A stretch of 64,000 nucleotides of DNA from Omnitrophica bacterium GWA2_41_15 (GTDB lineage Bacteria > Omnitrophota > Gorgyraeia > Ghiorseimicrobiales > Ghiorseimicrobiaceae), in contig CAKKQO010000035.1 in assembly GCA_919902105.1 (NCBI GenBank), positions 67,547-131,546 on the forward strand. The letters are read 5' to 3'. The translations under genes and the position numbers were made by a program. Under the pieces are notes generated by a model that saw only the letters and a list, made by a program, of their open reading frames with translations, made no database searches and had not been told where the DNA came from. Positions 1 through 64,000 of this stretch are shown piece by piece (positions within the stretch are counted from its first letter, which is position 1; each line of letters starts with the position of its first letter).

Positions 1-783
1 TTGGAGATGGTGAAATTTGCCCAAGGAAAACCTGTAATTATTAAGGCCGAAAAAAAGGATTCTTTTAAGCTAAGTGCTTTAGCCTTAAGCAAAAATATCA
101 CTAAAAAAAGCAAACTCCTTATCTTGAATTCCCCATCGAACCCCGCGGGATATATTTATACAAAAAAAGAATTAGAGGCTCTCGCCGAAGTATGCGTAAA
201 AAATAAGCTCTTTGTTATCAGCGACGAGATATACGAAAAACTTATTTATGGGAATAACCGGCATGTCTCTATTGCCAGCCTAAACAAGGATATATATAGG
301 CTTACTTTTGTGGTAAACGGAGTCTCTAAGGCTTATTCCATGACCGGCTGGCGTATTGGATACCTTGCTGGAGATAAAGAGATAGTTGAGGCAACAGCGC
401 GGCTGCAAGACCACTCTACTTCTTGTCCTTCTTCTATTTCTCAGAAGGCGGCCCTCGCAGCGCTCTCATCGGGCGACGAATTTATTGATAAAATGCGTTT
501 AGAATTTGAAAGCAGGCGTAATCTAATGCTCGCTGGTTTAGATAAATTAGGGCTAGAGTATATAAAGCCCGAGGGGGCTTTTTATGTTTTTGTTGATATT
601 TCTAAAACAAAGATGCCCTCTTGGGATTTCTGCAATAAGTTTCTGGAAGAAAAATATGTGGCCGCAATCCCTGGGGGTGCCTTCGGTAATGATAATTATG
701 TGCGTTTTAGTTTTGCGACAAGCCCGGAGCAAATTGAAAAAGGCATACAAAGATTAAGGGAGTTTTTGAGCTCGCCCCGTTAG
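1..783 (+). CDS. Class I/II PLP-dependent (aspartate-type) aminotransferase, 5'-truncated by window edge
   Basis: ORF enters from the 5' edge. Motifs LNSPSNPAG, SDEIYEKLIY and NGVSKAYSMTGWRIGY (SKxxxMTGWR PLP-lysine region) fit AspC-family enzymes. The last two codons and the stop lie inside the 775-893 repeat. Confidence 0.85.
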   Translation: MEMVKFAQGKPVIIKAEKKDSFKLSALALSKNITKKSKLLILNSPSNPAGYIYTKKELEALAEVCVKNKLFVISDEIYEKLIYGNNRHVSIASLNKDIYRLTFVVNGVSKAYSMTGWRIGYLAGDKEIVEATARLQDHSTSCPSSISQKAALAALSSGDEFIDKMRLEFESRRNLMLAGLDKLGLEYIKPEGAFYVFVDISKTKMPSWDFCNKFLEEKYVAAIPGGAFGNDNYVRFSFATSPEQIEKGIQRLREFLSSPR

Positions 784-893
784 AGATAACCTCTGAACTA
801 TTTATGGCTACTAAGCAAATTATGGAAGCGCTGTTTGTTATTACGCCTCTGCCCAGATAGACGGTCGTCTCTGACGACCTATCTCTAACGGGG
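775..893 (+). repeat. 119-bp element with perfect 14-bp terminal inverted repeats (CCCCGTTAGAGATA / TATCTCTAACGGGG), copy 1; MITE-like or structured RNA element
   Basis: TIRs at 775-788 and 880-893. Internal 7-bp hairpin ggtcgtc-tct-gacgacc at 863-879. A second copy of identical length lies at 3346-3464 in inverted orientation. Confidence 0.7.
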
Positions 894-903
894 TAAAATT
901 AAC

Positions 904-2163
904 ATGGGTAAGACTATCGTTGAAAAGATATTAAGTGCGCACGCCGGCCGTGATTTAATCGCGGGCGACTTTGCTATTTGCGAGGTAGATTTTTGTTTTG
1001 GCCAGGATGGAACAAGCGCCATTATTATCGATAGGATTAAAGCGCTCGGCGTAACCAAGCTCGCTAATAAAGATAAATTCTGTATGGTTATAGACCATAG
1101 TTCTCCCAGCCCGAATACGGGGGTATCTAAAGTGCATAGTAAAATGCGCAGCTTTGCCGCGGAATTTAACTTGAAGATTTATGACATTGGCTGCGGTGTC
1201 TGCCATGAAGTAGTCCCTACTGAGGGAAATGTGTTACCCGGAGATTTGGTGCTCGGTGCAGATTCGCATACTTGCACCTATGGAGCAATAGGCGCATTAT
1301 CTTGCGGTGTTGGTTCAACAGATTTAGCTGTTAGCTTAGCCAGCGGTAAAAATTGGTTTAGGGTGCCTGAGACAATAAAAATCGAGATAAATGGAAAATT
1401 ACCCAAGGGAGTATATGCTAAAGACCTTATTCTTTATATTATCGGCGATTTAGGGGCTAATGGTGCAACTTATAAGGCAGTCGAATTTTACGGCAGCACT
1501 ATCGATAATTTATCTCTTGACGGGCGCTTTACAATGAGTAATATGGTAGTAGAGATGGGGGCGAAATGCGCTTTCTTTCCAGTGGATAAAAAAGTCCTTG
1601 AGTGGGTAAAGGCACGGCGCATAAATCGTAAAGCAAAAGTTTATAAGGCGGATTCCGATGTAAAATATTGCTTAGTGAAAAAATATGATGCAGAAAAAGT
1701 TACTCCGCAGGTTGCCAGGCCCCATACAGTAGATAATGTGGTTAGCTTAAAAGAAGTAAAGGGGAAACGGATCGACGAAGCATTTTTAGGGACTTGCACT
1801 AACGGAAGGTTAGATGACTTAAAAGTTGCGGCTAAAATATTAAAAGGGAGAAAGATAAATCCCGGAGTTAAGTTTATAGTTGCGCCTGCTTCGCGCCGGA
1901 TTTATTTAGAAGCATTAAAATTAGGCTTAATTGATATTTTTATAAAAGCAGAGGCAGTAGTAATTAGCCCGGGCTGCGGGCCGTGTGTAGGCACGCATAT
2001 GGGGATACCATCCGATAAAGAAGTAGTAATATCCACGGCAAATAGAAATTTTAAAGGCAGGATGGGTAATCCTGAGTCGGAAATTTATCTTGCTTCTCCG
2101 GCTACTGTTTGCGCTTCAGCCGTAACCGGTAAAATAACCGATCCGAGGGGATTTTTAAAATGA
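904..2163 (+). CDS. leuC: 3-isopropylmalate / homoaconitate-type dehydratase large subunit (aconitase family, short ~420-aa type)
   Basis: 419 aa. Aconitase-family motifs GADSHTCTYGA, GTCTNGR and SPGCGPCVG (Fe-S cysteines). The matching small subunit is at 3469-3969. Confidence 0.85.
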   Translation: MGKTIVEKILSAHAGRDLIAGDFAICEVDFCFGQDGTSAIIIDRIKALGVTKLANKDKFCMVIDHSSPSPNTGVSKVHSKMRSFAAEFNLKIYDIGCGVCHEVVPTEGNVLPGDLVLGADSHTCTYGAIGALSCGVGSTDLAVSLASGKNWFRVPETIKIEINGKLPKGVYAKDLILYIIGDLGANGATYKAVEFYGSTIDNLSLDGRFTMSNMVVEMGAKCAFFPVDKKVLEWVKARRINRKAKVYKADSDVKYCLVKKYDAEKVTPQVARPHTVDNVVSLKEVKGKRIDEAFLGTCTNGRLDDLKVAAKILKGRKINPGVKFIVAPASRRIYLEALKLGLIDIFIKAEAVVISPGCGPCVGTHMGIPSDKEVVISTANRNFKGRMGNPESEIYLASPATVCASAVTGKITDPRGFLK

Positions 2164-2168
2164 GTTTG

Positions 2169-2287
2169 TCCCGCCTCGTAAAATGTGTGAAAATTCTATC
2201 CTACAATTTTCACACACTCGGCGGGATCAATTCCGACATATAATTTACGTAAAACTTGTTTACGTAAATTATGTCGTCATTGAGGAG
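2169..2287 (+). repeat. Bipartite hairpin cassette: hairpin1 - ATCAATTC - hairpin2 - TCATTGAGGAG, then 8 nt and ATG; copy 1
   Basis: Hairpin 1 spans 2169-2226 (tcccgcc/ggcggga plus gtgtgaaaatt/aattttcacac). Hairpin 2 spans 2234-2277 (cgacatataatttacgtaaa/tttacgtaaattatgtcg). The conserved linkers and Shine-Dalgarno spacing recur at 12890-13006. Confidence 0.55.
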
Positions 2288-2295
2288 AAATAAAA

Positions 2296-3345
2296 ATGTT
2301 AGATTTAAGGACTTTACTTATGGTTACCATAGATAGGAAAGCCTCGGATTTACACATTACCGAGGGTGCTTCTCCGATATTGCGTATTTACGGAAGATTA
2401 GTCCATACCGACTTTCCGAAATTGACCAAAGAGGATACCAAAAAATTAATTTATAGCATGCTCACAGAAGCGCAGAAAGAGGCATTTGAGAAAGATTTAG
2501 AGTTAGACCTTTCGCTTGCCCTTCCCGGGCTTGACCGTTTCCGGGTAAATGTGCATATCCAGCGGGGTGCGGTGGAAGCAGCATTTCGCAGGATTCCGCT
2601 GCTTATCCCTACCGTCGATGAATTAGGCCTGCCGCAAATAGTATTGGAATTATCCAGAAAACCTAATGGCTTAGTTTTAGTAACCGGCCCTACGGGCGTA
2701 GGAAAGACTACTACGCTGGCAGCCATGGTAAATTTAATTAATTCTGAGCGGGAAAATATAATTATCTGCATTGAGGACCCGATAGAATTCTTACATTACA
2801 ACAAAAAGAGTATTGTTAAACAGCGTGAGGTTTTTTCTGATACAAAATCTTTTGCTGAAGCTTTACGCCATGCTTTAAGGCAGGATCCTAATGTGATTGT
2901 GGTCGGTGAGATGCGCGATTTAGAGACTATCTCTACGGCTTTGACGGCTGCAGAAACCGGGCATTTAGTTTTGGCAACCTTGCACACTCCCGATGCCCCT
3001 CAGACAGTACAAAGAATTATTGATGTTTTTCCTCCGCATCAGCAACAGCAGGTGCGCCTGCAGTTATCCGACTGCCTGCAGGGAGTTGTATCGCAGCTAC
3101 TTTTGTCTCGCGCCACAGGGGAAGGCAGGGTTTTAGCAACGGAGGTGATGATCGGAACAAGCGGCATTAAAAATTTAATTCGTGAGCAAGAAGTAGAACA
3201 AATTCCGACCTTAATCCAGACAGGCGCGCAATATGGCATGAGGACGATGGATAAGTCTTTAAAAGAGATGTATAAGGCAGGGATTATCTCCTATGATACA
3301 GCGTTATCCAGGGTAAAAAACCCGCAAGATTTCAGGAATCTCTAG
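2296..3345 (+). CDS. pilT: Type IV pilus retraction (twitching motility) ATPase PilT
   Basis: 349 aa. Walker A GPTGVGKTTT, Walker B/Asp-box IVVGEMRD, His-box LVLATLHT; length and N-terminus are typical of PilT. Confidence 0.9.
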   Translation: MLDLRTLLMVTIDRKASDLHITEGASPILRIYGRLVHTDFPKLTKEDTKKLIYSMLTEAQKEAFEKDLELDLSLALPGLDRFRVNVHIQRGAVEAAFRRIPLLIPTVDELGLPQIVLELSRKPNGLVLVTGPTGVGKTTTLAAMVNLINSERENIIICIEDPIEFLHYNKKSIVKQREVFSDTKSFAEALRHALRQDPNVIVVGEMRDLETISTALTAAETGHLVLATLHTPDAPQTVQRIIDVFPPHQQQQVRLQLSDCLQGVVSQLLLSRATGEGRVLATEVMIGTSGIKNLIREQEVEQIPTLIQTGAQYGMRTMDKSLKEMYKAGIISYDTALSRVKNPQDFRNL

Positions 3346-3464
3346 CCCCGTTAGAGATAGGCCATCATAGATGGCCGTCTATTACGGGATAGGTAATAAC
3401 AAAACAATATCTTCCATAAGTAAGCAGTTAGTTTTAAGTAGTAGATAAGTTATCTCTAACGGGG
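3346..3464 (-). repeat. 119-bp TIR-bounded element, copy 2 (inverted relative to copy 1)
   Basis: Same 14-bp TIRs at 3346-3359 and 3451-3464. The interior aligns to the reverse complement of copy 1 (shared gtctat, aataacaaa, cttccataa blocks). Hairpin ggccatc-ata-gatggcc at 3360-3376 carries two compensatory base-pair changes versus copy 1. Confidence 0.7.
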
Positions 3465-3468
3465 TAAA

Positions 3469-3969
3469 ATGAATATTAAAGGCACTGCAATAAAGTTAGG
3501 TAATGATATAAATACTGACCTGATCATTTCCGGCAGGTATAAATTTTCCATAACCGATATAAAGGAACTTTCCAAGCATATCTTCGAGGATCTAGATGTT
3601 GGTTTTGCCGCAAAGATAACTCCGGGCGAATCTATTATTGTGGCGGGTGAAAATTTCGGCATGGGCTCATCGCGGGAACAGGCGCCTTTAGCGATAAAAG
3701 AGGCGGGGATAAAGGCTATAGTCGCGAAAAGTTTTGCTCGTATTTTTTACCGTAATGCCTTTAATATTGGTTTTCCTCTCATCGAAGCAGACACTGACAA
3801 GATATCCGAATACGAAAGAATAGAGATAGATTTAGAGGCAGGCTTCATTAAGAATGAAGCCAACGGCTCTAAAATACAAACAAAGCCCATACCAAGCGTA
3901 CTTAAGACGCTGCTCGCTGACGGCGGCTTGGTGAATCATTTTAAAAAAAATCAGGGATTAAAACTGTAG
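3469..3969 (+). CDS. leuD: 3-isopropylmalate / homoaconitate-type dehydratase small subunit
   Basis: 166 aa. Swivel-domain motifs GENFGMGSSREQAP and FARIFYRNAFNIG. Partner of the 904-2163 large subunit. Confidence 0.85.
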   Translation: MNIKGTAIKLGNDINTDLIISGRYKFSITDIKELSKHIFEDLDVGFAAKITPGESIIVAGENFGMGSSREQAPLAIKEAGIKAIVAKSFARIFYRNAFNIGFPLIEADTDKISEYERIEIDLEAGFIKNEANGSKIQTKPIPSVLKTLLADGGLVNHFKKNQGLKL

Positions 3970-3977
3970 GCCAGTAG

Positions 3978-4015
3978 ATTCTTTCTTAGCAGTAAAAAGA
4001 AAGAATTTATTTTTG
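3978..4015 (+). terminator. Candidate rho-independent terminator after leuD (AT-rich stem)
   Basis: attctttctt (3978-3987) pairs with aagaaagaat (3997-4006), followed by ttatttttg. Confidence 0.5.
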
Positions 4016-4021
4016 CCTATA

Positions 4022-4053
4022 TTGTTAACTTAATTGATTTATGAAGTTGACAA
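4022..4053. promoter_or_regulatory. Candidate BirA operator (bioO-like inverted repeat) upstream of the biotin operon
   Basis: TTGTTAAC-N16-GTTGACAA resembles the E. coli bioO half sites TTGTAAAC...GTTTACAA. It lies upstream of bioB. Confidence 0.45.
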
Positions 4054-4072
4054 TACTAAACTAATAGGGTCA

Positions 4073-4251
4073 TTCGTAATTATTGTGGGATTATTTGAAA
4101 ATGAGTTATGAAAAATAGTCCAGATTTTATACGAAAGAACCTAAAACTTTGCAGTCATCTGCCAAAAAATTTCTAATTGTGTGCGAACAATGCTTTCATC
4201 TATCTTGTAGTTTATCAACTACTTACCTAAATAATCTACAATAATTACGAA
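4073..4251. repeat. ~180-bp segment bounded by a 14-bp perfect inverted repeat (TTCGTAATTATTGT / ACAATAATTACGAA) in the bioB leader
   Basis: Inverted repeats at 4073-4086 and 4238-4251, extendable to ~22 bp with mismatches. The TACGAAAG motif is shared with the ends of the 6541-6737 element. Confidence 0.4.
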
Positions 4252-4264
4252 AGAATCAAAGAAT

Positions 4265-5260
4265 ATGAACGATAAATTTTTATCACACATAGAGAAGAAG
4301 GTATTGCGAGGTGAAGAGATTACTTTTTCCGAAGCAGAGGAGCTATATCGTATCGATGACAATAACATTATGCCTATTTTATCCAGTGCCTCAGCCATTA
4401 CCAGAAAATATAGGAAGGATATCGTAAATTTATGCGCTATTACGGCTGCCCGTTCGGGGCTATGCCCTGAAGATTGCGCTTTCTGTGCTCAGTCCATGCG
4501 TCATCATACCGGACTTAGCGTATATCCGCTTATCTCTGAAGGAGAAATGTTAAAAAAAGCAGAGGAGGCGCAAAAATATTCGGCTAACCGATTTTGTATT
4601 GTTACCAGCGGAAGAAGCGTAAATGAAAAAGAGTTGGAAGTAATCACCCGCGCAATCAAAAAAATTAAAAATAAATTTCCAAATCTTAAAGTAGATGCTT
4701 CATTAGGGATATTAAAAGCACCAGAGATAGAAAAACTAAAAGCAGCTGGTTTAGACCGCTATAACCATAATTTAGAAACTGCCGAGAGTTACTTCCCTAG
4801 GATATGCACTACGCATACCTATGCCGAAAGGATGTCGACCATAAAACTGATTAAAAAAGCGGGCATTGAAATCTGCTGCGGCGGCATCATCGGCTTAGGT
4901 GAGAGTAACGCGCAAAGGATAGAACTTGCCTTTACCTTAGCCGAATTAGATATCGACAGCCTGCCTTTAAATTTCTTAAATCCTGTTCCTGGAACCTCCC
5001 TTAAAGATATTCATCCGCCCTCTCCGTTTAATATCCTTAAAACTATTGCGCTCTTTCGTTTCATCATCCCTAAAAAAGAAATAAGAATTTGCGCTGGTCG
5101 GCAGGTTAACTTAAGGAGCATACAGCCGTTTATTTTTATGGCTGGCGCTGATGCAATTATCATCGGAAATTACCTGACTACTAAAGGAAGCGAGCCCCAA
5201 GACGACCTAAAGATGCTCGACGATTTAGGGCTAAGTAGAATAAGGGGACACTCCTTGTAA
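4265..5260 (+). CDS. bioB: Biotin synthase (radical SAM)
   Basis: 331 aa. CPEDCAFCAQS radical SAM motif and overall BioB-like sequence; first gene of the bio cluster. Confidence 0.95.
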   Translation: MNDKFLSHIEKKVLRGEEITFSEAEELYRIDDNNIMPILSSASAITRKYRKDIVNLCAITAARSGLCPEDCAFCAQSMRHHTGLSVYPLISEGEMLKKAEEAQKYSANRFCIVTSGRSVNEKELEVITRAIKKIKNKFPNLKVDASLGILKAPEIEKLKAAGLDRYNHNLETAESYFPRICTTHTYAERMSTIKLIKKAGIEICCGGIIGLGESNAQRIELAFTLAELDIDSLPLNFLNPVPGTSLKDIHPPSPFNILKTIALFRFIIPKKEIRICAGRQVNLRSIQPFIFMAGADAIIIGNYLTTKGSEPQDDLKMLDDLGLSRIRGHSL

Positions 5261-5353
5261 CTATTTGTTGCACAAATAGTTATGAATAGTTTATGCTGAT
5301 TAAATTCAGCCTTAAAAATAATTGGTTCTTAACATATTGAAAATAGAGGTGTT

Positions 5354-6535
5354 ATGAAGAGTGTCCCCCTTGAAGATATTAGCGAAGAACTTGCCGGCCT
5401 AAAAGCGCAAAATCTTCTTCGAAGCCTTAAAATCGTTGATGGTCCTCAAGAATCTCACATCTCTTTAGGCGGCAGGCGCCTCGTAAACCTTTCTTCTAAT
5501 AATTATCTCGGCCTATCTAACGATAAGCGCCTGAAGAATGCCGCTATCTCCGCGATAAAGAAATACGGTTTAGGCGCGGGCGCTTCCCGCTTAATCTGCG
5601 GCAATATGCTGCTGCATAAAAAACTTGAAGATAGAATTGCCGCGTTTAAAAAGACAGAGGCGGCCTTATTGTTTAACAGCGGTTATTGCGCTAACTTAGC
5701 CGTTCTTTCCAGCCTCTGCGGTAGAGATGATGTTGTTTTTTCAGATAAGTTAAATCATGCCTCAATCATAGATGCGATTATCCTTTCCCGAGCAGAATTC
5801 AGACGTTATCCGCATAAAGATATCAAAAACCTCGAATCGTTGCTTAAAAACTCTAATGGTTTCAGAAGGCGTTTGATTGTTACCGATAGTGTCTTTAGTA
5901 TGGACGGTGATTTAGCCCCACTGCCCGAATTGACTTATCTGGCTAAAAAATACAATTGTTTATTATATATCGATGAAGCGCATGCAACCGGCATATTAGG
6001 TAAAACAGGCAAAGGAGCCTTAGAATATTTTGGCATAGAAGATGAGGCTATTATTCAAATGGGGACCTTAAGCAAGGCAGTAGGCGCCTTTGGCGCCTAT
6101 GTCTGCGGCGCAAAAATATTGATTGATTATCTGATAAATAAGGCAAGGCCGTTTATCTATACCACAGCGCTTCCTGTTTCTGTTTGCGCCGGCGCAATTG
6201 CCGCTCTGGATATAATTGAAAGTGACGGCTTATTGCGCAGTGGTCTTTCCGAAAATATAAAATTTTTCCGGCAGGCTTTAAGGTCGTTAGGTTTTAAGAA
6301 CTCTCTCGATCCTACCCCGGTTATTCCTTTATTAATTGGAGATGCCGTAAAGACAATGGAATTCAGCAGGCGGTTATTCTCTAAGGGCGTGTTTGTGCAG
6401 GGGATAAGGCCGCCGACAGTTCCTGCGGGCACATCGCGCCTGCGTATAACTCTAATGGCGACACATAAGAAAAAAGATTTAGAGTTTGCTTTAGATAAGA
6501 TTGCAGAAATAGGAAGGCAACTAGGGATTATCTGA
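5354..6535 (+). CDS. bioF: 8-amino-7-oxononanoate synthase
   Basis: 393 aa. Alpha-oxoamine synthase motifs SNNYLGL, DSVFSMDGD, DEAHATG and GTLSKA (PLP lysine); bio operon context. Confidence 0.9.
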   Translation: MKSVPLEDISEELAGLKAQNLLRSLKIVDGPQESHISLGGRRLVNLSSNNYLGLSNDKRLKNAAISAIKKYGLGAGASRLICGNMLLHKKLEDRIAAFKKTEAALLFNSGYCANLAVLSSLCGRDDVVFSDKLNHASIIDAIILSRAEFRRYPHKDIKNLESLLKNSNGFRRRLIVTDSVFSMDGDLAPLPELTYLAKKYNCLLYIDEAHATGILGKTGKGALEYFGIEDEAIIQMGTLSKAVGAFGAYVCGAKILIDYLINKARPFIYTTALPVSVCAGAIAALDIIESDGLLRSGLSENIKFFRQALRSLGFKNSLDPTPVIPLLIGDAVKTMEFSRRLFSKGVFVQGIRPPTVPAGTSRLRITLMATHKKKDLEFALDKIAEIGRQLGII

Positions 6536-6540
6536 ATATG

Positions 6541-6737
6541 AACTTTCGTATTTTTTCGCTCAAAATTGCAATTCTTCACGCAGCTTCTCGGTATTTTAAG
6601 GCGCCTGCGGAACTCGTCCGCCACTTAATCAATGGCGGACTCGAACAGTCCTCGGCGTCCCGCTCTTTGAGCGGGAGACCTTAAAATACCTACGACTCCT
6701 GACTAAATTGCAAATTCGCTCAAATAATACGAAAGTC
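6541..6737. repeat. ~197-bp nested inverted-repeat element with a GC-richer hairpin core; MITE-like or structured RNA
   Basis: Outer IR aactttcgtatt (6541-6552) / aatacgaaagt (6727-6737). Inner 12-bp IR ggtattttaagg / ccttaaaatacc. Core hairpins gtccgcca-N9-tggcggac and tcccgctc-tttg-agcggga. Confidence 0.5.
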
Positions 6738-6762
6738 CATATTTATCAAATAGAAAAGAGAT

Positions 6763-7443
6763 ATGATTAAAAACATAGTTTTTCTTCCGGGCTGGAGTTT
6801 TAGCGCAGGAATTTGGGAGCGTCAGAAAGATTATTTTTCGCGCTTAGGGTTTAATATAATTTTATGCCAGTTAGAGGACCTAGGGGAATGCCTTAAAGCC
6901 ATTGAGTTAGAGGAAACCATATTTATTGCCTGGTCTTTGGGTTGGTTTAGATTATTAGATATTTTAAAAGACAAGAAATCTCTGCCGCAGGCGATAGTAG
7001 GCATATCAGCCGCAATAAAATTTAAAAATTCCCTAATTCGCCTTATTATTCAAAGTTTTAAGAAAAATCATAAAAAATTATTAACTGATTTTGATTCGTG
7101 GCTATTTAGCGAAAGAGAGAATAAATCGGCCAATTTTAATAAGTGGAATGAGTTAATTTTACGTTATAAAATTAAAGCTAGGGATAGTTTGCTCGAGGAT
7201 TTATTGTTCCTGGAAAATATTGATTTAACGCCGTATTTGCATAGATTTAATACTCCTATTTTATTCATCGCAGGCAAAGAAGATATAATTTGCCCTCTGG
7301 ATGAAAGCGTTAAGTTATCTAATGCTCTCTCTAAGAGCAAAATAGAGATAATGGATACGGGCCATATCCCATTTTTAACCAAGTCAGGCGAATTTAATAA
7401 AATAGTAGAGAGATATATCAGGAAAGTCAGCGATGATTCCTAA
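6763..7443 (+). CDS. Alpha/beta hydrolase, probable pimeloyl-ACP methyl ester esterase (BioH-like)
   Basis: 226 aa. Nucleophile-elbow-like AWSLGW, plus a later Asp (CPLDE) and His (DTGHIPF). Sits between bioF and bioC, as bioH does in many bio operons. Confidence 0.6.
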   Translation: MIKNIVFLPGWSFSAGIWERQKDYFSRLGFNIILCQLEDLGECLKAIELEETIFIAWSLGWFRLLDILKDKKSLPQAIVGISAAIKFKNSLIRLIIQSFKKNHKKLLTDFDSWLFSERENKSANFNKWNELILRYKIKARDSLLEDLLFLENIDLTPYLHRFNTPILFIAGKEDIICPLDESVKLSNALSKSKIEIMDTGHIPFLTKSGEFNKIVERYIRKVSDDS

Positions 7444-8206
7444 AAAACTAATAGAGCAAGGCTTTTCCAAGGCCGCAGACGATTATGATAAATATACTTT
7501 TTTGCAGAAAAAGGTTGGCGCAGAACTCATCAGGCTGCTCGACGAGGATAGAAAAGAATACAATTTAATTTTAGATATTGGCACAGGAACGGGGTATTTA
7601 TTGCGGCAGTTATCGCTAAGGTATCCTTGCGCTTTGCTCTTCGGCTTAGACATTTCTTTTCAGATGTTACTGAAGGCAAAGGCCGCCAGAATAAAAGGAC
7701 ATTTAATGCAGGCCGATGCCGAAGAACTTACGTTTAAAAAAGGCAGGTTTGATTTAGCAGTTTCCAATCTGGTTTATCAGTGGTTATCAGACTTGGATAA
7801 GGCTTTTATTCAGGTATGGCAAGTATTAGACAAAAGGGGGAAGTTTTATTTTACTTTCTTTGGACGGGATACGCTTAGCGAATTGAAGGAGTGTCTTAAG
7901 GCAGTAAAAAGTGAGGGCAGTTTTAAAAACCTGCCTTCGGAAGAGCTCGTTTACCGCAAATTAAATGCATCCGGATTTAAAGGTATAGAGATTGTTTCTT
8001 TAAGAGAAGAAGAATTATTCTCTGATTTTTTTAGCCTGCTTAAATGGTTAAAATTATCAGGGGTTAATAGGGCTGGTGTCAGATTCAGAGGCCTGGAGGC
8101 AAAAGGCGTGCTTAACAAAATGGATAAAATATATGCGCATAATTTTAGGCATAATGGTAAAGTCTTTGCCTCGTTTGAAAAAGTTATAGTTAAAGCAGAA
8201 AAATGA
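7433..8206 (+). CDS. bioC: Malonyl-ACP O-methyltransferase
   Basis: 257 aa. Class I SAM motif LDIGTGTGYL; BioC-like N-terminus (FSKAADDYD); position in the bio operon. Confidence 0.8.
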   Translation: MIPKKLIEQGFSKAADDYDKYTFLQKKVGAELIRLLDEDRKEYNLILDIGTGTGYLLRQLSLRYPCALLFGLDISFQMLLKAKAARIKGHLMQADAEELTFKKGRFDLAVSNLVYQWLSDLDKAFIQVWQVLDKRGKFYFTFFGRDTLSELKECLKAVKSEGSFKNLPSEELVYRKLNASGFKGIEIVSLREEELFSDFFSLLKWLKLSGVNRAGVRFRGLEAKGVLNKMDKIYAHNFRHNGKVFASFEKVIVKAEK

Positions 8207-8868
8207 AAAAAGGCATTTTTGTAACTGGTACAGATACGGGTATTGGTAAGACCGTGGCCGCTTGCTGTATTTTAGGGGCTCTTAGGTTAAAAGGAGTTGA
8301 TTGCGGCGTGATGAAGCCTGTTCAATGCGGCGGCGATGATAGCCGCAGGCTTATGCGCGCAGCTGGCGTCAACGATCCAATGGAGCTGATAAATCCTTTT
8401 TATTCGAAGTATCCCTATGCCCCTCTTACGGCATTTAAAAAAGAAAAGATAAGGTTTAATAAAAATAAAATCATTGCGGCCTTGCGACGATTATCCCAAA
8501 GGCATCAATTTATGGTGGTGGAGGGAGCGGGAGGCTTACTTGCCCCTATAACAGAAAATTATTTTATCAGCGATTTGGTTTTAGACTTAGGGCTGGCGCT
8601 GGTAATTACGGCCTCTTCTGGCTTAGGCACGATAAATCATACGCTGCTTAGTGTTGAGTATGCTAGAGCCAGAAAGATAAAAATAGCAGGAATTATTTTT
8701 AATAATCTATCTAAAGATAAATCTATATCAGAGAAGACAAACCCAAAGATTATCCAGAAAATTTGCGGCTTAGCGGTATTGGGCGTTATTCCGTATCTAA
8801 GCGATGCGGCAAGAGAAAACAAATTTTGCGGCGTAAAAATAGATATAGATAAGATCCTCAATGGCTAA
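8203..8868 (+). CDS. bioD: Dethiobiotin synthetase
   Basis: 221 aa. P-loop GTDTGIGKT and EGAGG motifs. ATGA overlap with bioC. Confidence 0.9.
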   Translation: MKKGIFVTGTDTGIGKTVAACCILGALRLKGVDCGVMKPVQCGGDDSRRLMRAAGVNDPMELINPFYSKYPYAPLTAFKKEKIRFNKNKIIAALRRLSQRHQFMVVEGAGGLLAPITENYFISDLVLDLGLALVITASSGLGTINHTLLSVEYARARKIKIAGIIFNNLSKDKSISEKTNPKIIQKICGLAVLGVIPYLSDAARENKFCGVKIDIDKILNG

Positions 8869-10147
8869 AAATTTAGAACGATTAGACAAGGAATATAGCT
8901 GGCATCCCTTTACCCAGATGCAGGACTGGTTAAAAGAAGAACCCTTGATTATCTCAGAAGCCAAAGGTTCTTATTTAAAGGATATTAGAGGCAGGTGGTA
9001 TTTAGACGGTATATCTTCTTTGTGGGTCAACGTGCACGGCCATCGAAAAAAAGAGATTGATAGCGCGATAAATAAACAGTTAGGGAAGGTGGCGCATTCT
9101 ACATTTCTGGGGTTAACCCATCAGCCGGCGATTGAACTCTCAGAAAAATTGATTAAAATTGCCCCTCAAGGATTAAAGAAGGTATTCTATTCGGATAACG
9201 GCTCAACCAGCGTTGAGATAGCGCTAAAGATGTGCTTTCAATATTGGCAGCAAAAGGGCCAAAGTAAAAAAACCAAGTTTATCTATTTTAAAAATTCTTA
9301 TCACGGAGACACCATCGGTTCAGTCAGCGTCGGGGGGATAGATTTATTCCATAGGTTATACCGCCCTCTGCTTTTTAAGGCATATTGTTTACCATTTTCT
9401 ATAAAGCGCCTAAAAGAGGTGATACAAAAATATAATTCTCAGGTTGCCGGTTTAATTATCGAGCCGCTGATTCAGGGGGCGGGCGGTATGTTATTTGCGC
9501 CTAAAGGGTTTTTAAGTAAAGCGCGCGATTTATGTTTGCGCTATAAAATATTATTTATTGCTGATGAGGTAGCTACGGGTTTTGGCAGGACCGGCAAGAT
9601 GTTTGCCTGTGAACATGAAAAGGTAAATCCGGATATAATGTGTTTAGGTAAAGGAATTACCGGAGGTTATCTTCCTTTAGCCGCCACTTTAACTACGAAT
9701 GAAATTTATTCTGCCTTTTTAGGCGAATATAAAGATAAAAAAACTTTTTTTCATGGCCATAGTTATACTGCTAATCCTCTATCCTGCGCTGCCGCAATAG
9801 CTAATCTTAAGTTGTTTAAAAAAGAAAAAACTTTGGAAAAGTTACAGCCCAAGATAAGATTCCTTAAAGCAAGCCTTGAAAGTTTTAAAAAGCTAAAACA
9901 GGTAGGCGATGTAAGACAATTAGGTTTTATGGCAGGAATTGAGCTGATAAAAGATAAAGCCAAAAACCAGCCTTATCTCTGGGAAGAAAAAATCGGTATC
10001 CGCGTAATAAAAGAGGCAAGGAAAAGAGGGGTGATTTTGCGGCCGTTAGGCAATGTAATCGTGCTTATGCCGCCTCTATCTATAACTATTAACGAGTTAA
10101 GAAAACTACTTAAAATTACATACCAGTCAATTTCTGAAGTAACCTAA
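8861..10147 (+). CDS. bioA: Adenosylmethionine-8-amino-7-oxononanoate aminotransferase
   Basis: 428 aa. Class III aminotransferase motifs DEVATGFGRTGKMFA and LGKGITGGYLPL. Confidence 0.9.
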   Translation: MAKNLERLDKEYSWHPFTQMQDWLKEEPLIISEAKGSYLKDIRGRWYLDGISSLWVNVHGHRKKEIDSAINKQLGKVAHSTFLGLTHQPAIELSEKLIKIAPQGLKKVFYSDNGSTSVEIALKMCFQYWQQKGQSKKTKFIYFKNSYHGDTIGSVSVGGIDLFHRLYRPLLFKAYCLPFSIKRLKEVIQKYNSQVAGLIIEPLIQGAGGMLFAPKGFLSKARDLCLRYKILFIADEVATGFGRTGKMFACEHEKVNPDIMCLGKGITGGYLPLAATLTTNEIYSAFLGEYKDKKTFFHGHSYTANPLSCAAAIANLKLFKKEKTLEKLQPKIRFLKASLESFKKLKQVGDVRQLGFMAGIELIKDKAKNQPYLWEEKIGIRVIKEARKRGVILRPLGNVIVLMPPLSITINELRKLLKITYQSISEVT

Positions 10148-10171
10148 TGGTTTTTTACTGGAGTAATTTAC

Positions 10172-10200
10172 TTGCTATTTTGGATAAATTTTGATAATAT
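10172..10200 (+). promoter_or_regulatory. Candidate sigma70-type promoter for ugd
   Basis: TTGCTA (10172-10177), 17-nt spacer, TAATAT (10195-10200). A GAGGGAGGG Shine-Dalgarno precedes the ATG at 10227. Confidence 0.5.
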
Positions 10201-10226
10201 TAAATCTTCAACTTTGAGGGAGGGTT

Positions 10227-11528
10227 ATGGATATTGCAGTTATAGGCACAGGATATGTAGGTTTAGTTACTGGGGCATGTTTTTCTGAATTGGGCAATAA
10301 GGTTATCTGTGTTGATAATAATAAGAAAAAAATAGATAGCCTTAGAAACCTCATTATGCCTATCTATGAGCCGGGCTTAGAAGATTTAGTCAGAAGAAAC
10401 GTCAAAGAAAAAAGGCTAAGTTTTTCAACCAGCATAAAACAGGCAGTTAGCGGCTCTGAAGTTATTTTTATTTGTGTAAGTACGCCCCCTAAAGAAAACG
10501 GCGAGGCAGATTTAACCTTTGTGGAAAATGTAGCCCGCGAAATTGCGCTTTGTATGTCAACTTATCGCCTGATAGTGGATAAGTCTACAGTGCCGGTGGA
10601 AACAGGAAAATGGGTTGAGCATACGGTAAGAATAAATTTAAAAGCTAAGAGAGATATAAAATTTGATGTCGCCTCGAGCCCGGAATTTTTAAGGGAGGGC
10701 AGCGCAATCCATGATTTTATGCATCCAGACAGGATCGTTATCGGCGTAGAAACGAAATCTGCAAAGGATATACTAAGCAAACTCTATAAGCCGCTTAACG
10801 CTCCTTTGGTGGTTACGGATATAAAGAGCGCGGAATTGATAAAGCATGCCTCCAACTCATACTTAGCCACAAAGATTTCTTTTATTAATGCTCTCAGCCG
10901 CCTCTGTGAGAAAGTCGGCGCGGATATCGCTAAAGTTGCAGAAGGTATGGGGCTGGATAAACGCATCGGCAGAAGTTTTCTCGATGCCGGGATTGGTTAC
11001 GGCGGCAGCTGTTTTCCTAAGGATGTATCAGCATTTATCAAGATTGCCGAAAGAAACGGCTGTGATTTATCTATATTAAGAGAAACAGAGCGTATCAATA
11101 GAGAACAGAAAGGCTTATTTATAAAAAAGATCGAAGATTCTCTTTGGATAATAAAAGATAAAGTTATCGGGGTGCTGGGGCTTTCTTTTAAGCCGGGCAC
11201 CGATGACTTAAGAAACGCCCCTGCTTTAGAGATAGTGAATGCGTTAATTTCCGAAGGCGCACAGATTAAGGTATTTGACCCTCAGGCGATGGAAAAGGCA
11301 AAAGAATTTTTTGGCAGCAAGGTTAAATTTTGTAAGAATGTTTATGAGGCAGCCGCAGGCTGTGATTGTTTAGTTATTGCTACTGAATGGGATGAGTTTA
11401 AAGAAATGGATTTGGCACGGATTAAAAAATTGATGAAGCAGCCTTTAATTATTGACGGCAGGAACATTTTTGAGCCGCAGGAGATGAAAAAGATGGGGAT
11501 TAAATACTTATCCATAGGAAGGAATTAG
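10227..11528 (+). CDS. ugd: UDP-glucose 6-dehydrogenase
   Basis: 433 aa. N-terminal IAVIGTGYVGLVTG and catalytic GGSCFPKD motif. Confidence 0.9.
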   Translation: MDIAVIGTGYVGLVTGACFSELGNKVICVDNNKKKIDSLRNLIMPIYEPGLEDLVRRNVKEKRLSFSTSIKQAVSGSEVIFICVSTPPKENGEADLTFVENVAREIALCMSTYRLIVDKSTVPVETGKWVEHTVRINLKAKRDIKFDVASSPEFLREGSAIHDFMHPDRIVIGVETKSAKDILSKLYKPLNAPLVVTDIKSAELIKHASNSYLATKISFINALSRLCEKVGADIAKVAEGMGLDKRIGRSFLDAGIGYGGSCFPKDVSAFIKIAERNGCDLSILRETERINREQKGLFIKKIEDSLWIIKDKVIGVLGLSFKPGTDDLRNAPALEIVNALISEGAQIKVFDPQAMEKAKEFFGSKVKFCKNVYEAAAGCDCLVIATEWDEFKEMDLARIKKLMKQPLIIDGRNIFEPQEMKKMGIKYLSIGRN

Positions 11529-11575
11529 ACCCATCCTCTTAAGGGTATTAGGATGGTCTATCCTTGTAGGATTAG

Positions 11576-12880
11576 ATGAGCTATAGGCAGTTAAAAGCTA
11601 AATTTAGCGAAAAGCGCGCAAAAATCTGCGTTATCGGTTTAGGCTATGTCGGCCTTCCTTTGGCGGTTGAGTTTGCCAAAGGCGGGTTTTATGTTACGGG
11701 TATAGATACTGATACAGGCAGGGTAAGGAATGTAAGGGAGTCTATACCATATATTCTTGATGTCCCAATTAAAGAAATTACCGCGGTTGTAAAATCAGGC
11801 CGGCTTTATCCAACAAACAGCTTTGAGGCACTTAAGACGGCAGATGCCGTGATTATTTGCGTGCCTACCCCGCTTAAGCGGCGTAACCAGCCGAACATAT
11901 CCTATATTGTCAGCGCGGTAAAAGAGATTGCTAAATATTTGCATAAAGACGAACTGATTGTGCTGGAAAGCACCACTTATCCCGGTACAACCGATGAGGT
12001 GATTTTGCCGACCTTGGAAAAAAGCGGCCTATCTGCTGGCCGCGATTTTTATCTGGCTTTTTCACCGGAGAGGATTGACCCCGGGAATGAAAAATACCCG
12101 TTTAAGAAAATTCCCAAAGTCGTCGGCGGCATTACCAAAGAAGCCACAGATTTAGTAAAAACACTTTATGAAAAAGTAATAGTCCGAGTGGTGCCGGTTT
12201 CTTCAGCGCGCGTAGCGGAGACAGTCAAACTTCTTGAGAATACCTTCCGCCTGATTAACATCGGTTTAGTTAACGAATTGGCAATGATGGCGCATAAGAT
12301 GGGTATCGATATCTGGGAAGTTATAACTGCCGCCGCTACCAAGCCCTTTGGCTTTATGCCGTTTTATCCCGGCCCCGGGGTGGGCGGCCACTGCATCCCA
12401 AAAGATCCATTATACCTTTACTGGAAGGCAAAGCATCACGGTTTTACTTCAAAATTTATAAAGCTGGCATCACAAATAAATTCAAGAATGCCCGAATATG
12501 TTGTCACACGAGCAAAAGAGATACTATCAAGACGCAGCCTATCTTTTGCTAAATCGCATATACTGGTTTTAGGCGCAACCTATAAAAAAGACGTAAAAGA
12601 CCTGCGCAAGTCGCCTGCCCTAGAGATAATTGACTTATTATTAAGAGAAGTAAAGAGAGTTTCTTATTCAGACCCTCTCATCCCTTATCTGAAATTTAAT
12701 TCTATTGATTTAAGATCAAAACCTATCAATCAGGCAACATTGGCAGACTCTGACTGCGTAGTCCTTGCCACTGACCATTCTGAATTTAACTATGATTTGA
12801 TTAGAAAATATGCTACAGTTATTTTGGATACGCGTAATATATACAAGGGCGTAAGCGATGATAAAATTTTCAGGTTATAA
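11576..12880 (+). CDS. UDP-N-acetyl-hexosamine 6-dehydrogenase (WbpA/WecC/Cap5O family)
   Basis: 434 aa. VIGLGYVGLPLA and GGHCIPKDP motifs; nucleotide-sugar dehydrogenase family with a WbpA/WecC-like N-terminus. Confidence 0.8.
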   Translation: MSYRQLKAKFSEKRAKICVIGLGYVGLPLAVEFAKGGFYVTGIDTDTGRVRNVRESIPYILDVPIKEITAVVKSGRLYPTNSFEALKTADAVIICVPTPLKRRNQPNISYIVSAVKEIAKYLHKDELIVLESTTYPGTTDEVILPTLEKSGLSAGRDFYLAFSPERIDPGNEKYPFKKIPKVVGGITKEATDLVKTLYEKVIVRVVPVSSARVAETVKLLENTFRLINIGLVNELAMMAHKMGIDIWEVITAAATKPFGFMPFYPGPGVGGHCIPKDPLYLYWKAKHHGFTSKFIKLASQINSRMPEYVVTRAKEILSRRSLSFAKSHILVLGATYKKDVKDLRKSPALEIIDLLLREVKRVSYSDPLIPYLKFNSIDLRSKPINQATLADSDCVVLATDHSEFNYDLIRKYATVILDTRNIYKGVSDDKIFRL

Positions 12881-12889
12881 AAAAGTTGT

Positions 12890-13006
12890 ACCGACAGCAA
12901 AGCGCGGCGTAGATTTCTTGCGAAATCTACTTGCAGCTGTTGGTATCAATTCCGGCTGATAACTTATGTCGCCTCTGGCTCCATAAGTTATGCCGTCATT
13001 GAGGAG
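12890..13006 (+). repeat. Bipartite hairpin cassette, copy 2 (hairpin1 - ATCAATTC - hairpin2 - TCATTGAGGAG, then 8 nt and ATG)
   Basis: Hairpin 1 spans 12890-12944 (accgacagc/gctgttggt plus gtagatttc/gaaatctac). Hairpin 2 spans 12953-12995 (cggctgataacttatg/cataagttatgccg). Linkers and SD-to-ATG spacing match 2169-2287, but the stems differ in sequence. Confidence 0.55.
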
Positions 13007-13014
13007 AGTTTATT

Positions 13015-13968
13015 ATGCATAAATTTTTAGTTACCGGAGGAGCGGGTTTTATCGGTTCGCATATAGTAGAGCGGCTGCTTAAGGATGAGCACTCGGTATG
13101 TGTTTTAGATAATTTTTCTTCAGGTAAAGAAGAAAATTTATCGTTTATTGGGACTAATCCGCTCTACGCTAAACGCTATACGCTAATAAAAGGTGACATT
13201 TGCAATTATGATGATTGTTTAAAAGCCGCCCGCGGCATGGATTATTGCCTGCACCAGGCGGCGTTACGTTCAGTACCTAAGTCTTTGTTAAACCCGTATG
13301 ATTATAATCGAGTCAATATTGACGGCATCTTAAATATGCTAAGAGCATCTCATGAGGTAGGCGTAAAGCGCTTTGTTTTTGCCTCATCCAGTTCTGTTTA
13401 TGGGGATACAGATGTATTTCCGCAAAAGGAAGAGCATCTGCCGCGGCTTATTTCGCCCTATGCTCTTACCAAATTGGCCGGTGAATATTACTGCCGGATT
13501 TTTTCTATGAATTATGGCTTAGAGACGGTTAGTTTACGTTATTTTAACGTCTTTGGCCCAAGGCAGGCGTTGGATGATGAATACGCGGTGGTTATTCCGA
13601 GGTTTATTACGAATATGCTGAAAGATATGCCTGCGCCCGTGCATGGCGATGGCAGGCAGTCGCGAGATTTTACCTATATTGATAATGTCGTAGAAGCGAA
13701 TATCTTAGCCGCTCTTGCCCCAGATGTTAAGTGTGAAGTTTTTAATGTGGCTATTGGCAGGGATAATTCGATACTGGAATTGGTGAATACGTTAAATAAA
13801 ATTATGGGGAAAGAAATTAAACCGGTATTTGAGCCTGCGCGGATAGGAGATGTGAGGCGGACTTTAGCGGATATTCGGCGCATAAAGAAGGCGATAAATT
13901 ATAGGCCCAGAGTAGATTTTGAAGAGGGGTTACGACGCACGGTAGATTGGTTTAAAATAAAAACATAA
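13015..13968 (+). CDS. NAD-dependent nucleotide-sugar 4-epimerase (WbpP/TviC-like SDR)
   Basis: 317 aa. [10 protein letters not shown] Rossmann motif, YxxxK (YALTKLAGE), extended-SDR layout. Confidence 0.75.
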   Translation: MHKFLVTGGAGFIGSHIVERLLKDEHSVCVLDNFSSGKEENLSFIGTNPLYAKRYTLIKGDICNYDDCLKAARGMDYCLHQAALRSVPKSLLNPYDYNRVNIDGILNMLRASHEVGVKRFVFASSSSVYGDTDVFPQKEEHLPRLISPYALTKLAGEYYCRIFSMNYGLETVSLRYFNVFGPRQALDDEYAVVIPRFITNMLKDMPAPVHGDGRQSRDFTYIDNVVEANILAALAPDVKCEVFNVAIGRDNSILELVNTLNKIMGKEIKPVFEPARIGDVRRTLADIRRIKKAINYRPRVDFEEGLRRTVDWFKIKT

Positions 13969-13995
13969 CTTTATAAATCACATATAGTTATATAA

Positions 13996-14030
13996 AAACA
14001 GCCCAGACTAAATCTGGGCTGTTTTCGTTA
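13996..14030 (+). terminator. Rho-independent terminator
   Basis: aacagcccaga / tctgggctgtt 11-bp stem with a 5-nt loop, followed by a T-run (gttttcgtt). Confidence 0.7.
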
Positions 14031-14053
14031 TAGGGAGGGCTGGCAAAAATTTC

Positions 14054-14081
14054 TTGACTTTGTTCTGAAATATGGTAACAT
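14054..14081 (+). promoter_or_regulatory. Candidate sigma70-type promoter heading the glycan cluster
   Basis: TTGACT (14054-14059), 16-nt spacer, extended -10 TGgTAACAT (14073-14081). Lies immediately after the terminator and before the 14110 ORF. Confidence 0.5.
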
Positions 14082-14109
14082 TTTACTTGTTGTTTATGGG
14101 GGGATAATT

Positions 14110-14349
14110 ATGGGGAATAATCATTTAACTTCACGCCAGGCGCAGACTTATGAATTTTTGAAGGCATATTTTGTCCAGAATAGGCGTGCTCCCTACCTTA
14201 GGGAAATTCAGGAAGGTTGCCAGATTAGGTCCCATAAATCAGTAATTGATAAATTAGTCGCCTTGGAGAGAAAGGGTTATATCAGGCGAAAGATAAACAA
14301 ACACAGGAGCATTAGGTTATTATCGCCTCGAGACAAAATAAACGTATGA
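14110..14349 (+). CDS. Stand-alone LexA-type winged-helix DNA-binding domain protein (no S24 peptidase domain)
   Basis: 79 aa. [32 protein letters not shown]...[20 protein letters not shown] matches the LexA N-terminal domain pattern (LTxRQ...PSxREI...LxxLExKGxI). ATGA overlap with the next gene. Confidence 0.6.
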
Positions 14350-15278
14350 TTAAGAAAACAGCTTTAGTAACCGGCGGTGCAGGCTTTATCGGTTCACATC
14401 TATGCGGCCGGCTGATAGGGGATGGTTTTAAGGTAATTTGTATGGATAATCTCCTTACCGGCAGGCTATCCAATATAAAGCATTTATTTAAAGACAAAAA
14501 TTTTAAGTTTATTAAACATAATGTTTGCCAATACATAAATCTTCGCCAAAAGATTGATTATATCCTGCATTTTGCTTCGCCTGCCAGCCCTGCTGATTAT
14601 CTGAATTATCCCATCCAAACGTTAAAAGTTGGTTCCTTGGGTACGCACAACGCCTTAGGTTTAGCCAAACAAAAAAAAGCAGTTTTCCTTTTGGCATCTA
14701 CTTCGGAAGTTTACGGCGATCCTCTAGTGCATCCTCAGCCTGAAAGCTATTGGGGCAATGTAAACCCGGTGGGCCCGCGGGGGGTGTACGACGAAAGCAA
14801 GCGCTTTGCCGAAGCGATTACCTTGGCTTATCACCGCACTCATAAAATTGATACCAAGATTGCAAGGATATTCAACACCTACGGTCCACAAATGAGAAAC
14901 AATGATGGCCGCGCCATCCCCAATTTTATCTCTCAAGCATTAGCTAACCGCGATATCACTGTTTACGGCAAGGGAACCCAGACGCGCAGTTTTTGTTACA
15001 TCGATGATTTAGTGGAAGGTATAGTCAGATTGATGTTATCAAAAGTTAATGAGCCGGTTAATTTGGGAAACCCTGATGAATATACAGTACTAAGTCTGGC
15101 GAAAAAGATTATAACATTAACTAAAAGCAAGAGTAGGATAATTTTTAAGCCCCTGCCGCAGGATGACCCTAAAGTCCGATGCCCGGATATATCGAAGGCA
15201 AGAAGAATATTAAAATGGCAGCCTAAGGTTGGGCTTGATGAGGGACTGAGGCGAACTATAGAATATTTTGAGGAGTAA
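14346..15278 (+). CDS. UDP-glucuronate decarboxylase (UDP-xylose synthase, UXS family)
   Basis: 310 aa. [10 protein letters not shown] and [37 protein letters not shown] are highly UXS-like. Confidence 0.85.
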
Positions 15279-15283
15279 TTAAA

Positions 15284-16405
15284 ATGCATGTGCCCTTGCT
15301 AGATTTAAAAAAACAATATCAAAGCATCAAACCAGAAATTGATAAAGCAATTCAGGATGTTTTAGACAGCGGTTCCTTTATCTTAGGAGAAAACGTCCGT
15401 CTTTTGGAAGAAGAGATAGCGGCATTCACCGGGGTAAAACTCGCCGTTGGCGTCGCCTCAGGCACTGACGCTCTGGAGTTGTCTCTTATGGCGCTTGGCA
15501 TAGGGCAGGGCGATGAGGTAATTACTACGCCTTTTACCTTTATCGCAACTGCTGAGGCAATTTGCGCTGTAGGCGCAAAGCCAGTTTTTTGCGATATTAA
15601 ATTAGACGACTATAATATAGACCCAAAAGAGGTGCGGAAAAAGATTAGTAAAAAAACCAAAGCGATTATTCCCGTGCATTTATACGGGCATCCTTGCCGT
15701 ATGGATGAACTGTTGGAAATTGCCAAGGAATACAATTTGAAAGTAATTGAAGACTGCGCTCAGGCAATCGGCAGCGAATACAAGGGGAAAAAAGTCGGCT
15801 CTTTCGGAGACTGCGGGGCTTTTAGCTTTTTCCCGAGCAAGAACTTAGGCGCTTATGGCGATGGCGGAATAGCCGTAACAAGCAATAAAGAATTAGCGGA
15901 TAAGATGCGGATATTAAGAGTGCATGGGGCAGTTGATAAATATCATCATTCTTTTAAAGGACGCAACAGCCGCCTTGATGAACTGCAGGCCGCGATACTG
16001 CGGGTTAAGCTGAAATATTTAGACAAATGGAATGAGGCAAGGCGTAAAAATGCCGCGATTTACAACAAATTATTTTTAAAAACCGGGCTGGAAAAGAAAT
16101 TAGTTTTACCTAAAGAACTGCCTGATTGTAAGCATACCTACCATGTGTATGCGGTGAGGTCTAAAAAAAGAGATAAACTACAAGAATTTTTAAAAACGCA
16201 GGGTGTTGCCACACTTATGCATTATCCGATTCCCATACACATAGAAGAAGTTTATAAATATTTAGGATATAAGAAAGGCGATTTTCCGAATGCAGAACTT
16301 GTAGCTTCAACCATTATTTCTCTTCCGATGTACCCCGAGTTAAAAGAAGAGGAGATTGAATACGTGGTTGAGGCGATAAAAAGATTTTATAACTCAATTT
16401 CTTAA
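15284..16405 (+). CDS. DegT/DnrJ/EryC1/StrS-family sugar aminotransferase (WbpE-like)
   Basis: 373 aa. GENVRLLEEE, ASGTDALELSL and FSFFPSKNLGAYGDGG (PLP lysine) motifs. Confidence 0.85.
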   Translation: MHVPLLDLKKQYQSIKPEIDKAIQDVLDSGSFILGENVRLLEEEIAAFTGVKLAVGVASGTDALELSLMALGIGQGDEVITTPFTFIATAEAICAVGAKPVFCDIKLDDYNIDPKEVRKKISKKTKAIIPVHLYGHPCRMDELLEIAKEYNLKVIEDCAQAIGSEYKGKKVGSFGDCGAFSFFPSKNLGAYGDGGIAVTSNKELADKMRILRVHGAVDKYHHSFKGRNSRLDELQAAILRVKLKYLDKWNEARRKNAAIYNKLFLKTGLEKKLVLPKELPDCKHTYHVYAVRSKKRDKLQEFLKTQGVATLMHYPIPIHIEEVYKYLGYKKGDFPNAELVASTIISLPMYPELKEEEIEYVVEAIKRFYNSIS

Positions 16406-16460
16406 CTGGAGAATTTATAGCGGGCTTAAATGGACAATAGCGAATAAAGGAGCAACTTTA

Positions 16461-17483
16461 ATGATAAAGGTTGCCGTAATCGGTTGCGGTTATTGGGGGC
16501 CTAATTTAATTAGGAACCTTTTCGAAATAAAAGAGGCCGAGGTTTCATACTGCTGTGATTTGCAGGCGTCTCAGTTGCAGTCTGCCAAGGATAGGTATCC
16601 GACATTAAAGATCACAAAAGATTATAAAGATATATTGAGAGACGCTGACATTGACGCGGTTGTCATTGCCACGCCGGCAGATACTCATTATGGAATTGCT
16701 AAGGAATTTTTATTGGCGGGTAAGCATGTCATGGTCGAGAAGCCCCTCACATTCGATCTTGGGCAAGCAGAAGAATTAGTTGATATCTCTAAAAAAGCCG
16801 GGAAAATTCTTATGGTTGGCCACACATTCGAATATAATCCGGCGGTTATTAAGGCAAGGGAATACATAGAAAAGGGGGAGTTGGGGAAAGTTTACTATCT
16901 AGCTTCGAGAAGAGTGAATTTAGGGATTGTCAGGAGCGATATCAACGCCTTATGGAATCTGGCTCCGCATGATATCTCCATATTGATTTATCTTATAGGG
17001 TCAATGCCGGAAGTCGTTAAAGCCTGGGGCTCGGCATTTATTCAGGATGATATAGAAGATGTCGTTTTTTTATATTTGCATTTTCCCGGAAACATTACAG
17101 CGCATGTTCAAGTAAGCTGGCTGGATCCTAATAAAATTAGAGAGACAGTTATTGTTGGAAGTAAAAAAATGATTGTTTATGATGACATAGATAATGACGG
17201 AAAGATAAAAATTTATGATAAAGGGGTTGATAAAATAGAATATAATAATTTTCAAAGCCCGGTGTATGCGGATTATCAATTAAGATTGCGGACAGGCGAC
17301 CTTCTAATTCCCAAAATAGATTCTTATGAACCATTGAAGAAAGAGTGTCAGCATTTTATAGACTGCATAAGGCAAAATAAGATTCCCTTAACAGATGGAG
17401 AGAATGGGTTAAGAGTAGTAAAGGTATTAGCCGCTGCTCAAAAATCCCTTAAAAATAACGGTACTATTGTGCATATAAAATGA
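16461..17483 (+). CDS. Gfo/Idh/MocA-family NAD-dependent sugar oxidoreductase (WbpB-like)
   Basis: 340 aa. N-terminal VAVIGCGYWGPN Rossmann motif and the EKP motif (MVEKPL). Confidence 0.75.
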   Translation: MIKVAVIGCGYWGPNLIRNLFEIKEAEVSYCCDLQASQLQSAKDRYPTLKITKDYKDILRDADIDAVVIATPADTHYGIAKEFLLAGKHVMVEKPLTFDLGQAEELVDISKKAGKILMVGHTFEYNPAVIKAREYIEKGELGKVYYLASRRVNLGIVRSDINALWNLAPHDISILIYLIGSMPEVVKAWGSAFIQDDIEDVVFLYLHFPGNITAHVQVSWLDPNKIRETVIVGSKKMIVYDDIDNDGKIKIYDKGVDKIEYNNFQSPVYADYQLRLRTGDLLIPKIDSYEPLKKECQHFIDCIRQNKIPLTDGENGLRVVKVLAAAQKSLKNNGTIVHIK

Positions 17484-18433
17484 TTACCAACAAACGGATA
17501 TTCATGACAGGGGGAGGCGGATTTATCGGCAGCTGGTTATGCTATAAATTGGCTGATAGTAATGAGATTATTGTCTATGATAACTCAAGAAGAGACGCCC
17601 TTTCAAAAAGAAGTTTTAAGGGGAATAAAAATATCAGGTTTATTTCAGGAGACATATTAGATAAGAGGTTCCTTAAAAAATCCGTTCCCTCTGTAGATAT
17701 TGTCATCCATCTCGCGGCTATTGCAGGAGTTACCTCGTATTATAAAATTCCCAAGGAAACGATGGAAGTTAATATTGTGGGGACATATAATTTATTAGAG
17801 GTTATAAAAGATAGAAATATCGAACGTTATATCTATTTTTCTACGAGTGAGGTATATGGAAGTTATAGCTTTCGGTCTCGCGAGGATGGCGATACGAGTC
17901 AAGGCAATATCTCTGACCCACGCTGGACATATTCAATCAGTAAATTGGCAGCCGAGAAGTTGGGTTATTGTTATTATATGGAACATCAATTGCCTATGGC
18001 CTCAATAAGGCCTTTTAACATTTACGGGCCATGGCAGGTCGGAGAAGGGGCTATTCAGAGTTTTCTTACAAAAGCAATTAATAATATAGATATTCCTATC
18101 ACAGGTGATGGAAGTCAGATTAGGGCATGGTGCTATATAGAAGACCTTTTGGACGCGGTTATTTTATGTCTAGAAAAAGAGAAGGCAGCAGGGAACACCT
18201 TTAATATTGGAAATCCCGAAGGGGCCATAACTATTTTAGGATTGGCAAAAAAGATAATAGAGATGACTAATTCAAAATCGAAGCTCTTCTTTAGGGAGCA
18301 TATAGGGACTGATATAGAATTAAGAGTTCCGGATATTGCTAAAGCCAGAAAAATATTGGGTTACTCCCCAAAAACAGGGATCGAAGAAGGGTTAACGTTT
18401 ACTATAGATGCATATAAGCAGAATCCATGGTGA
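17480..18433 (+). CDS. NAD-dependent nucleotide-sugar epimerase/dehydratase (extended SDR)
   Basis: 317 aa. TGGGGFIGSW and YSISKLAAE (YxxxK). ATGA overlap with the upstream gene. Confidence 0.7.
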   Translation: MITNKRIFMTGGGGFIGSWLCYKLADSNEIIVYDNSRRDALSKRSFKGNKNIRFISGDILDKRFLKKSVPSVDIVIHLAAIAGVTSYYKIPKETMEVNIVGTYNLLEVIKDRNIERYIYFSTSEVYGSYSFRSREDGDTSQGNISDPRWTYSISKLAAEKLGYCYYMEHQLPMASIRPFNIYGPWQVGEGAIQSFLTKAINNIDIPITGDGSQIRAWCYIEDLLDAVILCLEKEKAAGNTFNIGNPEGAITILGLAKKIIEMTNSKSKLFFREHIGTDIELRVPDIAKARKILGYSPKTGIEEGLTFTIDAYKQNPW

Positions 18434-19572
18434 AAACAAAAAAACATATCCCTCTTGCCAGACCATATTTCGATAAAGAGGAAGAAACGGTCATATCTTC
18501 TGTTATTCGGTCTAAGTGGGTCATGCAGGGGCCGAGGGTGGCAGAATTTGAAGAGAAATTCGCTAATTATATAGGTTCAAAGTATGCGGTAGCCGTCTCT
18601 TCAGGAACAGCGGCTTTACATCTTAGCTTGCTTGCGATTGGAATTAGCGAGACAGATGAAGTTATTATCCCGTCATTTTCTTTTATCGCTACAGCAAATG
18701 CTGTAATCTATTGCAGGGCCACCCCTGTTTTTATCGATATAGATCTCAGGACATATAATATAAGTCCGGAAAAAATTGAGAATTATATTACTAATGCGAT
18801 TAAAAAGGGGAACAAGAATATAAGAGCAATCATGCCTGTTCATCAATTCGGAATGCCCGCGGATATGGATAGAATAACGGCTATTGCAAAAAAATATAAT
18901 CTTCCTGTCATAGAAGATGCGGCTTGTGCCCTTGGCTCGAAGTATAAAGGGCGGAAAACAGGCAGTATCGGGGATATAGGCTGTTTTAGCTTTCACCCAA
19001 GGAAAATTATTACCACAGGCGAAGGCGGGATGATAACCACAAATAATAAAGAGGTTGCAGAAAAGATAAGACTTTTAAGAAATCACGGGATGAATAAGGA
19101 AGATTACCCTATTGTTGGCTATAATTACAGAATGACCGATCTCCAGGGAGCGATAGGAATTGTCCAAATGAAAAAGCTTAAATATATTTTAGAAACAAGA
19201 AGAACTATAGCCAAAAGGTATGATAGGTTATTGGAAAAGATAGACTGGCTTGAGCGGTCTTATGTTCCTGATTATGTAACCACTAATTATCAATCGTATC
19301 CTATCAGGATTAAAAAAAATAACTATAAAATAAGAGATTATGTTATAGCTAAATTGAAAAAGAGGGGAATATTTTGTAAGTATGGCGCGCAAGCGATACA
19401 TTTAGAGAAATGTTATAAAGGGCGGTATAAGCGCCCAGATGCGTTGATTAATACGGAGCGGGCATTTCATTCAACGGTTTTATTGCCGCTATACCATGAA
19501 CTTAAGGAAGAAGAACAGGGTAAAGTAGTAGAGAATTTAAGAAAATTTTATCTAATGGCTGATAGAGTATGA
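18427..19572 (+). CDS. DegT/DnrJ/EryC1/StrS-family sugar aminotransferase
   Basis: 381 aa. SSGTAALHLSL and FSFHPRKIITTGEGG (PLP lysine) motifs. Confidence 0.85.
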   Translation: MVKTKKHIPLARPYFDKEEETVISSVIRSKWVMQGPRVAEFEEKFANYIGSKYAVAVSSGTAALHLSLLAIGISETDEVIIPSFSFIATANAVIYCRATPVFIDIDLRTYNISPEKIENYITNAIKKGNKNIRAIMPVHQFGMPADMDRITAIAKKYNLPVIEDAACALGSKYKGRKTGSIGDIGCFSFHPRKIITTGEGGMITTNNKEVAEKIRLLRNHGMNKEDYPIVGYNYRMTDLQGAIGIVQMKKLKYILETRRTIAKRYDRLLEKIDWLERSYVPDYVTTNYQSYPIRIKKNNYKIRDYVIAKLKKRGIFCKYGAQAIHLEKCYKGRYKRPDALINTERAFHSTVLLPLYHELKEEEQGKVVENLRKFYLMADRV

Positions 19573-20108
19573 AGGACTATAAGCAGAAAGTAAAAAAAAG
19601 CCATGGCGACGGCGGTTTTTCGTTATCTCAATTCAAAAAAATCGGCGAAAATGTAATTTTTGAGAAAGAGGTAATGGTATTTCATCCTGAAAATATAGAG
19701 ATCGGCCATAATGTCTATATTGGCCATAGGAGTATCTTAAAAGGGTATTATAAAAATTTAATGAAAATTGGAGACAATTCATGGATTGGACAAGGTTGCT
19801 TCTTTCACAGCGGCGGAGGGTTATCCATCGGTAATACTGTCGGCGTAGGGCCGTTTGTAAAAATTTTCACCCACGAGCATATTGAAGAAGAACTAGGAAA
19901 GCCTATTCTTTTATGTGAACAAGCTTTTAAAGAGGTTGTAATTGAAGATAATTGCGATATCGGTATCGGAAGCATTATTCTGCCGGGCATAAGAATAGGC
20001 AAGGGGAGCATAATCGGCGCCGGCGCAGTGGTTACAAAAGATGTGGAGCCGTTTACCGTTGTTGTCGGCAATCCAGCGCGATTTTTAAGAAAAAGGAAAG
20101 GGGCTTAA
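19569..20108 (+). CDS. Hexapeptide-repeat (left-handed beta-helix) sugar N-acetyltransferase (WbpD/PglD-like)
   Basis: 179 aa. Hexapeptide repeats IGIGSIILPGIRIGKGSIIGAGAVV and the C-terminal GNPARF motif. Confidence 0.8.
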   Translation: MKDYKQKVKKSHGDGGFSLSQFKKIGENVIFEKEVMVFHPENIEIGHNVYIGHRSILKGYYKNLMKIGDNSWIGQGCFFHSGGGLSIGNTVGVGPFVKIFTHEHIEEELGKPILLCEQAFKEVVIEDNCDIGIGSIILPGIRIGKGSIIGAGAVVTKDVEPFTVVVGNPARFLRKRKGA

Positions 20109-20207
20109 TTATGCCAAAGAGATGCAGTCTAAGCCCCAAAAATGTATTACACAAAATAAACCAGTATTGTTAAGAACCCTAAGTTGTTTTTATACGAAAG
20201 GAAAATT

Positions 20208-21695
20208 ATGAGTCAGGTTCTTTTAGTATTTCCTGTACCGTCGGAAGAGCAAACAAAACTTGTGCCGCCTTTAGCCATACTTTATGTCGGCTCATACCTT
20301 GAAAGGGCTGGCGTATCTGTGTCTTATATAGATCTTCGCATTCATTCTTATGACGATTTGGGAAAAGAATTGGAGGATGTTCCTTTGATAGTAGGAGTGT
20401 CTTCGATGACCGGTATCCAGATCGAAGGCGCAATAAAAGTTCTAGAGATGTCCAAAGAGAAAGCGCCTGAAGCTGTTAGAGTTATGGGGGGCGTACATCC
20501 ATCCCTGCTTCCATTAGAGACTCTATCCGATCCGCTGGTCGACTTTGTTGTCATAGGAGAAGGAGAGAATACCTTATTAGAGCTTTTTGAGTTTATAGCG
20601 GAAGGAAAGACTGATTTTACCAAAATATTAGGTCTGGCTTGGAAAAAAAGAGGTGGACAGATAAGTATAAATGCTAATAGGCCGTTTATGGAGCTCGCCG
20701 ATTCTTGTCCTCCTATAACGGAGGCATCTAGGGCTCTGTACGCCTACTATCCTCTTGGCAAAGTTCAGGTCTCACGTGGGTGCCCCTATCGTTGTGCATT
20801 CTGTTATAATTTGAGTTTTAATAGAAGAAAATATCGCATAAAACCTTTGGAGGTAATTGATAGAGAGATCCATACTATCATGAAATTCGTTCCACGCATT
20901 AAACACTTTACGTTGCTTTCAGATAACGTGGGCAGGGATGTTGATAGACTTTTGGAAATGGGCAAGATATGTTCAAAGTATGGATTCACATTTCATACTG
21001 CCATAAGGCCGGAATATATTAATGAACGGCTTATCTCAGAATTGGAGGGGGTATGCGGATCTTTTCTTATCGGTGTTGAGTCTGTTGTCCCCAGAATACG
21101 TCGTATGATATACAAAGATAACGACGTTGAAGATACCAGAAGAGCTGCGCATTTACTTAAGAATTCTTCCATAAAGATGTATTACTCATTTATGACGGCC
21201 TTTCCAGATGAATCAAGAGAAGAGACCATCGCCTCCATGGATTTCGCCGATGAATTACGGGAAATAGATCCTACTTCGATAATAACCCCCTTTTTCTTGC
21301 TGACCCCATTTCCGGGAACTGAGCTATATGAATATGCATTAAGGCGGGGTTTTAAAAAGTCAGCCAATCTCAAGGATTGGAGCCAGTTTGCTCTGGGTAA
21401 AGTATCAACACCATGGATTGATCCCGATAATGAATATTTTACCGATTTATATCAAATGAGTATGTTGATTTATACCGACCCCAAAGAATACGAGAACAAT
21501 GATTTTGAAAAGGATTTTTTTGGTCATTTTCAGAGAATTGCTTGGGATAGATGGAGAGCTCGGACATTTGAATTTAGACGTGAATATGAATTGTTTAAAT
21601 CATATAATCGGAAGTTTAAGCAAGCTGGACTTATTAACTATGAAGAAGAGATGCAAAAGGCCTATTCTAAAAGTCAAACCAATAACGTAGATTAA
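20208..21695 (+). CDS. Cobalamin-binding-domain (class B) radical SAM enzyme #1
   Basis: N-terminal VGVSSMTG...VMGGVHPS...VVIGEGENT (B12-domain-like) plus SRGCPYRCAFCYN (CxxxCxxC). Start moved from the track TTG (20184) to the ATG at 20208, which follows GAAAGGAAAA. Confidence 0.85.
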   Translation: MSQVLLVFPVPSEEQTKLVPPLAILYVGSYLERAGVSVSYIDLRIHSYDDLGKELEDVPLIVGVSSMTGIQIEGAIKVLEMSKEKAPEAVRVMGGVHPSLLPLETLSDPLVDFVVIGEGENTLLELFEFIAEGKTDFTKILGLAWKKRGGQISINANRPFMELADSCPPITEASRALYAYYPLGKVQVSRGCPYRCAFCYNLSFNRRKYRIKPLEVIDREIHTIMKFVPRIKHFTLLSDNVGRDVDRLLEMGKICSKYGFTFHTAIRPEYINERLISELEGVCGSFLIGVESVVPRIRRMIYKDNDVEDTRRAAHLLKNSSIKMYYSFMTAFPDESREETIASMDFADELREIDPTSIITPFFLLTPFPGTELYEYALRRGFKKSANLKDWSQFALGKVSTPWIDPDNEYFTDLYQMSMLIYTDPKEYENNDFEKDFFGHFQRIAWDRWRARTFEFRREYELFKSYNRKFKQAGLINYEEEMQKAYSKSQTNNVD

Positions 21696-21725
21696 AAACT
21701 ATAGAATTTACCATAAATAAAGATA

Positions 21726-22862
21726 ATGAAAATTAATATGTGTGGGAGTATATTGACAATACCTTACCAATTGTCAAAGCATCTTCGGAAAAAAGGTATA
21801 GAGGTAAAGCTTTTTATCGATTCTTTATCAGAAGAGAAATCATACTTACCAGAATGGGAAGATGAAGATATTGAAGAAAATGGGTTGCCAAACTGGATTT
21901 ATAAAGAAAGAGTTAGCTTATATCGGTATTTTGGCGGGTTCAAAGAAGAACGAGAGTTTCTTAATTGTTTATCTGATTGCGATTTGATTCATACTCATGG
22001 AGAAGCAAGTATTTGGGGGAGTTTTACTAAAAAACCATATGTGTTTCAAAGCTATGGCTTTGATTTGTGCTATATGCCATTTTTAAAAGGTTCTTTGAAA
22101 CAGAGAATATTATCGTCTCTTATGCGAAGGGGGATAAGAAAGGCTTCTAAGATACTTATTCTGCCATATCAGATTCCTGCTATTAAGAGGCTAGGAATTT
22201 CATATGATAGGTATTCAAACCTATATTGCGGCATAGATACTCAAAAATATAAGAGAGCGGATGCTTCACTTGGAAATGAACTAAGGGAAAAATTCAAAGT
22301 AGATCTAATTTTATTTTCTCCAACAAGACATCAGTGGACAAATTCAGAAATTACAAATAAAGGCAATGATAGTTTAATTCGTGCAATCCATAAATTTTTG
22401 AAGGGCACTAAACAAAAATCTCTGTTTATATTTGTGGAAAAAGGGTCTGATGTAGCAAAAAGTAAAAGTTTGATTGATGAGATGGGAATAAAAGATAATA
22501 TTTTATGGATAGAGCCTGTCAACAAAAAAAAACTTATTGAATATTATAGTAATTCCGATATTGTGTTAGACCAATTTGTAGAGCCGGGAGAGCTGGGGCA
22601 GATAACCTTGGAGGCTATGTCTGTAGGGGTTCCGACGTTTATTTATTTGACCAATCCCAAAGGTTACTTTGAAGAGTCTCCACCTGTAGTTAATGTATCA
22701 ACTACTGATGAGATTGCTTCTGAGATGCTCAGGTTTGCAGATAATCCTGAGTTGAGAATTGAAGTAGGCAATAAATCGAGAGAGTGGATATTAAAGTATC
22801 GCGATTGGAATATAGTAGTAGATAAATATATATCTCTTTATAAAGAGATATTAGGCTTCTGA
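21726..22862 (+). CDS. GT-B fold glycosyltransferase (GT4-like)
   Basis: 378 aa. C-terminal EPGELGQITLEAMSVGVPTF resembles the GT4 E-x7-E region. Confidence 0.65.
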   Translation: MKINMCGSILTIPYQLSKHLRKKGIEVKLFIDSLSEEKSYLPEWEDEDIEENGLPNWIYKERVSLYRYFGGFKEEREFLNCLSDCDLIHTHGEASIWGSFTKKPYVFQSYGFDLCYMPFLKGSLKQRILSSLMRRGIRKASKILILPYQIPAIKRLGISYDRYSNLYCGIDTQKYKRADASLGNELREKFKVDLILFSPTRHQWTNSEITNKGNDSLIRAIHKFLKGTKQKSLFIFVEKGSDVAKSKSLIDEMGIKDNILWIEPVNKKKLIEYYSNSDIVLDQFVEPGELGQITLEAMSVGVPTFIYLTNPKGYFEESPPVVNVSTTDEIASEMLRFADNPELRIEVGNKSREWILKYRDWNIVVDKYISLYKEILGF

Positions 22863-22898
22863 AGATCATATTTATAAAATGAGTTACAAATAAAAAAA

Positions 22899-24392
22899 TT
22901 GGCAAATCTATCAGTTTATTTAAAAAAAATTGCTAATCATTCTGTTATTTATGGTGTAAGCAATTCTGTTACTGCGGCAGTCGGATATGTATTATTACCT
23001 ATATATGCAAGATTGCTTCTGCCGGAAGAGTTCGGAATATTTTCAACGATTAATATAACGGGAGCCGTATTGGGTATTATTTATGATATGGGATTGATCG
23101 CGGCGCTTTTTCGCTGGTATTTCGATTATTCTCAATCAGAAGAAGATAAAAGGAAAATAATAGTCTCCACAGTTTTGATATTCTATTTTATTACGTCTTC
23201 GATTGCGACAGTTATTATATTTTTCTTTTCACGCAGCCTATCGGGATTATTATTTAAAGGCCAGTATCAGCATTCGCCTCTCGTTCAGTTGATGATAGTA
23301 ACCACATATATAAATTTATTGCTCGGTGTCCCTCTAACAATTTTGAGATTAAAGGAAAAGGCATATTTATATATGAAAGTTTCTATCTTAAGAGGGATAG
23401 GGATATTAGCTATCACATTATTATATTTGGCTGTTTTGAAGGGCGGCTTGCTGGGGATATATAAAGGAGGGCTGTTGGTCTCTTTTATAATAGCAGCCGT
23501 ATTGTTTGGAGTAACATATAATGATTATATATTTAAATTCTCGGCTCCTGAGATTAAAAAGATGCTTATATTTGGTCTTATGTATTTGCCCACCATCATT
23601 TTTATGTGGATAATTAATTTTTCAGACAGGTACTTTCTAAACTATTATTCTACTCTCGAAGATGTGGGAATTTATTCCTTTGGCTATAAAATAGGGCAAA
23701 TTATTTTTTTAATGGTAACTGCGTTTTCTACTGCATGGACGCCGATATTGTTCTCAATTATTAAGGAAGATAACGCTAAAGCAATTCTTTCAACTATTAT
23801 GACTTACTTTTTTCTAACATTGTTTTCAATTGCATTATTAATGACGATATTTAGCGAAGATATAGTTAAATTGGTGTCTGTTGGAAAATATATAGAATCA
23901 TATAAGGTGGTATCTCTTATTTCTTTTTCATACTTTTTATATGGAATCTATGTGTTCTTGTTCAATGGCCTTATGATAACAAAGAGAATTGGAAGCCAGC
24001 CTATTATAATAGGACTCTCAGCGCTCCTGAACATTCTTCTAAATATATATTTAATACCGAGGTTTGGATATATTGGCGCCGCATACTCAACCCTTTTTAC
24101 CTATGCTGCGGTAGTGTTCGGAACATACGTAATGTCACAGCGGTGCTACTATATTAATTATGAAAAGGTAAGATTGTTTAAAATTACTGCTGCCGGGGCG
24201 TTAATTTATTTTATAAGCAATTATGACTTATTTGGAGATATGGCGGTTATAAAAATATTTTGGAAGCCCTTTTTGTTTATGATGTTTTTTTATATGTTGT
24301 ATATATGGAAGTTTTTTAATTTAAAAGAGTTGAATAAAGTAAAATCTTTATTTTTAGGTAAGTGCGAAGAACCATATTATGTCAGACATTAA
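22899..24392 (+). CDS. Wzx-type polysaccharide flippase (MOP superfamily)
   Basis: 497 aa with roughly 12-14 hydrophobic segments. N-terminus (SVIYGVSNSVTAAVGYVLLPIYARLL) is typical of polysaccharide biosynthesis/flippase proteins. TTG start. Confidence 0.75.
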   Translation: MANLSVYLKKIANHSVIYGVSNSVTAAVGYVLLPIYARLLLPEEFGIFSTINITGAVLGIIYDMGLIAALFRWYFDYSQSEEDKRKIIVSTVLIFYFITSSIATVIIFFFSRSLSGLLFKGQYQHSPLVQLMIVTTYINLLLGVPLTILRLKEKAYLYMKVSILRGIGILAITLLYLAVLKGGLLGIYKGGLLVSFIIAAVLFGVTYNDYIFKFSAPEIKKMLIFGLMYLPTIIFMWIINFSDRYFLNYYSTLEDVGIYSFGYKIGQIIFLMVTAFSTAWTPILFSIIKEDNAKAILSTIMTYFFLTLFSIALLMTIFSEDIVKLVSVGKYIESYKVVSLISFSYFLYGIYVFLFNGLMITKRIGSQPIIIGLSALLNILLNIYLIPRFGYIGAAYSTLFTYAAVVFGTYVMSQRCYYINYEKVRLFKITAAGALIYFISNYDLFGDMAVIKIFWKPFLFMMFFYMLYIWKFFNLKELNKVKSLFLGKCEEPYYVRH

Positions 24393-25146
24393 AAAAGATT
24401 TGGCTAATCTTATTTGTTTAACCATTGACGTTGAGTGGGCCTCTCCTGAAGTGCTCCAAGATATTATAACTCTACTAGATGAAAGAGAGTTACGTGCGAC
24501 TTTTTTTTGTACCCATGCCGATATTGATGTGGATGGCCATGAGCAGGCGATTCATCCGAACTTTCGACGTAATGGTGATACCATGCGGAAATTGAGTCAA
24601 GAAATGGGCGATACATTAAACCACTATACGGATAAGATGGTATATGAGTATGTTGTGCGACATACTAAGACCTTTTGTCCGGCGGCAGTAGGCGTGCGTT
24701 CTCATAGTCTATTTTATGATTCTGAACTTTTACCTATCTACCGACAGGCAGGAATAGAATATGATAGTTCTCATTCATTACCTTTAGCGTCCGGACTGTC
24801 TCCGACCTGGAAAGAGCATGATATTTTAGAGATGCCTATTTATTATGTAGATCACATTGATTTAATTAATCAAATGTCGGGATTCCGTTTGGAAGGATTG
24901 CGTATGGAACAACCAGGAATGAAGGTATTTGATTTTCATCCTAATATGGTTTTCCTTAATGCTGCAACGGAAGCTGATTATTTGGAAAGCAAATCCCATT
25001 ATCATGATTTTGAAAAATTGCTTAGCCTCCGCCGTTCGGGCCCGGGAATACGCAACTTGTTTCTCGATTTACTAGATTTTATAAAAAGTGAAAAACTGAT
25101 TACAACTACGTTGGCTGATGTTAATACTGCATACAGAGGAATATGA
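24379..25146 (+). CDS. Putative polysaccharide deacetylase-fold protein (CE4/ArnD/WbmS-like)
   Basis: 255 aa. LTIDVEWASPEVL...ATFFCTH and VRSHSLFYDS resemble deacetylase-fold proteins. Assignment is by pattern only. Confidence 0.4.
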   Translation: MSDIKKDLANLICLTIDVEWASPEVLQDIITLLDERELRATFFCTHADIDVDGHEQAIHPNFRRNGDTMRKLSQEMGDTLNHYTDKMVYEYVVRHTKTFCPAAVGVRSHSLFYDSELLPIYRQAGIEYDSSHSLPLASGLSPTWKEHDILEMPIYYVDHIDLINQMSGFRLEGLRMEQPGMKVFDFHPNMVFLNAATEADYLESKSHYHDFEKLLSLRRSGPGIRNLFLDLLDFIKSEKLITTTLADVNTAYRGI

Positions 25147-25175
25147 GACGAATAACGATTTAGACGAAAAAAAAG

Positions 25176-26111
25176 ATGGAACATAGTGAAGAATTTGAAA
25201 TCTTGGTTAGCCCAGAGACTGGTTTGCCTCTTAGGTATATCAATAGCCGCTTAGAAACGGAAACGGGAACTGAAAGTTTTCCTGTTCATAATGGAATTGC
25301 CTGTCTTGCAAGTGTTCAAAATCTGAGCGAAATTAAAAGGTATGAGATGGGTATATTTAACAGCATCCCTATTCAGGGTATCCCATATTTCAGAACATGC
25401 TTATTGAGAGATATAATGAAAGTGGTAAAGTCGGTTATAAGAAGTTTGAGAGGAGATCTTGGAAAATTTGTAGTTGCGGAAATGGGCGGCGGAGAAGGTT
25501 ACTGGGCAAGGTTTATAAAAGAAGATTTACGGGATGCTATAGTTTTTGTTTGCGATTTAAGTATGGATGCCCTTGCTAGAGCGCCGGACCATTTAAAAAA
25601 GGTTTGCGCGGATATATCCCGCCCAATTTTTAAGAAAAAATCTATTCACTTGGCTTCATTCTGGGTGAGTTTGCATCATCTCGAAAAAGCTGATATGAGA
25701 AACGCATTATTTGAGATTAGCAAGGTATTGGATGATGATGGCGTGCTGCTTATATTTGAGCCAAATTATGCATTCCTTCCACGAAAAATTATGTACAGAA
25801 CGAGGCTGGGTAAAGATGTATATTTCGATAAGCATGAGCAGGCAATAGATTTCTCCAAGATTAATAAAATAGCGGAAAGCTTTAATCTCGTTGAGGTCGT
25901 TACTCATTTCATGAATCCTCCATATAATTATGATTTCATTAGAAGACTTAGAAGAGGGGGCATATATTTGCCGGTCGTAGAGGCGCTTCATCGAATCGAT
26001 AAATGTTTATTAAGTCCAATAGTCGGCGATATGTTTTCCGCCAAACAGTCTCGGCTTAAAAAATATTTTTCGTTATATGGACTTTCTATTTACAGAAAAA
26101 GAAAGGTATAA
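25176..26111 (+). CDS. Class I SAM methyltransferase with an N-terminal Trm112-like segment
   Basis: 311 aa. N-terminal LVSPETGLPL...VHNGIACL, then VAEMGGGEGYW (motif I) and SLHHLE. Confidence 0.7.
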   Translation: MEHSEEFEILVSPETGLPLRYINSRLETETGTESFPVHNGIACLASVQNLSEIKRYEMGIFNSIPIQGIPYFRTCLLRDIMKVVKSVIRSLRGDLGKFVVAEMGGGEGYWARFIKEDLRDAIVFVCDLSMDALARAPDHLKKVCADISRPIFKKKSIHLASFWVSLHHLEKADMRNALFEISKVLDDDGVLLIFEPNYAFLPRKIMYRTRLGKDVYFDKHEQAIDFSKINKIAESFNLVEVVTHFMNPPYNYDFIRRLRRGGIYLPVVEALHRIDKCLLSPIVGDMFSAKQSRLKKYFSLYGLSIYRKRKV

Positions 26112-26121
26112 ATCTGGTTTT

Positions 26122-26982
26122 ATGTCTCAAAGTTGTTTCGTTTGTAAAAATGATGAATTGTTATTAAAAGGCTCTGTGAAATCATATTCTCTCATCGAAT
26201 GTTCTCGCTGCGGTTTACAGTTTCTTGATCCTATCCCCCGCAAAAAGGACTTAGATCAGATTTATTCTAATTATTATAAAGCATGGGGTATCGAGCAATG
26301 GGGGCATGAAGTATCTGCCATGAAAAGAAAAACCTTCCGGGGGTATTTATCGCAAGTGGCTAAATTCATATCTTGTGGTAAATTGCTTGATATAGGATGT
26401 GCGACGGGCGAATTGATGGAGGTTGCGCAAGAGATGGGGTTTGATGTTTACGGAGTTGAAATATCGCAAGAAGGAATACGCCGCTGTAAAAAGAAGTTCG
26501 GAGGGAAGAAAATAATAGACACTGAGTTGGAATACGGGAATTTCCCGCCCGATTTTTTTGATGTTATTACTCTTTCTGATGTGTTGGAACATATGCCTGT
26601 CCCGCGACCTTTCTTAGATATTTTATGGACTATGCTTAAACCCGATGGCATTCTAATGACTGTTACTCCTGATACGTGTTCGTTCGCCAGAAGATTAATG
26701 GGAATGAAATGGCTGCATTATAAAGAAGAGCATATTTTTTACTACAATCGCTCTAATATAGCGCGGCTTTTTGCTCCTAAATTCAAAGTATTGACACAAA
26801 AAACCGCATATAAAAATTTGACTCTTACTTATTGCGCGAGCGTGATTAACGGATATATAGACCACGGCTATAAACGGTTTTTTACTTATTTAATAACGCT
26901 TCTTCCTTTCCGTATAAGGCATTTTCCGTTCCTTTTTAACATTGGCGAGATGTTTATTTTGTGCAGAAAGGGAAAAGAGTAA
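26122..26982 (+). CDS. Class I SAM methyltransferase with an N-terminal Cys4 zinc ribbon
   Basis: CFVCKN...CSRCGLQFLDP followed by LLDIGCATGEL. Paralogous in layout to 44520 and 61124. The track start 26077 overlaps the upstream gene by 35 nt; the ATG at 26122 avoids this. Either start is possible. Confidence 0.7.
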   Translation: MSQSCFVCKNDELLLKGSVKSYSLIECSRCGLQFLDPIPRKKDLDQIYSNYYKAWGIEQWGHEVSAMKRKTFRGYLSQVAKFISCGKLLDIGCATGELMEVAQEMGFDVYGVEISQEGIRRCKKKFGGKKIIDTELEYGNFPPDFFDVITLSDVLEHMPVPRPFLDILWTMLKPDGILMTVTPDTCSFARRLMGMKWLHYKEEHIFYYNRSNIARLFAPKFKVLTQKTAYKNLTLTYCASVINGYIDHGYKRFFTYLITLLPFRIRHFPFLFNIGEMFILCRKGKE

Positions 26983-26984
26983 AG

Positions 26985-28019
26985 ATGTTTTTAAACCTGA
27001 TGGAAATTGCTTTAAGCACTTTTAGGTATAAATTATTTAAACATAGAACGCCGTTAGTTTTATCGATGAGTGTTACAAGCAGGTGTAATTTAAAGTGTGT
27101 ATATTGCTATTCCGCAGAAGATAACCTTAAGGCTAAAGATGTTCCTCTTGAAGATGTTACTTCCATAATAGACGAGTTTTACAAGTTAGGCACTAGAGTA
27201 ATTATGCTGCAGGGCGGAGAACCTTTAGTCCATAAAAATATCGTTGATATTGTCAATCACGTTAAATCTAAACAGATGTATTGCGCAGTCACCACTAATA
27301 GCGTCAATTTTGAGAGATATCTTGATGCTTTGATAAAGGTTGATCAAGTGCAATTAAGTATCGACGGAAACAGGGAAATAACCGATGGTTATAGGGGAAA
27401 AGGCGTATATGAGTCTGTTGTTTCTGCGGCAAGGCTATGCCATGAAAACAAAATTCCATTCCATTTGCACACAGTTGTAACAAATACTACGACGGAGGAA
27501 AATACTCTTAAGCCATTAAAGGAATTCGCGAATAAATATAGGACCTATCTTAATTTTTGCATGCCAGTACCTACCGGATCAGCCAGAGACAAGCATTTGG
27601 CGGATAATAAACAAATAATAGAGTTTTATAAATTAATCAAAAAAGGTAAAAAAGACGGTATGCCTACGAATAATTCTTATCATGGCATTGACAGTGTAAT
27701 TAAGTGGTGTGAAAAATATTCATATAATGACTTTATTTCTTCGGAAGATAAAGAGGAGTTGGCAAAATACCCGAAATGTATAATGGGTAATCTTGTTTGT
27801 TGGCTAGACTCAGCGGGAATGCTGCATCCCTGCGCCGTACATTTTGGCCAAAAAGATTTTTCCTACTCGATAAAAGAGTTCGGCGCGAAGGGAGCGTGGG
27901 AAAAATTAAAAAATGTTCCATGTCATTACTGTGGATGTTCGTCAGAGTTTAATAACCTGTTTAATTTAAAAATGGAACCGATCATAAACGCTCTTAAATT
28001 TGTATTGAAAAGGAAATAA
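26985..28019 (+). CDS. Radical SAM enzyme with a SPASM/twitch-like C-terminal Cys-rich domain (type I; paralog of 46475)
   Basis: SRCNLKCVYCY motif; GGEPLVHKNI; C-terminal KCIMGNLVCWLDSAGMLHPC...PCHYCGCS. Start taken at the ATG 26985 rather than the track GTG 26961. Confidence 0.8.
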   Translation: MFLNLMEIALSTFRYKLFKHRTPLVLSMSVTSRCNLKCVYCYSAEDNLKAKDVPLEDVTSIIDEFYKLGTRVIMLQGGEPLVHKNIVDIVNHVKSKQMYCAVTTNSVNFERYLDALIKVDQVQLSIDGNREITDGYRGKGVYESVVSAARLCHENKIPFHLHTVVTNTTTEENTLKPLKEFANKYRTYLNFCMPVPTGSARDKHLADNKQIIEFYKLIKKGKKDGMPTNNSYHGIDSVIKWCEKYSYNDFISSEDKEELAKYPKCIMGNLVCWLDSAGMLHPCAVHFGQKDFSYSIKEFGAKGAWEKLKNVPCHYCGCSSEFNNLFNLKMEPIINALKFVLKRK

Positions 28020-28025
28020 AGCGCA

Positions 28026-29090
28026 ATGTTACAGAAATTAAAACATTTTGCCTATCACACAAATGTCATTAAGCGGCGGTATAAATTGCTGCCCAAGATA
28101 CTTTCAGGTTATGCAAAAACTCTTCTGCTGAAAAAAAATGCGTTGCGAACCATTGAACTTGCTTTATTGGCGGAATGTAATTCTAAATGTGTAAGTTGTT
28201 ACGCGACAAAAATTAAAAAGGCGGATGATTCCTATCTAACTGTGGAAGAGTATCGGCGCATCTGGAAGGAGGCATCATCATTGGGGGCATTTTCGGTGAT
28301 TTTGTCTGGCGGTGAGCCTACTTTAAGGAAGGATATTTTTGATATTATTTCTGTAATGGATCCCCGGAATACTATTTTTGCCCTGGTAACTAATTCCCTT
28401 AACCTTAATGCCTCATATCTCGCTGATTTGAAAAAAGCAGGCGTAGAAACAATCCACTTTAGTTTGGATAGCACGGATGAAGCGGCTAACGACCAATTTA
28501 GAGGAACCCACGGACACTTCAAAAAAGTTATTGAGTCAATCCAAGAAGCTAAAAAGCTTAATATGGCTATCTGCCTTTCCACAATTATAATGCACAATGG
28601 CCTTGATAAAATGAAAGAGATGGTTCGGTTCGCAAAGGAATATCAGATTGGAATTGTGTTTTCATTAGCCTGTGTTTCAGGGAACTGGTCAACAGAAAAA
28701 GACGTTTTGTTAACAAATGAAGAATGGCGGGATGTTCAACGCTTTATGAAAGATAACCCGCATATCCGCTCAGACTGGACTATAAATTTTTCTATGAAGC
28801 AGGAATGCCCTGGGGGACGGGAAAAAGTCTCAATATCCTGCTATGGCGAAGTAACGGGCTGCGGAATGAATTTTGTCTCTTTTGGAAATGTAAGACAGGA
28901 ACCATTGAAAGTAATTTGGAAGAGAATGGGAAACTTCCCTGATTTCAAACGTAAAAGTCCCGACTGTTTAATTGGAGCAGACCTTCAATATATTGAAAGA
29001 TATATAAGGCCATTGTCGGGATTGGATGTGCCGATTAGTATAGATAAGCATCCGACAAACCCTATTTCTTTCAAAGAGTTAGAGAGATGA
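28026..29090 (+). CDS. Radical SAM enzyme with a Cys-rich C-terminal (SPASM/twitch-like) domain
   Basis: 354 aa. AECNSKCVSCY, SGGEPTLRKDI, C-terminal ECPGGREKVSISCYGEVTGCG...SPDC. Confidence 0.8.
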   Translation: MLQKLKHFAYHTNVIKRRYKLLPKILSGYAKTLLLKKNALRTIELALLAECNSKCVSCYATKIKKADDSYLTVEEYRRIWKEASSLGAFSVILSGGEPTLRKDIFDIISVMDPRNTIFALVTNSLNLNASYLADLKKAGVETIHFSLDSTDEAANDQFRGTHGHFKKVIESIQEAKKLNMAICLSTIIMHNGLDKMKEMVRFAKEYQIGIVFSLACVSGNWSTEKDVLLTNEEWRDVQRFMKDNPHIRSDWTINFSMKQECPGGREKVSISCYGEVTGCGMNFVSFGNVRQEPLKVIWKRMGNFPDFKRKSPDCLIGADLQYIERYIRPLSGLDVPISIDKHPTNPISFKELER

Positions 29091-30595
29091 ATAATCAGTT
29101 TGAAATAATAATGATTCAACCCAAAACGTCTTTGACAGGCTCGGTTATTAAGATGCTGCCTATAGGGTTACTTTACGCTTCATATAAGGTTGTCAAGTCC
29201 GGTTTTACCGTCCATATTTTTGACGCGAGAATTAAACCGCATAGATGGGAAAAAGACCTAAGGGAGTTGATTAATGCCAAGACATTGATCGTCGGCCTTA
29301 CGGTAATGAGCGGGGTATCGGTGGAAGAAAGCATAAAAATATCGCGATACATAAAAACTAAATGGCCGAGCATTAAAGTTGTATGGGGCGGGCCGCATCC
29401 TACTTTCAGCCCGAATGATGTCTTGAGTGAAAATTCGGTTGATTATTCAATCAGCGGCTATGGGTCTGAATCTTTTTTTGAACTGGTTTGTAATATCGCG
29501 GTGATACAAGATGCGCCGGATTTAAAAAAAATAAACGGACTATCCTGGAAAGATAAAGGAAAAATAATTACCAATACTCAATCTTTCGATTTTGAATTTT
29601 TATATTATAAAGATATACCCTATCATCTAATAAAAAACTTTTCCGATTATAAATACGTTGATACCAATGAAAGGATTTTTCCTATGTATAGCGTAATGGG
29701 CTGTCCTTATAAATGCACTTTTTGTAGTTCGCCGGCCCAGTATGCCAGTCTTAAGAAAAAATGGATGCCGTATTCCGTTTCGGATGTTATAGAACACATC
29801 AAAATGGTTAAGGAGGAACATGGAGCGACTTTTATTTATTTCATAGATGACGATTCCTTTGTTGACTTAAAACACGTTGAAAATATCATTGATGAGATCA
29901 ATAGGCTTAAAATTAAAATTAAATTAGGTTTTAGGGGGGCGCGCATCAATGAAGTCGCAAAAATGAGCGATGATTTTATTAAAAAAATTGCCGACGCCGG
30001 GACTAATAACATGCATATCGGGATAGAGTCGGGCTCGGATCGTATTTTATCGCTAATTAAGAAAAATACGACAACTAAGCAAATCTTAGAAGTTAATAGA
30101 AAACTCGCGCGGCATAAAAATATTAAAGTATTCTATAATTTTATCGTCGGTTTTCCCACCGAAACAATAGAGGAAACAAAAATGACAAGAGATTTAATAT
30201 TGCGCCTTATAGAAGAAAATCCGTCATGCTTTGTCATCCCGCTGAATAAACCGAGGCCGCTGCCCAATACGGAATTATTTGATTTGGCGGTTAATTATGG
30301 TTATAAGCCTCCAAAAACACTTAAGGATTGGGGTAAATATGATGTGGAGTCTTCTGACTATAATCCTGTTTGGCTGTCGGACGCACATAACAAATTTATC
30401 AGGATGATGTTTCTTTGTATGTATTTTATAGACGATAAAATTATACGGATTTCAGAAGGAAACAGCCTTCGATTTATCTTTATGAGAATATTGTCTTTTT
30501 TTTATAAGCCGATTGCTGTTTTTCGTTTTAAAAGAGGATTTTATCGGTTTCTTCTTGAGGACAAAGCTTATAGTTTTTTGAAATCAATCGTTTAG
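29087..30595 (+). CDS. Cobalamin-binding-domain (class B) radical SAM enzyme #2
   Basis: 502 aa. VGLTVMSG...VWGGPHPT...ISGYGSESF, then MGCPYKCTFCSS. The C-terminal LKDW region is shared with 20208. Confidence 0.85.
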   Translation: MNNQFEIIMIQPKTSLTGSVIKMLPIGLLYASYKVVKSGFTVHIFDARIKPHRWEKDLRELINAKTLIVGLTVMSGVSVEESIKISRYIKTKWPSIKVVWGGPHPTFSPNDVLSENSVDYSISGYGSESFFELVCNIAVIQDAPDLKKINGLSWKDKGKIITNTQSFDFEFLYYKDIPYHLIKNFSDYKYVDTNERIFPMYSVMGCPYKCTFCSSPAQYASLKKKWMPYSVSDVIEHIKMVKEEHGATFIYFIDDDSFVDLKHVENIIDEINRLKIKIKLGFRGARINEVAKMSDDFIKKIADAGTNNMHIGIESGSDRILSLIKKNTTTKQILEVNRKLARHKNIKVFYNFIVGFPTETIEETKMTRDLILRLIEENPSCFVIPLNKPRPLPNTELFDLAVNYGYKPPKTLKDWGKYDVESSDYNPVWLSDAHNKFIRMMFLCMYFIDDKIIRISEGNSLRFIFMRILSFFYKPIAVFRFKRGFYRFLLEDKAYSFLKSIV

Positions 30596-30623
30596 AGAAT
30601 AGAGTAGAAAGGAAGCATAAACA

Positions 30624-31829
30624 ATGAAATTGTCTTTTATGAGGGATATTGATGATAACCTCGGAGTAGTTATCTGCAAATTCTTATGGTTGATAGTAAA
30701 AATAAAAGGCCTTTTTATTCCTTCTCGGAGAGATGCCGATCCTCGCGCGGTTAAGATGATTCTTTGCCAGAAATATTTTGGCATGGGAACTATTCTCCAT
30801 GCCATACCATTGATAAAGGGATTGAGAAATCATTATCCTAACGCTAAAATCATATTTATGACGCTCAAAGAGCAAGAGAGTGTTGTAAGGGTATGCAATC
30901 TGGCAGATGAAGTTTTAACCATCCGGTTAAATAATATTTTTATATTTATTAAGGATGTAATAACCAATCTCTCCTATCTCGTAAGGATGAATATTGATAT
31001 ATCAATTGACCTTGAGTTTTTTTCCAAGTTCAGCATGATTATCTCTCTATTGAGCATGGCTGATATAAGAGTCGGCCTTCACCAGAAAAGGATACGCCCC
31101 GGTGGCATTATGACGCACAATGTTTACTATAATCATTATAAGCATATTAAGGATATTTATTTTGCGTTTAATACGGTTCTTGGCATAAGCTATGATAAAA
31201 AATATTTTGAATCTACTCTATCGTCTTTTAAAAAATTATATGAAAATAAATTGAGGGAAAGATTTGGCTTAAATGGCGCTACTCCAATTATCGCTATTAA
31301 TGTGAACGCGAGCGACCTTTTTAAATTCAGATGTTGGCCCGCGGAGAACTTTATTGAAATGATCCAACTTTTGTTAAGGCATTACCCCCAAAATTACTAT
31401 ATTCTTATCGGCGGTAAGCATGATTATGAATACGTGCAAGGGGTATACGATAAAATAGAAAATAAAGACGGGCATTTAATTAACTGCGCAGGACAAACAA
31501 ACATAGAAGAACTTTTTGCGCTGATTGAGATGTCAATGTTGGTGATTTCTAATGACAGCGGGCCTATGCATATCGCCTCCCTCTACAATGTCAATCTTGC
31601 GGCTTTTTTTGGCCCAGAGACCCCAGTTGTATTTGGTCCTATTAACAAAAATTCTGTTGTATTTTATTCAAAAGACTTATACTGTTCTCCTTGTCTTTGT
31701 GTTTACGATAGCAAAAAATCATTATATGGCGAAGAATGTTATGAAAATAGCTGTTTGACAAATATTAAGCCAAAAGAAGTTTTTGAAAAAGTTGAAGAAA
31801 GTTTTTTGAAACCCATAAGGAAAACATAA
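30624..31829 (+). CDS. Glycosyltransferase family 9 (heptosyltransferase-like)
   Basis: 401 aa. VISNDSGPMHIASLYNVNLAAFFGPETP is the characteristic GT9 C-terminal motif. Confidence 0.75.
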   Translation: MKLSFMRDIDDNLGVVICKFLWLIVKIKGLFIPSRRDADPRAVKMILCQKYFGMGTILHAIPLIKGLRNHYPNAKIIFMTLKEQESVVRVCNLADEVLTIRLNNIFIFIKDVITNLSYLVRMNIDISIDLEFFSKFSMIISLLSMADIRVGLHQKRIRPGGIMTHNVYYNHYKHIKDIYFAFNTVLGISYDKKYFESTLSSFKKLYENKLRERFGLNGATPIIAINVNASDLFKFRCWPAENFIEMIQLLLRHYPQNYYILIGGKHDYEYVQGVYDKIENKDGHLINCAGQTNIEELFALIEMSMLVISNDSGPMHIASLYNVNLAAFFGPETPVVFGPINKNSVVFYSKDLYCSPCLCVYDSKKSLYGEECYENSCLTNIKPKEVFEKVEESFLKPIRKT

Positions 31830-31841
31830 CATATTAACCCT

Positions 31842-33413
31842 ATGAAGATTTACGCGATTAGCATGGATAGGCATGTAATTGCCATTGGCCTTAGGAGAAT
31901 TGTAGCCAGCGCTAAAAAGGCGGGATATAATGTCAAGTCAGTATATTTTCTTGATGACGCCTGGGGCCCTTCGCAATCCGGGTTTTGGTTAAAACAAAAA
32001 ACAGGGGCAGAGTTTGCCGTAAATTATGCCCATAATGAAGAGGCGATATTACGTTTCGCTGAAATTATTTCAGACGCGGGTGTTTTGGCTTTTTCTCTTA
32101 TGAGCGCTCAGCGCGATATCGCTAAAAAAATTTGTGAAAAAGTTAAAAGTATTAACTCGAAAGTCAAAATTATTATTGGAGGCTATCATCCAACCACAGT
32201 GCCGGAGGACGCTATTTCTTTCGCGGATGTTATTTGTCAGGGTGAAGGGGAAAAAACTTTTGTGGAATTTCTTAGAAGAACAGAAGAGGGGCAGGCCTAT
32301 ATTGGATTGCCGAATACCTGGGTTAATGAAAATGGAAATATCCTGAAGAATCAGAGAAGCCCGGTAATGACGCCAGAAGAAATGGAGTCTATGCCTTTTA
32401 TGGAATATGGGCTTGACGAGCAGTATTTTTTTAGTTATGCCCACGGCGTTTTAATCCCTATCAGTCAACGCGATTTAATCCGGCATGTGGGCACAACTTA
32501 TAGCACGATCTGGACAGTCGGATGCCCGCATATATGCTCTTTTTGTTCGAATGATATGTTTATCGGCCTCGATAAGGGGTATGCGAAATACCGCGGCCCG
32601 TCACCAAGCTATATTATTTCCGAGATTAAGAATGTAATGGGTAAATTCCCATTGGACTATATTGTTTTTTGCGACAGCGATTTTATTGGAAGGAGCTTGG
32701 AGGATATAACGGAATTTTCAGAAAAGTTTAGGACAGAAATCGGTCTCAAGTTCAAAATAAACGGCATGAACCCCGTCTCGGTCTCGGAAGATAAAATTAA
32801 AGTGCTTATAGAAGGAGGGTTAGTGAGAGCTAATATGGGTTTTGAGTCGGGGAGCCGCCAAACATTGAAATTATATAAAAGAGCCGGAGGCATTGAGGGG
32901 TTAAAAAAAGCCTGTGAAATTTTATCTAAATTTAAAGGAAAAATGGTGCCGACTTGTTATGAGATAATTACGGATAACCCTTTTGAAGATAAAGAGCATC
33001 TTTATGAAACAATTGATTTTCTTGATAGCATCACGGGCCCATTTACTATCAGTTTATTTTCTCTTTGTTTGATGCCCGGGACAGCGCTGTCCAGAAACAT
33101 TAAGGACGAAAAATTATTAGAGGAGCATATTGTTAAAGAATACCTTTTTTCGTATAGGCCGACTGCGATTAATATTTTGATCAGTATTTTTGCCGTATTT
33201 AAACCGCCGCATTATATTGTCAAGCTGTTAAAAAGAATGATTAAAGGCAGAGAAAAGATTCCCCATCCTTTGATTAAAAACATTTTTTATAAGTTACATG
33301 TATTGCGAAGGGCTATAGATCAAATTTGGTATAGAGATTTCAGCACTTTTCCATATTGGGTAATGGTGCTGTATTATCGCCTTAAACGATTTTCTATTGC
33401 CTCGAGAAAATAG
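31842..33413 (+). CDS. Cobalamin-binding-domain (class B) radical SAM enzyme #3
   Basis: 523 aa. IIIGGYHPTT...ICQGEGEKT, then VGCPHICSFCSN. Confidence 0.8.
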   Translation: MKIYAISMDRHVIAIGLRRIVASAKKAGYNVKSVYFLDDAWGPSQSGFWLKQKTGAEFAVNYAHNEEAILRFAEIISDAGVLAFSLMSAQRDIAKKICEKVKSINSKVKIIIGGYHPTTVPEDAISFADVICQGEGEKTFVEFLRRTEEGQAYIGLPNTWVNENGNILKNQRSPVMTPEEMESMPFMEYGLDEQYFFSYAHGVLIPISQRDLIRHVGTTYSTIWTVGCPHICSFCSNDMFIGLDKGYAKYRGPSPSYIISEIKNVMGKFPLDYIVFCDSDFIGRSLEDITEFSEKFRTEIGLKFKINGMNPVSVSEDKIKVLIEGGLVRANMGFESGSRQTLKLYKRAGGIEGLKKACEILSKFKGKMVPTCYEIITDNPFEDKEHLYETIDFLDSITGPFTISLFSLCLMPGTALSRNIKDEKLLEEHIVKEYLFSYRPTAINILISIFAVFKPPHYIVKLLKRMIKGREKIPHPLIKNIFYKLHVLRRAIDQIWYRDFSTFPYWVMVLYYRLKRFSIASRK

Positions 33414-33456
33414 TTAATTTTTATTTCGTGAAAGCTTTGATAAACCGATAAAAAAT

Positions 33457-34887
33457 ATGGATCCAAAAGTACTATTATGCCAGTTTGACAACTTAGAGTT
33501 TTACTCTTATATGATATTATCGGCAAAATTAATAGAAAAAGGAGTGAAGCATAATGTGGAAATAATAGAAGACGACGTTTTTTTTCTTAATAAATTATCA
33601 GGGGTATATGACGATTATAAAATAATAGGTTTTTATACCTGTAATACCGATTATATAAGAATTATGTCTCTTATTGATAAAATTAAAAAACTATTTAGTG
33701 ATAGAGTAGTAATTTTAGGCGGGCCCCATCCAACGATTAATTACGAAAAGATTAATTTTGATTTGGTTGATTTTATTTGCGTCGGGGATGGGGAGTTTCA
33801 TTTTGGCGAGTGGGTAAAAAGCGGAAATTATATGGAAAAACGAAATTACTATAATATAGTATGCGATCTTTCTGAGCCTTTTGAGGCCGAATTTGCGCAG
33901 GACCTGAATAAAAGCCCGCTTCCGAATCGCGATATATATTACAGTAAATATCCTTTTTTACGCCATATGGGGATACGCAGGTTTTTGTTGTCAAGCGGCT
34001 GCCCTTTTAAGTGCACTTATTGTTATAATGAAACCTTTAGAAGCAAATTCAAAGATAGCTATTCAAAGGCAGTGTTGTTTAAGTCCCCCGCGAAAGCGGT
34101 GGAAGAGATTGAAGATACGTTGGAAAAATATCCGGCGAAAGCGGTTTCTTTTTCTGATGATAATTTCTGCATTAACCGAGAGTGGCTTTTTTCATTCTTA
34201 GACCTTTATTCTGAAAGAATCGGAAAACCATTTCATGCCGCGACTACTATTACGGCGCTCACAGACGAAGTAATTGAAAAATTAAGCCAAAGCAATTTAA
34301 AAACTATTCGTATAGCTATGGAAACAACCAATTCCAGGATACGGAACGAAATTTTACATCGTCCGAAATACACCAATGAGCAGTTTTCGAAAACCGTGGC
34401 GAAAATACGCAAAAAGAAAATTAAGGTAATAATATTAAATATGTTTTGTCTGCCTACCCAGACACTGCGGGATTGCGTGGATATATTCAATTTCGCCATT
34501 GATTACAATCTTATCATGTGCACAACTATCCTTGTTCCTTATAAAGGAACTGCGATGTATGATTATTGCCTGAAGAACGATCTTTTAATAGACCCATCTG
34601 GCAGGGAAGGCGATCTAAACAGTTCCTGGACGTCCCTAAAAGGAGTAGAAATGGAACGTATGGTAACAATGCAAAATTATACTTTTATTCTAAATTTCAC
34701 CAGATTTATGGTTCCGGTTATTCGATTTATGTCTAAATTTACCTGGTTTAGGGTTCTTTCTTTCAAACTAATATCTCCGGTTAATGTAATAGGCATGAAT
34801 TTCTATGCCTGGACAGGCTTGCTTAGTTTTAAAAAGTTGTTTGAACTTGGCATAAAAACCTTCAGAATTTATAAACGGAAAAAATAA
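33457..34887 (+). CDS. Cobalamin-binding-domain (class B) radical SAM enzyme #4
   Basis: 476 aa. VILGGPHPT...ICVGDGEFH, then SSGCPFKCTYCYN. Confidence 0.8.
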   Translation: MDPKVLLCQFDNLEFYSYMILSAKLIEKGVKHNVEIIEDDVFFLNKLSGVYDDYKIIGFYTCNTDYIRIMSLIDKIKKLFSDRVVILGGPHPTINYEKINFDLVDFICVGDGEFHFGEWVKSGNYMEKRNYYNIVCDLSEPFEAEFAQDLNKSPLPNRDIYYSKYPFLRHMGIRRFLLSSGCPFKCTYCYNETFRSKFKDSYSKAVLFKSPAKAVEEIEDTLEKYPAKAVSFSDDNFCINREWLFSFLDLYSERIGKPFHAATTITALTDEVIEKLSQSNLKTIRIAMETTNSRIRNEILHRPKYTNEQFSKTVAKIRKKKIKVIILNMFCLPTQTLRDCVDIFNFAIDYNLIMCTTILVPYKGTAMYDYCLKNDLLIDPSGREGDLNSSWTSLKGVEMERMVTMQNYTFILNFTRFMVPVIRFMSKFTWFRVLSFKLISPVNVIGMNFYAWTGLLSFKKLFELGIKTFRIYKRKK

Positions 34888-34936
34888 GTTTTTATGATTT
34901 TTTTTCAATAATTCTTTTCAGGGATAGGCAGTGATT

Positions 34937-35935
34937 ATGAAAGATGAAATTGTCCGTTGGTCAGACCAATCTTCTCCAAAGCTTAAGGCTGTAAATTTAG
35001 AGCTTACAGCCCATTGTAATTACAGGTGTGTTTTTTGTTTAAACCCAAGAGCCGAATTCAGGAAAAAGGGGAATATTTCAAATGAACTTATCGAAAAAAT
35101 ATTAAATGAATTGAGCGAAGATATACTTATTTATATCTGTGGAATAGGCGAGCCGTCTTTGCACCCCGACTTTATAAATATTATTAAACGATTATCCGGT
35201 AAGTTTAAAAGGATAAGATTGGTTACTAACGGCTCTCTTTTTAGAAACAATGAATTGATTAACGCCGTCCTCGATGCTAACATAGAAAAAATAACTCTTT
35301 CTTTGAACTATATCAATCCGGTTGATTATGAGAGGGTTCAGGGAGGAAATTTTGAAAAAGTTATAGGTTTTCTTAAAAAATTTGTAGAATTGAGGCGAGG
35401 CCATATTAATAAACCTTCCATCCAAATCAATTATTTGTATGAAAAATGGAAAAATGATTATTTGAGCGCGTATGAATACTTGAAAGGATTTATGGATGAT
35501 CCGTGGGAGATGTATATCCGAAAAATAAAAAATATAGCGGGGCAGATTCAGGTTGATGAAGAAAAAAATGAAGACGTCATTGATAATTTATTAAAGAGAG
35601 ATAATCATTTGGCTCTTGAAAACTGGAATAGATTCTTAAGCGGCACAAATTTTAGAACAGAAAATCCTCAAAATTGCCGTCATATTTATGATTATTACAG
35701 CCTGTTATGGAATGGCGATGCCCTCCCTTGCTGCGTTGATTATAATGGGGAGATGGTCCTTTGCAATGTTTTGTCTGAAAACTTGAATTTGACAGATACG
35801 TTTTACTCTGAAAAATTTGAATCCTTCAGGAGGAAAAGAGAAAAATTAAACTACAAGGAACTTCCATTATGTGAAAAATGCGGCGATTATTATAAATACA
35901 GCACAAGATTAAAAAATCAGAGCCAACAATATTAA
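34937..35935 (+). CDS. Radical SAM enzyme with SPASM-like C-terminal domain (type II; paralog of 51411)
   Basis: AHCNYRCVFCLN; C-terminal NCRHIYDYYSLLWNGDALPCCVDYNGEMVLCN...LCEKCGDYY. The ATG at 34937 is preferred over the track GTG at 34931. Confidence 0.8.
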   Translation: MKDEIVRWSDQSSPKLKAVNLELTAHCNYRCVFCLNPRAEFRKKGNISNELIEKILNELSEDILIYICGIGEPSLHPDFINIIKRLSGKFKRIRLVTNGSLFRNNELINAVLDANIEKITLSLNYINPVDYERVQGGNFEKVIGFLKKFVELRRGHINKPSIQINYLYEKWKNDYLSAYEYLKGFMDDPWEMYIRKIKNIAGQIQVDEEKNEDVIDNLLKRDNHLALENWNRFLSGTNFRTENPQNCRHIYDYYSLLWNGDALPCCVDYNGEMVLCNVLSENLNLTDTFYSEKFESFRRKREKLNYKELPLCEKCGDYYKYSTRLKNQSQQY

Positions 35936-35941
35936 AATGAT

Positions 35942-36940
35942 ATGGCCGATATAGCCTTAGAAGTATTAAATGATAATGAGGAAAGCAGCGAGTTGAATGA
36001 ATTTATTGAACAATCTCTTAATGGAACAATTTTTCACCATCCTAAATTTTTATCTTATCATGGAGAGGAAAAATTTTCTAAGAATGTTTATGCGATTAAT
36101 CATTTCCTTTTTCGGAAGAAAAGCAAAATAATCGCCTTTCTGCCGGGCATTATTTATAAAAGCGAGAAAGGATTGCAGTTTAATTCTCCCTATGGAGCGT
36201 CTTTTGGAGGTTTTGTTTCAAATGAGATTAGCTTCGAGGCGTGTGATGAAATTATGAATATGACTCTGAAATATCTTTTAAGCGAAAGAGGTATGGCGGA
36301 AATCAATATAGTTCCCGTGACAAGTATTTATCATGCCAATATGGTTAATGATTATTTTGAGTTTCTTTATCTAAGCAGAGGGTTTCGGCTTAGGGATAGT
36401 GAATTGACTATTGTTGTACGAGTATCCCAGGATGATGATTATCCGCTAAGTAGTTATGAGCATAGAGTAAAGAAATTTATTAAGCAAGGCGAAAGAAACG
36501 GCATTAATTTTAAAATATGCGATGATATTGATACCGCTTATGAAATAATTGAAAGCAACAGAGTAAGGTTTTCCAAGAAACCTACTCATACCCTTGAGGA
36601 ATTAAAGGCTATCTCAAGATTATTTCCAGGCCGTCTTTTGCAATTTATCGCATTTAAAGACGAGCTTCCCATAGCCGTTTGTTGTTTATTATTATGCAAT
36701 GATTTTGTGGCATATTCTTTTTATATCGATCAGATGGGAACTCATTCCGCGCTAAGGCCGGTAAATTTTATCATAAATCAAGTGTTGATATGGCTAAAAG
36801 AGAATAATTACTCGTATCTTGATTTTGGCCCATCTACATTTGGATTAGAGCCTCATCGTTCTTTGATTTTCTTTAAGGAGGGTTTTGGAGGCAAGGGAAT
36901 AATTAAGCATTTTTATCAGTATAAAATAGAGAATTCATGA
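35942..36940 (+). CDS. FemAB/GNAT-like acyl- or aminoacyl-transferase
   Basis: 332 aa. Two-lobed layout and sequence (FHHPKFLSYHGE...; C-terminal LDFGPS...FKEGFGG) resemble FemAB-family/BioF2-like acetyltransferases. Pattern-level call only. Confidence 0.5.
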   Translation: MADIALEVLNDNEESSELNEFIEQSLNGTIFHHPKFLSYHGEEKFSKNVYAINHFLFRKKSKIIAFLPGIIYKSEKGLQFNSPYGASFGGFVSNEISFEACDEIMNMTLKYLLSERGMAEINIVPVTSIYHANMVNDYFEFLYLSRGFRLRDSELTIVVRVSQDDDYPLSSYEHRVKKFIKQGERNGINFKICDDIDTAYEIIESNRVRFSKKPTHTLEELKAISRLFPGRLLQFIAFKDELPIAVCCLLLCNDFVAYSFYIDQMGTHSALRPVNFIINQVLIWLKENNYSYLDFGPSTFGLEPHRSLIFFKEGFGGKGIIKHFYQYKIENS

Positions 36941-37644
36941 ATAATCGAAATCCATCTGAAATAAAATCTTGGGCTGAATGGTTTGATAGAAGAGCGCGGT
37001 ACTATAGCGATCCCCTCGCTAAAATAGCCTACTATGTGGATGGAAAACTTCTTCCTGTCGAGCTGATGGGGGCTACATTGCAAGACGCGTTTGATAAATT
37101 AAGAGCGGCTTCTGAATGCAGGTTGTTGGACGTGGGGGGGGGCGTTGGCCTTTTCGCTAGTACCTTCCGGTCAAAATTTAAACGAATCATAACTACCGAT
37201 ATTTCTTTTGCCATGGTTAAAGACGGCAAGAGGCTTAGCCCCAATGATAATTTTATAGTTACGAGCGCGGTGGATCTCCCTTTTAAATCTTGTTCTTTTG
37301 AGAGATTACTTTGCTATAGCGTTTTCCAGTATTTTCAAGATTTATATTTTGCCAAAGAAGTTCTGTCGGAATTTATAAGAGTCGTAAAAAAGGGAGGACT
37401 TATCCTCATCGGGGACATTATCCCTTCGCAAGCCCAGCAGAAAAAGGAAATGAAAAAGCAGGATAATAAACAAAATCCGTATTATCCGCCTGTGTTGAAG
37501 CACGATCTTAAGATGCTGGAATTCAAGAATGAATTTTTTCTCGAATTTTGTAATGAAAATGGCATAAGTTTCCGGGTGCTTAAACAAAATATAAAAGGAA
37601 AACCCGCTTCCATATCTCGATACGATGTCCTTATAGAAACTTAA
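36937..37644 (+). CDS. Class I SAM methyltransferase
   Basis: 235 aa. LLDVGGGVGLF motif I. ATGA overlap with the upstream gene. Confidence 0.75.
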   Translation: MNNRNPSEIKSWAEWFDRRARYYSDPLAKIAYYVDGKLLPVELMGATLQDAFDKLRAASECRLLDVGGGVGLFASTFRSKFKRIITTDISFAMVKDGKRLSPNDNFIVTSAVDLPFKSCSFERLLCYSVFQYFQDLYFAKEVLSEFIRVVKKGGLILIGDIIPSQAQQKKEMKKQDNKQNPYYPPVLKHDLKMLEFKNEFFLEFCNENGISFRVLKQNIKGKPASISRYDVLIET

Positions 37645-37648
37645 AATA

Positions 37649-38584
37649 ATGAAAGCGATTAATCTGGATAAGAAATCTGAAATATTTTTTGAGCCTTATC
37701 ATTACGCCTCTCGGGCTGATATTTTTGAAAAATGTGATGGGGAAAAATTACCATCAGTTGAAGATTATTTTGAGGAGTTTTTCGGAAGGAAGGTTATGAT
37801 TACCATTAATGGGCGTATGGCGATTTCCCTTATTCTGCGGTCTCTTGATCTGAAAATTGACGATGAAATTTATATTACTACGACATTCGAAAAACCGAAT
37901 GTATCAAGCTGTGTTACCAGTACTATATTTAATTTTTGCAGGCCGTCGCGTGTTCTTACCGATAAAACCAAAGCCATTTTTTTAATTCACGAATTTGGCG
38001 TGGTTCATCCGCGTATCCATAAACTACGTTTAATAGCCGACGCGAGAAATATTCCGCTTATTGAAGATTGCGCTCATACTATTAATTCCAGGTCCAATGG
38101 TAAAGCAGTGGGAGCAAGCGGTGATTTTGTCGTATGCTCCTTTCCAAAGATTTATCCTATTCAATATGGAGGTCTTTTAATCGGAATGAATACCTCATAT
38201 AAGCCAACTTTAGTTCAGTCTGCGATTATAGAAAAAATTCGGAATATTCTTCCCAAATATATGCGTTTGACAAATGAATATTCCCAAAAAAGGCGGGATA
38301 ATTTCCAATTCCTCGCGGTGAAATTTAAGGAGTTATTGTTGCTGCCGTTTCATCAAATCGATAAAGACGTATCTCCCTCTCTTTTTTTTCCTTTAGTTAC
38401 CGACAGATACGAGGAAGTTATGGAGAAAGCATCCAACTCTAAAATAGAGAACGCCTTATGGCATGGCACTAATATAGTAGTTCTTCCTGTTCATCAGTTT
38501 TTAGTTGAAGAAGAGCTTGAACGTATTTTTCAAGTTGTAAAAAGCGTTTATGAAAAAAATCATTCTGAATCCGTTTGTAGGTAA
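37649..38584 (+). CDS. Divergent, short DegT-like PLP enzyme (aminotransferase or dehydratase fold)
   Basis: 311 aa. INGRMAISLIL, IEDCAHT and CSFPKIYPIQYGGLL parallel the DegT motifs ASGTxAL, EDxAQA and SFxxxKxxxxGEGG. Confidence 0.55.
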   Translation: MKAINLDKKSEIFFEPYHYASRADIFEKCDGEKLPSVEDYFEEFFGRKVMITINGRMAISLILRSLDLKIDDEIYITTTFEKPNVSSCVTSTIFNFCRPSRVLTDKTKAIFLIHEFGVVHPRIHKLRLIADARNIPLIEDCAHTINSRSNGKAVGASGDFVVCSFPKIYPIQYGGLLIGMNTSYKPTLVQSAIIEKIRNILPKYMRLTNEYSQKRRDNFQFLAVKFKELLLLPFHQIDKDVSPSLFFPLVTDRYEEVMEKASNSKIENALWHGTNIVVLPVHQFLVEEELERIFQVVKSVYEKNHSESVCR

Positions 38585-40139
38585 ATTTATAAAATCTAAG
38601 CGTACATTCTTTGCGATTGTGTTCTTGGTTTTTTTTAATTCATTAATACAGGGATATTTTATTAGTCAAATAGATTTTATAAGTCCTCAAGATACAGGGT
38701 TGTTGAGTATCACGAGAAAGATTGTTTCTCCCGGCACCTTTACGGAGGCAGAGCAGGAATTAATGGAGCCTTATAAAATATATCCGCCTATTTATTCGGC
38801 AATCTGCGGAGTTATATACTTTTTTACGGGGGATTTGGATGGGGCTCCTAAAATTTACCACATAATTTTTAGCAGCGCACTTATAATTCCGGTATTTTTA
38901 ATCTCGTTAAGGCTGTATGGAAGAAAAACCGCGGTTATCAGTTCACTTTTATTAACTTTCCTTCCAGCATTATCAATTACCATTTATTATTCGGTAAGGC
39001 ATATAAGTTTTATCTTTTTTCTTTATCTCAGCCTCTATTTTATTTTGGCTGGCGATTTAGACAATAAAATTAAATATTATGGTTTAGGAGGTTTTTTGCT
39101 CGGGATTACATACCTGATTAGAGAAGAAGTCTTAATTATTCTTTTTGCTGTTTTGCTTGTTATATTTCTAAAAGGCCTCTTGAAAAAAAATGGCCGATTT
39201 GAAGGTATCTATAAAAAAGAATTAGTTGTTATATGTTTATTTTTACCTCTTTTCTTGCTTTCCTCTCTCTATACATATAATTCTACAGGCAAATGGTCGC
39301 TAGGAGGCGATAAGAAGTGGAAATATGACCATTTTATAACAGGCCAGGGAATATTGGATGGAATTAAAACCCCAGACATAGAATACGGTTATAAGGTTTA
39401 CGGTTCTGCCGAAGAAAATAATAATAGTATATTAAATGCAATCAAGAAACATCCGAAAGCCTATTTTTCCAGAATTATTAATAATTTTAAAATACTTTTT
39501 GATGTGCTTCCTTCTCCGGCAGTCATTCCTTTTTATCTCTATCTTTTTATGGGAATAGCGTTTTTTGAATTGTTGGGTAATCCGGACAGATTGAAGTGTT
39601 CTATTATATTTATAGCGGTTATTGTTTCATTCATTTCATTATGGACAGTTGTTTTTTTTGTCCAGGCGAAGCATCTAGTTCCTCTCGTGCCAATTTTGGC
39701 AATCTGGATATCGTACGGTATTAAGCTAACGCAGGATAAAATTAGGATGAGAAATTTAATCTATTTTCCGTCGATTATTACATTATTATCTTTAGCCGTT
39801 ATTTTTCTAACTTATACTAAGTCAATTTCTGAAGATATACCAAGGGAAACGAAAGAAATCGGGGGATGGCTCAAAGAAAACACATCATCGGCGGATATAA
39901 TAGTTGTTCCGAACGAATGGTTTGACGAACGGCTTTATCTGCAGTATTACTCCAGAAGAAAGGTTAGAGAAATTCCTGCATGGATGGCAGATTTTAAAAA
40001 TGGTATAAACATAAAAGAATCAATATTTATTTTAAAAGATGACCAATTCAATTCAAATGATAATAAGCTTACAATGGAGATTATTAAAATATTTGAAAAT
40101 ATAAATAAAAAAATAATCGTTTATAGGGGTGTTGGATGA
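38550..40139 (+). CDS. GT-C fold membrane glycosyltransferase (ArnT/PMT_2-like) #1
   Basis: 529 aa, polytopic N-terminal two-thirds plus a soluble C-terminal domain. PPIYSAICGVIYFFTG...LISLRLYGRKTAVISSLLLTFLPAL is ArnT/PMT-like. Confidence 0.7.
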   Translation: MKKIILNPFVGKFIKSKRTFFAIVFLVFFNSLIQGYFISQIDFISPQDTGLLSITRKIVSPGTFTEAEQELMEPYKIYPPIYSAICGVIYFFTGDLDGAPKIYHIIFSSALIIPVFLISLRLYGRKTAVISSLLLTFLPALSITIYYSVRHISFIFFLYLSLYFILAGDLDNKIKYYGLGGFLLGITYLIREEVLIILFAVLLVIFLKGLLKKNGRFEGIYKKELVVICLFLPLFLLSSLYTYNSTGKWSLGGDKKWKYDHFITGQGILDGIKTPDIEYGYKVYGSAEENNNSILNAIKKHPKAYFSRIINNFKILFDVLPSPAVIPFYLYLFMGIAFFELLGNPDRLKCSIIFIAVIVSFISLWTVVFFVQAKHLVPLVPILAIWISYGIKLTQDKIRMRNLIYFPSIITLLSLAVIFLTYTKSISEDIPRETKEIGGWLKENTSSADIIVVPNEWFDERLYLQYYSRRKVREIPAWMADFKNGINIKESIFILKDDQFNSNDNKLTMEIIKIFENINKKIIVYRGVG

Positions 40140-41680
40140 CGCAAATGGCAATGCCGAACAAAAATATAAAAAAGATGCGAGGAAAAGTCAAAAAGATTGC
40201 TCTAATTGAACCGATTAGGAATTTTTCACCTAATATGGGTTTAATTACTTTGGCCGCAATCCCGAAGTTAGCTGGTAAGGAAGTTAAAATCCTATACATG
40301 TTTGACTATGAATACAAAAGTGGTGATCAATTATCAAACTATTCATTAAAAAAAATAAAAGATTTTGATCCGGACATAATTGGGGTCGGATTTTTATCTG
40401 CCGAGTGGCATGCTGCGAAAGTCGTGATCGAAAGATTAGCAACTGCCTTTGATAAAATTATTGTAGCTGGCGGCAGGCACCCATCGTCTTTTCCAAAAGA
40501 TGTTTTAACTTGGGGTGCTGATTTTGTTATAGTTGGAGAAGGTGAGACAGCTTTTGAAGAATTAATCAATTGTATTGAAAATAACGGCGCAGGGCTTGAA
40601 TCTTCGGTAGGAATTGCTTTTTATAAAGAAGATGGGGCATTTCACCTGAATCCACGATTAAAAGAGACCGCAAATCTCGATATTATCCCTGCGTATCATT
40701 TGATACCCTACCAAAATTTTATTAACACAAAACTTGGCGTGGTTGGCAGATATTTGAAATCTGGCTGGCTGGCAACAAGCAGGGGATGCTTTAGCAAATG
40801 TATATATTGTAGAGATAATAATTTTGGCGGTCATTTACGTTTCAGGTCTATGGATGCCGTTTTTGATGATATAAGATTACAACTGAGTAATTATGACCTG
40901 GATTGTTTTTATATCGTTGACGACATGTTCGCTGTGAAAGAAAAACGCGTAATTGAATTTTGTGACAGATTTATAGCGATCCAAAAAGAATTCAATAAGA
41001 TGCTGTATTTTGCTGCAACAGCTAGGACTGACACTTTGACAAAACCAATGGTTAATGCGATGGAAAAGGCAGGATGCACACAATTAACTTTTGGTGTTGA
41101 ATCGGGCAGCCCTAAAATACATGATATTTTAAATACAAATAAAAGTTGCACAACGATTGTCCCTGCTTTTGAAATGTTAAAGGAATCCGAGATTGATACT
41201 TTTGTGAATTTTATTATAGGCGTTCCCGGAGAAAACGAAGACGACATCAACCTAACATTAAAAATAATTGATTCGATAAAACCTACTACAGTTGGCGTTA
41301 CATTTTTAACTCCCTATCCTGGGACAAGATTATACGATTTGGCATGTAACAACAATTGGCTGGATGGAGATATGAAAAAAGAATTTGTTTACCGCCATAA
41401 TTATAAACCTCAGCTTAACGTAGGGATTGATCCATCGCTATTGTTGAATAGGGCAAAACGTATTTATAAGAAAACCTCCCGAAAAACTATCTTAAATGTT
41501 TTTACTCGCCATGAATCTATAGAATTAATATTTGATGTTATCAAGATGATGTTTAAGCACCCTGTTAAGGTATTAGATACGATAAAGAGCATTTTAACAG
41601 GAGATATTGATAAATTTAAAACAAAATATAGGCATCTGTTATATGTAAATACTGGATTAACAATTAATAACGGGTTATAA
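40136..41680 (+). CDS. Cobalamin-binding-domain (class B) radical SAM enzyme #5
   Basis: 514 aa. VGFLSAEW...VAGGRHPS...VIVGEGETA, then SRGCFSKCIYCRD. ATGA overlap with the upstream GT-C gene. Confidence 0.85.
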   Translation: MTQMAMPNKNIKKMRGKVKKIALIEPIRNFSPNMGLITLAAIPKLAGKEVKILYMFDYEYKSGDQLSNYSLKKIKDFDPDIIGVGFLSAEWHAAKVVIERLATAFDKIIVAGGRHPSSFPKDVLTWGADFVIVGEGETAFEELINCIENNGAGLESSVGIAFYKEDGAFHLNPRLKETANLDIIPAYHLIPYQNFINTKLGVVGRYLKSGWLATSRGCFSKCIYCRDNNFGGHLRFRSMDAVFDDIRLQLSNYDLDCFYIVDDMFAVKEKRVIEFCDRFIAIQKEFNKMLYFAATARTDTLTKPMVNAMEKAGCTQLTFGVESGSPKIHDILNTNKSCTTIVPAFEMLKESEIDTFVNFIIGVPGENEDDINLTLKIIDSIKPTTVGVTFLTPYPGTRLYDLACNNNWLDGDMKKEFVYRHNYKPQLNVGIDPSLLLNRAKRIYKKTSRKTILNVFTRHESIELIFDVIKMMFKHPVKVLDTIKSILTGDIDKFKTKYRHLLYVNTGLTINNGL

Positions 41681-41721
41681 CGGTTAATGCAAGATTCAAC
41701 ATAGAAAAAGAGGTTTATTGC

Positions 41722-42240
41722 ATGAAAGTATTGTTTTACGGTTTAACTTTATTTTGTTTAGCTTTCTTTGTGCATTTGGCGGTATGGAGGTATTGTATTC
41801 CTAATAATAGGAAAAAGATGTTGATACAAATATTTATTGGCACTTTGGCAATAGGTATTCTTGCTTTGTGGGAAAAGATACATTTTATAACTATATTTGG
41901 ACTGGATAGTTATGTCAATTTACCTGAAATGATCCATCTCTCTCTTTTTTTCTTATCTCTTACCATTACATATTTTGTCATATATAACGCAATGGTAATA
42001 GGCAGTGTTACGAATACCATAATAACATGTATTATGGATACAGGTTTAAATGGACTTGATAAACATGCACTGGAGCAGAGGATGCGAGATGAGTTGTTAT
42101 TACGAATAAAATGTCTTATCAATGATAAGATTATTTATGATAATTCTGGCAGGTATTTCTTAACATCAAAGGGTATTTTATATTTACGCATAGTTAGGTT
42201 TTATCGGAAATTAATGAATTATACCGATGAGATAGGTTAA
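41722..42240 (+). CDS. Hypothetical membrane protein (about 3 TM helices plus a C-terminal winged-helix-like tail), paralog a
   Basis: 172 aa. Three hydrophobic segments, then ...LLLRIKCLINDKIIYDNSGRYFLTSKGILYL. Same architecture as 42250-42777. Confidence 0.55.
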   Translation: MKVLFYGLTLFCLAFFVHLAVWRYCIPNNRKKMLIQIFIGTLAIGILALWEKIHFITIFGLDSYVNLPEMIHLSLFFLSLTITYFVIYNAMVIGSVTNTIITCIMDTGLNGLDKHALEQRMRDELLLRIKCLINDKIIYDNSGRYFLTSKGILYLRIVRFYRKLMNYTDEIG

Positions 42241-42249
42241 TGATCTTTT

Positions 42250-42777
42250 ATGTCTTTTGAATACGTGCAGATAATTATGCCGGTGTTGGGTTTAATTTTG
42301 AATGCTGTTACTCATATTACCAGCATGAGGATTGTTTTCAATTTAGGAGTAGCTGCTTCCATATGTTTAGGATTTATAGCCGGTTTTTTTAGTATACTAA
42401 TATTTGAGGTTTCTTTTTTAATATATATGCATGGCTCAGTAAAAGAGTTTCTTTCTATTACTATTGTTAATTTAATAAGTTACTCATCGTTAGGATTTTT
42501 GTATTGTAATTTTGTTGGGCTTGGAATATCGGCTCTGAGAACCAGATTTCTTATAGAAATGGATAAATCTGTTGGAGGCATTACCATAGAGAGATGTATA
42601 GAACGTTATTCTCCGGAAGAGATATTAGCAAGGAGGACAAAAAGATTGATTAATAGCGGCCAAATAATTTTAAAGGATGGAAGATATTATATTTGCAAAT
42701 CATACTTGTTCGTAATAGCGAAAATTATAAAGGTTATGACATTAATAGTTTTTGGTAACAAAAAAGTTGATTTATAA
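42250..42777 (+). CDS. Hypothetical membrane protein (about 3 TM helices plus a C-terminal winged-helix-like tail), paralog b
   Basis: 175 aa. Three hydrophobic segments, then ...ILARRTKRLINSGQIILKDGRYYICKSYLF. Confidence 0.55.
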   Translation: MSFEYVQIIMPVLGLILNAVTHITSMRIVFNLGVAASICLGFIAGFFSILIFEVSFLIYMHGSVKEFLSITIVNLISYSSLGFLYCNFVGLGISALRTRFLIEMDKSVGGITIERCIERYSPEEILARRTKRLINSGQIILKDGRYYICKSYLFVIAKIIKVMTLIVFGNKKVDL

Positions 42778-42778
42778 A

Positions 42779-43591
42779 ATGGATTCCAGATCGGCTGATA
42801 TATCACCGGAAGAAATTAGAAGAATTATTCTTATGCAGGCAAAACGGGCCGGAGTTGGGCATATTGGTTCTGCCCTGTCGATTGTTGATATTATAGCGGT
42901 ATTATATTCTAACATTTTACGAATTAATGATCCCAATGATCCTGATCGGGACCGTTTTATTTTATCTAAAGGCCATGCGGCAATGGCAATCTACGGGGTT
43001 CTTTTTTTGAAAGGCTGGTTAACAAAAAAGGAACTCAATACCTATTGTGCCGATGAGAGCTTGTTAGGTGTTCATCCTGAACATACCCTTAGAGGCATAG
43101 ATTTTTCAACAGGATCGCTTGGGCATGGCTTGTCAATAGGTATTGGATCGGCGTTAGCGGCAAAAAAACAGAAGTCTTCACGCCGTGTGTTTGTCTTGTT
43201 AAGCGATGCTGAGTGCAATGAAGGTTCTATCTGGGAGGCAATTATGTTTGCAGCCCACCACAAAATATCTAACTTAGTAGCTATTATTGATCTTAATGGG
43301 CAACAAGCATTCGGTTACACCAAGAACGTCTTAAATATATCTCCAATGGCAGAACGATGGCGGGTATTTGGGTGGGATGCGCATGAAGTTGACGGGCACA
43401 ATCCGCATGAGATTACAAAAACTATAAACGGTTTAGATACTGATAGTTACTCTTTTCCTCATGTAATAATTGCGCATACTACATTTGGCAAAGGGGTATC
43501 CTACATGGAAAATAAAATTAAATGGCATTACTCTTCTATGTCAGAAGAAGAGTATCAATTAGCTTTGAAGGAAAATGAAGGATTGTTATGA
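42779..43591 (+). CDS. Transketolase, N-terminal (ThDP pyrophosphate-binding) subunit
   Basis: GHIGSALSIVDI, SKGHAAMAIYG, GSLGHGLS and LLSDAECNEGSIWEA motifs. ATG at 42779 chosen over the track TTG at 42752. Confidence 0.9.
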   Translation: MDSRSADISPEEIRRIILMQAKRAGVGHIGSALSIVDIIAVLYSNILRINDPNDPDRDRFILSKGHAAMAIYGVLFLKGWLTKKELNTYCADESLLGVHPEHTLRGIDFSTGSLGHGLSIGIGSALAAKKQKSSRRVFVLLSDAECNEGSIWEAIMFAAHHKISNLVAIIDLNGQQAFGYTKNVLNISPMAERWRVFGWDAHEVDGHNPHEITKTINGLDTDSYSFPHVIIAHTTFGKGVSYMENKIKWHYSSMSEEEYQLALKENEGLL

Positions 43592-44523
43592 GAAAGGCTT
43601 TTATTGCTACGCTTGAAAAATTGGCTGAAGATAATGAACGCGTGATGCTCTTGACAGCTGATGTTGGATATTCGGTTCTAGAATCTTTTGCTGAAAAATT
43701 TCCGGATAGGTTTTATAATGTTGGAGTGGCAGAGCAGAATATGGTGGGCATTGCTACAGGCCTGGCTGAAGCAGGTTTTATCCCATTTGTCTATTCTATC
43801 GCTACATTTGTTTCTCTCAGGGCCTATGAATTTATTCGCAATGGGCCAATCTTGCATAAATATCCCGTTCGTATTATTGGCGCAGGCGGGGGGTTTGAGT
43901 ATGGACATGCTGGAATAACTCATCATGCCTTGGAAGATATAGGAGTTATGCGTTTACAGCATGGGATTACAGTAATAGCGCCCGCGGATTATAAACAAGC
44001 CAGCAATGCTTTGTTGGGCACATGGAATTTAGACGGCCCGGTTTATTACAGAATAGGCAAAGATGATAAACTTACGGTTCCCGGATTAAACGGCCGTTTT
44101 GAATTGGGCCATACCCAGCTACTTTCCAAAGGAGATGATTTGTTGTTTATAGCAATGGGGAGTATTGCTATTGAAGTGGTTAGGGCCGCGGAGATATTAA
44201 AGGGGCATGATATCAGTTGCACCGTGGTAATAGTGGCAAGCTTAGAGCCTTCGCCTATTGATGATCTGATTGAGGTTTTATCGCGTTTCAGGTTAGTATT
44301 TACGGTTGAAGCCCATTATGTTAAAGGAGGATTGGGGTCTTTGATTTCAGAGATAGTGGCTGATAATAACATTAATTGTAAGGTTAAACGATGCGGAGTA
44401 AATACAATGCCGACTGGCAGCTCAGGCAGCCAGGCCTATTATTATAAAAAATATGCGTTATCCGGCGAGATGTTGGCTGATATCGCGCTGAGAGATTTTT
44501 TACATGAAGGGAAAGAGGAGTGA
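43588..44523 (+). CDS. Transketolase, C-terminal (pyrimidine-binding) subunit
   Basis: 311 aa. VGVAEQNMVGIATGLAEAGFIPFVYSIATF motif. ATGA overlap with the N-terminal subunit gene. Confidence 0.9.
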   Translation: MRKAFIATLEKLAEDNERVMLLTADVGYSVLESFAEKFPDRFYNVGVAEQNMVGIATGLAEAGFIPFVYSIATFVSLRAYEFIRNGPILHKYPVRIIGAGGGFEYGHAGITHHALEDIGVMRLQHGITVIAPADYKQASNALLGTWNLDGPVYYRIGKDDKLTVPGLNGRFELGHTQLLSKGDDLLFIAMGSIAIEVVRAAEILKGHDISCTVVIVASLEPSPIDDLIEVLSRFRLVFTVEAHYVKGGLGSLISEIVADNNINCKVKRCGVNTMPTGSSGSQAYYYKKYALSGEMLADIALRDFLHEGKEE

Positions 44524-45470
44524 AAGATTATAGTAATGATTTAAAAAATCAACATATTGATAAAAAGGGAATCTATACTGTTCGTTTTATTTCTACTGAC
44601 TGTTTATTTTGCAAAGAAAAAAGAGAGCATGTTCTTTATCCCGCCCGTTTATATAATAATAGTTTTACTGATTATACTTTTAGCGCTAGGCGTTCACGTA
44701 AGCGGGAACATTACAGAATAGTTAAATGCAGCACTTGCCAATTGGTAAGATCGAATCCAGTGGTAAGCGAAGATATGATAGATAGTTTATATGCTCATAG
44801 CAAATTTATATTTTCAGACGAAGCGCCGTATGTTGCCAGTACTTACGCTATCTTGCTAAAAAGACTTATGAATAAGTATAATATCAAGCTAAATAGTTTA
44901 TTAGAGCTTGGATGCAGCAGCGGTTTTTTCTTGAATGAAGCCCTTTCCATTGGATTTAATGACGTTGTTGGATTTGAGCCAAGCAGAGACTGTTATCAAC
45001 GCGCGGAAGATCGTATTAAAGGGCGTATTATTAATGATATTTATAAACCTGAACTTTTAAAAGATAAAAAATTTGATTTGGTTTGTATTTTTCATCTCAT
45101 TGATCATTTATATAACCCTCAAGCTGTTATATCTTCATTAACGCAAGCCTTAAACGTTCCTCATGGATATTTACTTATAATATGCCATGATGTTGAAAGT
45201 TGGAGCGTCAAATTACTCGGTGGACAAAATCCAATGTTTGATATTGAGCATATTTATTTATTTTCTAAAAAAACAATAGCTATGCTTTTAGAAGGCGCGG
45301 GATTCAGAGTTTTAGAGGTAGAGTCGCTTCCTAATACCTATCCTTTTGGATATTGGCTGCGTATGTTACCTGCGGGGAATAAGATTGTCAGTGTATTGCC
45401 TAAGTGCATGCAAAATATACCGATAAAAATAAAAGCGGGTAATTTATATATTTTTTGCAAGAAAGGATAA
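44520..45470 (+). CDS. Class I SAM methyltransferase with an N-terminal Cys4 zinc ribbon
   Basis: 316 aa. CLFCKE...CSTCQLVRSNP, then LLELGCSSGFF. GTG start overlapping the upstream stop; the start is uncertain. Confidence 0.7.
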   Translation: MKDYSNDLKNQHIDKKGIYTVRFISTDCLFCKEKREHVLYPARLYNNSFTDYTFSARRSRKREHYRIVKCSTCQLVRSNPVVSEDMIDSLYAHSKFIFSDEAPYVASTYAILLKRLMNKYNIKLNSLLELGCSSGFFLNEALSIGFNDVVGFEPSRDCYQRAEDRIKGRIINDIYKPELLKDKKFDLVCIFHLIDHLYNPQAVISSLTQALNVPHGYLLIICHDVESWSVKLLGGQNPMFDIEHIYLFSKKTIAMLLEGAGFRVLEVESLPNTYPFGYWLRMLPAGNKIVSVLPKCMQNIPIKIKAGNLYIFCKKG

Positions 45471-45474
45471 TTTT

Positions 45475-46464
45475 ATGTTAACTGATAGATGTATTTCAGT
45501 GGTAGTTGTTTGCTATAATGATGAAGGCAGCATAGTTGAATTATTGCGGCGTCTTTCTGTGGTTATGGATAAGATTACCCCGAACTGGGAAGTAATTTAT
45601 GTTAACGATGACAGTCCGGATAACTCAGAAAAATTACTTTTGGAGTTGGCTAAAAGTAATCAGAGGTTAACGGTAATATCGCATGCGCGAAATTTTGGCG
45701 CGCAGACCGCGTTTACAACAGGGATGTCACAGGCAAGCGGAGATTCAGTAGTGATTATGGATGGTGATTTACAGGATCCTCCTGAGTTGATTGAGAAGTT
45801 TTGCGAAAAATGGTTAGAAGGATACCAAGTAGTATTCGGTATTAGGGCCAAGAGACATGAAGGTTGGTTTCGTAATTTTGGATATAGGCTTTTTTATAGG
45901 ATTTTTCAAAAGATTTCATATTTGGATATTCCACTGGATGCGGGCGAATTTTCTTTAATGGAGAGAGTAGTCATTGATGTTATTCTTGCGTGTCCGGAGC
46001 ATGATAGGCTTATCCGGGGACTCCGTGCTTATGCCGGTTTTAAGCAGGTCGGCATAGAATTTGAGAGGCCCGAGAGGTATAGCGGCCAATCCACACAGGG
46101 CCTGTTTGATTATTTTATGTGGGCGTATAAATCATTTACCTCCTTTTCACTTGTGCCGCTGCGTTTAATCTCATTACTGGCTTTTGCGACAACCATTGTA
46201 ACATTAGGGCTTTTGCTGTATCACATCTCCAATTATTTTATGGGGGTCGCGTCTCCCAAGGGGGTTATGACTATTGTCATTTTAATATTATCAATTGGTT
46301 CTATTACCATGTTTTCTCTTGGTGTAATTGGAGAATATCTGGGTAGGCTTTTTATAGAAATTAAGAATAGGCCTGAGCCCATAATTCGCACTATAGTAAA
46401 TGACCATCGTTCGGCCCCAAGGGAATGGTTGGGGCGTAAAAATTCAATTCACAGAAAGGAATAA
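45475..46464 (+). CDS. GT2 polyprenyl-phosphate glycosyltransferase (GtrB/ArnC/DPM1-like) with C-terminal TM helices
   Basis: 329 aa. VSVVVVCYNDE, YVNDDSPDNS and MDGDLQDPPELI motifs, then two C-terminal hydrophobic helices. Confidence 0.85.
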   Translation: MLTDRCISVVVVCYNDEGSIVELLRRLSVVMDKITPNWEVIYVNDDSPDNSEKLLLELAKSNQRLTVISHARNFGAQTAFTTGMSQASGDSVVIMDGDLQDPPELIEKFCEKWLEGYQVVFGIRAKRHEGWFRNFGYRLFYRIFQKISYLDIPLDAGEFSLMERVVIDVILACPEHDRLIRGLRAYAGFKQVGIEFERPERYSGQSTQGLFDYFMWAYKSFTSFSLVPLRLISLLAFATTIVTLGLLLYHISNYFMGVASPKGVMTIVILILSIGSITMFSLGVIGEYLGRLFIEIKNRPEPIIRTIVNDHRSAPREWLGRKNSIHRKE

Positions 46465-46474
46465 GACAGGCGAT

Positions 46475-47584
46475 ATGATGAACAGATCTATTAGAAGGGC
46501 GAATATACTTACCAAATTAGTATCAAAAATTTTATATGCTAAGTTAACACGGCAGAGATGCCCGATTTTTATGGGGCTATATATTACGAATAGGTGTAAT
46601 CTTCGATGTTCTTATTGCTTTGTTAACGTTGACAATCGCATGGACAATCCTTGTAGAAGGGGATTTACCAAAGATGAGATTTTTAAGCAAGTAGATGAAT
46701 TGTATGCGATGGGCATGCGATGGGTATTTATGTTGGGTGGAGAGCCGCTGGAACATGAAAATATTGGAGAGATAGTGAAATATATAACTGATAAGGGGAT
46801 ACTCCTTCATCTTCTTACTAATGGAACGCTGATTGAGCAAAAAATAGACGCAATTGAAGCAGCTGACGGGGTTTGCGTTAGTATAGATGGAGGGGAAGAA
46901 GCTACTGATAAGTTGAGGGGGAAAGGTGTTTTTCGCCGCGCGCTTAGGGGAGCAGAGATTGCGTTGTCTAGAGGTATGAATACCAGAATCCATGCTGTCC
47001 TTAATAAATACAGTTTTAATGATATGGAAATGCTTGCTAATATAGCAAGGGAAAAGGGCTTGACCATTACTCTTTCGCCTATAAATGATGCTGAGTGCAA
47101 AAATGATCCTAATAGTGAATTTGTAATGACAGATGAAGAATATAGAAATTTTTATATACAATACCGCAAACTTAAAGAAAAGGGCTATCCAATCGCAAAT
47201 TCTTATTATGCTATTGATAAGGTGATCAATTGGCCTATTGGGTATCATGAGCGCATTGCCCCTGAACAGAGCTTTCACGGTTATAAAGTCATCCCCTGTG
47301 TTATGGCAGAAACACATGCCTGCATTGATGCTGAAGGAGCAATGTTTACTTGTATTCAACAATTTATGGACGGGCTAAACATTAAAGAAGTGGGTATCAA
47401 AGAAGCATGGGATTATTTGCCCAATAAGCGTAAAAGATGTAATAGCTGCGCTTCAATGAATACTATTGAGACCGCGGCATATCTAAGGTTACGCCCTGAA
47501 ATTATCATGGAAGGGATAAAATTCTTTTTTGGGCGCAGGAAAAGCATAAGTAATGAAAAGCTCTGCCAAAAGTTACATAAGTAA
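46475..47584 (+). CDS. Radical SAM enzyme with SPASM-like C-terminal domain (type I; paralog of 26985)
   Basis: NRCNLRCSYCF, GGEPLEHENI, SIDGGEEATDKLRGKGV; C-terminal PCVMAETHACIDAEGAMFTC...CNSCAS. The ATG at 46475 is preferred over the track start 46400, which overlaps the GT2 gene. Confidence 0.8.
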   Translation: MMNRSIRRANILTKLVSKILYAKLTRQRCPIFMGLYITNRCNLRCSYCFVNVDNRMDNPCRRGFTKDEIFKQVDELYAMGMRWVFMLGGEPLEHENIGEIVKYITDKGILLHLLTNGTLIEQKIDAIEAADGVCVSIDGGEEATDKLRGKGVFRRALRGAEIALSRGMNTRIHAVLNKYSFNDMEMLANIAREKGLTITLSPINDAECKNDPNSEFVMTDEEYRNFYIQYRKLKEKGYPIANSYYAIDKVINWPIGYHERIAPEQSFHGYKVIPCVMAETHACIDAEGAMFTCIQQFMDGLNIKEVGIKEAWDYLPNKRKRCNSCASMNTIETAAYLRLRPEIIMEGIKFFFGRRKSISNEKLCQKLHK

Positions 47585-48316
47585 ATGTTAAAAAATCAAG
47601 ATATTAATTCCGCTTTTGATCAAGATGTTGAGCGTTTTGGATCCTATCAATATACAAAAGGAACACGCTATAGTACTATCATTGCGAACGAACGTTATAC
47701 GCAGATGATATTATCATCTGTTGATTTTACCGGAAAATCGGTTGTTGATATTGGCTCCGGGGATGGCACTTATACCGCTCATTTGGCCAAACGGTCTAAT
47801 GCCGCGTCTATTTTAGGCATTGAGCCGGCGCCTAAGGCTGTTGAGCGGGCGCGAGCTGTTTACGGTAATATATTTTCCAATTTGAATTTTGTTTGCGGAT
47901 ACCCCGATATATTAATAAAACAGAAAAAGAGGTTTGATATTGCTGTATATAGAGGAGTAATTCATCATATGGCCAGTCCTCGTGATGAGCTTTCAAAAGC
48001 GTTTTTATTAGCGGATACTTTGATTGTTTTAGAGCCAAATGGGCTTAATCCGCTTATGAAAATAGTTGAAAAGCTATCAAGTTATCACAAACAGCATCAG
48101 GAACGATCATTTTTGCATTATTCAATAAGCAGATGGATTACCGAGGGGGGCGGGGTAATAAAAAAAATATGTTTTTTTGGTATGGTGCCGTATTTTTGTC
48201 CTTATATCATTGCGATAGCAGGCAAATTTATAGAGCCATTTGTTGAATCGCTTCCTGTGTTACGTTCTATCTGTTGCGGGCAGTATCTCGTTGTCGCGAC
48301 AAGGGGAGGGGGATAA
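47585..48316 (+). CDS. Class I SAM methyltransferase
   Basis: 243 aa. VVDIGSGDGTY motif I and VIHHMA. Confidence 0.7.
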   Translation: MLKNQDINSAFDQDVERFGSYQYTKGTRYSTIIANERYTQMILSSVDFTGKSVVDIGSGDGTYTAHLAKRSNAASILGIEPAPKAVERARAVYGNIFSNLNFVCGYPDILIKQKKRFDIAVYRGVIHHMASPRDELSKAFLLADTLIVLEPNGLNPLMKIVEKLSSYHKQHQERSFLHYSISRWITEGGGVIKKICFFGMVPYFCPYIIAIAGKFIEPFVESLPVLRSICCGQYLVVATRGGG

Positions 48317-48320
48317 AAAA

Positions 48321-49121
48321 TTGTTTAAGGGTATTTGTGTAATAATTGGCTGTTCACGAGGGCTTGGCGCCGCATTAGTGGATGAGTTGATTAATGATGG
48401 GTGTCCTATGGTTATCGGTGTGGCTCGAACCAAATTAGAAGATATAGAACAGGGGAAAGAGTGGTTAGCCTCTAATCGCTATAAACATGTGATTGCTGAT
48501 ATTGGAGCTGAAAGTTCTGTTAATATTTTAACGAAGATATCTTTAGAATTACCTATGGAGCCGTTACTCATAATATTTAATGCCGCTTGTCTTACTTCTG
48601 ATGTTACAGCCGATAAAAGAATTAATTATGATGTTTTTAAAAAAGTCAATCGCGTTGGAGTTGATGGATTAGGTTATGTTCTTCAGTCATTTGAGGAGCA
48701 TTTATGCTTTTATGGAGGGATTTTTGTTGGAATATCTTCTACCAATGCGATTAAGCCCCCTGTTTTTGAATATAGATTGGCATATGGAGCTTCTAAGGCA
48801 TATCTTGATATGGCATTGCGAAATCTTTCTTTTTTATGGCCGCCTAAAATAAAGGTTATTAATTTTCATTTGGGGCATATAGGCGGAGGCCATGACCTTG
48901 GTTATTTACCTGTTTTCCTAAAAGCGACTTACAATTCGGCCGCAAAAAAAATTATTAGAGAAGTATCTCGTCAAAGAGTTCCTTCAGAAGTTACCTATCC
49001 AGTTATCTATCGGATAGCATACCAGTATATTTTAAAAATTATCCCCGATTCAGTTTATATCAATTGCAGCAAGTTTTTTTGTTTTTTGTTAAAGAGAGGC
49101 GCAAATAATAAGAACCGCTAA
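48321..49121 (+). CDS. Short-chain dehydrogenase/reductase (classical SDR)
   Basis: VIIGCSRGLGAAL (TGxxxGxG-like) and YGASKAYLD (YxxxK). In-frame TTG at 48321, preceded by AAGGGGAGGGGG, is chosen over the track start 48240, which overlaps the upstream gene. Confidence 0.7.
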   Translation: MFKGICVIIGCSRGLGAALVDELINDGCPMVIGVARTKLEDIEQGKEWLASNRYKHVIADIGAESSVNILTKISLELPMEPLLIIFNAACLTSDVTADKRINYDVFKKVNRVGVDGLGYVLQSFEEHLCFYGGIFVGISSTNAIKPPVFEYRLAYGASKAYLDMALRNLSFLWPPKIKVINFHLGHIGGGHDLGYLPVFLKATYNSAAKKIIREVSRQRVPSEVTYPVIYRIAYQYILKIIPDSVYINCSKFFCFLLKRGANNKNR

Positions 49122-49135
49122 CATCATAATGTCCA

Positions 49136-50584
49136 ATGAATTTAACGGATATTTTTAAATCTCAAAATAATCATATTCAAATTTTATTGATATTATCCAT
49201 AACAATAGGATTGATATATTGTTTATTTTTTCCTTCCGGCAAAATAGACGGGGATGAATTTGAGTATAATATTATAGCAAAAAATTTAGCAGAACATAAT
49301 GCCTTCTCTATGGCAGAATATCCTCCTTTTGATCCAACCAATAAGCGCGAACCTCTTTATCCATTTTTTTTATCTTTGATTTATAGGGTTTTTAGAGGCT
49401 CATTTTTTGCTGTAATGATTGCTCAAGCATTTATTTTTTCATTAACAGTCATTTTTATTTATTCATTTATTTCAAAAATAGCTGATAATAAGTCCGCGTT
49501 TTATTCATCCATATTCGTAACGGTTTGTCCGCCATTGGCAAATTATACATCCTATATTTTATCGGAAGCCCTCTTCATTTTCCTGCTGGTAGTTTTTGTA
49601 TATATATCCACTATGATGAGAGCTCATCAGACGAATAAATTATTTGTTGCCAGCGGTGTTATGTTGGGATTATTAACATTATGCAAGGCGCATATGTTAT
49701 ATTTTTTCCCTTTCTTAATCTTATGTATTATCATTTCAAAATGGGGAAAAAATATTATTCTTCCTATTCTCCTTGTCACGGTTGCTTTTTTAATTACCCT
49801 GGCGCCATGGTTAGGCAGGAATTATTATTTATTCAATACATGGAAGATAACATCGCAAAGAGCGGGTATGACGCTAAATGTTAGGGCAATGAAGGCTTCT
49901 TATAACGGGAATGATTATAAAAATGCGGCAATCTATTATTTTTCTGAGGAATTGGGAAAGATCATCTATCCTGATGCGATTATTAAAAGTGAGGCTTTTA
50001 TGAGCCAGTTCAACGTTGTTGTTGAAGGAAGAGAAGATGAAAAATATTGGAGAGATTATATAAAGGAAAAAAATTTTACTCTTAGAGAAGGCGCAATCAT
50101 AGACCTTAAAACGCAAAAGTTTACGAGAGATGGATTGTCGGAGGTTGAGATAGATAAAATACTCACCACTGAAGCCTTGCAGAAAATTAAAGCCCATCCC
50201 TTTAAATATCTGCTGCAAACCCCTTTTGAGTTAATAAAAATGACTACTTTCACATACCTGCCTTTATTAAATGAAGAATATGTGAGTTCACGAATAAATG
50301 CTGCTAATAAAAGTTTAGTTTTTTTAATAAGAAGCATAATCCGTTTAATCGCTTATCCAATTTTAGCGTTAGCTATTTATGGTATATATCGATATCGCGA
50401 TAGATGGAGAGAATTTTTGCCGATCCTATTTATTATTATATTTTTTAATTTATTCTATGGCTTAACGTTTGGTTATGCTCCCTACGCTCTTCCTCTTATG
50501 CCATTTTATATTATGTTTGCAACCATGGGATGGTTTAAATTAAGGGAGCGTAAGAATATTATCTCAGTTCAACAAAATTTGTGA
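49136..50584 (+). CDS. GT-C fold membrane glycosyltransferase (ArnT/PMT_2-like) #2
   Basis: 482 aa, polytopic. First-loop acidic motif DGDEFEY; REPLYPFFLSLIYRVF...FIYSFISKIADNKSAFYSSIFVTVCPPL is ArnT-like. Confidence 0.7.
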   Translation: MNLTDIFKSQNNHIQILLILSITIGLIYCLFFPSGKIDGDEFEYNIIAKNLAEHNAFSMAEYPPFDPTNKREPLYPFFLSLIYRVFRGSFFAVMIAQAFIFSLTVIFIYSFISKIADNKSAFYSSIFVTVCPPLANYTSYILSEALFIFLLVVFVYISTMMRAHQTNKLFVASGVMLGLLTLCKAHMLYFFPFLILCIIISKWGKNIILPILLVTVAFLITLAPWLGRNYYLFNTWKITSQRAGMTLNVRAMKASYNGNDYKNAAIYYFSEELGKIIYPDAIIKSEAFMSQFNVVVEGREDEKYWRDYIKEKNFTLREGAIIDLKTQKFTRDGLSEVEIDKILTTEALQKIKAHPFKYLLQTPFELIKMTTFTYLPLLNEEYVSSRINAANKSLVFLIRSIIRLIAYPILALAIYGIYRYRDRWREFLPILFIIIFFNLFYGLTFGYAPYALPLMPFYIMFATMGWFKLRERKNIISVQQNL

Positions 50585-51414
50585 GTTATATGATTGCACT
50601 TTATATTTTGATTTTGTTAGTTTTTTTATATTCTTTATTTATTGAGCCTCGCCATATCCTAATAAAAGAAGTATCTATTGCGGTTGATAATATTCATAAT
50701 GGCTTAGATAAAATTAAGATCATTCATATTACAGACCTGCATATTAAAAAGCTGGGTTATTTAGAAAGAAAGGTCGTAGATAGGATTAATCAGCTATCGC
50801 CTGATATATTGTTTGTTACCGGCGACTTCATCAAGAATGATGCTGGAATAAAACATTGCGCTGAAATGTTTAAAAATATAAATGCGAAGTATGGAATATA
50901 TGGAGTATTGGGGAATAATGATTATAGAAAGTTTTATATATTTCCTATAAATACTGCTGAATTAAAAAGGTCTCTTGCGGACAGTGGCGTAAAGTTACTG
51001 TTCAATGAAAGCTATACTATTAATATAGATGGAACTAATATCAACATATTTGGGGTTGAGGATTCGATTTATGGTAGTCTTGATATATCAAGATTGAGGG
51101 ATAGTGTTTTAAATAAGCATATAAACATTCTCCTTTCTCATTCTCCAGCTATCCTTAGAAATCTCAATGGTTTTAGTCCAGATTTGATTTTGACAGGGCA
51201 TACACACGGCGGCCAGGTGAGAGTTCCACTCATAGAATATTTATGGGCCCCTCTTCCCATAGGTTCTCCTCGGAAATATTGCAGAGGTTTATTTAAATTA
51301 TCAAATAAAACGAAGATTTATGTCAATCAAGGCATTGGGACGAGTTTATTGCCTGTTAGATTTTTATGTCCGCCGGAGATTTCTGTGATTAAATTAGGAA
51401 ATAATTCTCTATGA
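50581..51414 (+). CDS. Membrane-anchored calcineurin-like metallophosphoesterase
   Basis: 277 aa. N-terminal TM helix, then ITDLHI, TGDF, GNNDY, LSHSP and TGHTHGGQV motifs. Confidence 0.8.
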   Translation: MSYMIALYILILLVFLYSLFIEPRHILIKEVSIAVDNIHNGLDKIKIIHITDLHIKKLGYLERKVVDRINQLSPDILFVTGDFIKNDAGIKHCAEMFKNINAKYGIYGVLGNNDYRKFYIFPINTAELKRSLADSGVKLLFNESYTINIDGTNINIFGVEDSIYGSLDISRLRDSVLNKHINILLSHSPAILRNLNGFSPDLILTGHTHGGQVRVPLIEYLWAPLPIGSPRKYCRGLFKLSNKTKIYVNQGIGTSLLPVRFLCPPEISVIKLGNNSL

Positions 51415-52388
51415 TAGATGATTTGGAGAAAAGAAAAATGTTATTAAGCAAATATCCACTTCTTTTAATATATCGTTTGATTAGCGGTATATTTAGCTAT
51501 GATAGCAGAATAGCAAGAAGGCTTCCAAATTATTTTCCTGCATATCGGTCTTTCGGTGTGGAATTCTTAAATCAATTTCTACGATTAATCCACTCTCCTA
51601 AATCATTTTTGCCTCAAGGTATAGTAATTGAACCAACAAGCTATTGCAACCTTAGATGTAAACATTGCATTCCTCAGGCAATTAATGAAGATAGGGGTTA
51701 CATAGATTATGAACTTTACAAATACATACTTGACGATAATCCTCAGTTAACATGTTTAATACTTGCCAGAAATGGCGAACCCTTTCTTCACCCCAGAATC
51801 TTTGATTTGATCTCTTTAGCTAAAAGTAAGAATATTTATGTTTCGTTATATACGAATGGTATATTGGTGTCTGATGAAAAAGCCAATCGAATATTATCAA
51901 CAGGTTTAGATGAAATAAATTTTTCTATGGAGGATATAGAAAATGGGTATGAAAAAAATAGAGGCATTTCATATCATAAATTAAAACACAACATGGGACT
52001 TCTCATAAAAAAAAGGAATCAGATAAGGTCTTCATTAAAAATTGGAATCAATATTGCTGTTATTGAAAAGGATGACTATGCCGTAAGAGCAATACAAAAA
52101 GAATGGGATAGTCAAGTTGACCATATTGATGTTGAGCCGCTAATGGGTGAAAAGATATCGTTGAGAACAAAAAGCTGTCATACTCTGTGGAGGAATTTAG
52201 TTGTCCGGTGGAATGGAATTGTACTCCCCTGTTGTATTGATATGAATAGCACTCTTGTTATGGGAGATATTAAAAATAATTCACTTAAGGAAATTTTTAA
52301 TAGTTCAAATGCTAAAGCAATAAGGGAAAGCCATATAAAAAATAAATTTCCACCAGTATGTAAATATTGCGATGAATTTTTTGGGTGA
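51411..52388 (+). CDS. Radical SAM enzyme with SPASM-like C-terminal domain (type II; paralog of 34937)
   Basis: 325 aa. SYCNLRCKHCIP; C-terminal SCHTLWRNLVVRWNGIVLPCCIDMN...PPVCKYCDEFFG. Confidence 0.8.
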   Translation: MIDDLEKRKMLLSKYPLLLIYRLISGIFSYDSRIARRLPNYFPAYRSFGVEFLNQFLRLIHSPKSFLPQGIVIEPTSYCNLRCKHCIPQAINEDRGYIDYELYKYILDDNPQLTCLILARNGEPFLHPRIFDLISLAKSKNIYVSLYTNGILVSDEKANRILSTGLDEINFSMEDIENGYEKNRGISYHKLKHNMGLLIKKRNQIRSSLKIGINIAVIEKDDYAVRAIQKEWDSQVDHIDVEPLMGEKISLRTKSCHTLWRNLVVRWNGIVLPCCIDMNSTLVMGDIKNNSLKEIFNSSNAKAIRESHIKNKFPPVCKYCDEFFG

Positions 52389-52411
52389 TAGAACGGTTAA
52401 TTTAATCTATA

Positions 52412-53047
52412 ATGAACAGGTTTGATGGTATGGCTAAGAAAATTATCACATTTCTATCAGTTTATATATATAACTTTTTAAGATATATATTAGAAAATGG
52501 CTTTAAAAAGCAGGAACAAATTATACAAAATATATTGTTAAATAATAATCATATTGAACCAAAAATATTAGATGTGGGGTGTGGTACCGGAACTTACGCT
52601 AGTTTTTTTAAGGCAAACAATTATTTTGGCATAGAGATCGATCCAGCCTATATTAAATATGCAAAGCAACATAAGAACGGAAACTTCCTATGCGCAAATG
52701 CGCGTTATATGCCATTTAAAAGTAATACATTTGGCGCGGTATATGTTATCGCAATATTTCATCATCTATCCGCGTCTCATATAACCGATATTTTAAAGGA
52801 GCTTAAAAGAATCACTTTACCAAGGGGATTAATTCTGATTATGGACCAAAGCAATATAAAAATTAATCTTGGAGTAGATTGGTTGTTCCAGATAATCCGT
52901 TATTTTGATAAAGGAAAATTTATTCGAAAACCAAAAGAAAATCTGGATATTGTATCCATGGAACCCGATCTTACCATTACAGATGAATGGACATTTAGAA
53001 GCGGCCTGATTACCTATCAGGCGATGTTTATAAAAAAAGATGGTTGA
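52412..53047 (+). CDS. Class I SAM methyltransferase
   Basis: 211 aa. ILDVGCGTGTY motif I and IFHHLS. Confidence 0.75.
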   Translation: MNRFDGMAKKIITFLSVYIYNFLRYILENGFKKQEQIIQNILLNNNHIEPKILDVGCGTGTYASFFKANNYFGIEIDPAYIKYAKQHKNGNFLCANARYMPFKSNTFGAVYVIAIFHHLSASHITDILKELKRITLPRGLILIMDQSNIKINLGVDWLFQIIRYFDKGKFIRKPKENLDIVSMEPDLTITDEWTFRSGLITYQAMFIKKDG

Positions 53048-53783
53048 TTCTAAACTTTTAAAAATCCCCGATTATTCTATAGTGATTTTGTGTTATCAGG
53101 CAGAAGAATATTGTAGAGTATTTGTTGCCGAAGTTATTGAGAATATTAGCAAGTTGAATATAGATTATGAACTTATTTTGGTAGCAAACTATTGGGAAAA
53201 TTCAAATGATCAAACGCCGCGGATAGCACAAGAATTGAGAAATGATAATGAATATATTAAGGTGGTAGCGCTTGCTAAAAAGGGCGGCATGAGTTGGGAT
53301 ATGATAAGCGGTTTAAAGGCATGTACTGGGAGAGTAATTGCAGTTATCGATGGGGATGGGCAGATGCCAGCTTATGATTTGGTTCGTGTCTATAAAAAGT
53401 TAAAAGATGAAAACTTGGATTTTGTTAAGACATATAGAACAAAAAGAGAAGATAATTGCTATAGAAACTCCATATCAGTAGTATACAATTTTATATTTAG
53501 AATATTATTTCCAGGCCTATCAGTTCGTGATGTAAATTCTAAACCTAAAATATTTACAAGGGAGGTATATCAAAAATTAAATTTAACTTCATCTGGTTGG
53601 TTTGTTGATGCTGAAATAATGATTCAAGTCAGAAGATTGCATTTAAAAATAGGAGAAATTTCAACATTTTTTAAGCTTAATACGCGGTCATCTTATGTTA
53701 AATTTGAAGCTATATGGGAGTTTATAAAAAATCTTATTAAAGTAAGAATTTGTGAATTCAAAACAGACAAAAAGGTAAAATGA
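53040..53783 (+). CDS. GT2 glycosyltransferase (DPM1/GtrB-like catalytic domain, no C-terminal TM)
   Basis: 247 aa. YSIVILCYQAEE and IDGDGQMP motifs. Confidence 0.8.
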   Translation: MVDSKLLKIPDYSIVILCYQAEEYCRVFVAEVIENISKLNIDYELILVANYWENSNDQTPRIAQELRNDNEYIKVVALAKKGGMSWDMISGLKACTGRVIAVIDGDGQMPAYDLVRVYKKLKDENLDFVKTYRTKREDNCYRNSISVVYNFIFRILFPGLSVRDVNSKPKIFTREVYQKLNLTSSGWFVDAEIMIQVRRLHLKIGEISTFFKLNTRSSYVKFEAIWEFIKNLIKVRICEFKTDKKVK

Positions 53784-53808
53784 ATATATTGCTGACAAGA
53801 GCATGTTT

Positions 53809-55254
53809 ATGAAAATACTTTATGTCGTTAAAGATATGTCATATATTGAATTGCATGGCATTATGCAGCTTTCTGCCCTTTCAAAACAAAGGGGGCATAA
53901 GAGTTGTTTAGGGATAATTAATGAACATGATATATTAAAGGTGATTGAAAAGGAAAATCCAGATATTGTAGCATTTAGCATGCTTACTTTAGATGCGAGT
54001 TCATTTGAGAATTTGGCAAGAGATATTAAAAATAAACATAAAAATCTTACTATAATAGCGGGAGGGCCGCATGCAACCTTCAATCCTGAGATTGTAGATA
54101 CTTGGGAGGTTGATGCAATAATTTGTGGAGAAGGCGATGATGCTTTTGTAGATTTTTTAAATGCAGCTGAAGGAGGACATGATTATTCAGATATTAAAAA
54201 TTTACATACAAAGGCAAAAAAGAATCCATTACGCCCATTAATAGATAGCTTAGACAAACTTCCATTTCCTGATAGAGAATTAGTTTATTTTGAGGGCGGA
54301 CATTTACTTAATCTGAATGTTAGAACATTTATGACATCAAGAGGATGCGCCTATAGGTGCACATACTGTTTTAATAATAAATATAATATGCTATATCGCA
54401 ATAAGGGCAAAATTTTCAGAAAACGCTCTGTTGATAATGTTATTGAAGAAATCTTAAAAGTTAAAGAGAAATATCCTTTTGATTTTATTAGATTTGGAGA
54501 TGATAATTTTATATACGGAGTAGACAAATGGATGGAAGAATTTTCTGTAAAATATAAAAAAATGGTTAATCTGCCTTTTTATTGCCTAATAAGGCCAAAT
54601 CTAATTAATAATGAAGTGGTTAGGCTCTTGAGATCAACCGGATGTCATTCTATAGGCATGTCAATTGAGGCAGGTTCTGAGAGTATTAGGGAGAAGATAT
54701 TAAAGAGAGGAATGACAGATGAAGAGTTAATGAAAGCTTTTGACATCGTTCAAGGAAGCGGAATTAAGGTTTTTGCAAATAGTATAGCAGGAATTCCATT
54801 TGCAACGATTAAGGACGAAATGAAATCCATAGAATTAGCTATTAAATGCAAGCCCGCTTACCCCAATTTTACAATCTTTACCCCTTTTCCTGGTGTTGAA
54901 TTAAGTGATGTAGCTTACAAAAATAATTTAGTAAATGGTGACTTGCCTCAAAGAACAACCGATAGGTCAGTTTTGAATTGTTTTACGAAGAAAGAAAAAG
55001 ACATTCAAGAAAATATTGTTACCTTAGGCCCTCTGATTGTTAGATTTCCATTTTTAAAATTGTTTATTTTAAATCTTATAATGCACTTGCCACCGAATAG
55101 ATTATTTAGATATATTTGGGTTGTTAATAAAGGCTATTTAGGGAGTAAATATATCTGGCCTATTAAAATGGCTTTTTTATTAAAGATAAAATTGTTTTTA
55201 AAATCTTTTTTATTTGAAATACCAGAAAAACGTATTACTGAAACTCGCAGGTAG
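53809..55254 (+). CDS. Cobalamin-binding-domain (class B) radical SAM enzyme #6 (close paralog of 57037)
   Basis: MKILYVVKD... N-terminus parallels MKILFVLKE of 57037, so the ATG at 53809 is preferred over 53803. IAGGPHATF...IICGEGDDA; LPFPDREL; SRGCAYRCTYCFN. Confidence 0.85.
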   Translation: MKILYVVKDMSYIELHGIMQLSALSKQRGHKSCLGIINEHDILKVIEKENPDIVAFSMLTLDASSFENLARDIKNKHKNLTIIAGGPHATFNPEIVDTWEVDAIICGEGDDAFVDFLNAAEGGHDYSDIKNLHTKAKKNPLRPLIDSLDKLPFPDRELVYFEGGHLLNLNVRTFMTSRGCAYRCTYCFNNKYNMLYRNKGKIFRKRSVDNVIEEILKVKEKYPFDFIRFGDDNFIYGVDKWMEEFSVKYKKMVNLPFYCLIRPNLINNEVVRLLRSTGCHSIGMSIEAGSESIREKILKRGMTDEELMKAFDIVQGSGIKVFANSIAGIPFATIKDEMKSIELAIKCKPAYPNFTIFTPFPGVELSDVAYKNNLVNGDLPQRTTDRSVLNCFTKKEKDIQENIVTLGPLIVRFPFLKLFILNLIMHLPPNRLFRYIWVVNKGYLGSKYIWPIKMAFLLKIKLFLKSFLFEIPEKRITETRR

Positions 55255-55265
55255 GAGTATTAAAA

Positions 55266-57032
55266 GTGGTTACTAATAAAAGCTCAGGAATTTTGTTAAT
55301 TATTTTACTAATTTTTATATCGTTCTTATTAAGGATATGGCATATAGACTGGGGATTGCCATATATCCATAATCATGATGAGTTGAACCATATAGAACAG
55401 TCACTACAGGTCGGCTCCGGCAAACTCGAGCCTCAAGGGTTAATGCATGGTACCCTTATAACATATCTATTATCTATAGAATATGGAATTCTTTATATTT
55501 TAGGAAAAATTATAGGCAGATATTTATCAACAGATGGTTTTCTCTTATCCTATTTAACTGATCCGACAATATTTTTTATAATAGGGAGGGTTACAATAGT
55601 ATTATTGAGCGTGGGCTCTATTTTTGTTACATATTTAATAGGTAAGAAACTGTTTAATGAAAGGGTTGGAATAATATCTGCCCTATTTATAGCTTTTTCC
55701 CCTACACATTTCATAAATTCCACATGCATTAAAGATGATATACCGGCAACCTTTTTTTGCACCCTGTTCTTTTACTTTACATCTTTATATCTTTTAGCTG
55801 ACAATAGTACTTTAAAAAGGAATAGATTTTACTACGCATCCGGTTTTTTTCTTGGGTTAGCTATTGCAGCAAAATTGACCGCTATTCCGGGGATTGTTAC
55901 CTTTTGTTTGGCATTTTCCTTAAAAGAACTATCTGACTCAGAAGGATATAAAAAATATCTTATCTTTTTGTGGGATAGAAGATTTTTAAAGGGGATGCTT
56001 TTTGTCCTTACAGGTTTTTTTATAGCTGACCCTTATGCGGTCATTAATTATAAAAAATTTATCTATGGTATATTATTCATGAAAAATCAGTATATGGAAA
56101 ATGTGATAACAGTAAAAAATACTCAGATTTTCTATTTTACAAATCACCTGCCGGATATGATTGGTATCCCACTGACTATATTTTTCTGTATAAGTGTAAT
56201 ATATTTTGTTTTTAAACCTTCTAATAAATTGATTTTATTATTATCTTTTCCAGCAGTTTATTATCTGATATTTAACAAATCTACGGGTTTTGCACACCAT
56301 ATTTTAACCGCACTTCCATTTATTGTTATCCTAATCAGTGTATTTTTAGATAAAATATATTTTATTATAAATAAATGGAATATGGTCAAATCGGCAGTTG
56401 TTTTGCCTTTTTTGCTTATCTTGTTTATTACTCCCGAAGCTTTAAATACTATCAGATATATATATGTGCTTGGTAGTGCAGATACAAGGATATTGGCAAA
56501 AAAATGGATTGAAGATAATATTCCTTCCAATAAGTCTATTTTTATAGAGGGAGGGATAAAAAATCTAATTGTTTTGGGGCCTCAATTGAGAGGGAATTTA
56601 GATACCTTAAAGGATGATTTTAATTTTGTTGTTTCTAGAGGTGGAAGTGGAAAGTTACAAAAATTGCTTATTAATAGTTATAAGGATGGTGGGAAAACTT
56701 ATATGCTATATAAGGCATCACCAGAAATAAGACAAGAAGATATAGATAAATTTAATGCCGATTATATAATAACAAATGGTTTTGTAGATTTGGATGTCGG
56801 GGAATTAGAGTATTGGAGAGATGAAGGATATTATATAAGAAGAGAGGCAGTGCATAGAAAAATTAATGAAAGATATGAATTGATAAAACAGTTTAAGCCT
56901 TTTCCAAGTTTTAGCATGTATTTTCCTTTCGCAAGCCGGGATTATAATGAATTAAAGAGTATTAACTTATTTGATTGTCAGAAGGAAATAATACCAGGAC
57001 CAGAGATAAAGATATTTAAAAGGAAGACTTAA
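55266..57032 (+). CDS. GT-C fold membrane glycosyltransferase (ArnT/PMT_2-like) #3
   Basis: 588 aa. GTG start 8 nt after AGGAG. HNHDELNHIE first-loop acidic motif; GRVTIVLLSVGSIFVTYLIGKKLFNERVGIISALFIAFSPTHF. Confidence 0.7.
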   Translation: MVTNKSSGILLIILLIFISFLLRIWHIDWGLPYIHNHDELNHIEQSLQVGSGKLEPQGLMHGTLITYLLSIEYGILYILGKIIGRYLSTDGFLLSYLTDPTIFFIIGRVTIVLLSVGSIFVTYLIGKKLFNERVGIISALFIAFSPTHFINSTCIKDDIPATFFCTLFFYFTSLYLLADNSTLKRNRFYYASGFFLGLAIAAKLTAIPGIVTFCLAFSLKELSDSEGYKKYLIFLWDRRFLKGMLFVLTGFFIADPYAVINYKKFIYGILFMKNQYMENVITVKNTQIFYFTNHLPDMIGIPLTIFFCISVIYFVFKPSNKLILLLSFPAVYYLIFNKSTGFAHHILTALPFIVILISVFLDKIYFIINKWNMVKSAVVLPFLLILFITPEALNTIRYIYVLGSADTRILAKKWIEDNIPSNKSIFIEGGIKNLIVLGPQLRGNLDTLKDDFNFVVSRGGSGKLQKLLINSYKDGGKTYMLYKASPEIRQEDIDKFNADYIITNGFVDLDVGELEYWRDEGYYIRREAVHRKINERYELIKQFKPFPSFSMYFPFASRDYNELKSINLFDCQKEIIPGPEIKIFKRKT

Positions 57033-57036
57033 CAAA

Positions 57037-58482
57037 ATGAAAATCTTATTTGTTCTTAAAGAAACAACTATGTATGAGAGGATGGGTGTAATGTATTTAA
57101 GTTCTGCACTAAAATCCCAAGGTAATAAGGTAAAACTTGTTTTGGCTGAAAGCATGGGTATCGAAAGATTAAAGGATTTTGTTAGAAGTTATTCTCCTGA
57201 GATTATAGGTTATAGTGCAATGACGGGTGAATATAATAGGCTGGTTGAAATAAATAAGCATTTAAAAAATAATCATGATTTCTTGGCTGTCTTCGGTGGT
57301 CCACATCCAACTTTTTATCCAAAAATAATTGAAGACGAAGGATGTGATGCGATCTTTATAGGGGAAGGAGATATAACGTTTCCAGAGTTTTGCCGCAGGA
57401 TAGAACAAAAAGAAAACTACTGGGAAACACCGGGCACTATCGTAAAATATGCCGGACAAATTATCAGAAATCCGCTCATGCCTTTGGTTGAGGATCTAGA
57501 TTCGCTTCCTTTTCCGGACCGTGACCTAATGTATAGCGCAGATCAATTTTTGATGGAGGGATCCAGCAAAATATTTTTTTCAACTCGTGGATGTCCATCT
57601 AAGTGTACTTATTGTTTTAACGAAAAATATAACGAAATTTTTAAGGGGAAGGGGCGCATTCTTCGCCATCGTTCACCTGAAAATTTGGTTGAAGAAATTT
57701 CTGAAGTAAAAAAGAAGTATCCATTAGATATAGTTTATTTGCTGGATGATACATTTCTTTATAAACCTGTAGATTGGTTTAACAAATTTAAGGAGCTTTA
57801 TAAAGAGAATATAAATCTTCCTTTTTCTTGTAATGTTCGTCCTAATGCGGTCACCGAACAAAATATCTCTCTGTTAAAGGATGTGGGGTTAGTATCGGTA
57901 AATATTGGCATTGAATGTGGGAATGAAGATGTGGCTAACACTGTTCTTCAGCGACATATTAGTAATAGTCAGATTATTAATGCTTGCCGGATATTACAAA
58001 AATACGGTATTAAAATCAGTACATTGAATATAGTCGGTTTGCCGGTTAAGAATAGTTATCAGGTAGATCTGGAAACACTTGACCTTAACATAAAGATTAA
58101 ACCCACCTTTGCGTTGGCTTCAATTCTATGCCCATATCCCGGAACGCCCATTGAAACCTATTCAAGAGAGAATGGCTTTATTGCCAATAACAGTGTGTTT
58201 TTGGAAACGAATAAACGCGCTTCAGTTCTTAATTTTTCTTCAAAAATGGAAAAAAGGAGAATCGAGAATCTTCATAAATTATTCGGGATTATCGTAGAGT
58301 TTAGTTTCTTGCGAAAGTTTACCACTTTTTTATCTAGTTTACCATTAACCCGAGTATATACAAGCCTCTTTTATCTTTGGTATGGATATAACTATAAGAT
58401 AAGGCTATTTCCTTTTAGATCCATCAGAAAAGAATTAGGTAGCTACTTAAGATTTTGGTGGAAAATGATTCAAAAAAATTAA
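57037..58482 (+). CDS. Cobalamin-binding-domain (class B) radical SAM enzyme #7 (close paralog of 53809)
   Basis: 481 aa. VFGGPHPTF...IFIGEGDIT; LPFPDRDL; TRGCPSKCTYCFN. Confidence 0.85.
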   Translation: MKILFVLKETTMYERMGVMYLSSALKSQGNKVKLVLAESMGIERLKDFVRSYSPEIIGYSAMTGEYNRLVEINKHLKNNHDFLAVFGGPHPTFYPKIIEDEGCDAIFIGEGDITFPEFCRRIEQKENYWETPGTIVKYAGQIIRNPLMPLVEDLDSLPFPDRDLMYSADQFLMEGSSKIFFSTRGCPSKCTYCFNEKYNEIFKGKGRILRHRSPENLVEEISEVKKKYPLDIVYLLDDTFLYKPVDWFNKFKELYKENINLPFSCNVRPNAVTEQNISLLKDVGLVSVNIGIECGNEDVANTVLQRHISNSQIINACRILQKYGIKISTLNIVGLPVKNSYQVDLETLDLNIKIKPTFALASILCPYPGTPIETYSRENGFIANNSVFLETNKRASVLNFSSKMEKRRIENLHKLFGIIVEFSFLRKFTTFLSSLPLTRVYTSLFYLWYGYNYKIRLFPFRSIRKELGSYLRFWWKMIQKN

Positions 58483-58499
58483 GATACCTCAGTTCAAAA

Positions 58500-59915
58500 A
58501 TGAAGCTGGTTAAAGATATATCATTCTTGATTATCGCGGGGATTATATTAGGAATTGTTATTACATTTTCAGCCGGTGGTATTTTTTTGAGTTTATTGAT
58601 TTTTCTGTCAGGCTTTTTGATATGGAAGTGCAGCAAAGAAGAGGATAGAAAATTTTTAACATATATTTTCATTAGCGGTATAGCCATAAGAATGATTATT
58701 TATTTAAGCTATACCGATATCTCTCTTCTGTTTGGAAAAGGTGGTTGGTTTGGAGGTGATGCTTATGGAATTTATAACTATGCATGGTTATATGTTCAAA
58801 AGCTTGAAGGCAGCAGAAGATTTTTAATAAATAGTTTGGATAATGGCATGGCATATGATATGAGTCAAGATTTTTATAATTATTATGGCGGTAGTTATGA
58901 AAAACTAATCAACAGCTTTCATTACGGAAATTATGGTTTTCATGGTTTCACAATGTTATTGGCATATTTATTTTATATCTTTGGGCCTATAAAATTCTCC
59001 GGGAGGCTTATAAATATTCTCTTTGGCGCACTAAGCGGGATCTTTATTTATTATCTTGTAAAAAGAATTTATGGACAAAAATCCGCCAAAATAGCCGCTG
59101 TATTAGTAACTTTCTTTCCTTCAATGTTTATTTGGTCATTGGATTTTTTTAAAGACCCGCTTTATATATTGTTCTCTATCGTAGCGTTCTGGTCATTTAT
59201 AATGTACTGGGATACAAAAAAAATTTTATATATTATACTAATTTTTATTGCCGTAATTATTCAAAGCACGATTAGAGAGGATTTGTGGCTTATAGGATTG
59301 ATTCCCTTTACGTTAGGATTTTTTCTGGTTTTAAAGCCCACAGCGATAAAAAAGATTGTATTTATTTCGATCATAGGGATAATGCTAATATTTTTTATAC
59401 ATAACAGAGGAAGTATTTATACATATATTAGTAACAAGATAGCATTGGCCCTTCAAATTCATGTAGGTAATGTTAACACTAGCGATCTTTCCGGTGGTTA
59501 TGCTTATAGGATTTTAGACGATAGATACTATATTCCTGTAAATTACAGTGTCAATAATATAACCCTCTACGAAGGATTAGGAGCATTTTTAAAGGGATGG
59601 TGGCATTTTTTATTTCAACCTTTTATATGGAGCATTAAATCAAAATCTATGTTAATGGCATTTCCACAAATGGTTTTATGGTATATGCTGCTTATGTTTG
59701 CTTTTGTAGGAATCATCTTTGGGCTTCGTTATAAGTGGAAATATGCGATAGTAATGGTGAGTTATCTTTTTTTAGTATCATCGATCATTGCTTTATCCAG
59801 TGGAAACATTGGAACTTTATTCCGCCATAGAGATATGATAACGCCGTTTTATCTGATATTTAGTGCGGTAGGGATTAGGCATTTGCTGAAAATTCCTCGC
59901 GAAACCAAATTTTGA
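58500..59915 (+). CDS. Polytopic membrane protein, probably a fourth GT-C/ArnT-like transferase (Wzy-like role not excluded)
   Basis: RLINILFGALSGIFIYYLVKRIYGQKSAKIAAVLVTFFPSMFIWS resembles the ArnT/PMT loop-helix region. The ATG at 58500 avoids the overlap created by the track TTG start at 58455; the start is uncertain. Confidence 0.55.
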   Translation: MKLVKDISFLIIAGIILGIVITFSAGGIFLSLLIFLSGFLIWKCSKEEDRKFLTYIFISGIAIRMIIYLSYTDISLLFGKGGWFGGDAYGIYNYAWLYVQKLEGSRRFLINSLDNGMAYDMSQDFYNYYGGSYEKLINSFHYGNYGFHGFTMLLAYLFYIFGPIKFSGRLINILFGALSGIFIYYLVKRIYGQKSAKIAAVLVTFFPSMFIWSLDFFKDPLYILFSIVAFWSFIMYWDTKKILYIILIFIAVIIQSTIREDLWLIGLIPFTLGFFLVLKPTAIKKIVFISIIGIMLIFFIHNRGSIYTYISNKIALALQIHVGNVNTSDLSGGYAYRILDDRYYIPVNYSVNNITLYEGLGAFLKGWWHFLFQPFIWSIKSKSMLMAFPQMVLWYMLLMFAFVGIIFGLRYKWKYAIVMVSYLFLVSSIIALSSGNIGTLFRHRDMITPFYLIFSAVGIRHLLKIPRETKF

Positions 59916-59922
59916 TTATTAA

Positions 59923-61131
59923 ATGAAGGCATTATATATCTCTTACGACGGAATGACAGATCCTTTGGGGCAGGCGCAGGTTATTCCATATTTAATCGGT
60001 CTGACAAAGAAAGGTCATAATTTTACCATCTTAAGCTATGAAAAATATGATAAATATATTCAATTTGGGGAAAAGGTTAGGAAGCAATTAAAAGATAATT
60101 CTATTGTATGGAGGCCTTTTCGTTACCATAAGAGATTTTCCGTGGTCGCGACTTCTTATGATATTTTTTCCGGGTTTATTTATTTATTATTTTTTATACC
60201 AGCGCAAAAAATCAAAATTTTGCATTGCAGAAGTTATATAACCTCTATCTTGGGGTTGTTATTCCATAAGATATACGGGACAAAATTTATTTTTGATATG
60301 CGCGGTTTCTGGGCTGATGAGAGATTGGAAGGGGGTATATTTAAAAAAAATTATATATATTACTTTTTTAAATATTTGGAGAAACAGTTTATAAAAAATT
60401 CCGATGCAATCATTGCTTTGACTGTAAATTCAATTGAGGAAATGAAAACTTGGCATTATGTTTCCGAAAAATATAATAACAAATTCTATCATATAACCAC
60501 CTGTTGCGATATTGATAAGTTTAGGCAAACTTATAACTCCAGATTACAAAAAAAAGTTGATATTAATCATCTTAATTTTGTTTACATAGGTTCAATTGGA
60601 CCATGGCATTCTTTAAAGGATGTATCTGATTTTATTGTGTTTACATATGAGTATCTACCTGCATCACGCTTTAAAATTATTGTCAATTCTGGCAAAGAAC
60701 AACTCTCCCAATTTATCGGATCGAAAGGGTTGAATAGTAACCGATTTATTGTTGATTCTGTACCGCACAATAAAATACCTGAGGCTTTGATGGGTGCAGA
60801 TATAGGTCTTTTTTTTATACCTCCGGTATATGCAAAAAAGGCATCTTCACCTACTAAATTGGGTGAAATGTTATCAGCTGGTATTCCTGTTATAACTGGT
60901 CATTCTGTTGGAGATGTTGACCAATTAATAAGTGGTAATAGGGTGGGCTATATTATTAAAGAAGGTGGTATAACGGAATACAAAAAAGCGATTGATTATG
61001 TCATTAATTTAATTAAAGAAAATAGAGAAAAACTGCTTGAAAGATGTCTTGTTGTAGCAAATGATTATTTTTCTCTTGAGAAGGGGATAGAAAAATATCA
61101 TAGAATATATGAGAGATTAACGAATGGGTAG
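59923..61131 (+). CDS. GT4 glycosyltransferase
   Basis: 402 aa. N-terminal MKALYISYDGMTDPLGQAQVIPY and C-terminal SPTKLGEMLSAGIPVI (E-x7-E-like). Confidence 0.75.
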   Translation: MKALYISYDGMTDPLGQAQVIPYLIGLTKKGHNFTILSYEKYDKYIQFGEKVRKQLKDNSIVWRPFRYHKRFSVVATSYDIFSGFIYLLFFIPAQKIKILHCRSYITSILGLLFHKIYGTKFIFDMRGFWADERLEGGIFKKNYIYYFFKYLEKQFIKNSDAIIALTVNSIEEMKTWHYVSEKYNNKFYHITTCCDIDKFRQTYNSRLQKKVDINHLNFVYIGSIGPWHSLKDVSDFIVFTYEYLPASRFKIIVNSGKEQLSQFIGSKGLNSNRFIVDSVPHNKIPEALMGADIGLFFIPPVYAKKASSPTKLGEMLSAGIPVITGHSVGDVDQLISGNRVGYIIKEGGITEYKKAIDYVINLIKENREKLLERCLVVANDYFSLEKGIEKYHRIYERLTNG

Positions 61132-62044
61132 TAAAAATAAATCTTGGTCTAAAGAAAATATTAATTGTCCTATTTGTGGTGCAAGTCAATCAAGAAAATT
61201 AGGTATTAGGGGAAATAGGGAATATTTTGGTGCTGACCAATCTGCTGAACCTCACATATTTACTGATGTTGTTCAATGTATTATTTGCGATTTTATATAT
61301 ACAAATCCAATGATTAGAGGCTTAGAGTTTATTGATAAAGAACATTATAACAATTCTGAAAAGTATCAGGCTACGCAAGACAATCCATCAATAATGTTTC
61401 AAAAAAGACTTTCCTTTATTGCTAAATATAAAAAATATGGTTGTTTGCTGGATGTTGGTGCAGGTAAGGGTGAATTTTTATGGGAAGCGAGAAAAAATGG
61501 GTGGGAGGCAATAGGAGTTGAACCCTCCCCAAACTTATGTCAATTTGCGAGGGAACATTATAAATTAACTATTTATGAAGGCTTTCTGGGGCAAGTTCTT
61601 GATATACCAAAATCCTATTTTGATATAGTTGCGATTAATCATGTTCTTGAGCATGTGGATCGCCCTTATGAACTGTTAAAACTGATTGCTGAATACCTTG
61701 CTGATAATGGGCTTGTTTTCATTGAAGTGCCAAATGCAGATTCTTATTTTCTGCGGATTATTGATTTTTACTTTAAAATGAAAGGCTTGAATTGGTCCAG
61801 CAGATTATCCCCATTGCATCCCCCATATCATAAATATGGTTTTACCGAAAAATCACTTACATATCTTTTAAAACAATGCAATTATCAGATTATAGAATTA
61901 AAGACATTCTCTGGAAGAGATAGAGGGTATCAAAAAAAAAATGATTCAATTGTCGGAGCGTTTCTGCCAGATATTATTTCAATGCTTATTAACTTTTTAG
62001 GAAATAAAGAGCTATTGTGTGTTATTGCTAAACCGATTAAATGA
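61124..62044 (+). CDS. Class I SAM methyltransferase with an N-terminal Cys4 zinc ribbon
   Basis: 306 aa. CPICGA...CIICDFIYTNP, then LLDVGAGKGEF. Confidence 0.75.
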   Translation: MGSKNKSWSKENINCPICGASQSRKLGIRGNREYFGADQSAEPHIFTDVVQCIICDFIYTNPMIRGLEFIDKEHYNNSEKYQATQDNPSIMFQKRLSFIAKYKKYGCLLDVGAGKGEFLWEARKNGWEAIGVEPSPNLCQFAREHYKLTIYEGFLGQVLDIPKSYFDIVAINHVLEHVDRPYELLKLIAEYLADNGLVFIEVPNADSYFLRIIDFYFKMKGLNWSSRLSPLHPPYHKYGFTEKSLTYLLKQCNYQIIELKTFSGRDRGYQKKNDSIVGAFLPDIISMLINFLGNKELLCVIAKPIK

Positions 62045-62130
62045 TTTTTAATGTTTAAAAAGTTTGATTTAATGCAAATCTATTATGAACTTCCTTAATC
62101 TGAATATTCTATCTAGGAAGAGGAGGAAAG

Positions 62131-63015
62131 ATGAAATGTATTGTTACTGGTGCTAATGGAATGTTGGGGAATGCATTATGCCCTTTGTTGTCTGAAAAAG
62201 GATATGAGGTGTTTGCAACAGATATTAATATATCCAATATAAATATAGAATTACTTGATGTAAGAGATTTTGAGAATGTCAAGAAATATATAAGCAGAGT
62301 AAATCCAGATATAATATTTCATCTGGCGGCTGAAACAGATGTGGATAAATGCGAAATAGAGGTTAAGCATGCTTATAAAACAAATGTATTAGGCACTGAA
62401 AATATTGTATTCAATTGCATGTCCTATGATATTCCGTTGGTATATATAAGCACTTGCAGTGTTTTTGATGGGAAAAAGAGAGAACCTTATAATGAATTTG
62501 ATATTCCCAATCCAATTAGTGTATACAGCAAAACAAAACATAAAGGAGAACAAATTGTATCTCAATTGTTAAATAGATTTTTTATTTTTCGTGCCGGTTG
62601 GATGATAGGGGGAGGAATAAAGGATAAGAAGTTTGTAGCCAAAATAATAGAGCTTTTAAAAGATAAAAAGGAACTTTCTGTTGTTAATGATAAATTCGGG
62701 TCCCCTACCTTTACAAATGATTTTTCGCGAAAAATTGCTCAGGTTATTGATACTGAGAGATATGGGCTGTATCATGTAACCAATAAAGGTGTTGCTTCGA
62801 GATTTGACATTGCTTGCAAGATTGTCGAGATATTAAATAAAAATGAGGTAGCAGTAAAGCCAATCAGTTCTGCCGCTTTTCCATTACCTGCACCAAGACC
62901 TGATTCTGAGGCTTCAAATAATTTCAAACTGCAATTGTTGGAAATGGATGACCTCCCGCATTGGGAAAAAGCATTGAGAGATTATATCTCAAAATTGATA
63001 GTTCAAGAAAACTAA
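62131..63015 (+). CDS. RmlD-like (dTDP-4-dehydrorhamnose reductase family) SDR
   Basis: 294 aa. VTGANGMLG, LDVRD, HLAAETDVDKCE and YSKTKHKGE (YxxxK). GGAAGAGGAGGAAAG Shine-Dalgarno upstream. Confidence 0.8.
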   Translation: MKCIVTGANGMLGNALCPLLSEKGYEVFATDINISNINIELLDVRDFENVKKYISRVNPDIIFHLAAETDVDKCEIEVKHAYKTNVLGTENIVFNCMSYDIPLVYISTCSVFDGKKREPYNEFDIPNPISVYSKTKHKGEQIVSQLLNRFFIFRAGWMIGGGIKDKKFVAKIIELLKDKKELSVVNDKFGSPTFTNDFSRKIAQVIDTERYGLYHVTNKGVASRFDIACKIVEILNKNEVAVKPISSAAFPLPAPRPDSEASNNFKLQLLEMDDLPHWEKALRDYISKLIVQEN

Positions 63016-63020
63016 ATATA

Positions 63021-64000
63021 ATGAAGATCCTTTTTTTAACACCTCACCCGGAGGAAGGGGCAAGCACGCGTTATAGGGTGAAACAATTTTTCCCATACTT
63101 TAATCATAATGGAATTGAATGTGTTTTTCATCCATTTTTTTTATCTGACTGTTATAGCATATTATATAAAAAAGGGCGAACATTAAGAAAAGGGCTGAAT
63201 CTGTTAAAAGGCATATTTCATCGCACCATTGATTTGGTTAATAGCAGTGATACAGATATTGTATTTGTTCATTTAGAAGCTTCACCGCTAGGTTTGCCGA
63301 TATTTGAAAAAATTTTTACATTATTAAACAAACCAATTATCTATGATTTGGATGATGCAATATACATAAAAGAAGTTAGTCCTGCAAATTGGTTGGCATA
63401 TTTTTTAAAGAGCTCATCTAAGATACCGAAAATTATCACCATGAGTAATTATATTGTTGTATGTAATGAATATCTTGAAACATATGCGAGAAGATTTAAT
63501 CAAAGGATAAAGATGATTCCTACATCAGTAGATACCAATAAATTTACAGTAAAGGATTATAATATGCGAAACGAAGTAATGGTTATTGGGTGGATAGGTT
63601 CTCATACTACTGCTCATTATCTTATGCTTTTGACTGAGGTATTCAAACGGTTATCTAAAAGGCATAAATTTGTTTTGAAAATTATAGGCGCTGATAAAAA
63701 GAATTATTTTCCAGGTATAGATGTTATTTATAGTGATTGGTCATTAGAAAAAGATGTTTATGAATTTCAAAGTTTAGATATAGGAATATATCCTTTGCCT
63801 GATAATGAATGGGTAAAGGGTAAAACAGGTTTTAAAACAGTCCAATATATGTCTGTAGGTGTCCCGTGCATTGTTTCAAGAGTTGGGAGAAATATGACCA
63901 TTGTAGAAGATGGAGTAAATGGTTTTTTAGCTTCGTTGGAAGACGAATGGGTTGAAAAACTTTCCTTGCTTATTGAGAATCCTGAACTCCGAAAGAGGAT
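63021..64000 (+). CDS. GT-B fold (GT4-like) glycosyltransferase, 3'-truncated by window edge
   Basis: ATG at 63021, open to the window end, absent from the ORF track. Translation MKILFLTPHPEEGASTRYRV...GKTGFKTVQYMSVGVPCIVSRVG is GT4/GT1-like. Confidence 0.7.
   Translation, partial: MKILFLTPHPEEGASTRYRVKQFFPYFNHNGIECVFHPFFLSDCYSILYKKGRTLRKGLNLLKGIFHRTIDLVNSSDTDIVFVHLEASPLGLPIFEKIFTLLNKPIIYDLDDAIYIKEVSPANWLAYFLKSSSKIPKIITMSNYIVVCNEYLETYARRFNQRIKMIPTSVDTNKFTVKDYNMRNEVMVIGWIGSHTTAHYLMLLTEVFKRLSKRHKFVLKIIGADKKNYFPGIDVIYSDWSLEKDVYEFQSLDIGIYPLPDNEWVKGKTGFKTVQYMSVGVPCIVSRVGRNMTIVEDGVNGFLASLEDEWVEKLSLLIENPELRKR

Follow-up and report, generated by a model that had tools for sequence, protein, structure and literature searches.

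Two palindromic elements at leu gene junctions belong to a widespread MITE-like transposon family

The two 119-bp elements with terminal inverted repeats (TIRs) that lie in front of leuC and leuD in the 64-kb stretch of DNA analysed here, referred to as the window, belong to a widespread family of MITE-like DNA transposons that are non-autonomous. A MITE-like non-autonomous transposon, the copies of which survive nearly only at gene junctions, is very probably the best explanation of the evidence as a whole. This family of miniature transposons has apparently not been described so far, and its hosts are ultra-small groundwater bacteria of several phyla. The leu genes of the window have no special regulator; they lie where several small palindromic insertions have gathered. 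We think that the presence of the elements can be explained without any host function.

Structure and surroundings of the two copies

The first copy, E1, occupies positions 775–893 (119 bp) at the junction between an aminotransferase gene and leuC, with its hairpin end facing leuC; elements and hairpins are given here without strand. Its left TIR, CCCCGTTAGAGATA (775–788, forward strand), contains the end of the aminotransferase reading frame (1–783), that is, the final two codons and the stop, CCC CGT TAG (stop at 781–783), as the initial annotation had proposed. The hairpin GGTCGTC-TCT-GACGACC (863–879) is preceded by the conserved GTCTAT in reverse complement, ATAGAC, and adjoins the right TIR, TATCTCTAACGGGG (880–893, reverse strand). 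The 3' flank TAAAATTAAC then leads to the leuC start codon ATG at 904–906 (flank and codon 894–906, forward strand). The second copy, E2 (3346–3464, 119 bp), abuts the TAG stop of pilT (3343–3345) at the junction with leuD, and its hairpin end faces pilT. It begins with the left TIR CCCCGTTAGAGATA (3346–3359, forward strand), followed by the hairpin GGCCATC-ATA-GATGGCC (3360–3376) and the conserved GTCTAT, which together (3360–3382) form the best-conserved stretch among the E-type copies. The right TIR TATCTCTAACGGGG (3451–3464, reverse strand) is followed by TAAA and the leuD start codon ATG at 3469–3471 (flank and codon 3465–3471, forward strand). Both elements therefore end shortly before a leu start codon, with the ATG 10 nt on for leuC and 4 nt on for leuD, in agreement with the annotation.

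TATCTCTAACGGGG is the reverse complement of CCCCGTTAGAGATA, and all four TIR arms of E1 and E2 are perfect. The initial annotation described two 119-bp elements with perfect 14-bp TIRs, interiors that align only after one copy is reverse-complemented, and hairpins that differ by two compensatory pairs; coordinates, lengths, repeats, alignment and compensatory pairs were all reproduced. The whole-element identity between the two copies, including flanks, is 63%, and the interiors diverge by over 30% despite the perfect TIR arms. The chance expectation for exact TIR 14-mers in 64 kb is about 5e-4, and four are observed. At up to three mismatches, the window holds 14 TIR matches against a shuffle mean of 4.15, a count that none of 100 shuffles attains. 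Two such three-mismatch matches, at 59822 and 59937, both lie within a coding sequence and were rejected as chance. A profile search of the whole 64-kb window recovered no copy besides E1 and E2.

Family spread and mobility

The family census was an exact-TIR scan of species-representative genomes. It matched at least 112 loci, spread over at least 75 genomes that carry the labels Patescibacteria, Omnitrophota, Elusimicrobiota and Planctomycetota; one locus, L046, comes from a single-cell genome. The similarity thus extends beyond the two window sites, and the local duplication that the initial annotation had considered is ruled out. The copies listed are 104–133 bp long, most commonly 119 bp, and share a 14-bp TIR, (C/T)CCCGTTAGAGATA, that starts with CCCCG or TCCCG. 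Immediately next to one TIR stands a GC-rich hairpin, in which pairing is kept and sequence is variable, and GT comes after it. No open reading frame spans the element. Among the copies listed, the interiors are near saturation, with a median identity of 62% within genomes and 52% between genomes, and up to at least seven copies per genome occur among the matches listed.

Mobility is indicated by the flanks. An exact 4-bp target-site duplication lies flush with the TIR in 62 of the 114 copies listed, against 9 expected from shuffled flank pairs; it is absent in the remaining 52, and E1 and E2 themselves carry none (flanks CTCG/TAAA and CTAG/TAAA). The duplicated sequences of the copies listed are mostly of the form TNNA, namely TGAA/TTCA (29), TGGA/TCCA (11), TAAA (5) and TCAA (4), with TTAA found once. 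The genome CBDUMF01 contains four copies that are 91–97% identical at different flanks, and JACQWV01 one pair that is 94% identical, again with different flanks; these near-identical copies appear to be the products of recent bursts.

The relatives of the window locus provide empty sites. At the aminotransferase–leuC junction, no element is present in L126 (LeuC 95%) or L128. The pilT–leuD site is empty in L146, L147 and L148, whose LeuD is 96–99% identical and in which pilT and leuD overlap as TGATG; E2 is also absent from L123, L124 and L128. At this site, the differences between filled and empty versions exceed a simple insertion. Judged from these comparisons of sequence, E2 is probably a recent insertion that split the coupled pilT–leuD TGATG junction, and E1 is probably the occupant of an old insertion site. 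Several features by which MITEs are recognized are present: the elements are non-coding, have TIRs and stay below the usual limit of about 300 bp, the family shows a target duplication, and its copies are dispersed and vary in presence or absence. The mobile repeat family suggested in the initial annotation is therefore supported by the further copies, by the duplications and by close relatives with empty sites.

A transposase supplied in trans would cut at the TIR ends and insert the element through a 4-bp staggered cut, with a preference for TNNA. By analogy, the mobilizing enzyme is expected to be a DDE transposase of the IS1380/piggyBac kind, because the family combines CCC ends with a 4-bp duplication. 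In piggyBac, the 5' ends are CCC and the 4-bp duplication is of the TTAA type, target variants such as TAAA and TCAA have been reported, and IS1380 is its prokaryotic relative (PMC10813416). MITEs also have a related autonomous element that shares their TIRs and encodes the transposase; no autonomous element or transposase with the family TIRs was found in the 64-kb window, nor in the 112 loci of 8 kb each (0.85 Mb) and viral contigs.

Start codons, hairpin and alternative readings

The copies listed persist almost exclusively at gene junctions, and in 68 of the 114 the last TIR base together with the duplicated TG forms the start of an open reading frame of at least 60 codons. The link between element and start codon, first noted for the leu genes, is thus a family-wide trait as a pattern. 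In Patescibacteria, the elements end in T...A and sit in A/TGRA, so that the last A and the duplicated TG rebuild the downstream ATG. Where stop and start overlap as ATGA, the left duplicate also preserves the upstream stop codon; stop/start overlaps account for 13 of the 68 start-rebuilding copies. The elements of Omnitrophota, Elusimicrobiota and Planctomycetota end in C...G and mostly lie a few nucleotides upstream of the start codon. All 38 empty sites reconstructed from copies with intact duplications have a start codon at the exact position, and an in-frame stop lies at a median of 10 codons upstream of it. One PilB, when read from the rebuilt ATG, can be aligned from its residue M1 onward to homologues of equal length. 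The short reading frame opened by the original ATG ends inside the element in 48 of 56 cases; consequently, there is no built-in termination–reinitiation design.

The initial annotation raised the possibility that the G-rich end of the TIR, GGGG, was co-opted as a Shine–Dalgarno sequence. This is not supported. In the predicted fold, GGGG is buried in the 14-bp stem, as in the sequestration also raised there, and in the close relatives (LeuD 96–99%) leuD has no Shine–Dalgarno sequence at all and the TGATG overlap is found instead. E2 therefore disrupted a coupled junction and supplied no initiation region. In RNA, the TIRs would pair as this stem with the hairpin stacked on top, and the predicted folds of E1 and E2 reach −54 and −50 kcal/mol (z = −3.9 and −5.9). 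A terminating upstream ribosome would open the stem and free the downstream start, keeping translational coupling, because each upstream gene has its stop codon in or at the 5' arm. In this model, the downstream genes may stay translated through upstream ribosomes that melt the TIR stem.

The hairpin raises the question of whether the element also serves its host. A hairpin of at least 6 bp lies flush with the TIR in 71 of the 114 copies listed, compared with 4% at control offsets, and all seven stem pairs change on both sides among these copies, which bears out the earlier proposal of selection on hairpin structure. One reading is that of a structured module for cis-regulation or mRNA processing, which benefits the host, was spread only by transposition, and has its stem and hairpin kept because they control the adjacent gene. 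Its possible roles include a site for a double-strand-specific RNase, an mRNA stabilizer, an insulator that separates cistrons, or a binding site for a protein. Covariation with free sequence points to selection on a single-stranded fold, and the hairpin is biased toward the gene-proximal end (37:9 among the copies listed, p = 4e-5). The very stable predicted folds and the perfect TIRs next to saturated interiors are also in keeping with such a module. In the orthologous E copies, which are retained across LeuC identities of 79–86%, conservation is far higher in the half that comprises the TIR, the hairpin and some 20 nt than in the remainder; together with the perfect TIRs, this is a hint of some constraint that would not be expected from purely selfish transposition. 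The non-Watson–Crick stem positions lean toward G-U compatibility on the outward-reading strand (9 vs 4), although not significantly.

Nevertheless, we consider a module of this kind unlikely. The genes next to the copies are unrelated housekeeping genes, the elements occur in both orientations, and at both window sites the element is missing in the closest relatives. The orthologous copy in L123 has lost one TIR, and that in L124 has a 48-nt insertion inside the TIR. The apparent TIR conservation is itself inflated, as the copies were selected by exact TIRs. Outside the hairpin, conservation across the family is limited to GT and one T, which leaves no shared promoter or binding motif. Rfam 15, including leucine leaders and T-box, gave no match over E1 or E2 at E ≤ 1, and none at the gathering score for the elements in 15 loci.

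The orientation of E1 bears on a second alternative, an inverton, in which an invertase would flip either the 91-bp interior or the 2.4-kb leuC–pilT segment between the 14-bp repeats and so switch expression. Short inverted repeats do flank a segment that adjoins gene starts. In L123, L124 and L127, the aminotransferase–leuC site is filled by an element oriented opposite to E1; the E1 junctions, AGCTCG/CCCC and GGGG/TAAAAT, are both found there, the latter being common to E2 as well, yet the interior is flipped. CBDUMF01 likewise has two copies with the same flanks and opposite interiors. However, the E1 interior is merely 55–63% identical to that of these elements, whereas E2 is 78–83% identical to them; the E1 interior is a divergent paralogue and not a flipped copy. 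In the assemblies, the k = 31 contigs of four samples run across E1 with no branch. E2 branches on its left side only, at 3375 and 3353, and its right junction is unbranched; this pattern is as expected from a 37-nt stretch shared with another copy, whereas with flipping the contig should break at 3435 as well. Invertases make no 4-bp duplications, no open reading frame of the 64-kb window has a recombinase or integrase Pfam domain, and the relatives are all collinear, with pilT between leuC and leuD in each. We therefore judge an inverton to be highly improbable, and the inversion of leuC–pilT contemplated in the initial annotation finds no support in the unbranched E1 contigs and the collinear gene order.

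Integron-like attC sites are suggested by the imperfect palindrome of about 120 bp, by GTTAGAG and CTCTAAC, which recall the attC cores GTTRRRY and RYYYAAC, and by two copies that bracket a gene pair, but this reading, like chance or a local duplication confined to the window locus (excluded by the at least 112 copies elsewhere), has next to no likelihood: the GTT/AAC triplets are located toward the outside of the arms, the reverse of the R''/R' order, the last core position is mismatched, the copies are single, scattered and in both orientations without arrays, target-site duplications are present, no integrase was found in the 64-kb window, and pilT, kept in place in all relatives, is no cassette.

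Returning to the MITE-like transposon, we tentatively suggest that the family could be specialized for junctions: the terminal base and the 4-bp duplication rebuild the start codon and, in ATGA overlaps, preserve the upstream stop; the TIR stem and the structure-selected hairpin would make the insert transparent to translation, with upstream ribosomes unmasking the rebuilt start; and an element with one identical TIR could hence have colonized the four phyla. If true, the family would act as a mobile and self-compensating module of gene junctions, and it might be the first MITE of prokaryotes that is traceable to a piggyBac/IS1380-type enzyme across phyla. It would show that cut-and-paste elements can persist where intergenic space is nearly absent, through repair of the start codon that they interrupt. 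A 14-bp TIR that is identical between distant phyla of ultra-small groundwater bacteria provides a tangible marker of DNA exchange between them. For annotation, the 120-bp inserts part genes from their ribosome-binding sites, yield short spurious reading frames starting with MNPVRD or MDPVRD, and break k-mer assemblies; recognizing them should improve start-site calls in candidate-phyla genomes. The significance lies in a mobile element adapted to compact genomes, not in a leucine-specific regulator.

Comparison with known systems

The family resembles piggyBac and IS1380 (e.g., ISEcp1) in its T...A-type target duplication, which is 4 bp here and 4–5 bp in IS1380. The piggyBac end CCCTAGAAAGATA, the ISEcp1 end CCTAGATTCTACGT and the family TIR have CC(C)...TAGA in common, a short match that could be due to chance. 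The target of piggyBac is TTAA, whereas TGAA and TGGA dominate here. To our knowledge, a structural hairpin adjacent to the TIR is not a described feature of the piggyBac/IS1380 families.

The ERIC/IRU and REP/BIME sequences of proteobacteria are, like the present elements, transcribed intergenic imperfect palindromes in operons with possible roles in mRNA stability. They make no target duplications, and REPs are about 35 bp long and are moved by RAYT (HUH-type) enzymes; their sequences are unrelated to those of our family, which has no GTAG-type REP signature. Rickettsia palindromic elements (RPE) share with it the tolerance of small palindromic mobile elements in or at gene edges of reduced genomes, where the gene stays usable. 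RPEs are inserted in frame and translated within the protein, whereas here the frame that the original ATG opens is in most cases closed by a stop within the element, and the gene restarts at the rebuilt start codon.

The Correia elements of Neisseria (CREE/NEMIS) are bacterial MITEs with 26-bp TIRs and a TA duplication, restricted to one genus and similar throughout their copies. The likeness is broad: both are non-coding, about 100–155 bp long, with TIRs, a short target duplication and many dispersed copies beside or co-transcribed with genes, and in both the TIRs fold, here by prediction, as a long RNA hairpin able to affect processing and expression. In contrast to Correia elements, the TIR here is 14 bp and unrelated in sequence, the duplication is 4 bp and mostly TNNA, the interiors are nearly unrelated among copies, and a covarying hairpin abuts one TIR. 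The same TIR occurs across phyla, and most copies lie exactly at start codons, which the element rebuilds.

Anatomy and spread of the element family

Two elements of exactly 119 bp lie in the leu region of the window: E1 (775–893) at the junction of the aminotransferase gene and leuC, and E2 (3346–3464) at the junction of pilT and leuD. Both are bounded by a 14-bp terminal inverted repeat (TIR), with the left 14-mer CCCCGTTAGAGATA at 775–788 in E1 and 3346–3359 in E2, and its reverse complement at 880–893 and 3451–3464, respectively. Their interiors can be aligned only when one is reverse-complemented, and their hairpins, GGTCGTC-TCT-GACGACC (863–879, E1) and GGCCATC-ATA-GATGGCC (3360–3376, E2), differ by two compensatory pairs. 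The coordinates, the alignment and the hairpin sequences thus bear out the pair of elements described in the initial annotation. The 3′ end of the aminotransferase ORF (CCC CGT TAG) falls within the left TIR of E1, the pilT stop adjoins E2, and leuC and leuD start 10 nt and 4 nt after their respective elements.

At up to three mismatches, 14 TIR matches occur in the window versus a mean of 4.15 in shuffled sequence. The four exact ones are the arms of E1 and E2; the remainder, including the pair at 59822/59937, are attributed to chance, some lying within coding sequence. A candidate third copy at 59822–59950 was rejected on the same ground, since it is inside coding sequence, and a search with a profile built from family members gave no further copy in the 64-kb window. 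By the names of its LeuC homologues, the window belongs to Omnitrophota. It derives from Hainich groundwater (0.1-µm fraction) and runs from the tail of a ribosomal operon through leu, pilT and bio genes into a very long same-strand polysaccharide cluster (20184–58482). This cluster encodes about eight B12-binding radical SAM proteins, further radical SAM/SPASM proteins, four PMT_2-type glycosyltransferases and many methyltransferases.

The similarity is not a local duplication confined to two sites. A pattern scan (CCGTTAGAGATA, a gap of 76–106 nt, TATCTCTAACGG; one genome per species) found at least 112 loci in at least 75 genomes. By the depositors' record titles, the matches listed comprise 61 loci from Patescibacteria (one a single-cell genome), 12 from Elusimicrobiota, 10 from Planctomycetota, 7 from Omnitrophota, one each from Ignavibacteria and Desulfobacterota, and 20 unclassified; no copy was found on viral contigs. 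Two bases beyond the scan pattern also pair, which defines the TIR as 14 bp of the form [C/T]CCCGTTAGAGATA. Among the matches listed, the TCCCG...CGGGA version (64 copies) is mostly found in Patescibacteria and the CCCCG...CGGGG version (47 copies) mostly in other phyla. The elements are 104–133 bp long, most commonly 119 bp, and their interiors are nearly unrelated, with a median identity of 62% within genomes and 52% between them. Mini-derivatives of 40–80 bp, in which an identical or variant TIR (CCCCGTTAGAAA...) encloses little interior if any, occur at L027 3838–3879, L020 3624–3672, L040 4234–4294, L025 4693–4741 and L106 2910–2989 (loci from other genomes), suggesting that the family extends beyond what exact TIR matching reveals.

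A hairpin of ≥6 bp lies flush with one TIR in 71 of the 114 copies among the matches listed, versus 4% at control offsets. Its first base is G and its last is C, with GT coming next; past the hairpin, only this GT and one T are conserved family-wide. Each of the seven stem pairs varies on both sides in a clean subset. Because this subset was selected for pairing, the covariation, and not the percentage paired, is the evidence for the hairpin, and it upholds the earlier suggestion of selection on structure. Copies without the hairpin have an extended terminal stem or shorter hairpins instead. No Rfam match was obtained over the E1/E2 region (E ≤ 1) or over the elements in 15 family loci (gathering score).

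Transposition and the candidate enzyme

The family consists of mobile, non-autonomous TIR elements that carry 4-bp target duplications and survive at gene junctions. An exact 4-bp direct repeat stands at the boundary of the 14-bp TIR in 62 of the 114 copies among the matches listed, versus 9 when flanks were shuffled between copies. The duplications are mostly TNNA: TGAA/TTCA (29), TGGA/TCCA (11), TAAA/TTTA (5), TCAA/TTGA (4) and a few others. CBDUMF01 has four copies that are 91–97% identical with differing flanks, and JACQWV01 has one copy pair at 94% identity. Together with the number of loci and the empty sites, the duplications and near-identical copies support a mobile, MITE-like repeat family, one of the two readings initially proposed. 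In CBDUMF01 (Elusimicrobia; loci L015, L087 and L102), near-identical copies are flanked by tandemly repeated short units resembling CTTGTGCT and TACGTATC, and two copies have both flanks in common with opposite interiors.

Judging by the CC(C) ends, the T..A duplications of 4 bp and a shared CC(C)...TAGA motif, the enzyme may be an IS1380/piggyBac-like DDE transposase, an assignment that we make only tentatively because no partner transposase was found. Domains of recombinases, integrases or transposases are absent from all ORFs of the 64-kb window, no insertion sequence emerged when inverted repeats 0.8–3 kb apart were scanned for, and the 623 ORFs from the 112 listed loci clustered into housekeeping families only. 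Three lone TIR matches considered as traces of a partner proved to be a 48-bp mini-derivative (L020), a chance match inside an ORF (L051) and a leuA gene (L002). Exact 4-bp duplications are also made by the IS701 family, which was rejected because the TIR does not match its end consensus, ---YACT-Y--YR.

Start codons and RNA structure

The elements rebuild start codons on insertion. Among the matches listed, an ORF of ≥60 codons begins at the last TIR base in 68 of 114 copies (ATG 57, GTG 11), the element supplying the first base of the codon and the duplication its TG. The empty sites reconstructed from copies with an intact duplication all (38 of 38) have a start codon at this exact position, with an in-frame stop a median of 10 codons upstream. 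One such rebuilt ATG opens a PilB gene whose product matches equally long homologues from residue M1 onward. A long upstream ORF ends in the left duplicate (an ATGA-type stop/start overlap) in 13 of the 68 copies, so that the duplication keeps both stop and start.

The proposal that the GGGG end had been recruited as a Shine-Dalgarno site found no support, since RNA folding predicts that the TIRs of both E1 and E2 form a closed 14-bp stem in which GGGG is buried. In the nearest relatives, leuD overlaps pilT and therefore needs no such site. A built-in termination-reinitiation design was also rejected, because the ORF opened by the original ATG mostly ends in the interior of the element (48/56) and uses the TAA of the TIR or an ATGA overlap in only 8/56. 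We propose that ribosomes arriving from upstream, by entering or stopping at the 5′ arm, would melt the stem and free the downstream start, so that the gene behind it stays expressed. In the window, the aminotransferase gene stops inside the 5′ arm and pilT directly before it, and both could act in this way; for Patescibacteria, translation of the short ORF that opens at the original ATG would likewise melt the stem.

The elements might also be structured cis-regulatory or mRNA-processing modules that benefit the host at the RNA level. Room for such a role, which is compatible with a MITE-like transposon, is left by the orientation bias of the hairpin (gene-proximal in 37 copies versus distal in 9, p = 4e-5) and by the four E-type copies, where conservation is far higher in the TIR, hairpin and following ~20 nt than in the other half. 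We consider this role rather unlikely, and a non-autonomous transposon remains the preferred explanation. A conserved outward promoter was dismissed, given that only GT and one T are conserved beyond the hairpin; promoter-like matches using the shared TAAAAT flank numbered 6, versus 6.4 in shuffles. An attC site does not fit in core arrangement or genomic context.

History of E1 and E2 and neighboring repeats

Related genomes provide empty sites for both elements. L126 (LeuC 95% identical) and L128 have no element at the aminotransferase-leuC junction, and the pilT-leuD junction is empty in L146, L147 and L148 (LeuD 99%, 96% and 97% identical) as well as in L123, L124 and L128. In L146–L148, pilT and leuD overlap at TGATG (L146 390–400, L147 1206–1216, L148 655–665). 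The position of pilT between leuC and leuD is conserved clade-wide and is thus not a recent insertion. The arrangement is odd in that leuC and leuD are separated by the gene of a type IV pilus retraction ATPase, which the overlap couples translationally.

E1 and E2 have no target duplications, their flanks being CTCG/TAAA and CTAG/TAAA, respectively. The filled E2 site (...AATCTCTAG[E2]TAAAATGAAT...) differs from the empty one (...AATCT(C/T)TGATGAAT...) by more than a simple insertion. In L123, L124 and L127, an element lies between the aminotransferase gene and leuC; its junctions match those of E1, and its hairpin is on the opposite side. These elements are 78–83% identical to E2, about the same as among themselves, and the reverse complement of E1 is only 55–63% identical to them and to E2. 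The L123 element has a decayed right TIR, and that of L124 has a 48-nt insertion inside its left TIR; this insert (4340–4387, in a related Omnitrophota genome) is GC-rich and palindromic (CCAGTCCGACTTCGGCC...GGGTCTGGCGGG). Insertion-sequence copies without duplications are commonly put down to rearrangements between copies (PMC11708052). Judging from the flanks, an exchange through E1-E2 inversion does not restore matching duplications, and none of the step-by-step histories tried fits all junctions.

Inversion of the leuC-pilT segment, also suggested initially, is not supported by the assemblies: k=31 contigs from four samples span E1 unbroken, joining the aminotransferase gene to leuC. Contig breaks at 3375 and 3353 are as expected from a 37-nt stretch (3346–3382) common to another copy, and those at 2243 and 2224 agree with a 40-nt shared stretch that belongs to a different repeat. 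No break was seen at 3435, where flipping would place one. We therefore prefer these exact shared stretches to population-level flipping as the cause of the breaks.

A second intergenic repeat family, in which ATCAATTCCG is followed by a hairpin with compensatory changes and then CGTCATTGAGGAG, occurs at 2226–2287 and 12945–13007 and in loci L130–L145, that is, on 16 metagenome contigs, several of them from Hainich. A start codon always follows the repeat after 5–9 nt, which makes its GAGGAG the Shine-Dalgarno site; the family has no Rfam match. L147 lacks a 50-nt part of it (2226–2275). A 44-nt palindromic stretch (AAAATGTGTGAAAATT...AATTTTCACACA, 2176–2219) occupies the loop of a terminator-like hairpin, CCCGCC...GGCGGG, after leuC; this loop is just TAC in L147, so the stretch looks like another small insertion. 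The leuD-bioB spacer (3970–4264) is ~160–200 nt longer than in the relatives with LeuD 96–99% identical, and contains a 38-nt imperfect inverted-repeat pair (arms 4070–4107 and 4217–4254). Just upstream of this pair, a palindrome (TTGTTAAC...GTTGACAA, 4021–4052) resembles a bio operator. As many as five small insertions may thus lie within 4 kb: E1, E2, the two spacer inserts and that in the leuD-bioB spacer.

In the searchable literature, the only match to the TIR sequence was an unrelated primer, and nothing relevant was found on MITEs in Patescibacteria or Omnitrophota. The family appears to be undescribed, as do its traits: a TIR that is identical in different phyla, the rebuilding of start codons on insertion and a covarying TIR-adjacent hairpin. 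The kind of element, a MITE, is already known, and the Correia elements and the Rickettsia palindromic elements are its closest functional analogues.

Follow-up and report, generated by a model that had tools for sequence, protein, structure and literature searches.

Gene content and extent of the locus

The window analysed here, a stretch of 64,000 nucleotides, comes from the MAG of an uncultured Candidatus Omnitrophota bacterium from Hainich groundwater. Domains were assigned to all 58 ORFs of the window using Pfam and NCBIfam. Between 20184 and 58482, 12 of the 35 consecutive plus-strand ORFs encoded radical SAM (rSAM) enzymes, close to the 12 among about 37 ORFs given in a preliminary description, so that a third of the central genes specify oxygen-independent radical enzymes. 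Exactly these 12 exceeded the gathering score of Radical_SAM PF04055 (48–90 bits vs. a threshold of 29.5), and each contained a single CX3CX2C motif. The remaining 23 ORFs of the window included one rSAM gene, BioB. If a few per cent is assumed as the background rate for an anaerobe, the binomial probability of 12/35 is of the order of 1e-11; the density is not due to chance. Pairwise identity among the twelve proteins was only 22–35%, and none of them reached a curated NCBIfam cutoff.

These genes belong to a larger co-directional glycan locus (Table 1). The locus had been described as starting at 20208; it begins at 10227, with a nucleotide-sugar block included, runs through the 3' edge of the window and extends at least 9 kb further, giving a total of at least 63 kb. 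From 14346 to 64000, every gene lies on the plus strand, and no gap exceeds 99 bp. The housekeeping genes have a GC content of 0.42 and the cluster one of 0.32, a drop typical of surface-glycan islands. The proposed continuation past the 3' edge was found on the source contig, but the next ~9 kb contained no phosphoglycosyltransferase, Wzy or Wzz, and their absence is therefore not just an edge effect. No further rSAM genes were present in these ~9 kb, and across about 73 kb (window and downstream contig) there was neither an initiating phosphoglycosyltransferase nor a Wzy, Wzz or WaaL.

Wzx, GT4, GT9, two GT2, PMT_2-type GT-C, methyltransferase and DegT-like genes were interleaved with the rSAM genes as described, but two of the counts did not hold within 20208–58482: six of the seven methyltransferases lie inside it and the seventh (61124) beyond, while three of the four GT-C genes lie inside and the fourth (58455) begins 28 bases before the end and runs past it. 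In the 5' block, only TIGR03026 (NDP-sugar dehydrogenase) passed a curated cutoff; at the family level, these genes recall the WbpA/B/E/D pathway for diacetamido-uronic acids. No ADP-heptose genes were found in the window. A PilT-like ATPase is also encoded within it (Pfam).

Two small membrane proteins (41722..42777), 29% identical over 82 aa, had no Pfam or NCBIfam match; speculatively, and by comparison with ArnE/ArnF and GtrA, they may work as a pair that flips sugars carried on polyprenyl phosphate. The split transketolase-like ThDP enzyme, whose NCBIfam matches were below cutoffs, is a candidate for a two-carbon transfer step on a sugar.

Table 1. Features of the locus, with positions in the window
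Feature	Position	Strand	Basis
Nucleotide-sugar precursor block, nine genes	10227..20108	+	Pfam, NCBIfam
NDP-sugar 6-dehydrogenases, two	10227, 11576	+	Pfam, NCBIfam
SDR epimerase/dehydratases, three	13015, 14346, 17480	+	Pfam, NCBIfam
DegT aminotransferases, two	15284, 18427	+	Pfam, NCBIfam
GFO/IDH/MocA sugar 3-dehydrogenase-like gene	16461	+	Pfam, NCBIfam
Hexapeptide acetyltransferase	19569	+	Pfam, NCBIfam
Class-B rSAM number 1	20208..21695 (mechanical ORF from 20184)	+	Pfam
GT4 glycosyltransferase	21726 (within 21726..25146)	+	Pfam
Wzx-type flippase, about 12 TM segments	22899	+	Pfam, TM prediction
WbmS-like polysaccharide deacetylase	24379	+	Pfam
Methyltransferases MTa (25176) and MTb (26077)	25176..26982	+	Pfam
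Small rSAM, accessory module member	26985..28019	+	Radical_SAM 90 bits, without SPASM match
Core twitch/SPASM rSAM of module	28026..29090	+	SPASM 29.5 bits
Core class-B rSAM of module	29087..30595	+	B12-binding 57 bits, Radical_SAM 85 bits
GT9 glycosyltransferase (heptosyltransferase family), module centre	30624..31829	+	Glyco_transf_9 88 bits
Two class-B rSAM, accessory module members (31842, 33457)	31842..34887	+	Pfam
SPASM/twitch rSAM	34937..35935	+	SPASM 36 bits, Radical_SAM 63.5 bits
332-aa protein, weak FemAB-family match	35942 (within 35942..38584)	+	Profile search
Methyltransferase	36937	+	Pfam
DegT-like protein, match confined to residues 101-174	37649	+	Profile search
PMT_2-type GT-C membrane glycosyltransferase, about 10 TM segments	38550	+	Pfam, TM prediction
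Class-B rSAM, after 38550 GT-C	40136 (block 38550..41680)	+	Pfam
Two small paralogous membrane proteins, 172 and 175 aa, 3-4 TM each	41722..42777	+	
Split transketolase-like ThDP enzyme, N-terminal half 42752, C-terminal half 43588	42752..44523	+	Pfam
Methyltransferase	44520 (within 44520..46464)	+	Pfam
GT2, ArnC/GtrB-like, two C-terminal TM segments	45475	+	Pfam, TM count
Twitch-like rSAM, nearest solved relative BlsE	46475..47584	+	Radical_SAM 85 bits
Methyltransferase	47585 (within 47585..51414)	+	Pfam
SDR	48240	+	Pfam
PMT_2 GT-C	49136	+	Pfam
Metallophosphoesterase, YaeI/LpxG type	50581	+	Pfam; NCBIfam below cutoffs
SPASM/twitch rSAM	51411..52388	+	SPASM 57 bits
Methyltransferase	52412 (within 52412..53783)	+	Pfam
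GT2	53040	+	Pfam
Alternating block: class-B rSAM 53809, GT-C 55266, class-B rSAM 57037, GT-C 58455	53809..59915	+	Pfam
GT4	59923 (within 59923..64000)	+	Pfam
Methyltransferase	61124	+	Pfam
RmlD-like reductase	62131	+	Pfam
GT1-family gene	runs past window end at 64000	+	Pfam
Methyltransferase, AsnB-like amidotransferase, hexapeptide transferase, transglutaminase-like gene	downstream on source contig		
Second flippase, another methyltransferase, GT1-DUF218 gene	then downstream on source contig		

Two groups of rSAM enzymes

Seven rSAM proteins of 476–523 aa (ORF starts 20184, 29087, 31842, 33457, 40136, 53803 and 57037) showed the cobalamin-type class-B layout previously attributed to them, with GGxH[PA][ST] followed by G[EDY]G[EDS] in all seven. 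An N-terminal B12-binding domain, PF02310, scored 54–72 bits in six of them (threshold 32.1); the 33457 protein, which contains the motif GGPHPT, scored 26.6 bits, below threshold. These features support the class-B architecture, a B12-binding domain plus rSAM core, in all seven, with cobalamin as a putative cofactor. The first of them, at 20208 (B12-binding 72 bits, Radical_SAM 61 bits, CPYRCAFC at residue 200), had MgmA (9ccb) and AprD4 as its nearest solved sequences. AprD4 was also nearest to the 40136 protein (E 1.5e-13), and no PDB sequence match was obtained for the 31842 protein. The 53809 and 57037 proteins are 35% identical. An AlphaFold model of the latter (pLDDT 92.5) retrieved AprD4 as the top Foldseek match, followed by TsrM, OxsB, MgmA, CysS and TokK. 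AprD4 is a sugar diol-dehydratase and is not known to use cobalamin. A cobalamin-type layout does not mean a C-methylase, and AprD4 is the best structural match of the modelled protein.

Five smaller rSAM proteins of 325–394 aa (ORF starts 26961, 28026, 34931, 46400 and 51411) had been assigned SPASM/twitch tails. SPASM PF13186 was above threshold in three of them (29.5, 36.1 and 57.1 bits vs. 21.5) and gave no Pfam match in the 26961 and 46400 proteins, both of which keep their C-terminal Cys across orthologues. Each of the five has 3–5 conserved C-terminal Cys, a set that fits a single, twitch-like auxiliary cluster and not a full seven-Cys SPASM, so the assignment stands in this narrower form. 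The tail LPCCVDYNGEMVLCN...CEKCGDYY quoted for this group occurs in the 34931 protein, in which C267, C314 and C317 are conserved. In the 46475 protein, C300, C318, C347 and C350 are conserved in 17/17 sequences, and this protein matched BlsE (7vob) with an E-value of 5e-16. The C-terminal domain of the 51411 protein matched the twitch domain of BtrN; its family is tiny, with 29 clusters. The AlphaFold model of the 28026 protein (pLDDT 92) had SkfB, SuiB, MoaA, BlsE and CteB as Foldseek neighbours, SkfB and SuiB being among the top. Both models agree with the architectures proposed for the two proteins.

The start positions 20208, 26985, 34937, 46475 and 53809 are in-frame ATGs, and retrieved database gene calls of 344 and 481 aa fit the starts 26985 and 53809, respectively. 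Reaction types of the twelve proteins are guesses, since no curated NCBIfam cutoff was reached and only distant relatives exist in the PDB (E 1e-7 to 1e-16, TM 0.5–0.7).

A conserved GT9/methyltransferase/rSAM module

Positions 25176–34887 hold a conserved module, newly recognized here, of a GT9 glycosyltransferase, two methyltransferases and up to five rSAM genes. Its distribution was determined in 20 non-redundant loci containing an orthologue of the 28026 gene, each of at most 21 kb. The 28026 family has invariant C51/C55/C58 plus C261/C279/C314 across 31 sequences and is rare, comprising 135 clusters at 90% identity, with 209 representatives at E<=1e-30 among 1.84 billion. A 29087-type gene was present in 19/20 loci, almost always directly 3' of the 28026 orthologue, and homologues with 55–63% identity occurred in Nitrospirae, Desulfuromonadaceae, Pelobacteraceae and SAR324. 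Orthologues of the GT9 were found in 18/20 loci, of MTb in 18/20 and of MTa in 13/20; those of the accessory rSAM genes occurred in 10 (26985), 11 (31842) and 5 (33457) of the 20. The 26985 protein kept C-terminal Cys 273, 280, 291, 321 and 324 in 11/11 sequences. The GT9 fell below the curated cutoffs of WaaC, WaaF and WaaQ (heptosyltransferases I–III; 83 vs. 134.6) and matched 3tov and 1psw in the PDB.

The loci contained a median of five rSAM ORFs (range 2–9), and the module recurred in Nitrospirota, Desulfuromonadales, Magnetococcales, SAR324 and many metagenome contigs, as a unit shared horizontally among several bacterial phyla. Its neighbours in these loci are envelope-glycan genes and included a Wzy_C (O-antigen ligase family) gene with a GT2 in one locus, a cytidylyltransferase with a CTP_transf/PfkB HldE-like gene in a second, YfhO in a third, and a YfhO-like GT-C, AsnB, NeuB (nonulosonic acid), a GT28-like gene, GNAT and PIG-L in a fourth. 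In Ca. Magnetomonas, the module adjoins an N-terminal half of the ThDP enzyme with 44% identity.

The neighbourhood survey directly covered 3 of the 12 rSAM families. Two window families outside the module, those of 57037 and 51411, also lay among NDP-sugar or glycosyltransferase genes elsewhere. In the cultured Magnetospira sp. QH-2, the 57037 family is located among dehydratase, DegT, hexapeptide, GT2 and TylC3-type C-methyltransferase genes. In a JGI metagenome contig (L098), the family lies in a similar NDP-sugar gene set, which includes orthologues (37–48% identity) of window genes 14346, 15284 and 16461. For the 51411 family, two loci with six rSAM genes per 21 kb were found, both with GT2, MT and DegT, one with PMT_2 and the other, the Omnitrophota locus L101, with NTP-transferase and ThDP enzymes; a Saganbacteria-annotated locus (L100) combined two further rSAM genes with NDP-sugar and ThDP genes. 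Comparably rSAM-dense glycan loci therefore exist in other Omnitrophota, and the window locus is not a one-off.

Proposed function

The previous observation of an rSAM-rich cluster is confirmed, and its surface-glycan context is strengthened by the comparative loci beyond the window; the interpretation built on it is partly supported. We consider it probable, at roughly 60%, that the locus directs assembly of a glycoconjugate of the cell envelope with extensive radical tailoring of its sugars; an LPS core or an O-antigen-type glycan is the likeliest form. The acceptor, the substrates and every reaction are what we infer from the observed domain architectures, module conservation and neighbourhoods; radical tailoring of sugars is deduced from the gene neighbourhoods. 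The 5' block (10227–20108) would supply UDP-uronic and amino or acetamido sugars, which cytoplasmic GT4, GT9 and GT2 enzymes would assemble. Lipid-linked intermediates would be exported via Wzx-type flippases, and the four PMT_2-type GT-C proteins, supplied by ArnC/GtrB-like GT2, would add sugars in the periplasm. In this bacterium of anoxic groundwater, the twelve rSAM enzymes would tailor the sugars without oxygen, together with the split transketolase-like enzyme and class I methyltransferases, of which there are at least seven. Proposed reactions of the class-B enzymes are methylation at unactivated carbons and, with AprD4 as a model, dehydration of diols; for the twitch enzymes, BtrN, DesII and BlsE serve as precedents for oxidation, epimerisation, deoxygenation or decarboxylation. 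The module probably adds one heavily edited, possibly heptose-derived, sugar onto the core. The below-cutoff scores of the GT9, the lack of ADP-heptose genes in the window and the missing phosphoglycosyltransferase, Wzy, Wzz and WaaL count against this overall reading.

An unlikely alternative is that the acceptor is a protein, with general O-glycosylation of S-layer, pilin or other envelope proteins, PMT_2 proteins as protein O-glycosyltransferases and rSAM enzymes tailoring the protein-linked glycan. PMT_2 and PMT are protein O-mannosyltransferase families, although PMT_2 also includes ArnT-type lipid A glycosyltransferases. The PilT-like ATPase and the lack of Wzy, Wzz and WaaL in about 73 kb agree with such an acceptor, as does an MptE-like gene, from a Pfam family that includes Maf motility-accessory proteins, adjoining one 57037 homologue in Desulfovibrio. 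However, no target protein gene is present in the locus. The module has at its centre a GT9, which belongs to a family known from the LPS inner core, and elsewhere it lies beside O-antigen-ligase-family and HldE-like genes.

It is rather improbable that the rSAM enzymes methylate, cross-link or cyclise a lipid (lipid A acyl chains, polyprenyl carriers or membrane lipids), with glycosyltransferases decorating a glycolipid. The best NCBIfam matches of the class-B proteins do include HpnJ, HpnR and ladderane-lipid B12 rSAM, and the small rSAM proteins match GDGT-MAS/Tes, but all of these matches, at about 50–125 bits, are far short of the curated cutoffs of 225–650. Class-B genes alternate with integral-membrane GT-C genes and a YaeI/LpxG-like phosphoesterase is present; yet NDP-sugar enzymes dominate the neighbourhoods, and no hopanoid, ether-lipid, fatty-acid or Lpx genes occur in the window or the related loci examined.

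Slightly less probable again is a secondary-metabolite cluster, in which the product of the locus or module would be a glycolipid or a diffusible glycoside, aminoglycoside- or nucleoside-like, instead of a structural envelope glycan. To our knowledge, the characterised sugar-acting rSAM enzymes (GenK, GenD1, BtrN, AprD4, DesII, BlsE) are all from antibiotic pathways, and such enzymes are the nearest solved relatives here. L098 and one module locus also contain carbamoyltransferase genes, the latter together with Antibiotic_NAT and NUDIX genes. Wzx flippases, four GT-C, the GT9 and O-antigen-ligase-family neighbours instead point to polymer or LPS assembly, and the window has neither a resistance, regulator or exporter set of the kind usual in antibiotic clusters nor a detectable inositol or aminocyclitol synthase.

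A RiPP cluster, with class-B C-methyltransferases and SPASM maturases acting on a ribosomal peptide glycosylated by the GT9, is highly improbable. The combination of SPASM domains, several class-B rSAM genes and methyltransferases is reminiscent of proteusin clusters (polytheonamide PoyB, PoyC, PoyD), the top structural matches of the 28026 model (SkfB, SuiB, CteB) are RiPP maturases, and NCBIfam matches include ApyD and rSAM_ocin_1 (both below cutoff). However, in 19 loci the surroundings of the module held no precursor gene or conserved small ORF, the window has no intergenic room for one, protease and ABC exporter are absent, the model contains no RRE since only two helices (about 40 aa) precede the rSAM core, and the module is constantly linked to GT9 and glycan genes.

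SPASM enzymes are best known as peptide maturases, which counts against a sugar substrate. For several of the rSAM enzymes here, the closest solved relatives, though distant, act on carbohydrates (AprD4, BlsE and the BtrN twitch domain). A literature search found no published or characterised equivalent locus, in line with the earlier statement that no characterised cell-surface glycan locus was known to have such rSAM density. Since it includes a module that several phyla have in common, the cluster probably makes cell-surface sugars by a chemistry that nobody has described.

Extent and composition of the glycan locus

By exact protein matches, the window belongs to a 142,877-bp contig from Hainich groundwater (well H51, 0.1 um filter), the proteins of which carry the NCBI label of a Candidatus Omnitrophota MAG. 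All 58 ORFs of a mechanical ORF listing of the window lie on the + strand, and their proteins are named here by the coordinate of the ORF start (w28026 and so on). Housekeeping genes occupy the part upstream of 10227, including an aminotransferase gene and the leu, ATPase and biotin genes listed in the table. The preliminary description, made from the bare sequence, let a surface-glycan cluster start at 20208. The locus in fact begins ~10 kb earlier, because a block of nucleotide-sugar genes fills the stretch from 10227 to 20108. Intergenic gaps are at most 99 bp from 14346 onward and at most ~50 bp within 20184-58482. GC content declines stepwise from ~0.42 in the housekeeping genes to ~0.32 in the 3' part of the locus, and GC skew is positive throughout positions 1-64000. 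Together with the single coding strand, this pattern fits a surface-glycan island that is hypervariable, made up of several modules and acquired horizontally. Rfam gathering thresholds and ARAGORN gave no regulatory RNA in the window, and in particular no cobalamin riboswitch.

The cluster had also been expected to run past the 3' edge of the window. Glycan genes do continue there, with GT1, methyltransferase, AsnB-like amidotransferase, hexapeptide transferase and transglutaminase-like genes, followed by a second Polysacc_synt flippase, another methyltransferase and a GT1-DUF218 gene, but the missing phosphoglycosyltransferase, Wzy and Wzz do not appear among them. The genes called downstream include no further radical SAM (rSAM) gene. 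At ~66.6 kb in window coordinates, two copies of the contig differ by ~43 bp. The product of the AsnB-like gene is consequently 517 aa long in one copy, where no domain is assigned to it, and 627 aa long in the other, where GATase and Asn_synthase domains are recognized; the difference reflects an assembly artefact or variation between strains.

Within the locus, the GT9 protein matches its family (PF01075, 88 bits against a threshold of 22) and scores under the WaaC/WaaF/WaaQ cutoffs (TIGR02195, 83 against 134.6; TIGR02193, 52 against 185; TIGR02201, 55 against 170 bits). Four GT-C proteins match PMT_2 (33.6-48.1 bits against 26.1) and have 7-10 predicted transmembrane (TM) segments, as expected of ArnT/PMT-type enzymes. 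A Wzx flippase was recognized (PF01943, 69 bits). No match to Bac_transf, Glycos_transf_4, Wzy_C or Wzz was found in the 58 window ORFs or the genes called downstream (~73 kb), and of the set that marks a Wzx/Wzy-dependent locus (phosphoglycosyltransferase, Wzx, Wzy, and Wzz or WaaL) Wzx alone is present; the remaining ones may be encoded at another place in the genome. The locus has at least seven genes for class I methyltransferases, or nine with the two called downstream. Two adjacent small membrane proteins, w41722 and w42250, are weak paralogues (29% identity over 82 aa) that belong to no Pfam or NCBIfam family and match no flippase family. A relaxed Pfam scan of both and of w35942 gave no usable match. 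The pair could be a flippase for lipid-linked sugars.

Positions of features in the window and in related contigs; single coordinates are ORF starts unless a contig is named
Feature	Position	Description
leuC-like gene	904-2163	aconitase family
PilT/T2SSE-type ATPase gene	2296-3345	splits leuC-like from leuD-like gene; unusual insertion
leuD-like gene	3469-3969	aconitase family
Biotin operon	4265-10147	bioB, bioF, alpha/beta hydrolase (bioH-like), bioC, bioD, bioA; apparently complete; directly upstream of glycan locus
Nucleotide-sugar block	10227-20108	two NDP-sugar 6-dehydrogenases, three SDR epimerase/dehydratases, two DegT aminotransferases, GFO/IDH/MocA sugar dehydrogenase, hexapeptide acetyltransferase
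Largest gap in glycan locus	13969-14345	377 bp, between TviC-like epimerase gene and next SDR gene; no Rfam match; may be an internal promoter site
rSAM-rich part	20184-58482	35 consecutive ORFs
Recurring module	25176-34887	
Methyltransferase MTa	25176	
Methyltransferase MTb	26077	
GT9	30624	
DegT-like gene	37649-38584	311 aa; aminotransferase model matched over residues 101-174 only; may be a degenerate or repurposed PLP enzyme
Small membrane proteins	41722-42777	starts 41722 and 42250; 172 and 175 aa; 3-4 TM segments; between class-B rSAM gene and split transketolase
Split transketolase	42752	
GT2	45475	two C-terminal TM segments
Metagenome locus L033 (contig Ga0074045_10000033)	1-21059	nine rSAM ORFs in 21 kb around the core pair, then cytidylyltransferase, then HldE-like protein with reversed domain order (CTP_transf then PfkB)
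ENA assembly (L008)	14498-14542	extra ~43 bp relative to Logan copy
Logan copy (L009)	14498	identical to window

Domain architecture of the twelve radical SAM proteins

The preliminary description had counted twelve rSAM enzymes in the cluster, seven of cobalamin type and five of SPASM/twitch type, and had proposed Pfam searches and structure prediction as checks. In a Pfam search of all 58 window ORFs, PF04055 exceeded its gathering cutoff in 12 of the 35 consecutive ORFs of 20184-58482 (48.5-90.2 bits against 29.5), and each of the twelve proteins has one CX3CX2C motif; the total is thereby borne out, with BioB as the only other rSAM protein of the window. The start codons proposed earlier are in-frame ATGs, database product lengths for 26985 and 53809 fit them, and the Cys-rich C-terminal motif quoted at the time is real. 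Recent duplication as the source of the twelve genes is ruled out by pairwise identities of only 22-35%, which mark the products as distinct enzymes.

The cobalamin-type (class-B) layout of the seven larger proteins (476-523 aa) also stands. An N-terminal B12-binding domain is fused upstream of the rSAM core, PF02310 passes its gathering score in six (54-72 bits against 32.1), and GGxH[PA][ST] followed by G[EDY]G[EDS] is common to all seven. The seventh protein, w33457, reaches 26.6 bits, which is under the PF02310 threshold; it aligns with the other six and carries GGPHPT.

The assignment of the five small enzymes (325-394 aa) holds in part. Pfam SPASM (PF13186) is above threshold in w28026, w34931 and w51411, and w26961 and w46400 have no Pfam match to it. 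The full seven-Cys SPASM motif (PF13186/TIGR04085), which would hold two auxiliary [4Fe-4S] clusters, was found in none; instead, three to five C-terminal Cys are conserved per family, in keeping with a twitch domain, that is, a truncated SPASM with 3-4 conserved Cys after the rSAM core. These comprise five Cys kept in 11 of 11 aligned sequences for w26961, CX17CX28CX2C kept in 17 of 17 for w46400, Cys 261, 279 and 314 invariant in a 31-homologue alignment for w28026, and the pattern C...CC...CX2C in w34931 and w51411. Since w28026 is an rSAM core with a short C-terminal cluster domain and three invariant auxiliary Cys, the name twitch-like suits the five enzymes better than SPASM in its strict meaning, and each is predicted to bind one auxiliary cluster, as in BtrN- and MoaA-like twitch enzymes.

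Relation to characterized families and structures

None of the twelve proteins reached any curated NCBIfam cutoff (best scores 37-124 bits, cutoffs 131-850). The nearest-scoring models include HpnJ, BchE, ApyD, MoaA, NirJ and AhbD, and scores stayed below cutoff for the equivalogs AprD4 (NF033070; 38-68 bits against 500) and BlsE (TIGR04466; 60.6 against 400 for w46400) as well as for the lipid and cofactor models HpnJ, HpnR, BchE, MoaA, NirJ and AhbD. Sequence searches of the PDB gave remote matches only: MgmA (9ccb) and AprD4 for w20184; MgmA, TokK and AprD4 for w29087; AprD4 and MgmA for w40136; SkfB, MoaA, GDGT-MAS and BlsE for w28026. The top match of w46400 was BlsE (E 5e-16), the BtrN twitch domain aligned to the C-terminus of w51411 (residues 254-321), and w31842 had no PDB sequence match. 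Filing any of the twelve as HpnJ, BchE, MoaA, AhbD, AprD4 or BlsE was rejected on these results, and all twelve fall outside characterized families.

Structure prediction was carried out for one protein of each architecture. The AlphaFold model of w57037 (pLDDT 92.5, built on 32 homologues) superposes best on AprD4 (TM 0.68-0.71), and then on TsrM, OxsB, MgmA, CysS and TokK, which confirms the predicted class-B architecture. The best match, AprD4, is a sugar diol-dehydratase of the same fold that is not known to use cobalamin. A methylase role for the class-B proteins should for this reason not be taken for granted; it is an assumption, with cobalamin binding and methyl transfer being predictions. 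The model of w28026 (pLDDT 92, 31 homologues) shows the core and cluster domain preceded by two helices only, and its structural neighbours are SkfB, SuiB, MoaA, BlsE and viperin at TM 0.5-0.6.

A module recurring across phyla

A scan of GTDB species genomes identified relatives of the class-B protein w29087 at 55-63% identity in a Nitrospirae MAG (MYbin3), Desulfuromonadaceae, Pelobacteraceae and SAR324, and tblastn with all window proteins demonstrated that their neighbours are conserved too. The twitch-like w28026 belongs to a rare family (135 clusters at 90% identity with E ≤ 1e-20 among 5.8 billion; 209 representatives with E ≤ 1e-30 among 1.84 billion) with named hosts in Ignavibacteriales, Nitrospirota (including the complete genome of Ca. 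Magnetomonas plexicatena), Magnetococcales, Oligoflexia, Desulfobacterales, Nitrospinota and Omnitrophota. Gene contexts were taken from three look-ups and 79 metagenome loci and annotated with phmmer. Twenty non-redundant loci were at least 8 kb long and carried a w28026 orthologue. A w29087-type class-B gene was present in 19 of them, almost always as the next gene, GT9 in 18, MTb in 18, MTa in 13, and orthologues of w31842, w26961 and w33457 in 11, 10 and 5, respectively. These loci (≤ 21 kb) contain two to nine rSAM ORFs, with a median of five. On these tallies, 25176-34887 is one instance of a module that recurs with a GT9, a pair of methyltransferases and between two and five rSAM genes.

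Elsewhere, the neighbours of the module are envelope-glycan genes, as seen in precomputed annotations and in Pfam scans of its flanks. They comprise a Wzy_C (O-antigen ligase family) protein and GT2 (L019), a cytidylyltransferase and a CTP_transf/PfkB protein resembling HldE, the enzyme that makes ADP-heptose (L033, the only locus with such a gene beside the module), and YfhO-like GT-C, AsnB, NeuB, GT28-like, GNAT and PIG-L genes that together form a nonulosonic-acid gene set (L026). Further flanks hold YfhO (L016), a sulfotransferase together with an N-terminal transketolase half that shares 44% identity with w42752 (L015), and DegT, carbamoyltransferase and dTDP-sugar isomerase genes (L017).

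Magnetotactic bacteria are many among the named hosts of the module or of the w57037 family (L011, L015, L016, L097): Nitrospirae MYbin3, from a survey of such bacteria, Ca. Magnetomonas plexicatena, Magnetococcales and Magnetospira sp. QH-2. This may reflect the sampling of microoxic sediments or a real link.

Radical SAM-dense glycan loci beyond the module

The w57037 family is large (at least 2,679 matches at E ≤ 1e-30). In the cultured Magnetospira sp. QH-2 (FO538765, ~3.765-3.787 Mb), its gene lies among those for SDR, cupin, TylC3-type NDP-hexose C-methyltransferase, dehydratase, DegT, GT2, hexapeptide transferase and MBOAT proteins, and in another locus (L098) among hexapeptide transferase, GFO, DegT, epimerase, methyltransferase and GT2 genes. 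Several neighbours of the family are 37-48% identical to the window proteins w14346, w15284 and w16461. The w51411 family, by comparison, is tiny (29 clusters). Its relatives in another Omnitrophota genome (L101) and in a 189-kb contig occur in regions with six rSAM genes per 21 kb, both with GT2, methyltransferase, DegT and epimerase genes, to which the contig adds PMT_2 genes and L101 a sugar nucleotidyltransferase and a ThDP enzyme. In a Saganbacteria-annotated locus (L100), a relative adjoins two E1-type ThDP pairs, three SDR dehydratase/epimerases and two class-B rSAM genes. As these neighbourhoods show, rSAM-dense glycan loci recur in Omnitrophota and in further uncultured lineages, accompanied by ThDP enzymes of two-carbon transfer.

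Proposed function and alternatives

We hypothesize that a mobile module for radical editing of glycans (GT9, a twitch rSAM enzyme, one to four class-B rSAM enzymes and two methyltransferases) circulates in anaerobic and microaerophilic diderms of several phyla, where it would furnish the LPS core with a sugar that is multiply C-methylated, deoxygenated or rearranged in its carbon skeleton. In the Omnitrophota locus, it would be stacked with rSAM/GT-C and ThDP modules to yield a hyper-modified envelope glycan, and the twelve enzymes would be founders of new carbohydrate-acting rSAM subfamilies. This reading is tentative, and we give it a probability of about 0.35.

Beyond domain architecture and gene neighbourhood, we infer every reaction of the mechanism. 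The 5' block would make UDP-uronic and amino or acetamido sugars, which cytoplasmic GT4, GT9 and GT2 enzymes would assemble on a lipid or core acceptor. GT2 enzymes of ArnC/GtrB type, such as w45475, would make polyprenyl-phosphate sugars, w41722 and w42250 may flip them, and the four GT-C enzymes would transfer them on the periplasmic side. Radical enzymes would stand in for oxygen-dependent tailoring: those of class B would C-methylate or dehydrate, and the twitch enzymes would oxidize, epimerize, deoxygenate or decarboxylate, with the BlsE-like w46400 possibly acting on a uronic acid. The split transketolase would add or move a two-carbon unit, and the class I methyltransferases would O- or N-methylate.

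The main rival concerns the acceptor, which could be protein rather than LPS, as PMT_2 is also the family of protein O-mannosyltransferases and one w57037 homologue adjoins an MptE-like gene, of a family that includes the Maf motility-accessory proteins. A secondary-metabolite cluster is possible for some of the related loci, though the Wzx, GT-C, GT9 and O-antigen-ligase neighbours match it poorly. A RiPP cluster is unlikely: no small ORF family is common to the 19 module loci and the window, the window has no intergenic space for a precursor gene, no protease or exporter is present, and w28026 has no RRE, as only two helices precede its core in the model. For lipid modification, the sole indications are sub-threshold matches to HpnJ, ladderane and Tes models, and no lipid-synthesis genes are nearby.

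If the radical glycan-editing reading is true, rSAM sugar chemistry, known from a handful of antibiotic pathways, is used at large scale for the cell surface of uncultured anaerobes, and a dozen uncharacterized enzyme subfamilies gain a testable substrate class, of relevance to both radical SAM enzymology and microbial glycobiology. It predicts C-methyl, deoxy and branched sugars unreported in LPS or envelope glycans. The module of five to eight genes is small enough for heterologous expression, and experiments are feasible because cultured Magnetospira sp. QH-2 has a w57037 homologue. Omnitrophota are ultra-small and reported to be possibly host-dependent, and an unusual, probably hydrophobic surface glycan would bear on their attachment, phage evasion and host interaction.

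Comparison with known systems

In full-text literature searches, neither rSAM-dense glycan loci nor the GT9 module turned out to be described, in agreement with the earlier statement that no characterized surface-glycan locus with such a density of rSAM genes was known. An Omnitrophota genome preprint mentions radical SAM solely as a domain inside giant proteins, and describes LPS or capsule glycosyltransferases as hypervariable cargo.

The sugar-acting rSAM enzymes of antibiotic pathways (class-B GenK/GenD1; AprD4; twitch BtrN; DesII; BlsE) have the same two architectures as the window enzymes. The similarity is remote but specific, with AprD4 as the top structural match of w57037 and a top sequence match of w40136, w20184 and w29087, BlsE as the top match of w46400, and BtrN at the w51411 C-terminus. 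The NDP-sugar dehydratases and aminotransferases of the window also resemble those of deoxysugar pathways. However, identity is only 14-20%, and the antibiotic enzymes occur singly or in pairs in clusters of Actinobacteria and the Bacillus group, whereas the window has twelve in a flippase/GT-C/GT9 envelope locus of an uncultured anaerobe. Proteusin RiPP clusters (polytheonamide) likewise combine several class-B and other rSAM enzymes with SAM methyltransferases in one operon; in contrast to these, the window lacks a precursor, RRE, protease and exporter, and the module is constantly linked to GT9 and glycan genes.

With LPS core (waa) and Wzx-dependent O-antigen or capsule loci, the window shares GT9, GT4, GT2, Wzx-type flippases, the nucleotide-sugar block, low GC and the downstream AsnB-like amidotransferase, and the module adjoins Wzy_C/WaaL-family and HldE-like genes in other genomes. 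It differs in the lack of phosphoglycosyltransferase, Wzy, Wzz and WaaL in ~73 kb and in a GT9 that falls below the waa-type cutoffs. The full-text searches turned up no published O-antigen or core locus in which rSAM genes go beyond an occasional single one; a Brachyspira plasmid block is an example with one (PMC4267127). The GT2 with C-terminal TM segments, the four ArnT-like GT-C enzymes and the small multi-TM pair are arranged as one would expect for the synthesis, flipping and transfer of a polyprenyl-phosphate sugar, as in the Arn (ArnC/ArnE-F/ArnT) and Gtr systems, but the small proteins match no flippase family, and neither system has a counterpart to the alternation of GT-C with class-B rSAM genes.

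Branched-chain sugar pathways use ThDP-dependent enzymes such as YerE and E1 pairs of the AviB1/AviB2 type. Similar enzymes (ALS/YerE-like or E1 alpha/beta pairs) are found in the rSAM-rich L100 and L101, and a transketolase N-terminal half lies beside the module in Ca. Magnetomonas; the split enzyme of the window, however, is of transketolase type, not ALS or E1 type. For the product, the nearest published precedent found is the heavily methylated S-layer O-glycan of Kuenenia stuttgartiensis (PMC5088730), to be compared with at least seven class I methyltransferases and up to seven class-B enzymes in the window, although its methyl groups were interpreted as O-methylation and the organisms are unrelated; a text search of that paper gave no mention of radical SAM or of a gene cluster. 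As a whole, the architecture is a new and extreme combination of known kinds, the envelope glycan locus and the sugar-acting rSAM enzyme.

Follow-up and report, generated by a model that had tools for sequence, protein, structure and literature searches.

A split transketolase-like enzyme in an Omnitrophota glycan cluster with a predicted role on nucleotide-activated keto-sugars

We propose that ORF A and ORF B, two overlapping genes of an Omnitrophota cell-surface glycan locus, encode a heteromeric ThDP-dependent enzyme of transketolase fold that would act on a nucleotide-activated keto-sugar and not on pentose-phosphate intermediates. The probability of this reading was put at about one half. 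In what follows, "the window" is the whole stretch of DNA analysed (64 kb).

The gene pair and its active-site residues

ORF A runs from the ATG at 42779 to the TGA at 43589-43591 and ORF B from the ATG at 43588 to the TGA at 44521-44523, the four bases ATGA at 43588-43591 being common to both. The same four-base overlap of the two halves was found in relatives (L001, L002, L004, L088 and L089). Upstream, the TAA of a membrane-protein gene (42775-42777) lies one base ahead of the ORF A start; downstream, the GTG at 44520 starts a zinc-ribbon methyltransferase gene in a GTGA overlap with ORF B. These coordinates and the domain matches agree with the sequence-only reading, which had described two transketolase halves sharing ATGA and lying between membrane-protein genes and a zinc-ribbon methyltransferase. 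The Pfam assignments (ORF A, Transketolase_N, 1.4e-38; ORF B, Transket_pyr, 6.6e-30, and Transketolase_C, 5.5e-18) are far above chance. The NCBIfam model NF004559 ('transketolase') was matched by ORF A over positions 23-278 (3.5e-74, 250.2 bits) and by ORF B over positions 321-615 (7.4e-54, 183.0 bits); the simple sum is 433 bits and the cut-off 488, in a model built for the fused protein. Other matches of ORF A were marginal (E1_dh, 5e-5, Pfam; phosphoketolase, 7e-8, NCBIfam). Among solved structures, the split transketolase of Carboxydothermus hydrogenoformans comes closest (6YAK/6YAJ, 3e-61 and 1.8e-51). Both ORFs are full length, since their relatives measure 266-271 and 307-312 aa, and a 270-aa protein identical to ORF A is called on public contigs of a Candidatus Omnitrophota MAG. 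There was no second transketolase-like gene in the 64-kb window. The TPP_enzyme N/M/C architecture of acetolactate synthase-like enzymes is absent from the pair, whose Pfam and NCBIfam matches are only of the transketolase, DXS and E1 types.

ORF A retains His28, His66, His99, His250, Asp143 and Asn173 (motif table) and ORF B retains Arg2, Ser29, Glu49 and His112, the ORF B positions having been mapped onto human transketolase (TK) and 6YAJ. The ThDP-Mg2+ motif is present in ORF A, with Asp143 and Asn173 inside S-D-A...N, as is the diphosphate-binding His66, and the cofactor-activating Glu49 of ORF B lies within an AEQN motif. The histidine set for the C1 hydroxyl of the ketol donor is complete: His28, His99 and His250 of ORF A, together with His112 of ORF B, correspond in the alignment to His26, His100, His261 and His473 of the E. 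coli enzyme. VGHIGS, SDAE and WHY are clade signatures of ORF A. The change from GDG to SDA was also considered as a signature and was dropped, as SDG also occurs in canonical enzymes of Patescibacteria.

In ORF B, Gly100 replaces the phosphate-binding histidine (His416 in human, His461 in E. coli), Ala108 replaces the acceptor aspartate (Asp424 and Asp469 respectively) and Lys158 replaces an arginine (Arg474 and Arg520 respectively). The substrate-phosphate site of E. coli transketolase consists of Arg358, Ser385, His461 and Arg520, and Asp469 holds the C2 hydroxyl of the acceptor aldose. The canonical phosphate site is incomplete in ORF B, with only Arg2 and Ser29 retained; the canonical split TKs of the same alignment keep the histidine and mostly have Arg at the Lys158 position. 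Across the clade, the Asp469 position is occupied by Ala, Asn or Leu. Judged from these residues, the pair is not a canonical transketolase, but Arg2, Ser29 and Lys158 could still hold a sugar phosphate. Loss of the histidine or the aspartate by itself was tried as proof of an NDP-sugar substrate and was dropped: two catabolic split TKs encoded on plasmids (L091 and L092) deviate at one or both of these positions as well, so the signature alone is no proof of such a substrate.

A glycan-associated clade and its genomic settings

At E <= 1e-3, ORF B had 13,340 matches, canonical TKs among them. When ORF B was aligned with its 150 nearest 50%-identity cluster representatives, 141 of the 151 sequences had glycine at the histidine site. 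A neighbour-joining tree, drawn without support values, placed the Gly-type sequences in one cluster, separate from the canonical split TKs. Relatives of ORF A with 59-80% identity were found in Nitrospirota, Acidobacteriota, Cyanobacteria, Verrucomicrobiota, Chloroflexota, Gemmatimonadota and Riflebacteria, and the product names in the clusters of ten representatives said nothing beyond 'transketolase'.

Genes for NDP-sugar short-chain dehydrogenases/reductases (SDRs), DegT, GT2 or methyltransferases were present within 6 kb in 15 of 21 non-canonical loci vs. 1 of 42 canonical ones (Fisher P of 1e-7, a value that took four DXS mis-hits as non-canonical). Wherever the flank suffices, the pair lies in a glycosyltransferase/NDP-sugar locus (L001-L006, L009, L011, L013, L015, L088 and L089), usually with a GT2 gene immediately downstream. 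The plasmid pairs of Chondrinema (L091) and Paraburkholderia (L092) adjoin genes for sugar transporters, isomerases, kinases and dehydrogenases, a setting that looks catabolic; these two were the plasmid matches examined as ordinary, most of those in Rhizobium, Agrobacterium and Sinorhizobium being left out. In P0245, a canonical TK-C half is fused with a GmhA-like SIS domain, and both the histidine and the aspartate are present.

The phylogeny of split transketolases called for by the sequence-only reading groups the pair with the glycan-locus clade and not with housekeeping or catabolic enzymes. The same reading had suggested for the pair a role in branching or extending a (nucleotide-)sugar instead of one in the pentose-phosphate pathway. 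A role outside that pathway gains from the clade, from the lost phosphate residues and from the NDP-sugar and glycosyltransferase loci.

Two cultured relatives carry the pair on plasmids. In Methylovirgula sp. HY1 the gene order is rfbF, rfbG, SDR, rfbH, TK-N and TK-C, adjoined by GT2 and GtrA. In Paenibacillus cellulosilyticus, rfbF and rfbG are followed by a C-methyltransferase gene (TylC3/TcaB9-type), an SDR::TK-N fusion, TK-C, an O-methyltransferase gene and GT2 genes. The SDR domain of this fusion shares 38% identity with the Methylovirgula SDR (E 1e-67), and the latter shares 36% with the SDR that is conserved in the loci of the window pair's close relatives (E 1e-60). GtrA genes or GT2/GtrA fusions stand alongside the TK pairs in both genera. 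The rfbG and rfbH genes of these loci supply 4-keto-6-deoxy or 3,6-dideoxy sugars, which offer a ketone and no aldehyde.

Gene neighbourhood, proposed reaction and alternatives

The local context of the pair is wholly glycan biosynthesis (Table 1). The window cluster holds 4,6-dehydratase-like SDRs, DegT aminotransferases, methyltransferases and glycosyltransferases. The 4,6-dehydratase-like genes nearest to the pair (14346 and 17480) lie about 25-28 kb upstream. Both rfbF/rfbG/rfbH and an orthologue of the TK-associated extended SDR are absent from the window, where the sole reductase near the pair is a classical SDR.

Table 1. Genes of the split transketolase-like pair and its immediate surroundings (window coordinates).
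Feature	Coordinates	Strand	Remarks
B12-binding radical SAM enzyme	40136..41680	+	B12-binding 8e-15; Radical_SAM 6e-16
Two small membrane proteins (172 and 175 aa)	41722..42777 (41722-42240, 42250-42777)	+	Hydrophobic segments
ORF A, ThDP diphosphate-binding (PP) half, split transketolase-like	42779..43591	+	270 aa; Transketolase_N
ORF B, pyrimidine-binding and C-terminal half	43588..44523	+	311 aa; Transket_pyr, Transketolase_C
SAM methyltransferase with N-terminal 4-Cys zinc ribbon	44520..45470	+	Methyltransf_23 3e-22
GT2 with C-terminal membrane anchor, GtrB/ArnC-type polyprenyl-phosphate glycosyltransferase	45475..46464	+	Glycos_transf_2 3.8e-30
Radical SAM enzyme, not B12-dependent	46475..47584	+	Radical_SAM 8e-24; start as called on the public contig
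Class I SAM methyltransferase	47585..48316	+	Methyltransf_25/11/12/23
Classical short-chain dehydrogenase/reductase (266 aa)	48321..49121	+	adh_short 9e-13
GT-C fold membrane glycosyltransferase, ArnT-like	49136..50584	+	PMT_2 1.9e-12

The methyltransferase that overlaps ORF B has conserved counterparts adjoining the TK pairs of L001, L004 and L013 (58%, 57% and 38% identity respectively). Its zinc-ribbon cysteines (Cys28/Cys31/Cys70/Cys73) precede the Methyltransf_23 domain. The protein matched TcaB9 and sugar 3-C-methyltransferase structures (9e-6) and the Methyltransf_13/14-type C-methyltransferase of the Paenibacillus locus (E 3e-10), and it weakly resembles keto-sugar C-methyltransferases in sequence. 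After a gap of 4 nt follows the GT2 gene, whose product matched the PgfS (3.3e-60) and ArnC (7.4e-47) profiles and the structures of sll0501 (GtrB, PDB 5EKP, 1.4e-63) and ArnC (1e-40). A GtrB/ArnC-type GT2 is the most constant neighbour of the TK pairs, though not an invariable one, and the window enzyme is 72-73% identical to its counterparts in L001/L004 and 41-45% in L011/L013. The PMT_2 proteins at 38550 and at the end of Table 1 place GT-C enzymes on both flanks of the module, and the latter is presumed to be the periplasmic transferase that takes the lipid-linked sugar. No homologue of GtrA, EamA or ArnE/F was recognisable in the window. The classical SDR matched generic SDR families only in NCBIfam; it is a candidate for reduction of a side-chain carbonyl, in a YerF-like step.

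Radical SAM genes recur at the window, L001, L004, L008, L093 and L095, those beside the pairs in L001, L004, L008 and Azospirillum L095 being B12-radical SAM genes. The enzyme without B12 dependence is shared with the Nitrospirota and Thermodesulfovibrionales cassettes (45-46% identity in L001/L004). In the sequence-only reading, radical SAM enzymes would modify the product of the pair; they recur in these loci but are missing from many relatives and are therefore outside the conserved core. The two small membrane proteins, weakly paralogous to one another (BLASTP E 6e-4), had no Pfam or NCBIfam match and no homologue beside the TK pairs in any related locus, so they were left out of the conserved module; a flippase function for them is speculation only.

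We envisage the following reaction. Homology shows that ORF A holds the ThDP diphosphate via Mg2+ (Asp143 and Asn173) and that ORF B provides the activating Glu49. The retained donor histidines suggest that dihydroxyethyl-ThDP forms by cleavage of a ketol donor (a 2-ketose or hydroxypyruvate). The gene context, the gene fusion and the altered acceptor pocket suggest as acceptor the product of a 4,6-dehydratase-type enzyme, an NDP-4-keto-6-deoxy or NDP-4-keto-3,6-dideoxy hexose; attack of the carbanion on its carbonyl would give a 4-C-hydroxyacetyl branched sugar with a tertiary alcohol. The side chain would then be reduced by an SDR and tailored by methyltransferases and radical SAM enzymes. 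From their family membership, the GT2 would load the sugar on undecaprenyl phosphate, and in the periplasm the downstream GT-C enzyme would transfer it to a surface glycan. Counting against this branching reading, the usual acceptors of transketolases are aldehydes and not ketones. The lack of rfbF/rfbG/rfbH and of the extended SDR in the window, the distance to its nearest 4,6-dehydratase-like genes, the deviating residues of L091/L092, the possible phosphate ligands of ORF B and the missing support values of the tree count against it too.

Chain extension is the strongest of the alternatives, although it is unlikely. The ketol unit would be transferred to the aldehyde of an activated sugar (e.g. 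a 6-aldehyde), giving a higher-carbon sugar of the octose type. Transketolases naturally accept aldehydes, the setting among NDP-sugar and GT2 genes suits extension as well as it does branching, and the UDP-sugar dehydrogenases of the window (10227 and 11576) pass through a 6-aldehyde. These dehydrogenases, however, are not conserved beside the pair in relatives, and the sugars supplied in the cultured loci carry no aldehyde.

Slightly less probable again is a cluster-dedicated transketolase that makes a ketose phosphate, e.g. sedoheptulose-7-P for heptose. In its favour, the window has a GT9 heptosyltransferase-like gene at 30624, Arg2, Ser29 and Lys158 could bind the phosphate, and the TK-C/GmhA-like SIS fusion of P0245 shows that such a glycan route exists. 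P0245, however, has both the phosphate histidine and the acceptor aspartate that the pair is missing. Moreover, no GmhA, HldE, GmhB, sugar kinase or nucleotidyltransferase gene was found among the scanned window ORFs or beside the pair in relatives, where the conserved partners are NDP-sugar enzymes and GT2.

The pair might instead be a source of two-carbon acyl groups, with dihydroxyethyl-ThDP being oxidised or dehydrated to glycolyl or acetyl for a sugar (cf. QncN/QncL and phosphoketolase). In L001 and L004 a WecD-like amino-sugar N-acyltransferase gene immediately precedes the pair, and several relatives have weak XFP_N (phosphoketolase) matches; both speak for this. It is nevertheless improbable: the acyltransferase is missing from the window and from most relatives, the phosphoketolase match of ORF A is marginal beside that to transketolase (7e-8 vs. 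3.5e-74), and neither the window nor the relatives have a lipoyl, E2 or carrier-protein partner.

Least probable is a pentose-phosphate transketolase merely located inside the glycan cluster: the domain set and cofactor residues are complete and split transketolases fill a housekeeping role in some lineages, but the pair lacks the histidine and aspartate of the canonical split TKs, clusters away from them with glycan-associated pairs, has relatives of 68-70% identity in cyanobacteria, whose Calvin cycle depends on a canonical transketolase, and is translationally coupled to the methyltransferase, with the GT2 close behind.

Comparison with known systems and significance

A literature search returned nothing relevant on transketolase pairs in O-antigen, LPS, capsule or Leptospira rfb loci, on split transketolase, or on links of transketolase with nucleotide sugars, with branched sugars or with CDP-glucose genes. 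Transketolases are not mentioned in Steitz et al. 2022. The presence of transketolase genes in the Coxiella O-antigen region was also considered and dropped, as no Coxiella LPS paper mentioning transketolase was found.

Two-gene transketolases with a predicted sugar-branching role are so far known only as 13 Streptomyces candidates and the miharamycin and amipurimycin genes, none of them characterised in vitro (PMC12247030). As in the miharamycin/amipurimycin type, where transfer of a C2 ketol unit to a keto-sugar is predicted (PMC12247030), the window pair is a two-gene transketolase in a sugar-tailoring cluster. Its coupling to a GtrB-type lipid-carrier glycosyltransferase sets it apart from that type. 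Compared by description only, it also differs from the actinomycete antibiotic-pathway type by its place in a cell-surface glycan locus and in a multi-phylum clade. The E1 alpha/beta-type enzymes (alpha-keto acid dehydrogenase 2) of aldgamycin, kosinostatin and kibdelomycin are likewise two-subunit ThDP enzymes that put a C2 branch on a deoxy-keto-sugar (PMC12247030). They belong to another branch of the ThDP superfamily, use a pyruvate donor and serve actinomycete secondary metabolism, whereas the E1_dh match of ORF A is marginal.

The analogy with YerE made in the sequence-only reading fits, with TK pairs behind CDP-glucose 4,6-dehydratase and RfbH genes and one TK-N half fused to an SDR of the NDP-sugar type. 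In the yersiniose module the yer genes stand behind the ddh genes (PMC5399914, PMC12247030), and the Methylovirgula TK pair and SDR, with rfbF/rfbG/rfbH, occupy the yer position. As in YerE/YerF of Yersinia pseudotuberculosis, in the proposed chemistry a ThDP carbanion adds to a CDP-4-keto-3,6-dideoxyhexose at its C4 carbonyl, after which the side chain is reduced. YerE belongs to the decarboxylase (acetolactate-synthase-like) family and takes a pyruvate donor to an acetyl or 1-hydroxyethyl branch, whereas the window pair has the transketolase fold. Having the histidines that a hydroxylated donor calls for, the pair would be expected to form a hydroxyacetyl or 1,2-dihydroxyethyl branch. Since the pair has only transketolase, DXS and E1 domains, the likeness to YerE is limited to the proposed function and the gene position.

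The Carboxydothermus split transketolase shares the two chains and identical cofactor residues with the window enzyme, but its THAG...GEDG..SHQ and LGR are replaced in the latter by GAGGGFEYGHAGITHH and IGK. The GtrB/ArnC-type GT2 and the flanking GT-C enzymes (PMT_2) recall the GtrA/GtrB/Gtr and ArnC/ArnEF/ArnT systems, from whose three-component form the window differs by having no recognisable GtrA or ArnE/F. We know of no Gtr/Arn-type system with a transketolase-like enzyme as input.

A broader and more tentative proposal, held with somewhat less confidence than that for the pair itself, concerns the whole clade. It may be a large uncharacterised family that replaced YerE-type enzymes and adds a hydroxyacetyl group to the ketone of NDP-4-keto-deoxyhexoses. 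The resulting novel C-branched surface-glycan sugars would pass via undecaprenyl phosphate to periplasmic decoration and, in the window, would be rebuilt by B12-dependent radical SAM methylases.

Ketone-accepting transketolases are sought in biocatalysis for chiral tertiary alcohols, and the Gly-type clade would be a far larger, multi-phylum pool of candidates that can be recognised by their sequence signature. Plasmid-borne pairs with simple predicted substrates are available in two cultured organisms, Paenibacillus cellulosilyticus KACC 14175 and Methylovirgula sp. HY1. In annotation, 'transketolase' genes bearing the signature should not be tallied as pentose-phosphate genes in metabolic reconstructions of MAGs. 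For glycobiology, the proposal predicts that the envelopes of bacteria, most of them uncultured, contain a class of branched sugars and that lipid-carrier glycosylation of the Gtr/Arn type has a new input.

The split transketolase genes and their active site

ORF A (TK-N) and ORF B (TK-C), the two genes for the halves of a split transketolase-like enzyme, share the bases ATGA at the end of ORF A and the start of ORF B. The gene 5' of ORF A has its stop codon one base ahead of the ORF A start, and the methyltransferase 3' of ORF B begins with a GTG (GTGA overlap). Jointly, ORF A and ORF B spanned positions 23 to 615 of the NCBIfam family NF004559 'transketolase'. Their nearest solved structure was the Carboxydothermus hydrogenoformans split transketolase (6YAK/6YAJ), and a protein identical to ORF A is known from a Candidatus Omnitrophota MAG (contigs of at most 150 kb). 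The sequence-only reading had described two ATGA-overlapping transketolase halves lying between a membrane-protein pair and a zinc-ribbon methyltransferase; this is confirmed, as coordinates, overlap, domains, structural relative, identical MAG protein and both neighbours agree.

To compare the active site, ORF A and ORF B were aligned with human transketolase and 6YAK/6YAJ. Cofactor and donor residues were kept in ORF A (His28, His66, His99, His250, Asp143 and Asn173) and in ORF B (Arg2, Ser29, Glu49 and His112); homology shows a two-chain ThDP enzyme whose cofactor site and ketol-donor histidines are intact. Gly100, Ala108 and Lys158 of ORF B occupy the positions of human His416 (substrate phosphate binding), Asp424 (acceptor C2 hydroxyl binding) and Arg474 (substrate phosphate binding), whose E. 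coli counterparts are His461, Asp469 and Arg520. The canonical motifs THAG...GEDG.(S/T)HQ and (L/F)GR correspond to GAGGGFEYGHAGITHH and IGK in ORF B, while ORF A carries the clade motifs VGHIGS for canonical SGHPGG and WHY for canonical WHG. Judged from these residues, ORF A and ORF B do not make up a canonical transketolase.

Features of the window around the split transketolase genes
Feature	Position	Strand	Remarks
Methyltransferases with N-terminal CxxC...CxxC zinc ribbon	26077-26982, 44520-45470, 61124-62044	+	three paralogues; Cys28/31/70/73 in 44520-45470
B12-binding radical SAM	20184, 29087, 31842, 33457, 40136, 53803, 57037	+	
Other or SPASM-type radical SAM	26961, 28026, 34931, 46475, 51411	+	
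FemAB-like protein	35942-36940	+	weak match to PEP-CTERM-associated FemAB family, 3e-9
Short DegT-like protein	37649-38584	+	311 aa; match to central aminotransferase fold only (PLP_IMCC1989-like)
PMT_2 GT-C transferases	38550, 49136, 55266, 58455	+	
Two small membrane proteins	41722-42240, 42250-42777	+	directly 5' of TK-N
ORF A (TK-N)	ATG 42779 to TGA 43589-43591	+	270 aa; Transketolase_N 1.4e-38
ORF B (TK-C)	ATG 43588 to TGA 44521-44523	+	311 aa; Transket_pyr 6.6e-30, Transketolase_C 5.5e-18
GT2, GtrB/ArnC-type polyprenyl-phosphate glycosyltransferase	45475	+	PDB 5EKP 1.4e-63, ArnC structures 1e-40
Methyltransferase	47585	+	
SDR	48321	+	
LpxG/YaeI-like metallophosphoesterase	50581-51414	+	UDP-2,3-diacylglucosamine diphosphatase family, 1e-44, under cut-off

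The glycan cluster around the pair

All window genes are on the forward strand. The window starts with housekeeping genes (aconitase-family, PilT, BioB), and the glycan cluster extends from about 10.2 kb to beyond the window end. The cluster start (10227-20108), which encodes two UDP-sugar dehydrogenases and two DegT aminotransferases together with a TviC-like epimerase, a GFO-type oxidoreductase and a hexapeptide acetyltransferase, resembles a UDP-2,3-diacetamido-2,3-dideoxy-uronic acid pathway. Two 4,6-dehydratase/UXS-like SDRs (14346 and 17480) are also encoded there. The RmlD-like gene at 62131 comes without rmlA, rmlB or rmlC. On a public contig (L096, 10831-20885), the cluster runs at least 10 kb past the window end with GT1 genes, methyltransferases, a second Wzx-type flippase, a transglutaminase-core protein and a family-less 517-aa protein.

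Radical SAM enzymes are unusually many (twelve in about 38 kb, 20184-58482; seven B12-binding) and are interspersed with SAM methyltransferases (at least seven) and the four PMT_2 transferases. Such richness points to sugars that are heavily C-methylated or rebuilt in other ways. The methyltransferase adjoining the pair is weakly similar to TcaB9/TylC3-type keto-sugar C-methyltransferases. The two small membrane proteins are weak mutual paralogues (E 6e-4) that belong to no Pfam or NCBIfam family and lack homologues in the related loci examined; speculatively, they might form a heterodimeric lipid-linked-sugar flippase. Within the cluster, the metallophosphoesterase gene is flanked by a GT-C gene and a radical SAM/SPASM gene.

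Relatives of the pair and their gene neighbourhoods

Relatives 59-80% identical to ORF A were present in Nitrospirota, Thermodesulfovibrionales, Acidobacteriota, Cyanobacteria, Verrucomicrobiota, Riflebacteria, Chloroflexaceae, Gemmatimonadaceae and Anaerolineales; below that group, identity fell steeply to 48% or less. A full-library search with ORF B gave 13,340 relatives at E <= 1e-3, a count that includes canonical transketolases. We aligned ORF B with its 150 nearest 50%-identity cluster representatives (33-74% identity): Gly occupied the His site in 141 of the 151 sequences, and the Asp was absent from most. Gly-type TK-C formed one cluster separate from canonical split transketolases in a neighbour-joining tree without support values. 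NDP-sugar SDR, DegT, GT2 or methyltransferase genes lay within 6 kb at 15/21 non-canonical vs. 1/42 canonical loci, counted after dropping four DXS mis-hits. The Gly/non-Asp signature defines a large clade with a link to glycan genes.

Two ordinary plasmid pairs lie beside sugar transporters, isomerases, kinases and dehydrogenases. The Chondrinema pair (L091, 7133-8924) is accompanied by genes for sugar ABC transporters, glycerol kinase and an isomerase, and the Paraburkholderia pair (L092, 7045-8906) by sugar ABC transporter genes and dehydrogenases; with such neighbours, both look catabolic. Both depart from the canonical His and/or Asp, indicating that substrate-pocket variation in split transketolases is wider than the glycan clade.

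The four-base TK-N/TK-C overlap is also present in the closest relatives of the window pair. At three loci (L002, L088 and L089), a GT2 gene follows TK-C, likewise with a four-base overlap; this GT2 has 333 aa in L088 and a short form of 232-233 aa in L002 and L089, and comparable short GT2 matches lie 3' of the pair in L009 and L015. In the Nitrospirota and Thermodesulfovibrionales loci L001 and L004, a methyltransferase separates TK-C from GT2. The GtrB-type GT2 of L001, L004, L011 and L013 was 41-73% identical to that of the window. The order TK-N, TK-C, zinc-ribbon methyltransferase and GT2, together with a radical SAM gene, is common to the window, L001 and L004 (57-58%, 72-73% and 45-46% identity to the window for methyltransferase, GT2 and radical SAM respectively); L001 and L004 also harbour B12-radical SAM and more methyltransferase genes. 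An extended SDR of 323 aa from the dTDP-glucose 4,6-dehydratase family (TIGR01181 1.5e-41, under cut-off) is encoded within a few genes 3' of the pair in the closest relatives.

Cultured relatives gave the strongest clue to the role of the pair. Plasmid pHY1 of Methylovirgula sp. HY1 carries rfbF (glucose-1-P cytidylyltransferase), rfbG (CDP-glucose 4,6-dehydratase), SDR, rfbH, TK-N and TK-C in that order, with GT2 and GtrA genes adjoining; this is a 3,6-dideoxyhexose pathway gene order. The place of the pair is that of the yer genes, which come after ddh in the yersiniose module (PMC5399914). Paenibacillus cellulosilyticus KACC 14175 harbours rfbF, rfbG, a TylC3/TcaB9-type C-methyltransferase, a 635-aa fusion of an extended SDR and TK-N, TK-C, a TylF-type O-methyltransferase and GT2 genes, including a GT2/GtrA fusion. 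Both TK-C show the non-canonical signature (35-36% identity to ORF B; TK-N parts 41-45% to ORF A). The Methylovirgula SDR shared 38% identity with the fused Paenibacillus SDR domain (E 1e-67) and 36% with the SDR neighbouring the close relatives of the window pair (E 1e-60). Fusion, adjacency and orthology thus support a TK-SDR partnership. Resembling the window, plasmids of Solidesulfovibrio carbinolicus and Azospirillum argentinense place the pair alongside genes for methyltransferases, for radical SAM or B12-radical SAM proteins and for sugar-nucleotide enzymes.

A branched-sugar model and its alternatives

In the model we favour, a donor (2-ketose or hydroxypyruvate) would give dihydroxyethyl-ThDP, which would attack the C4 carbonyl of an NDP-4-keto-6-deoxy or 3,6-dideoxy hexose to form a 4-C-hydroxyacetyl sugar. 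The side chain would be reduced by an SDR, as by YerF, and methyltransferases and radical SAM enzymes would tailor the product; the GtrB-type GT2 would transfer it to undecaprenyl phosphate, from which a GT-C enzyme would attach the sugar to the glycan. We assign this whole model, from hydroxyacetyl transfer to lipid-carrier delivery, a probability of about 0.5. A pyranose ring would plausibly fit the space left by the missing His and Asp. More speculatively, Arg2, Ser29 and Lys158 may hold the sugar-1-phosphate, whose distance to C4 might be similar to that between the 5-phosphate and C1 in ribose-5-P.

Several points weaken the model: rfbF/G/H and the orthologous TK-associated SDR are absent from the window, the nearest dehydratase-like genes are 25-28 kb from the pair, and transketolases normally prefer aldehydes to ketone acceptors. 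Chain extension on an aldehyde is unlikely. A role in providing sugar-phosphate precursors, for example sedoheptulose-7-P, is slightly less likely still. It is a real mode, as a library protein (P0245) in which TK-C is fused to a GmhA-like SIS domain shows a separate, sugar-phosphate-supply route tying split transketolase to heptose/glycan synthesis; however, that TK-C is canonical and keeps both His and Asp. Generation of a two-carbon acyl group is improbable, and a housekeeping transketolase is very improbable. Tight clustering with housekeeping pairs outside glycan loci, which would have spoken against the sequence-only reading, was not observed.

YerE adds activated acetaldehyde to CDP-3,6-dideoxy-4-keto-D-glucose (PMC12247030). 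The branched-sugar model would give the window pair a like action, but the pair falls outside the YerE family. Split-gene transketolases have been proposed to transfer hydroxyacetyl groups in miharamycin and amipurimycin biosynthesis, and 13 Streptomyces candidates were mined; none of these enzymes is characterised (PMC12247030). By analogy of proposed function and gene organisation, this would be the nearest known kind to the window pair. What sets the window pair apart is its surface-glycan locus, its coupling to a lipid-carrier glycosyltransferase and its place in a far larger clade across many phyla.
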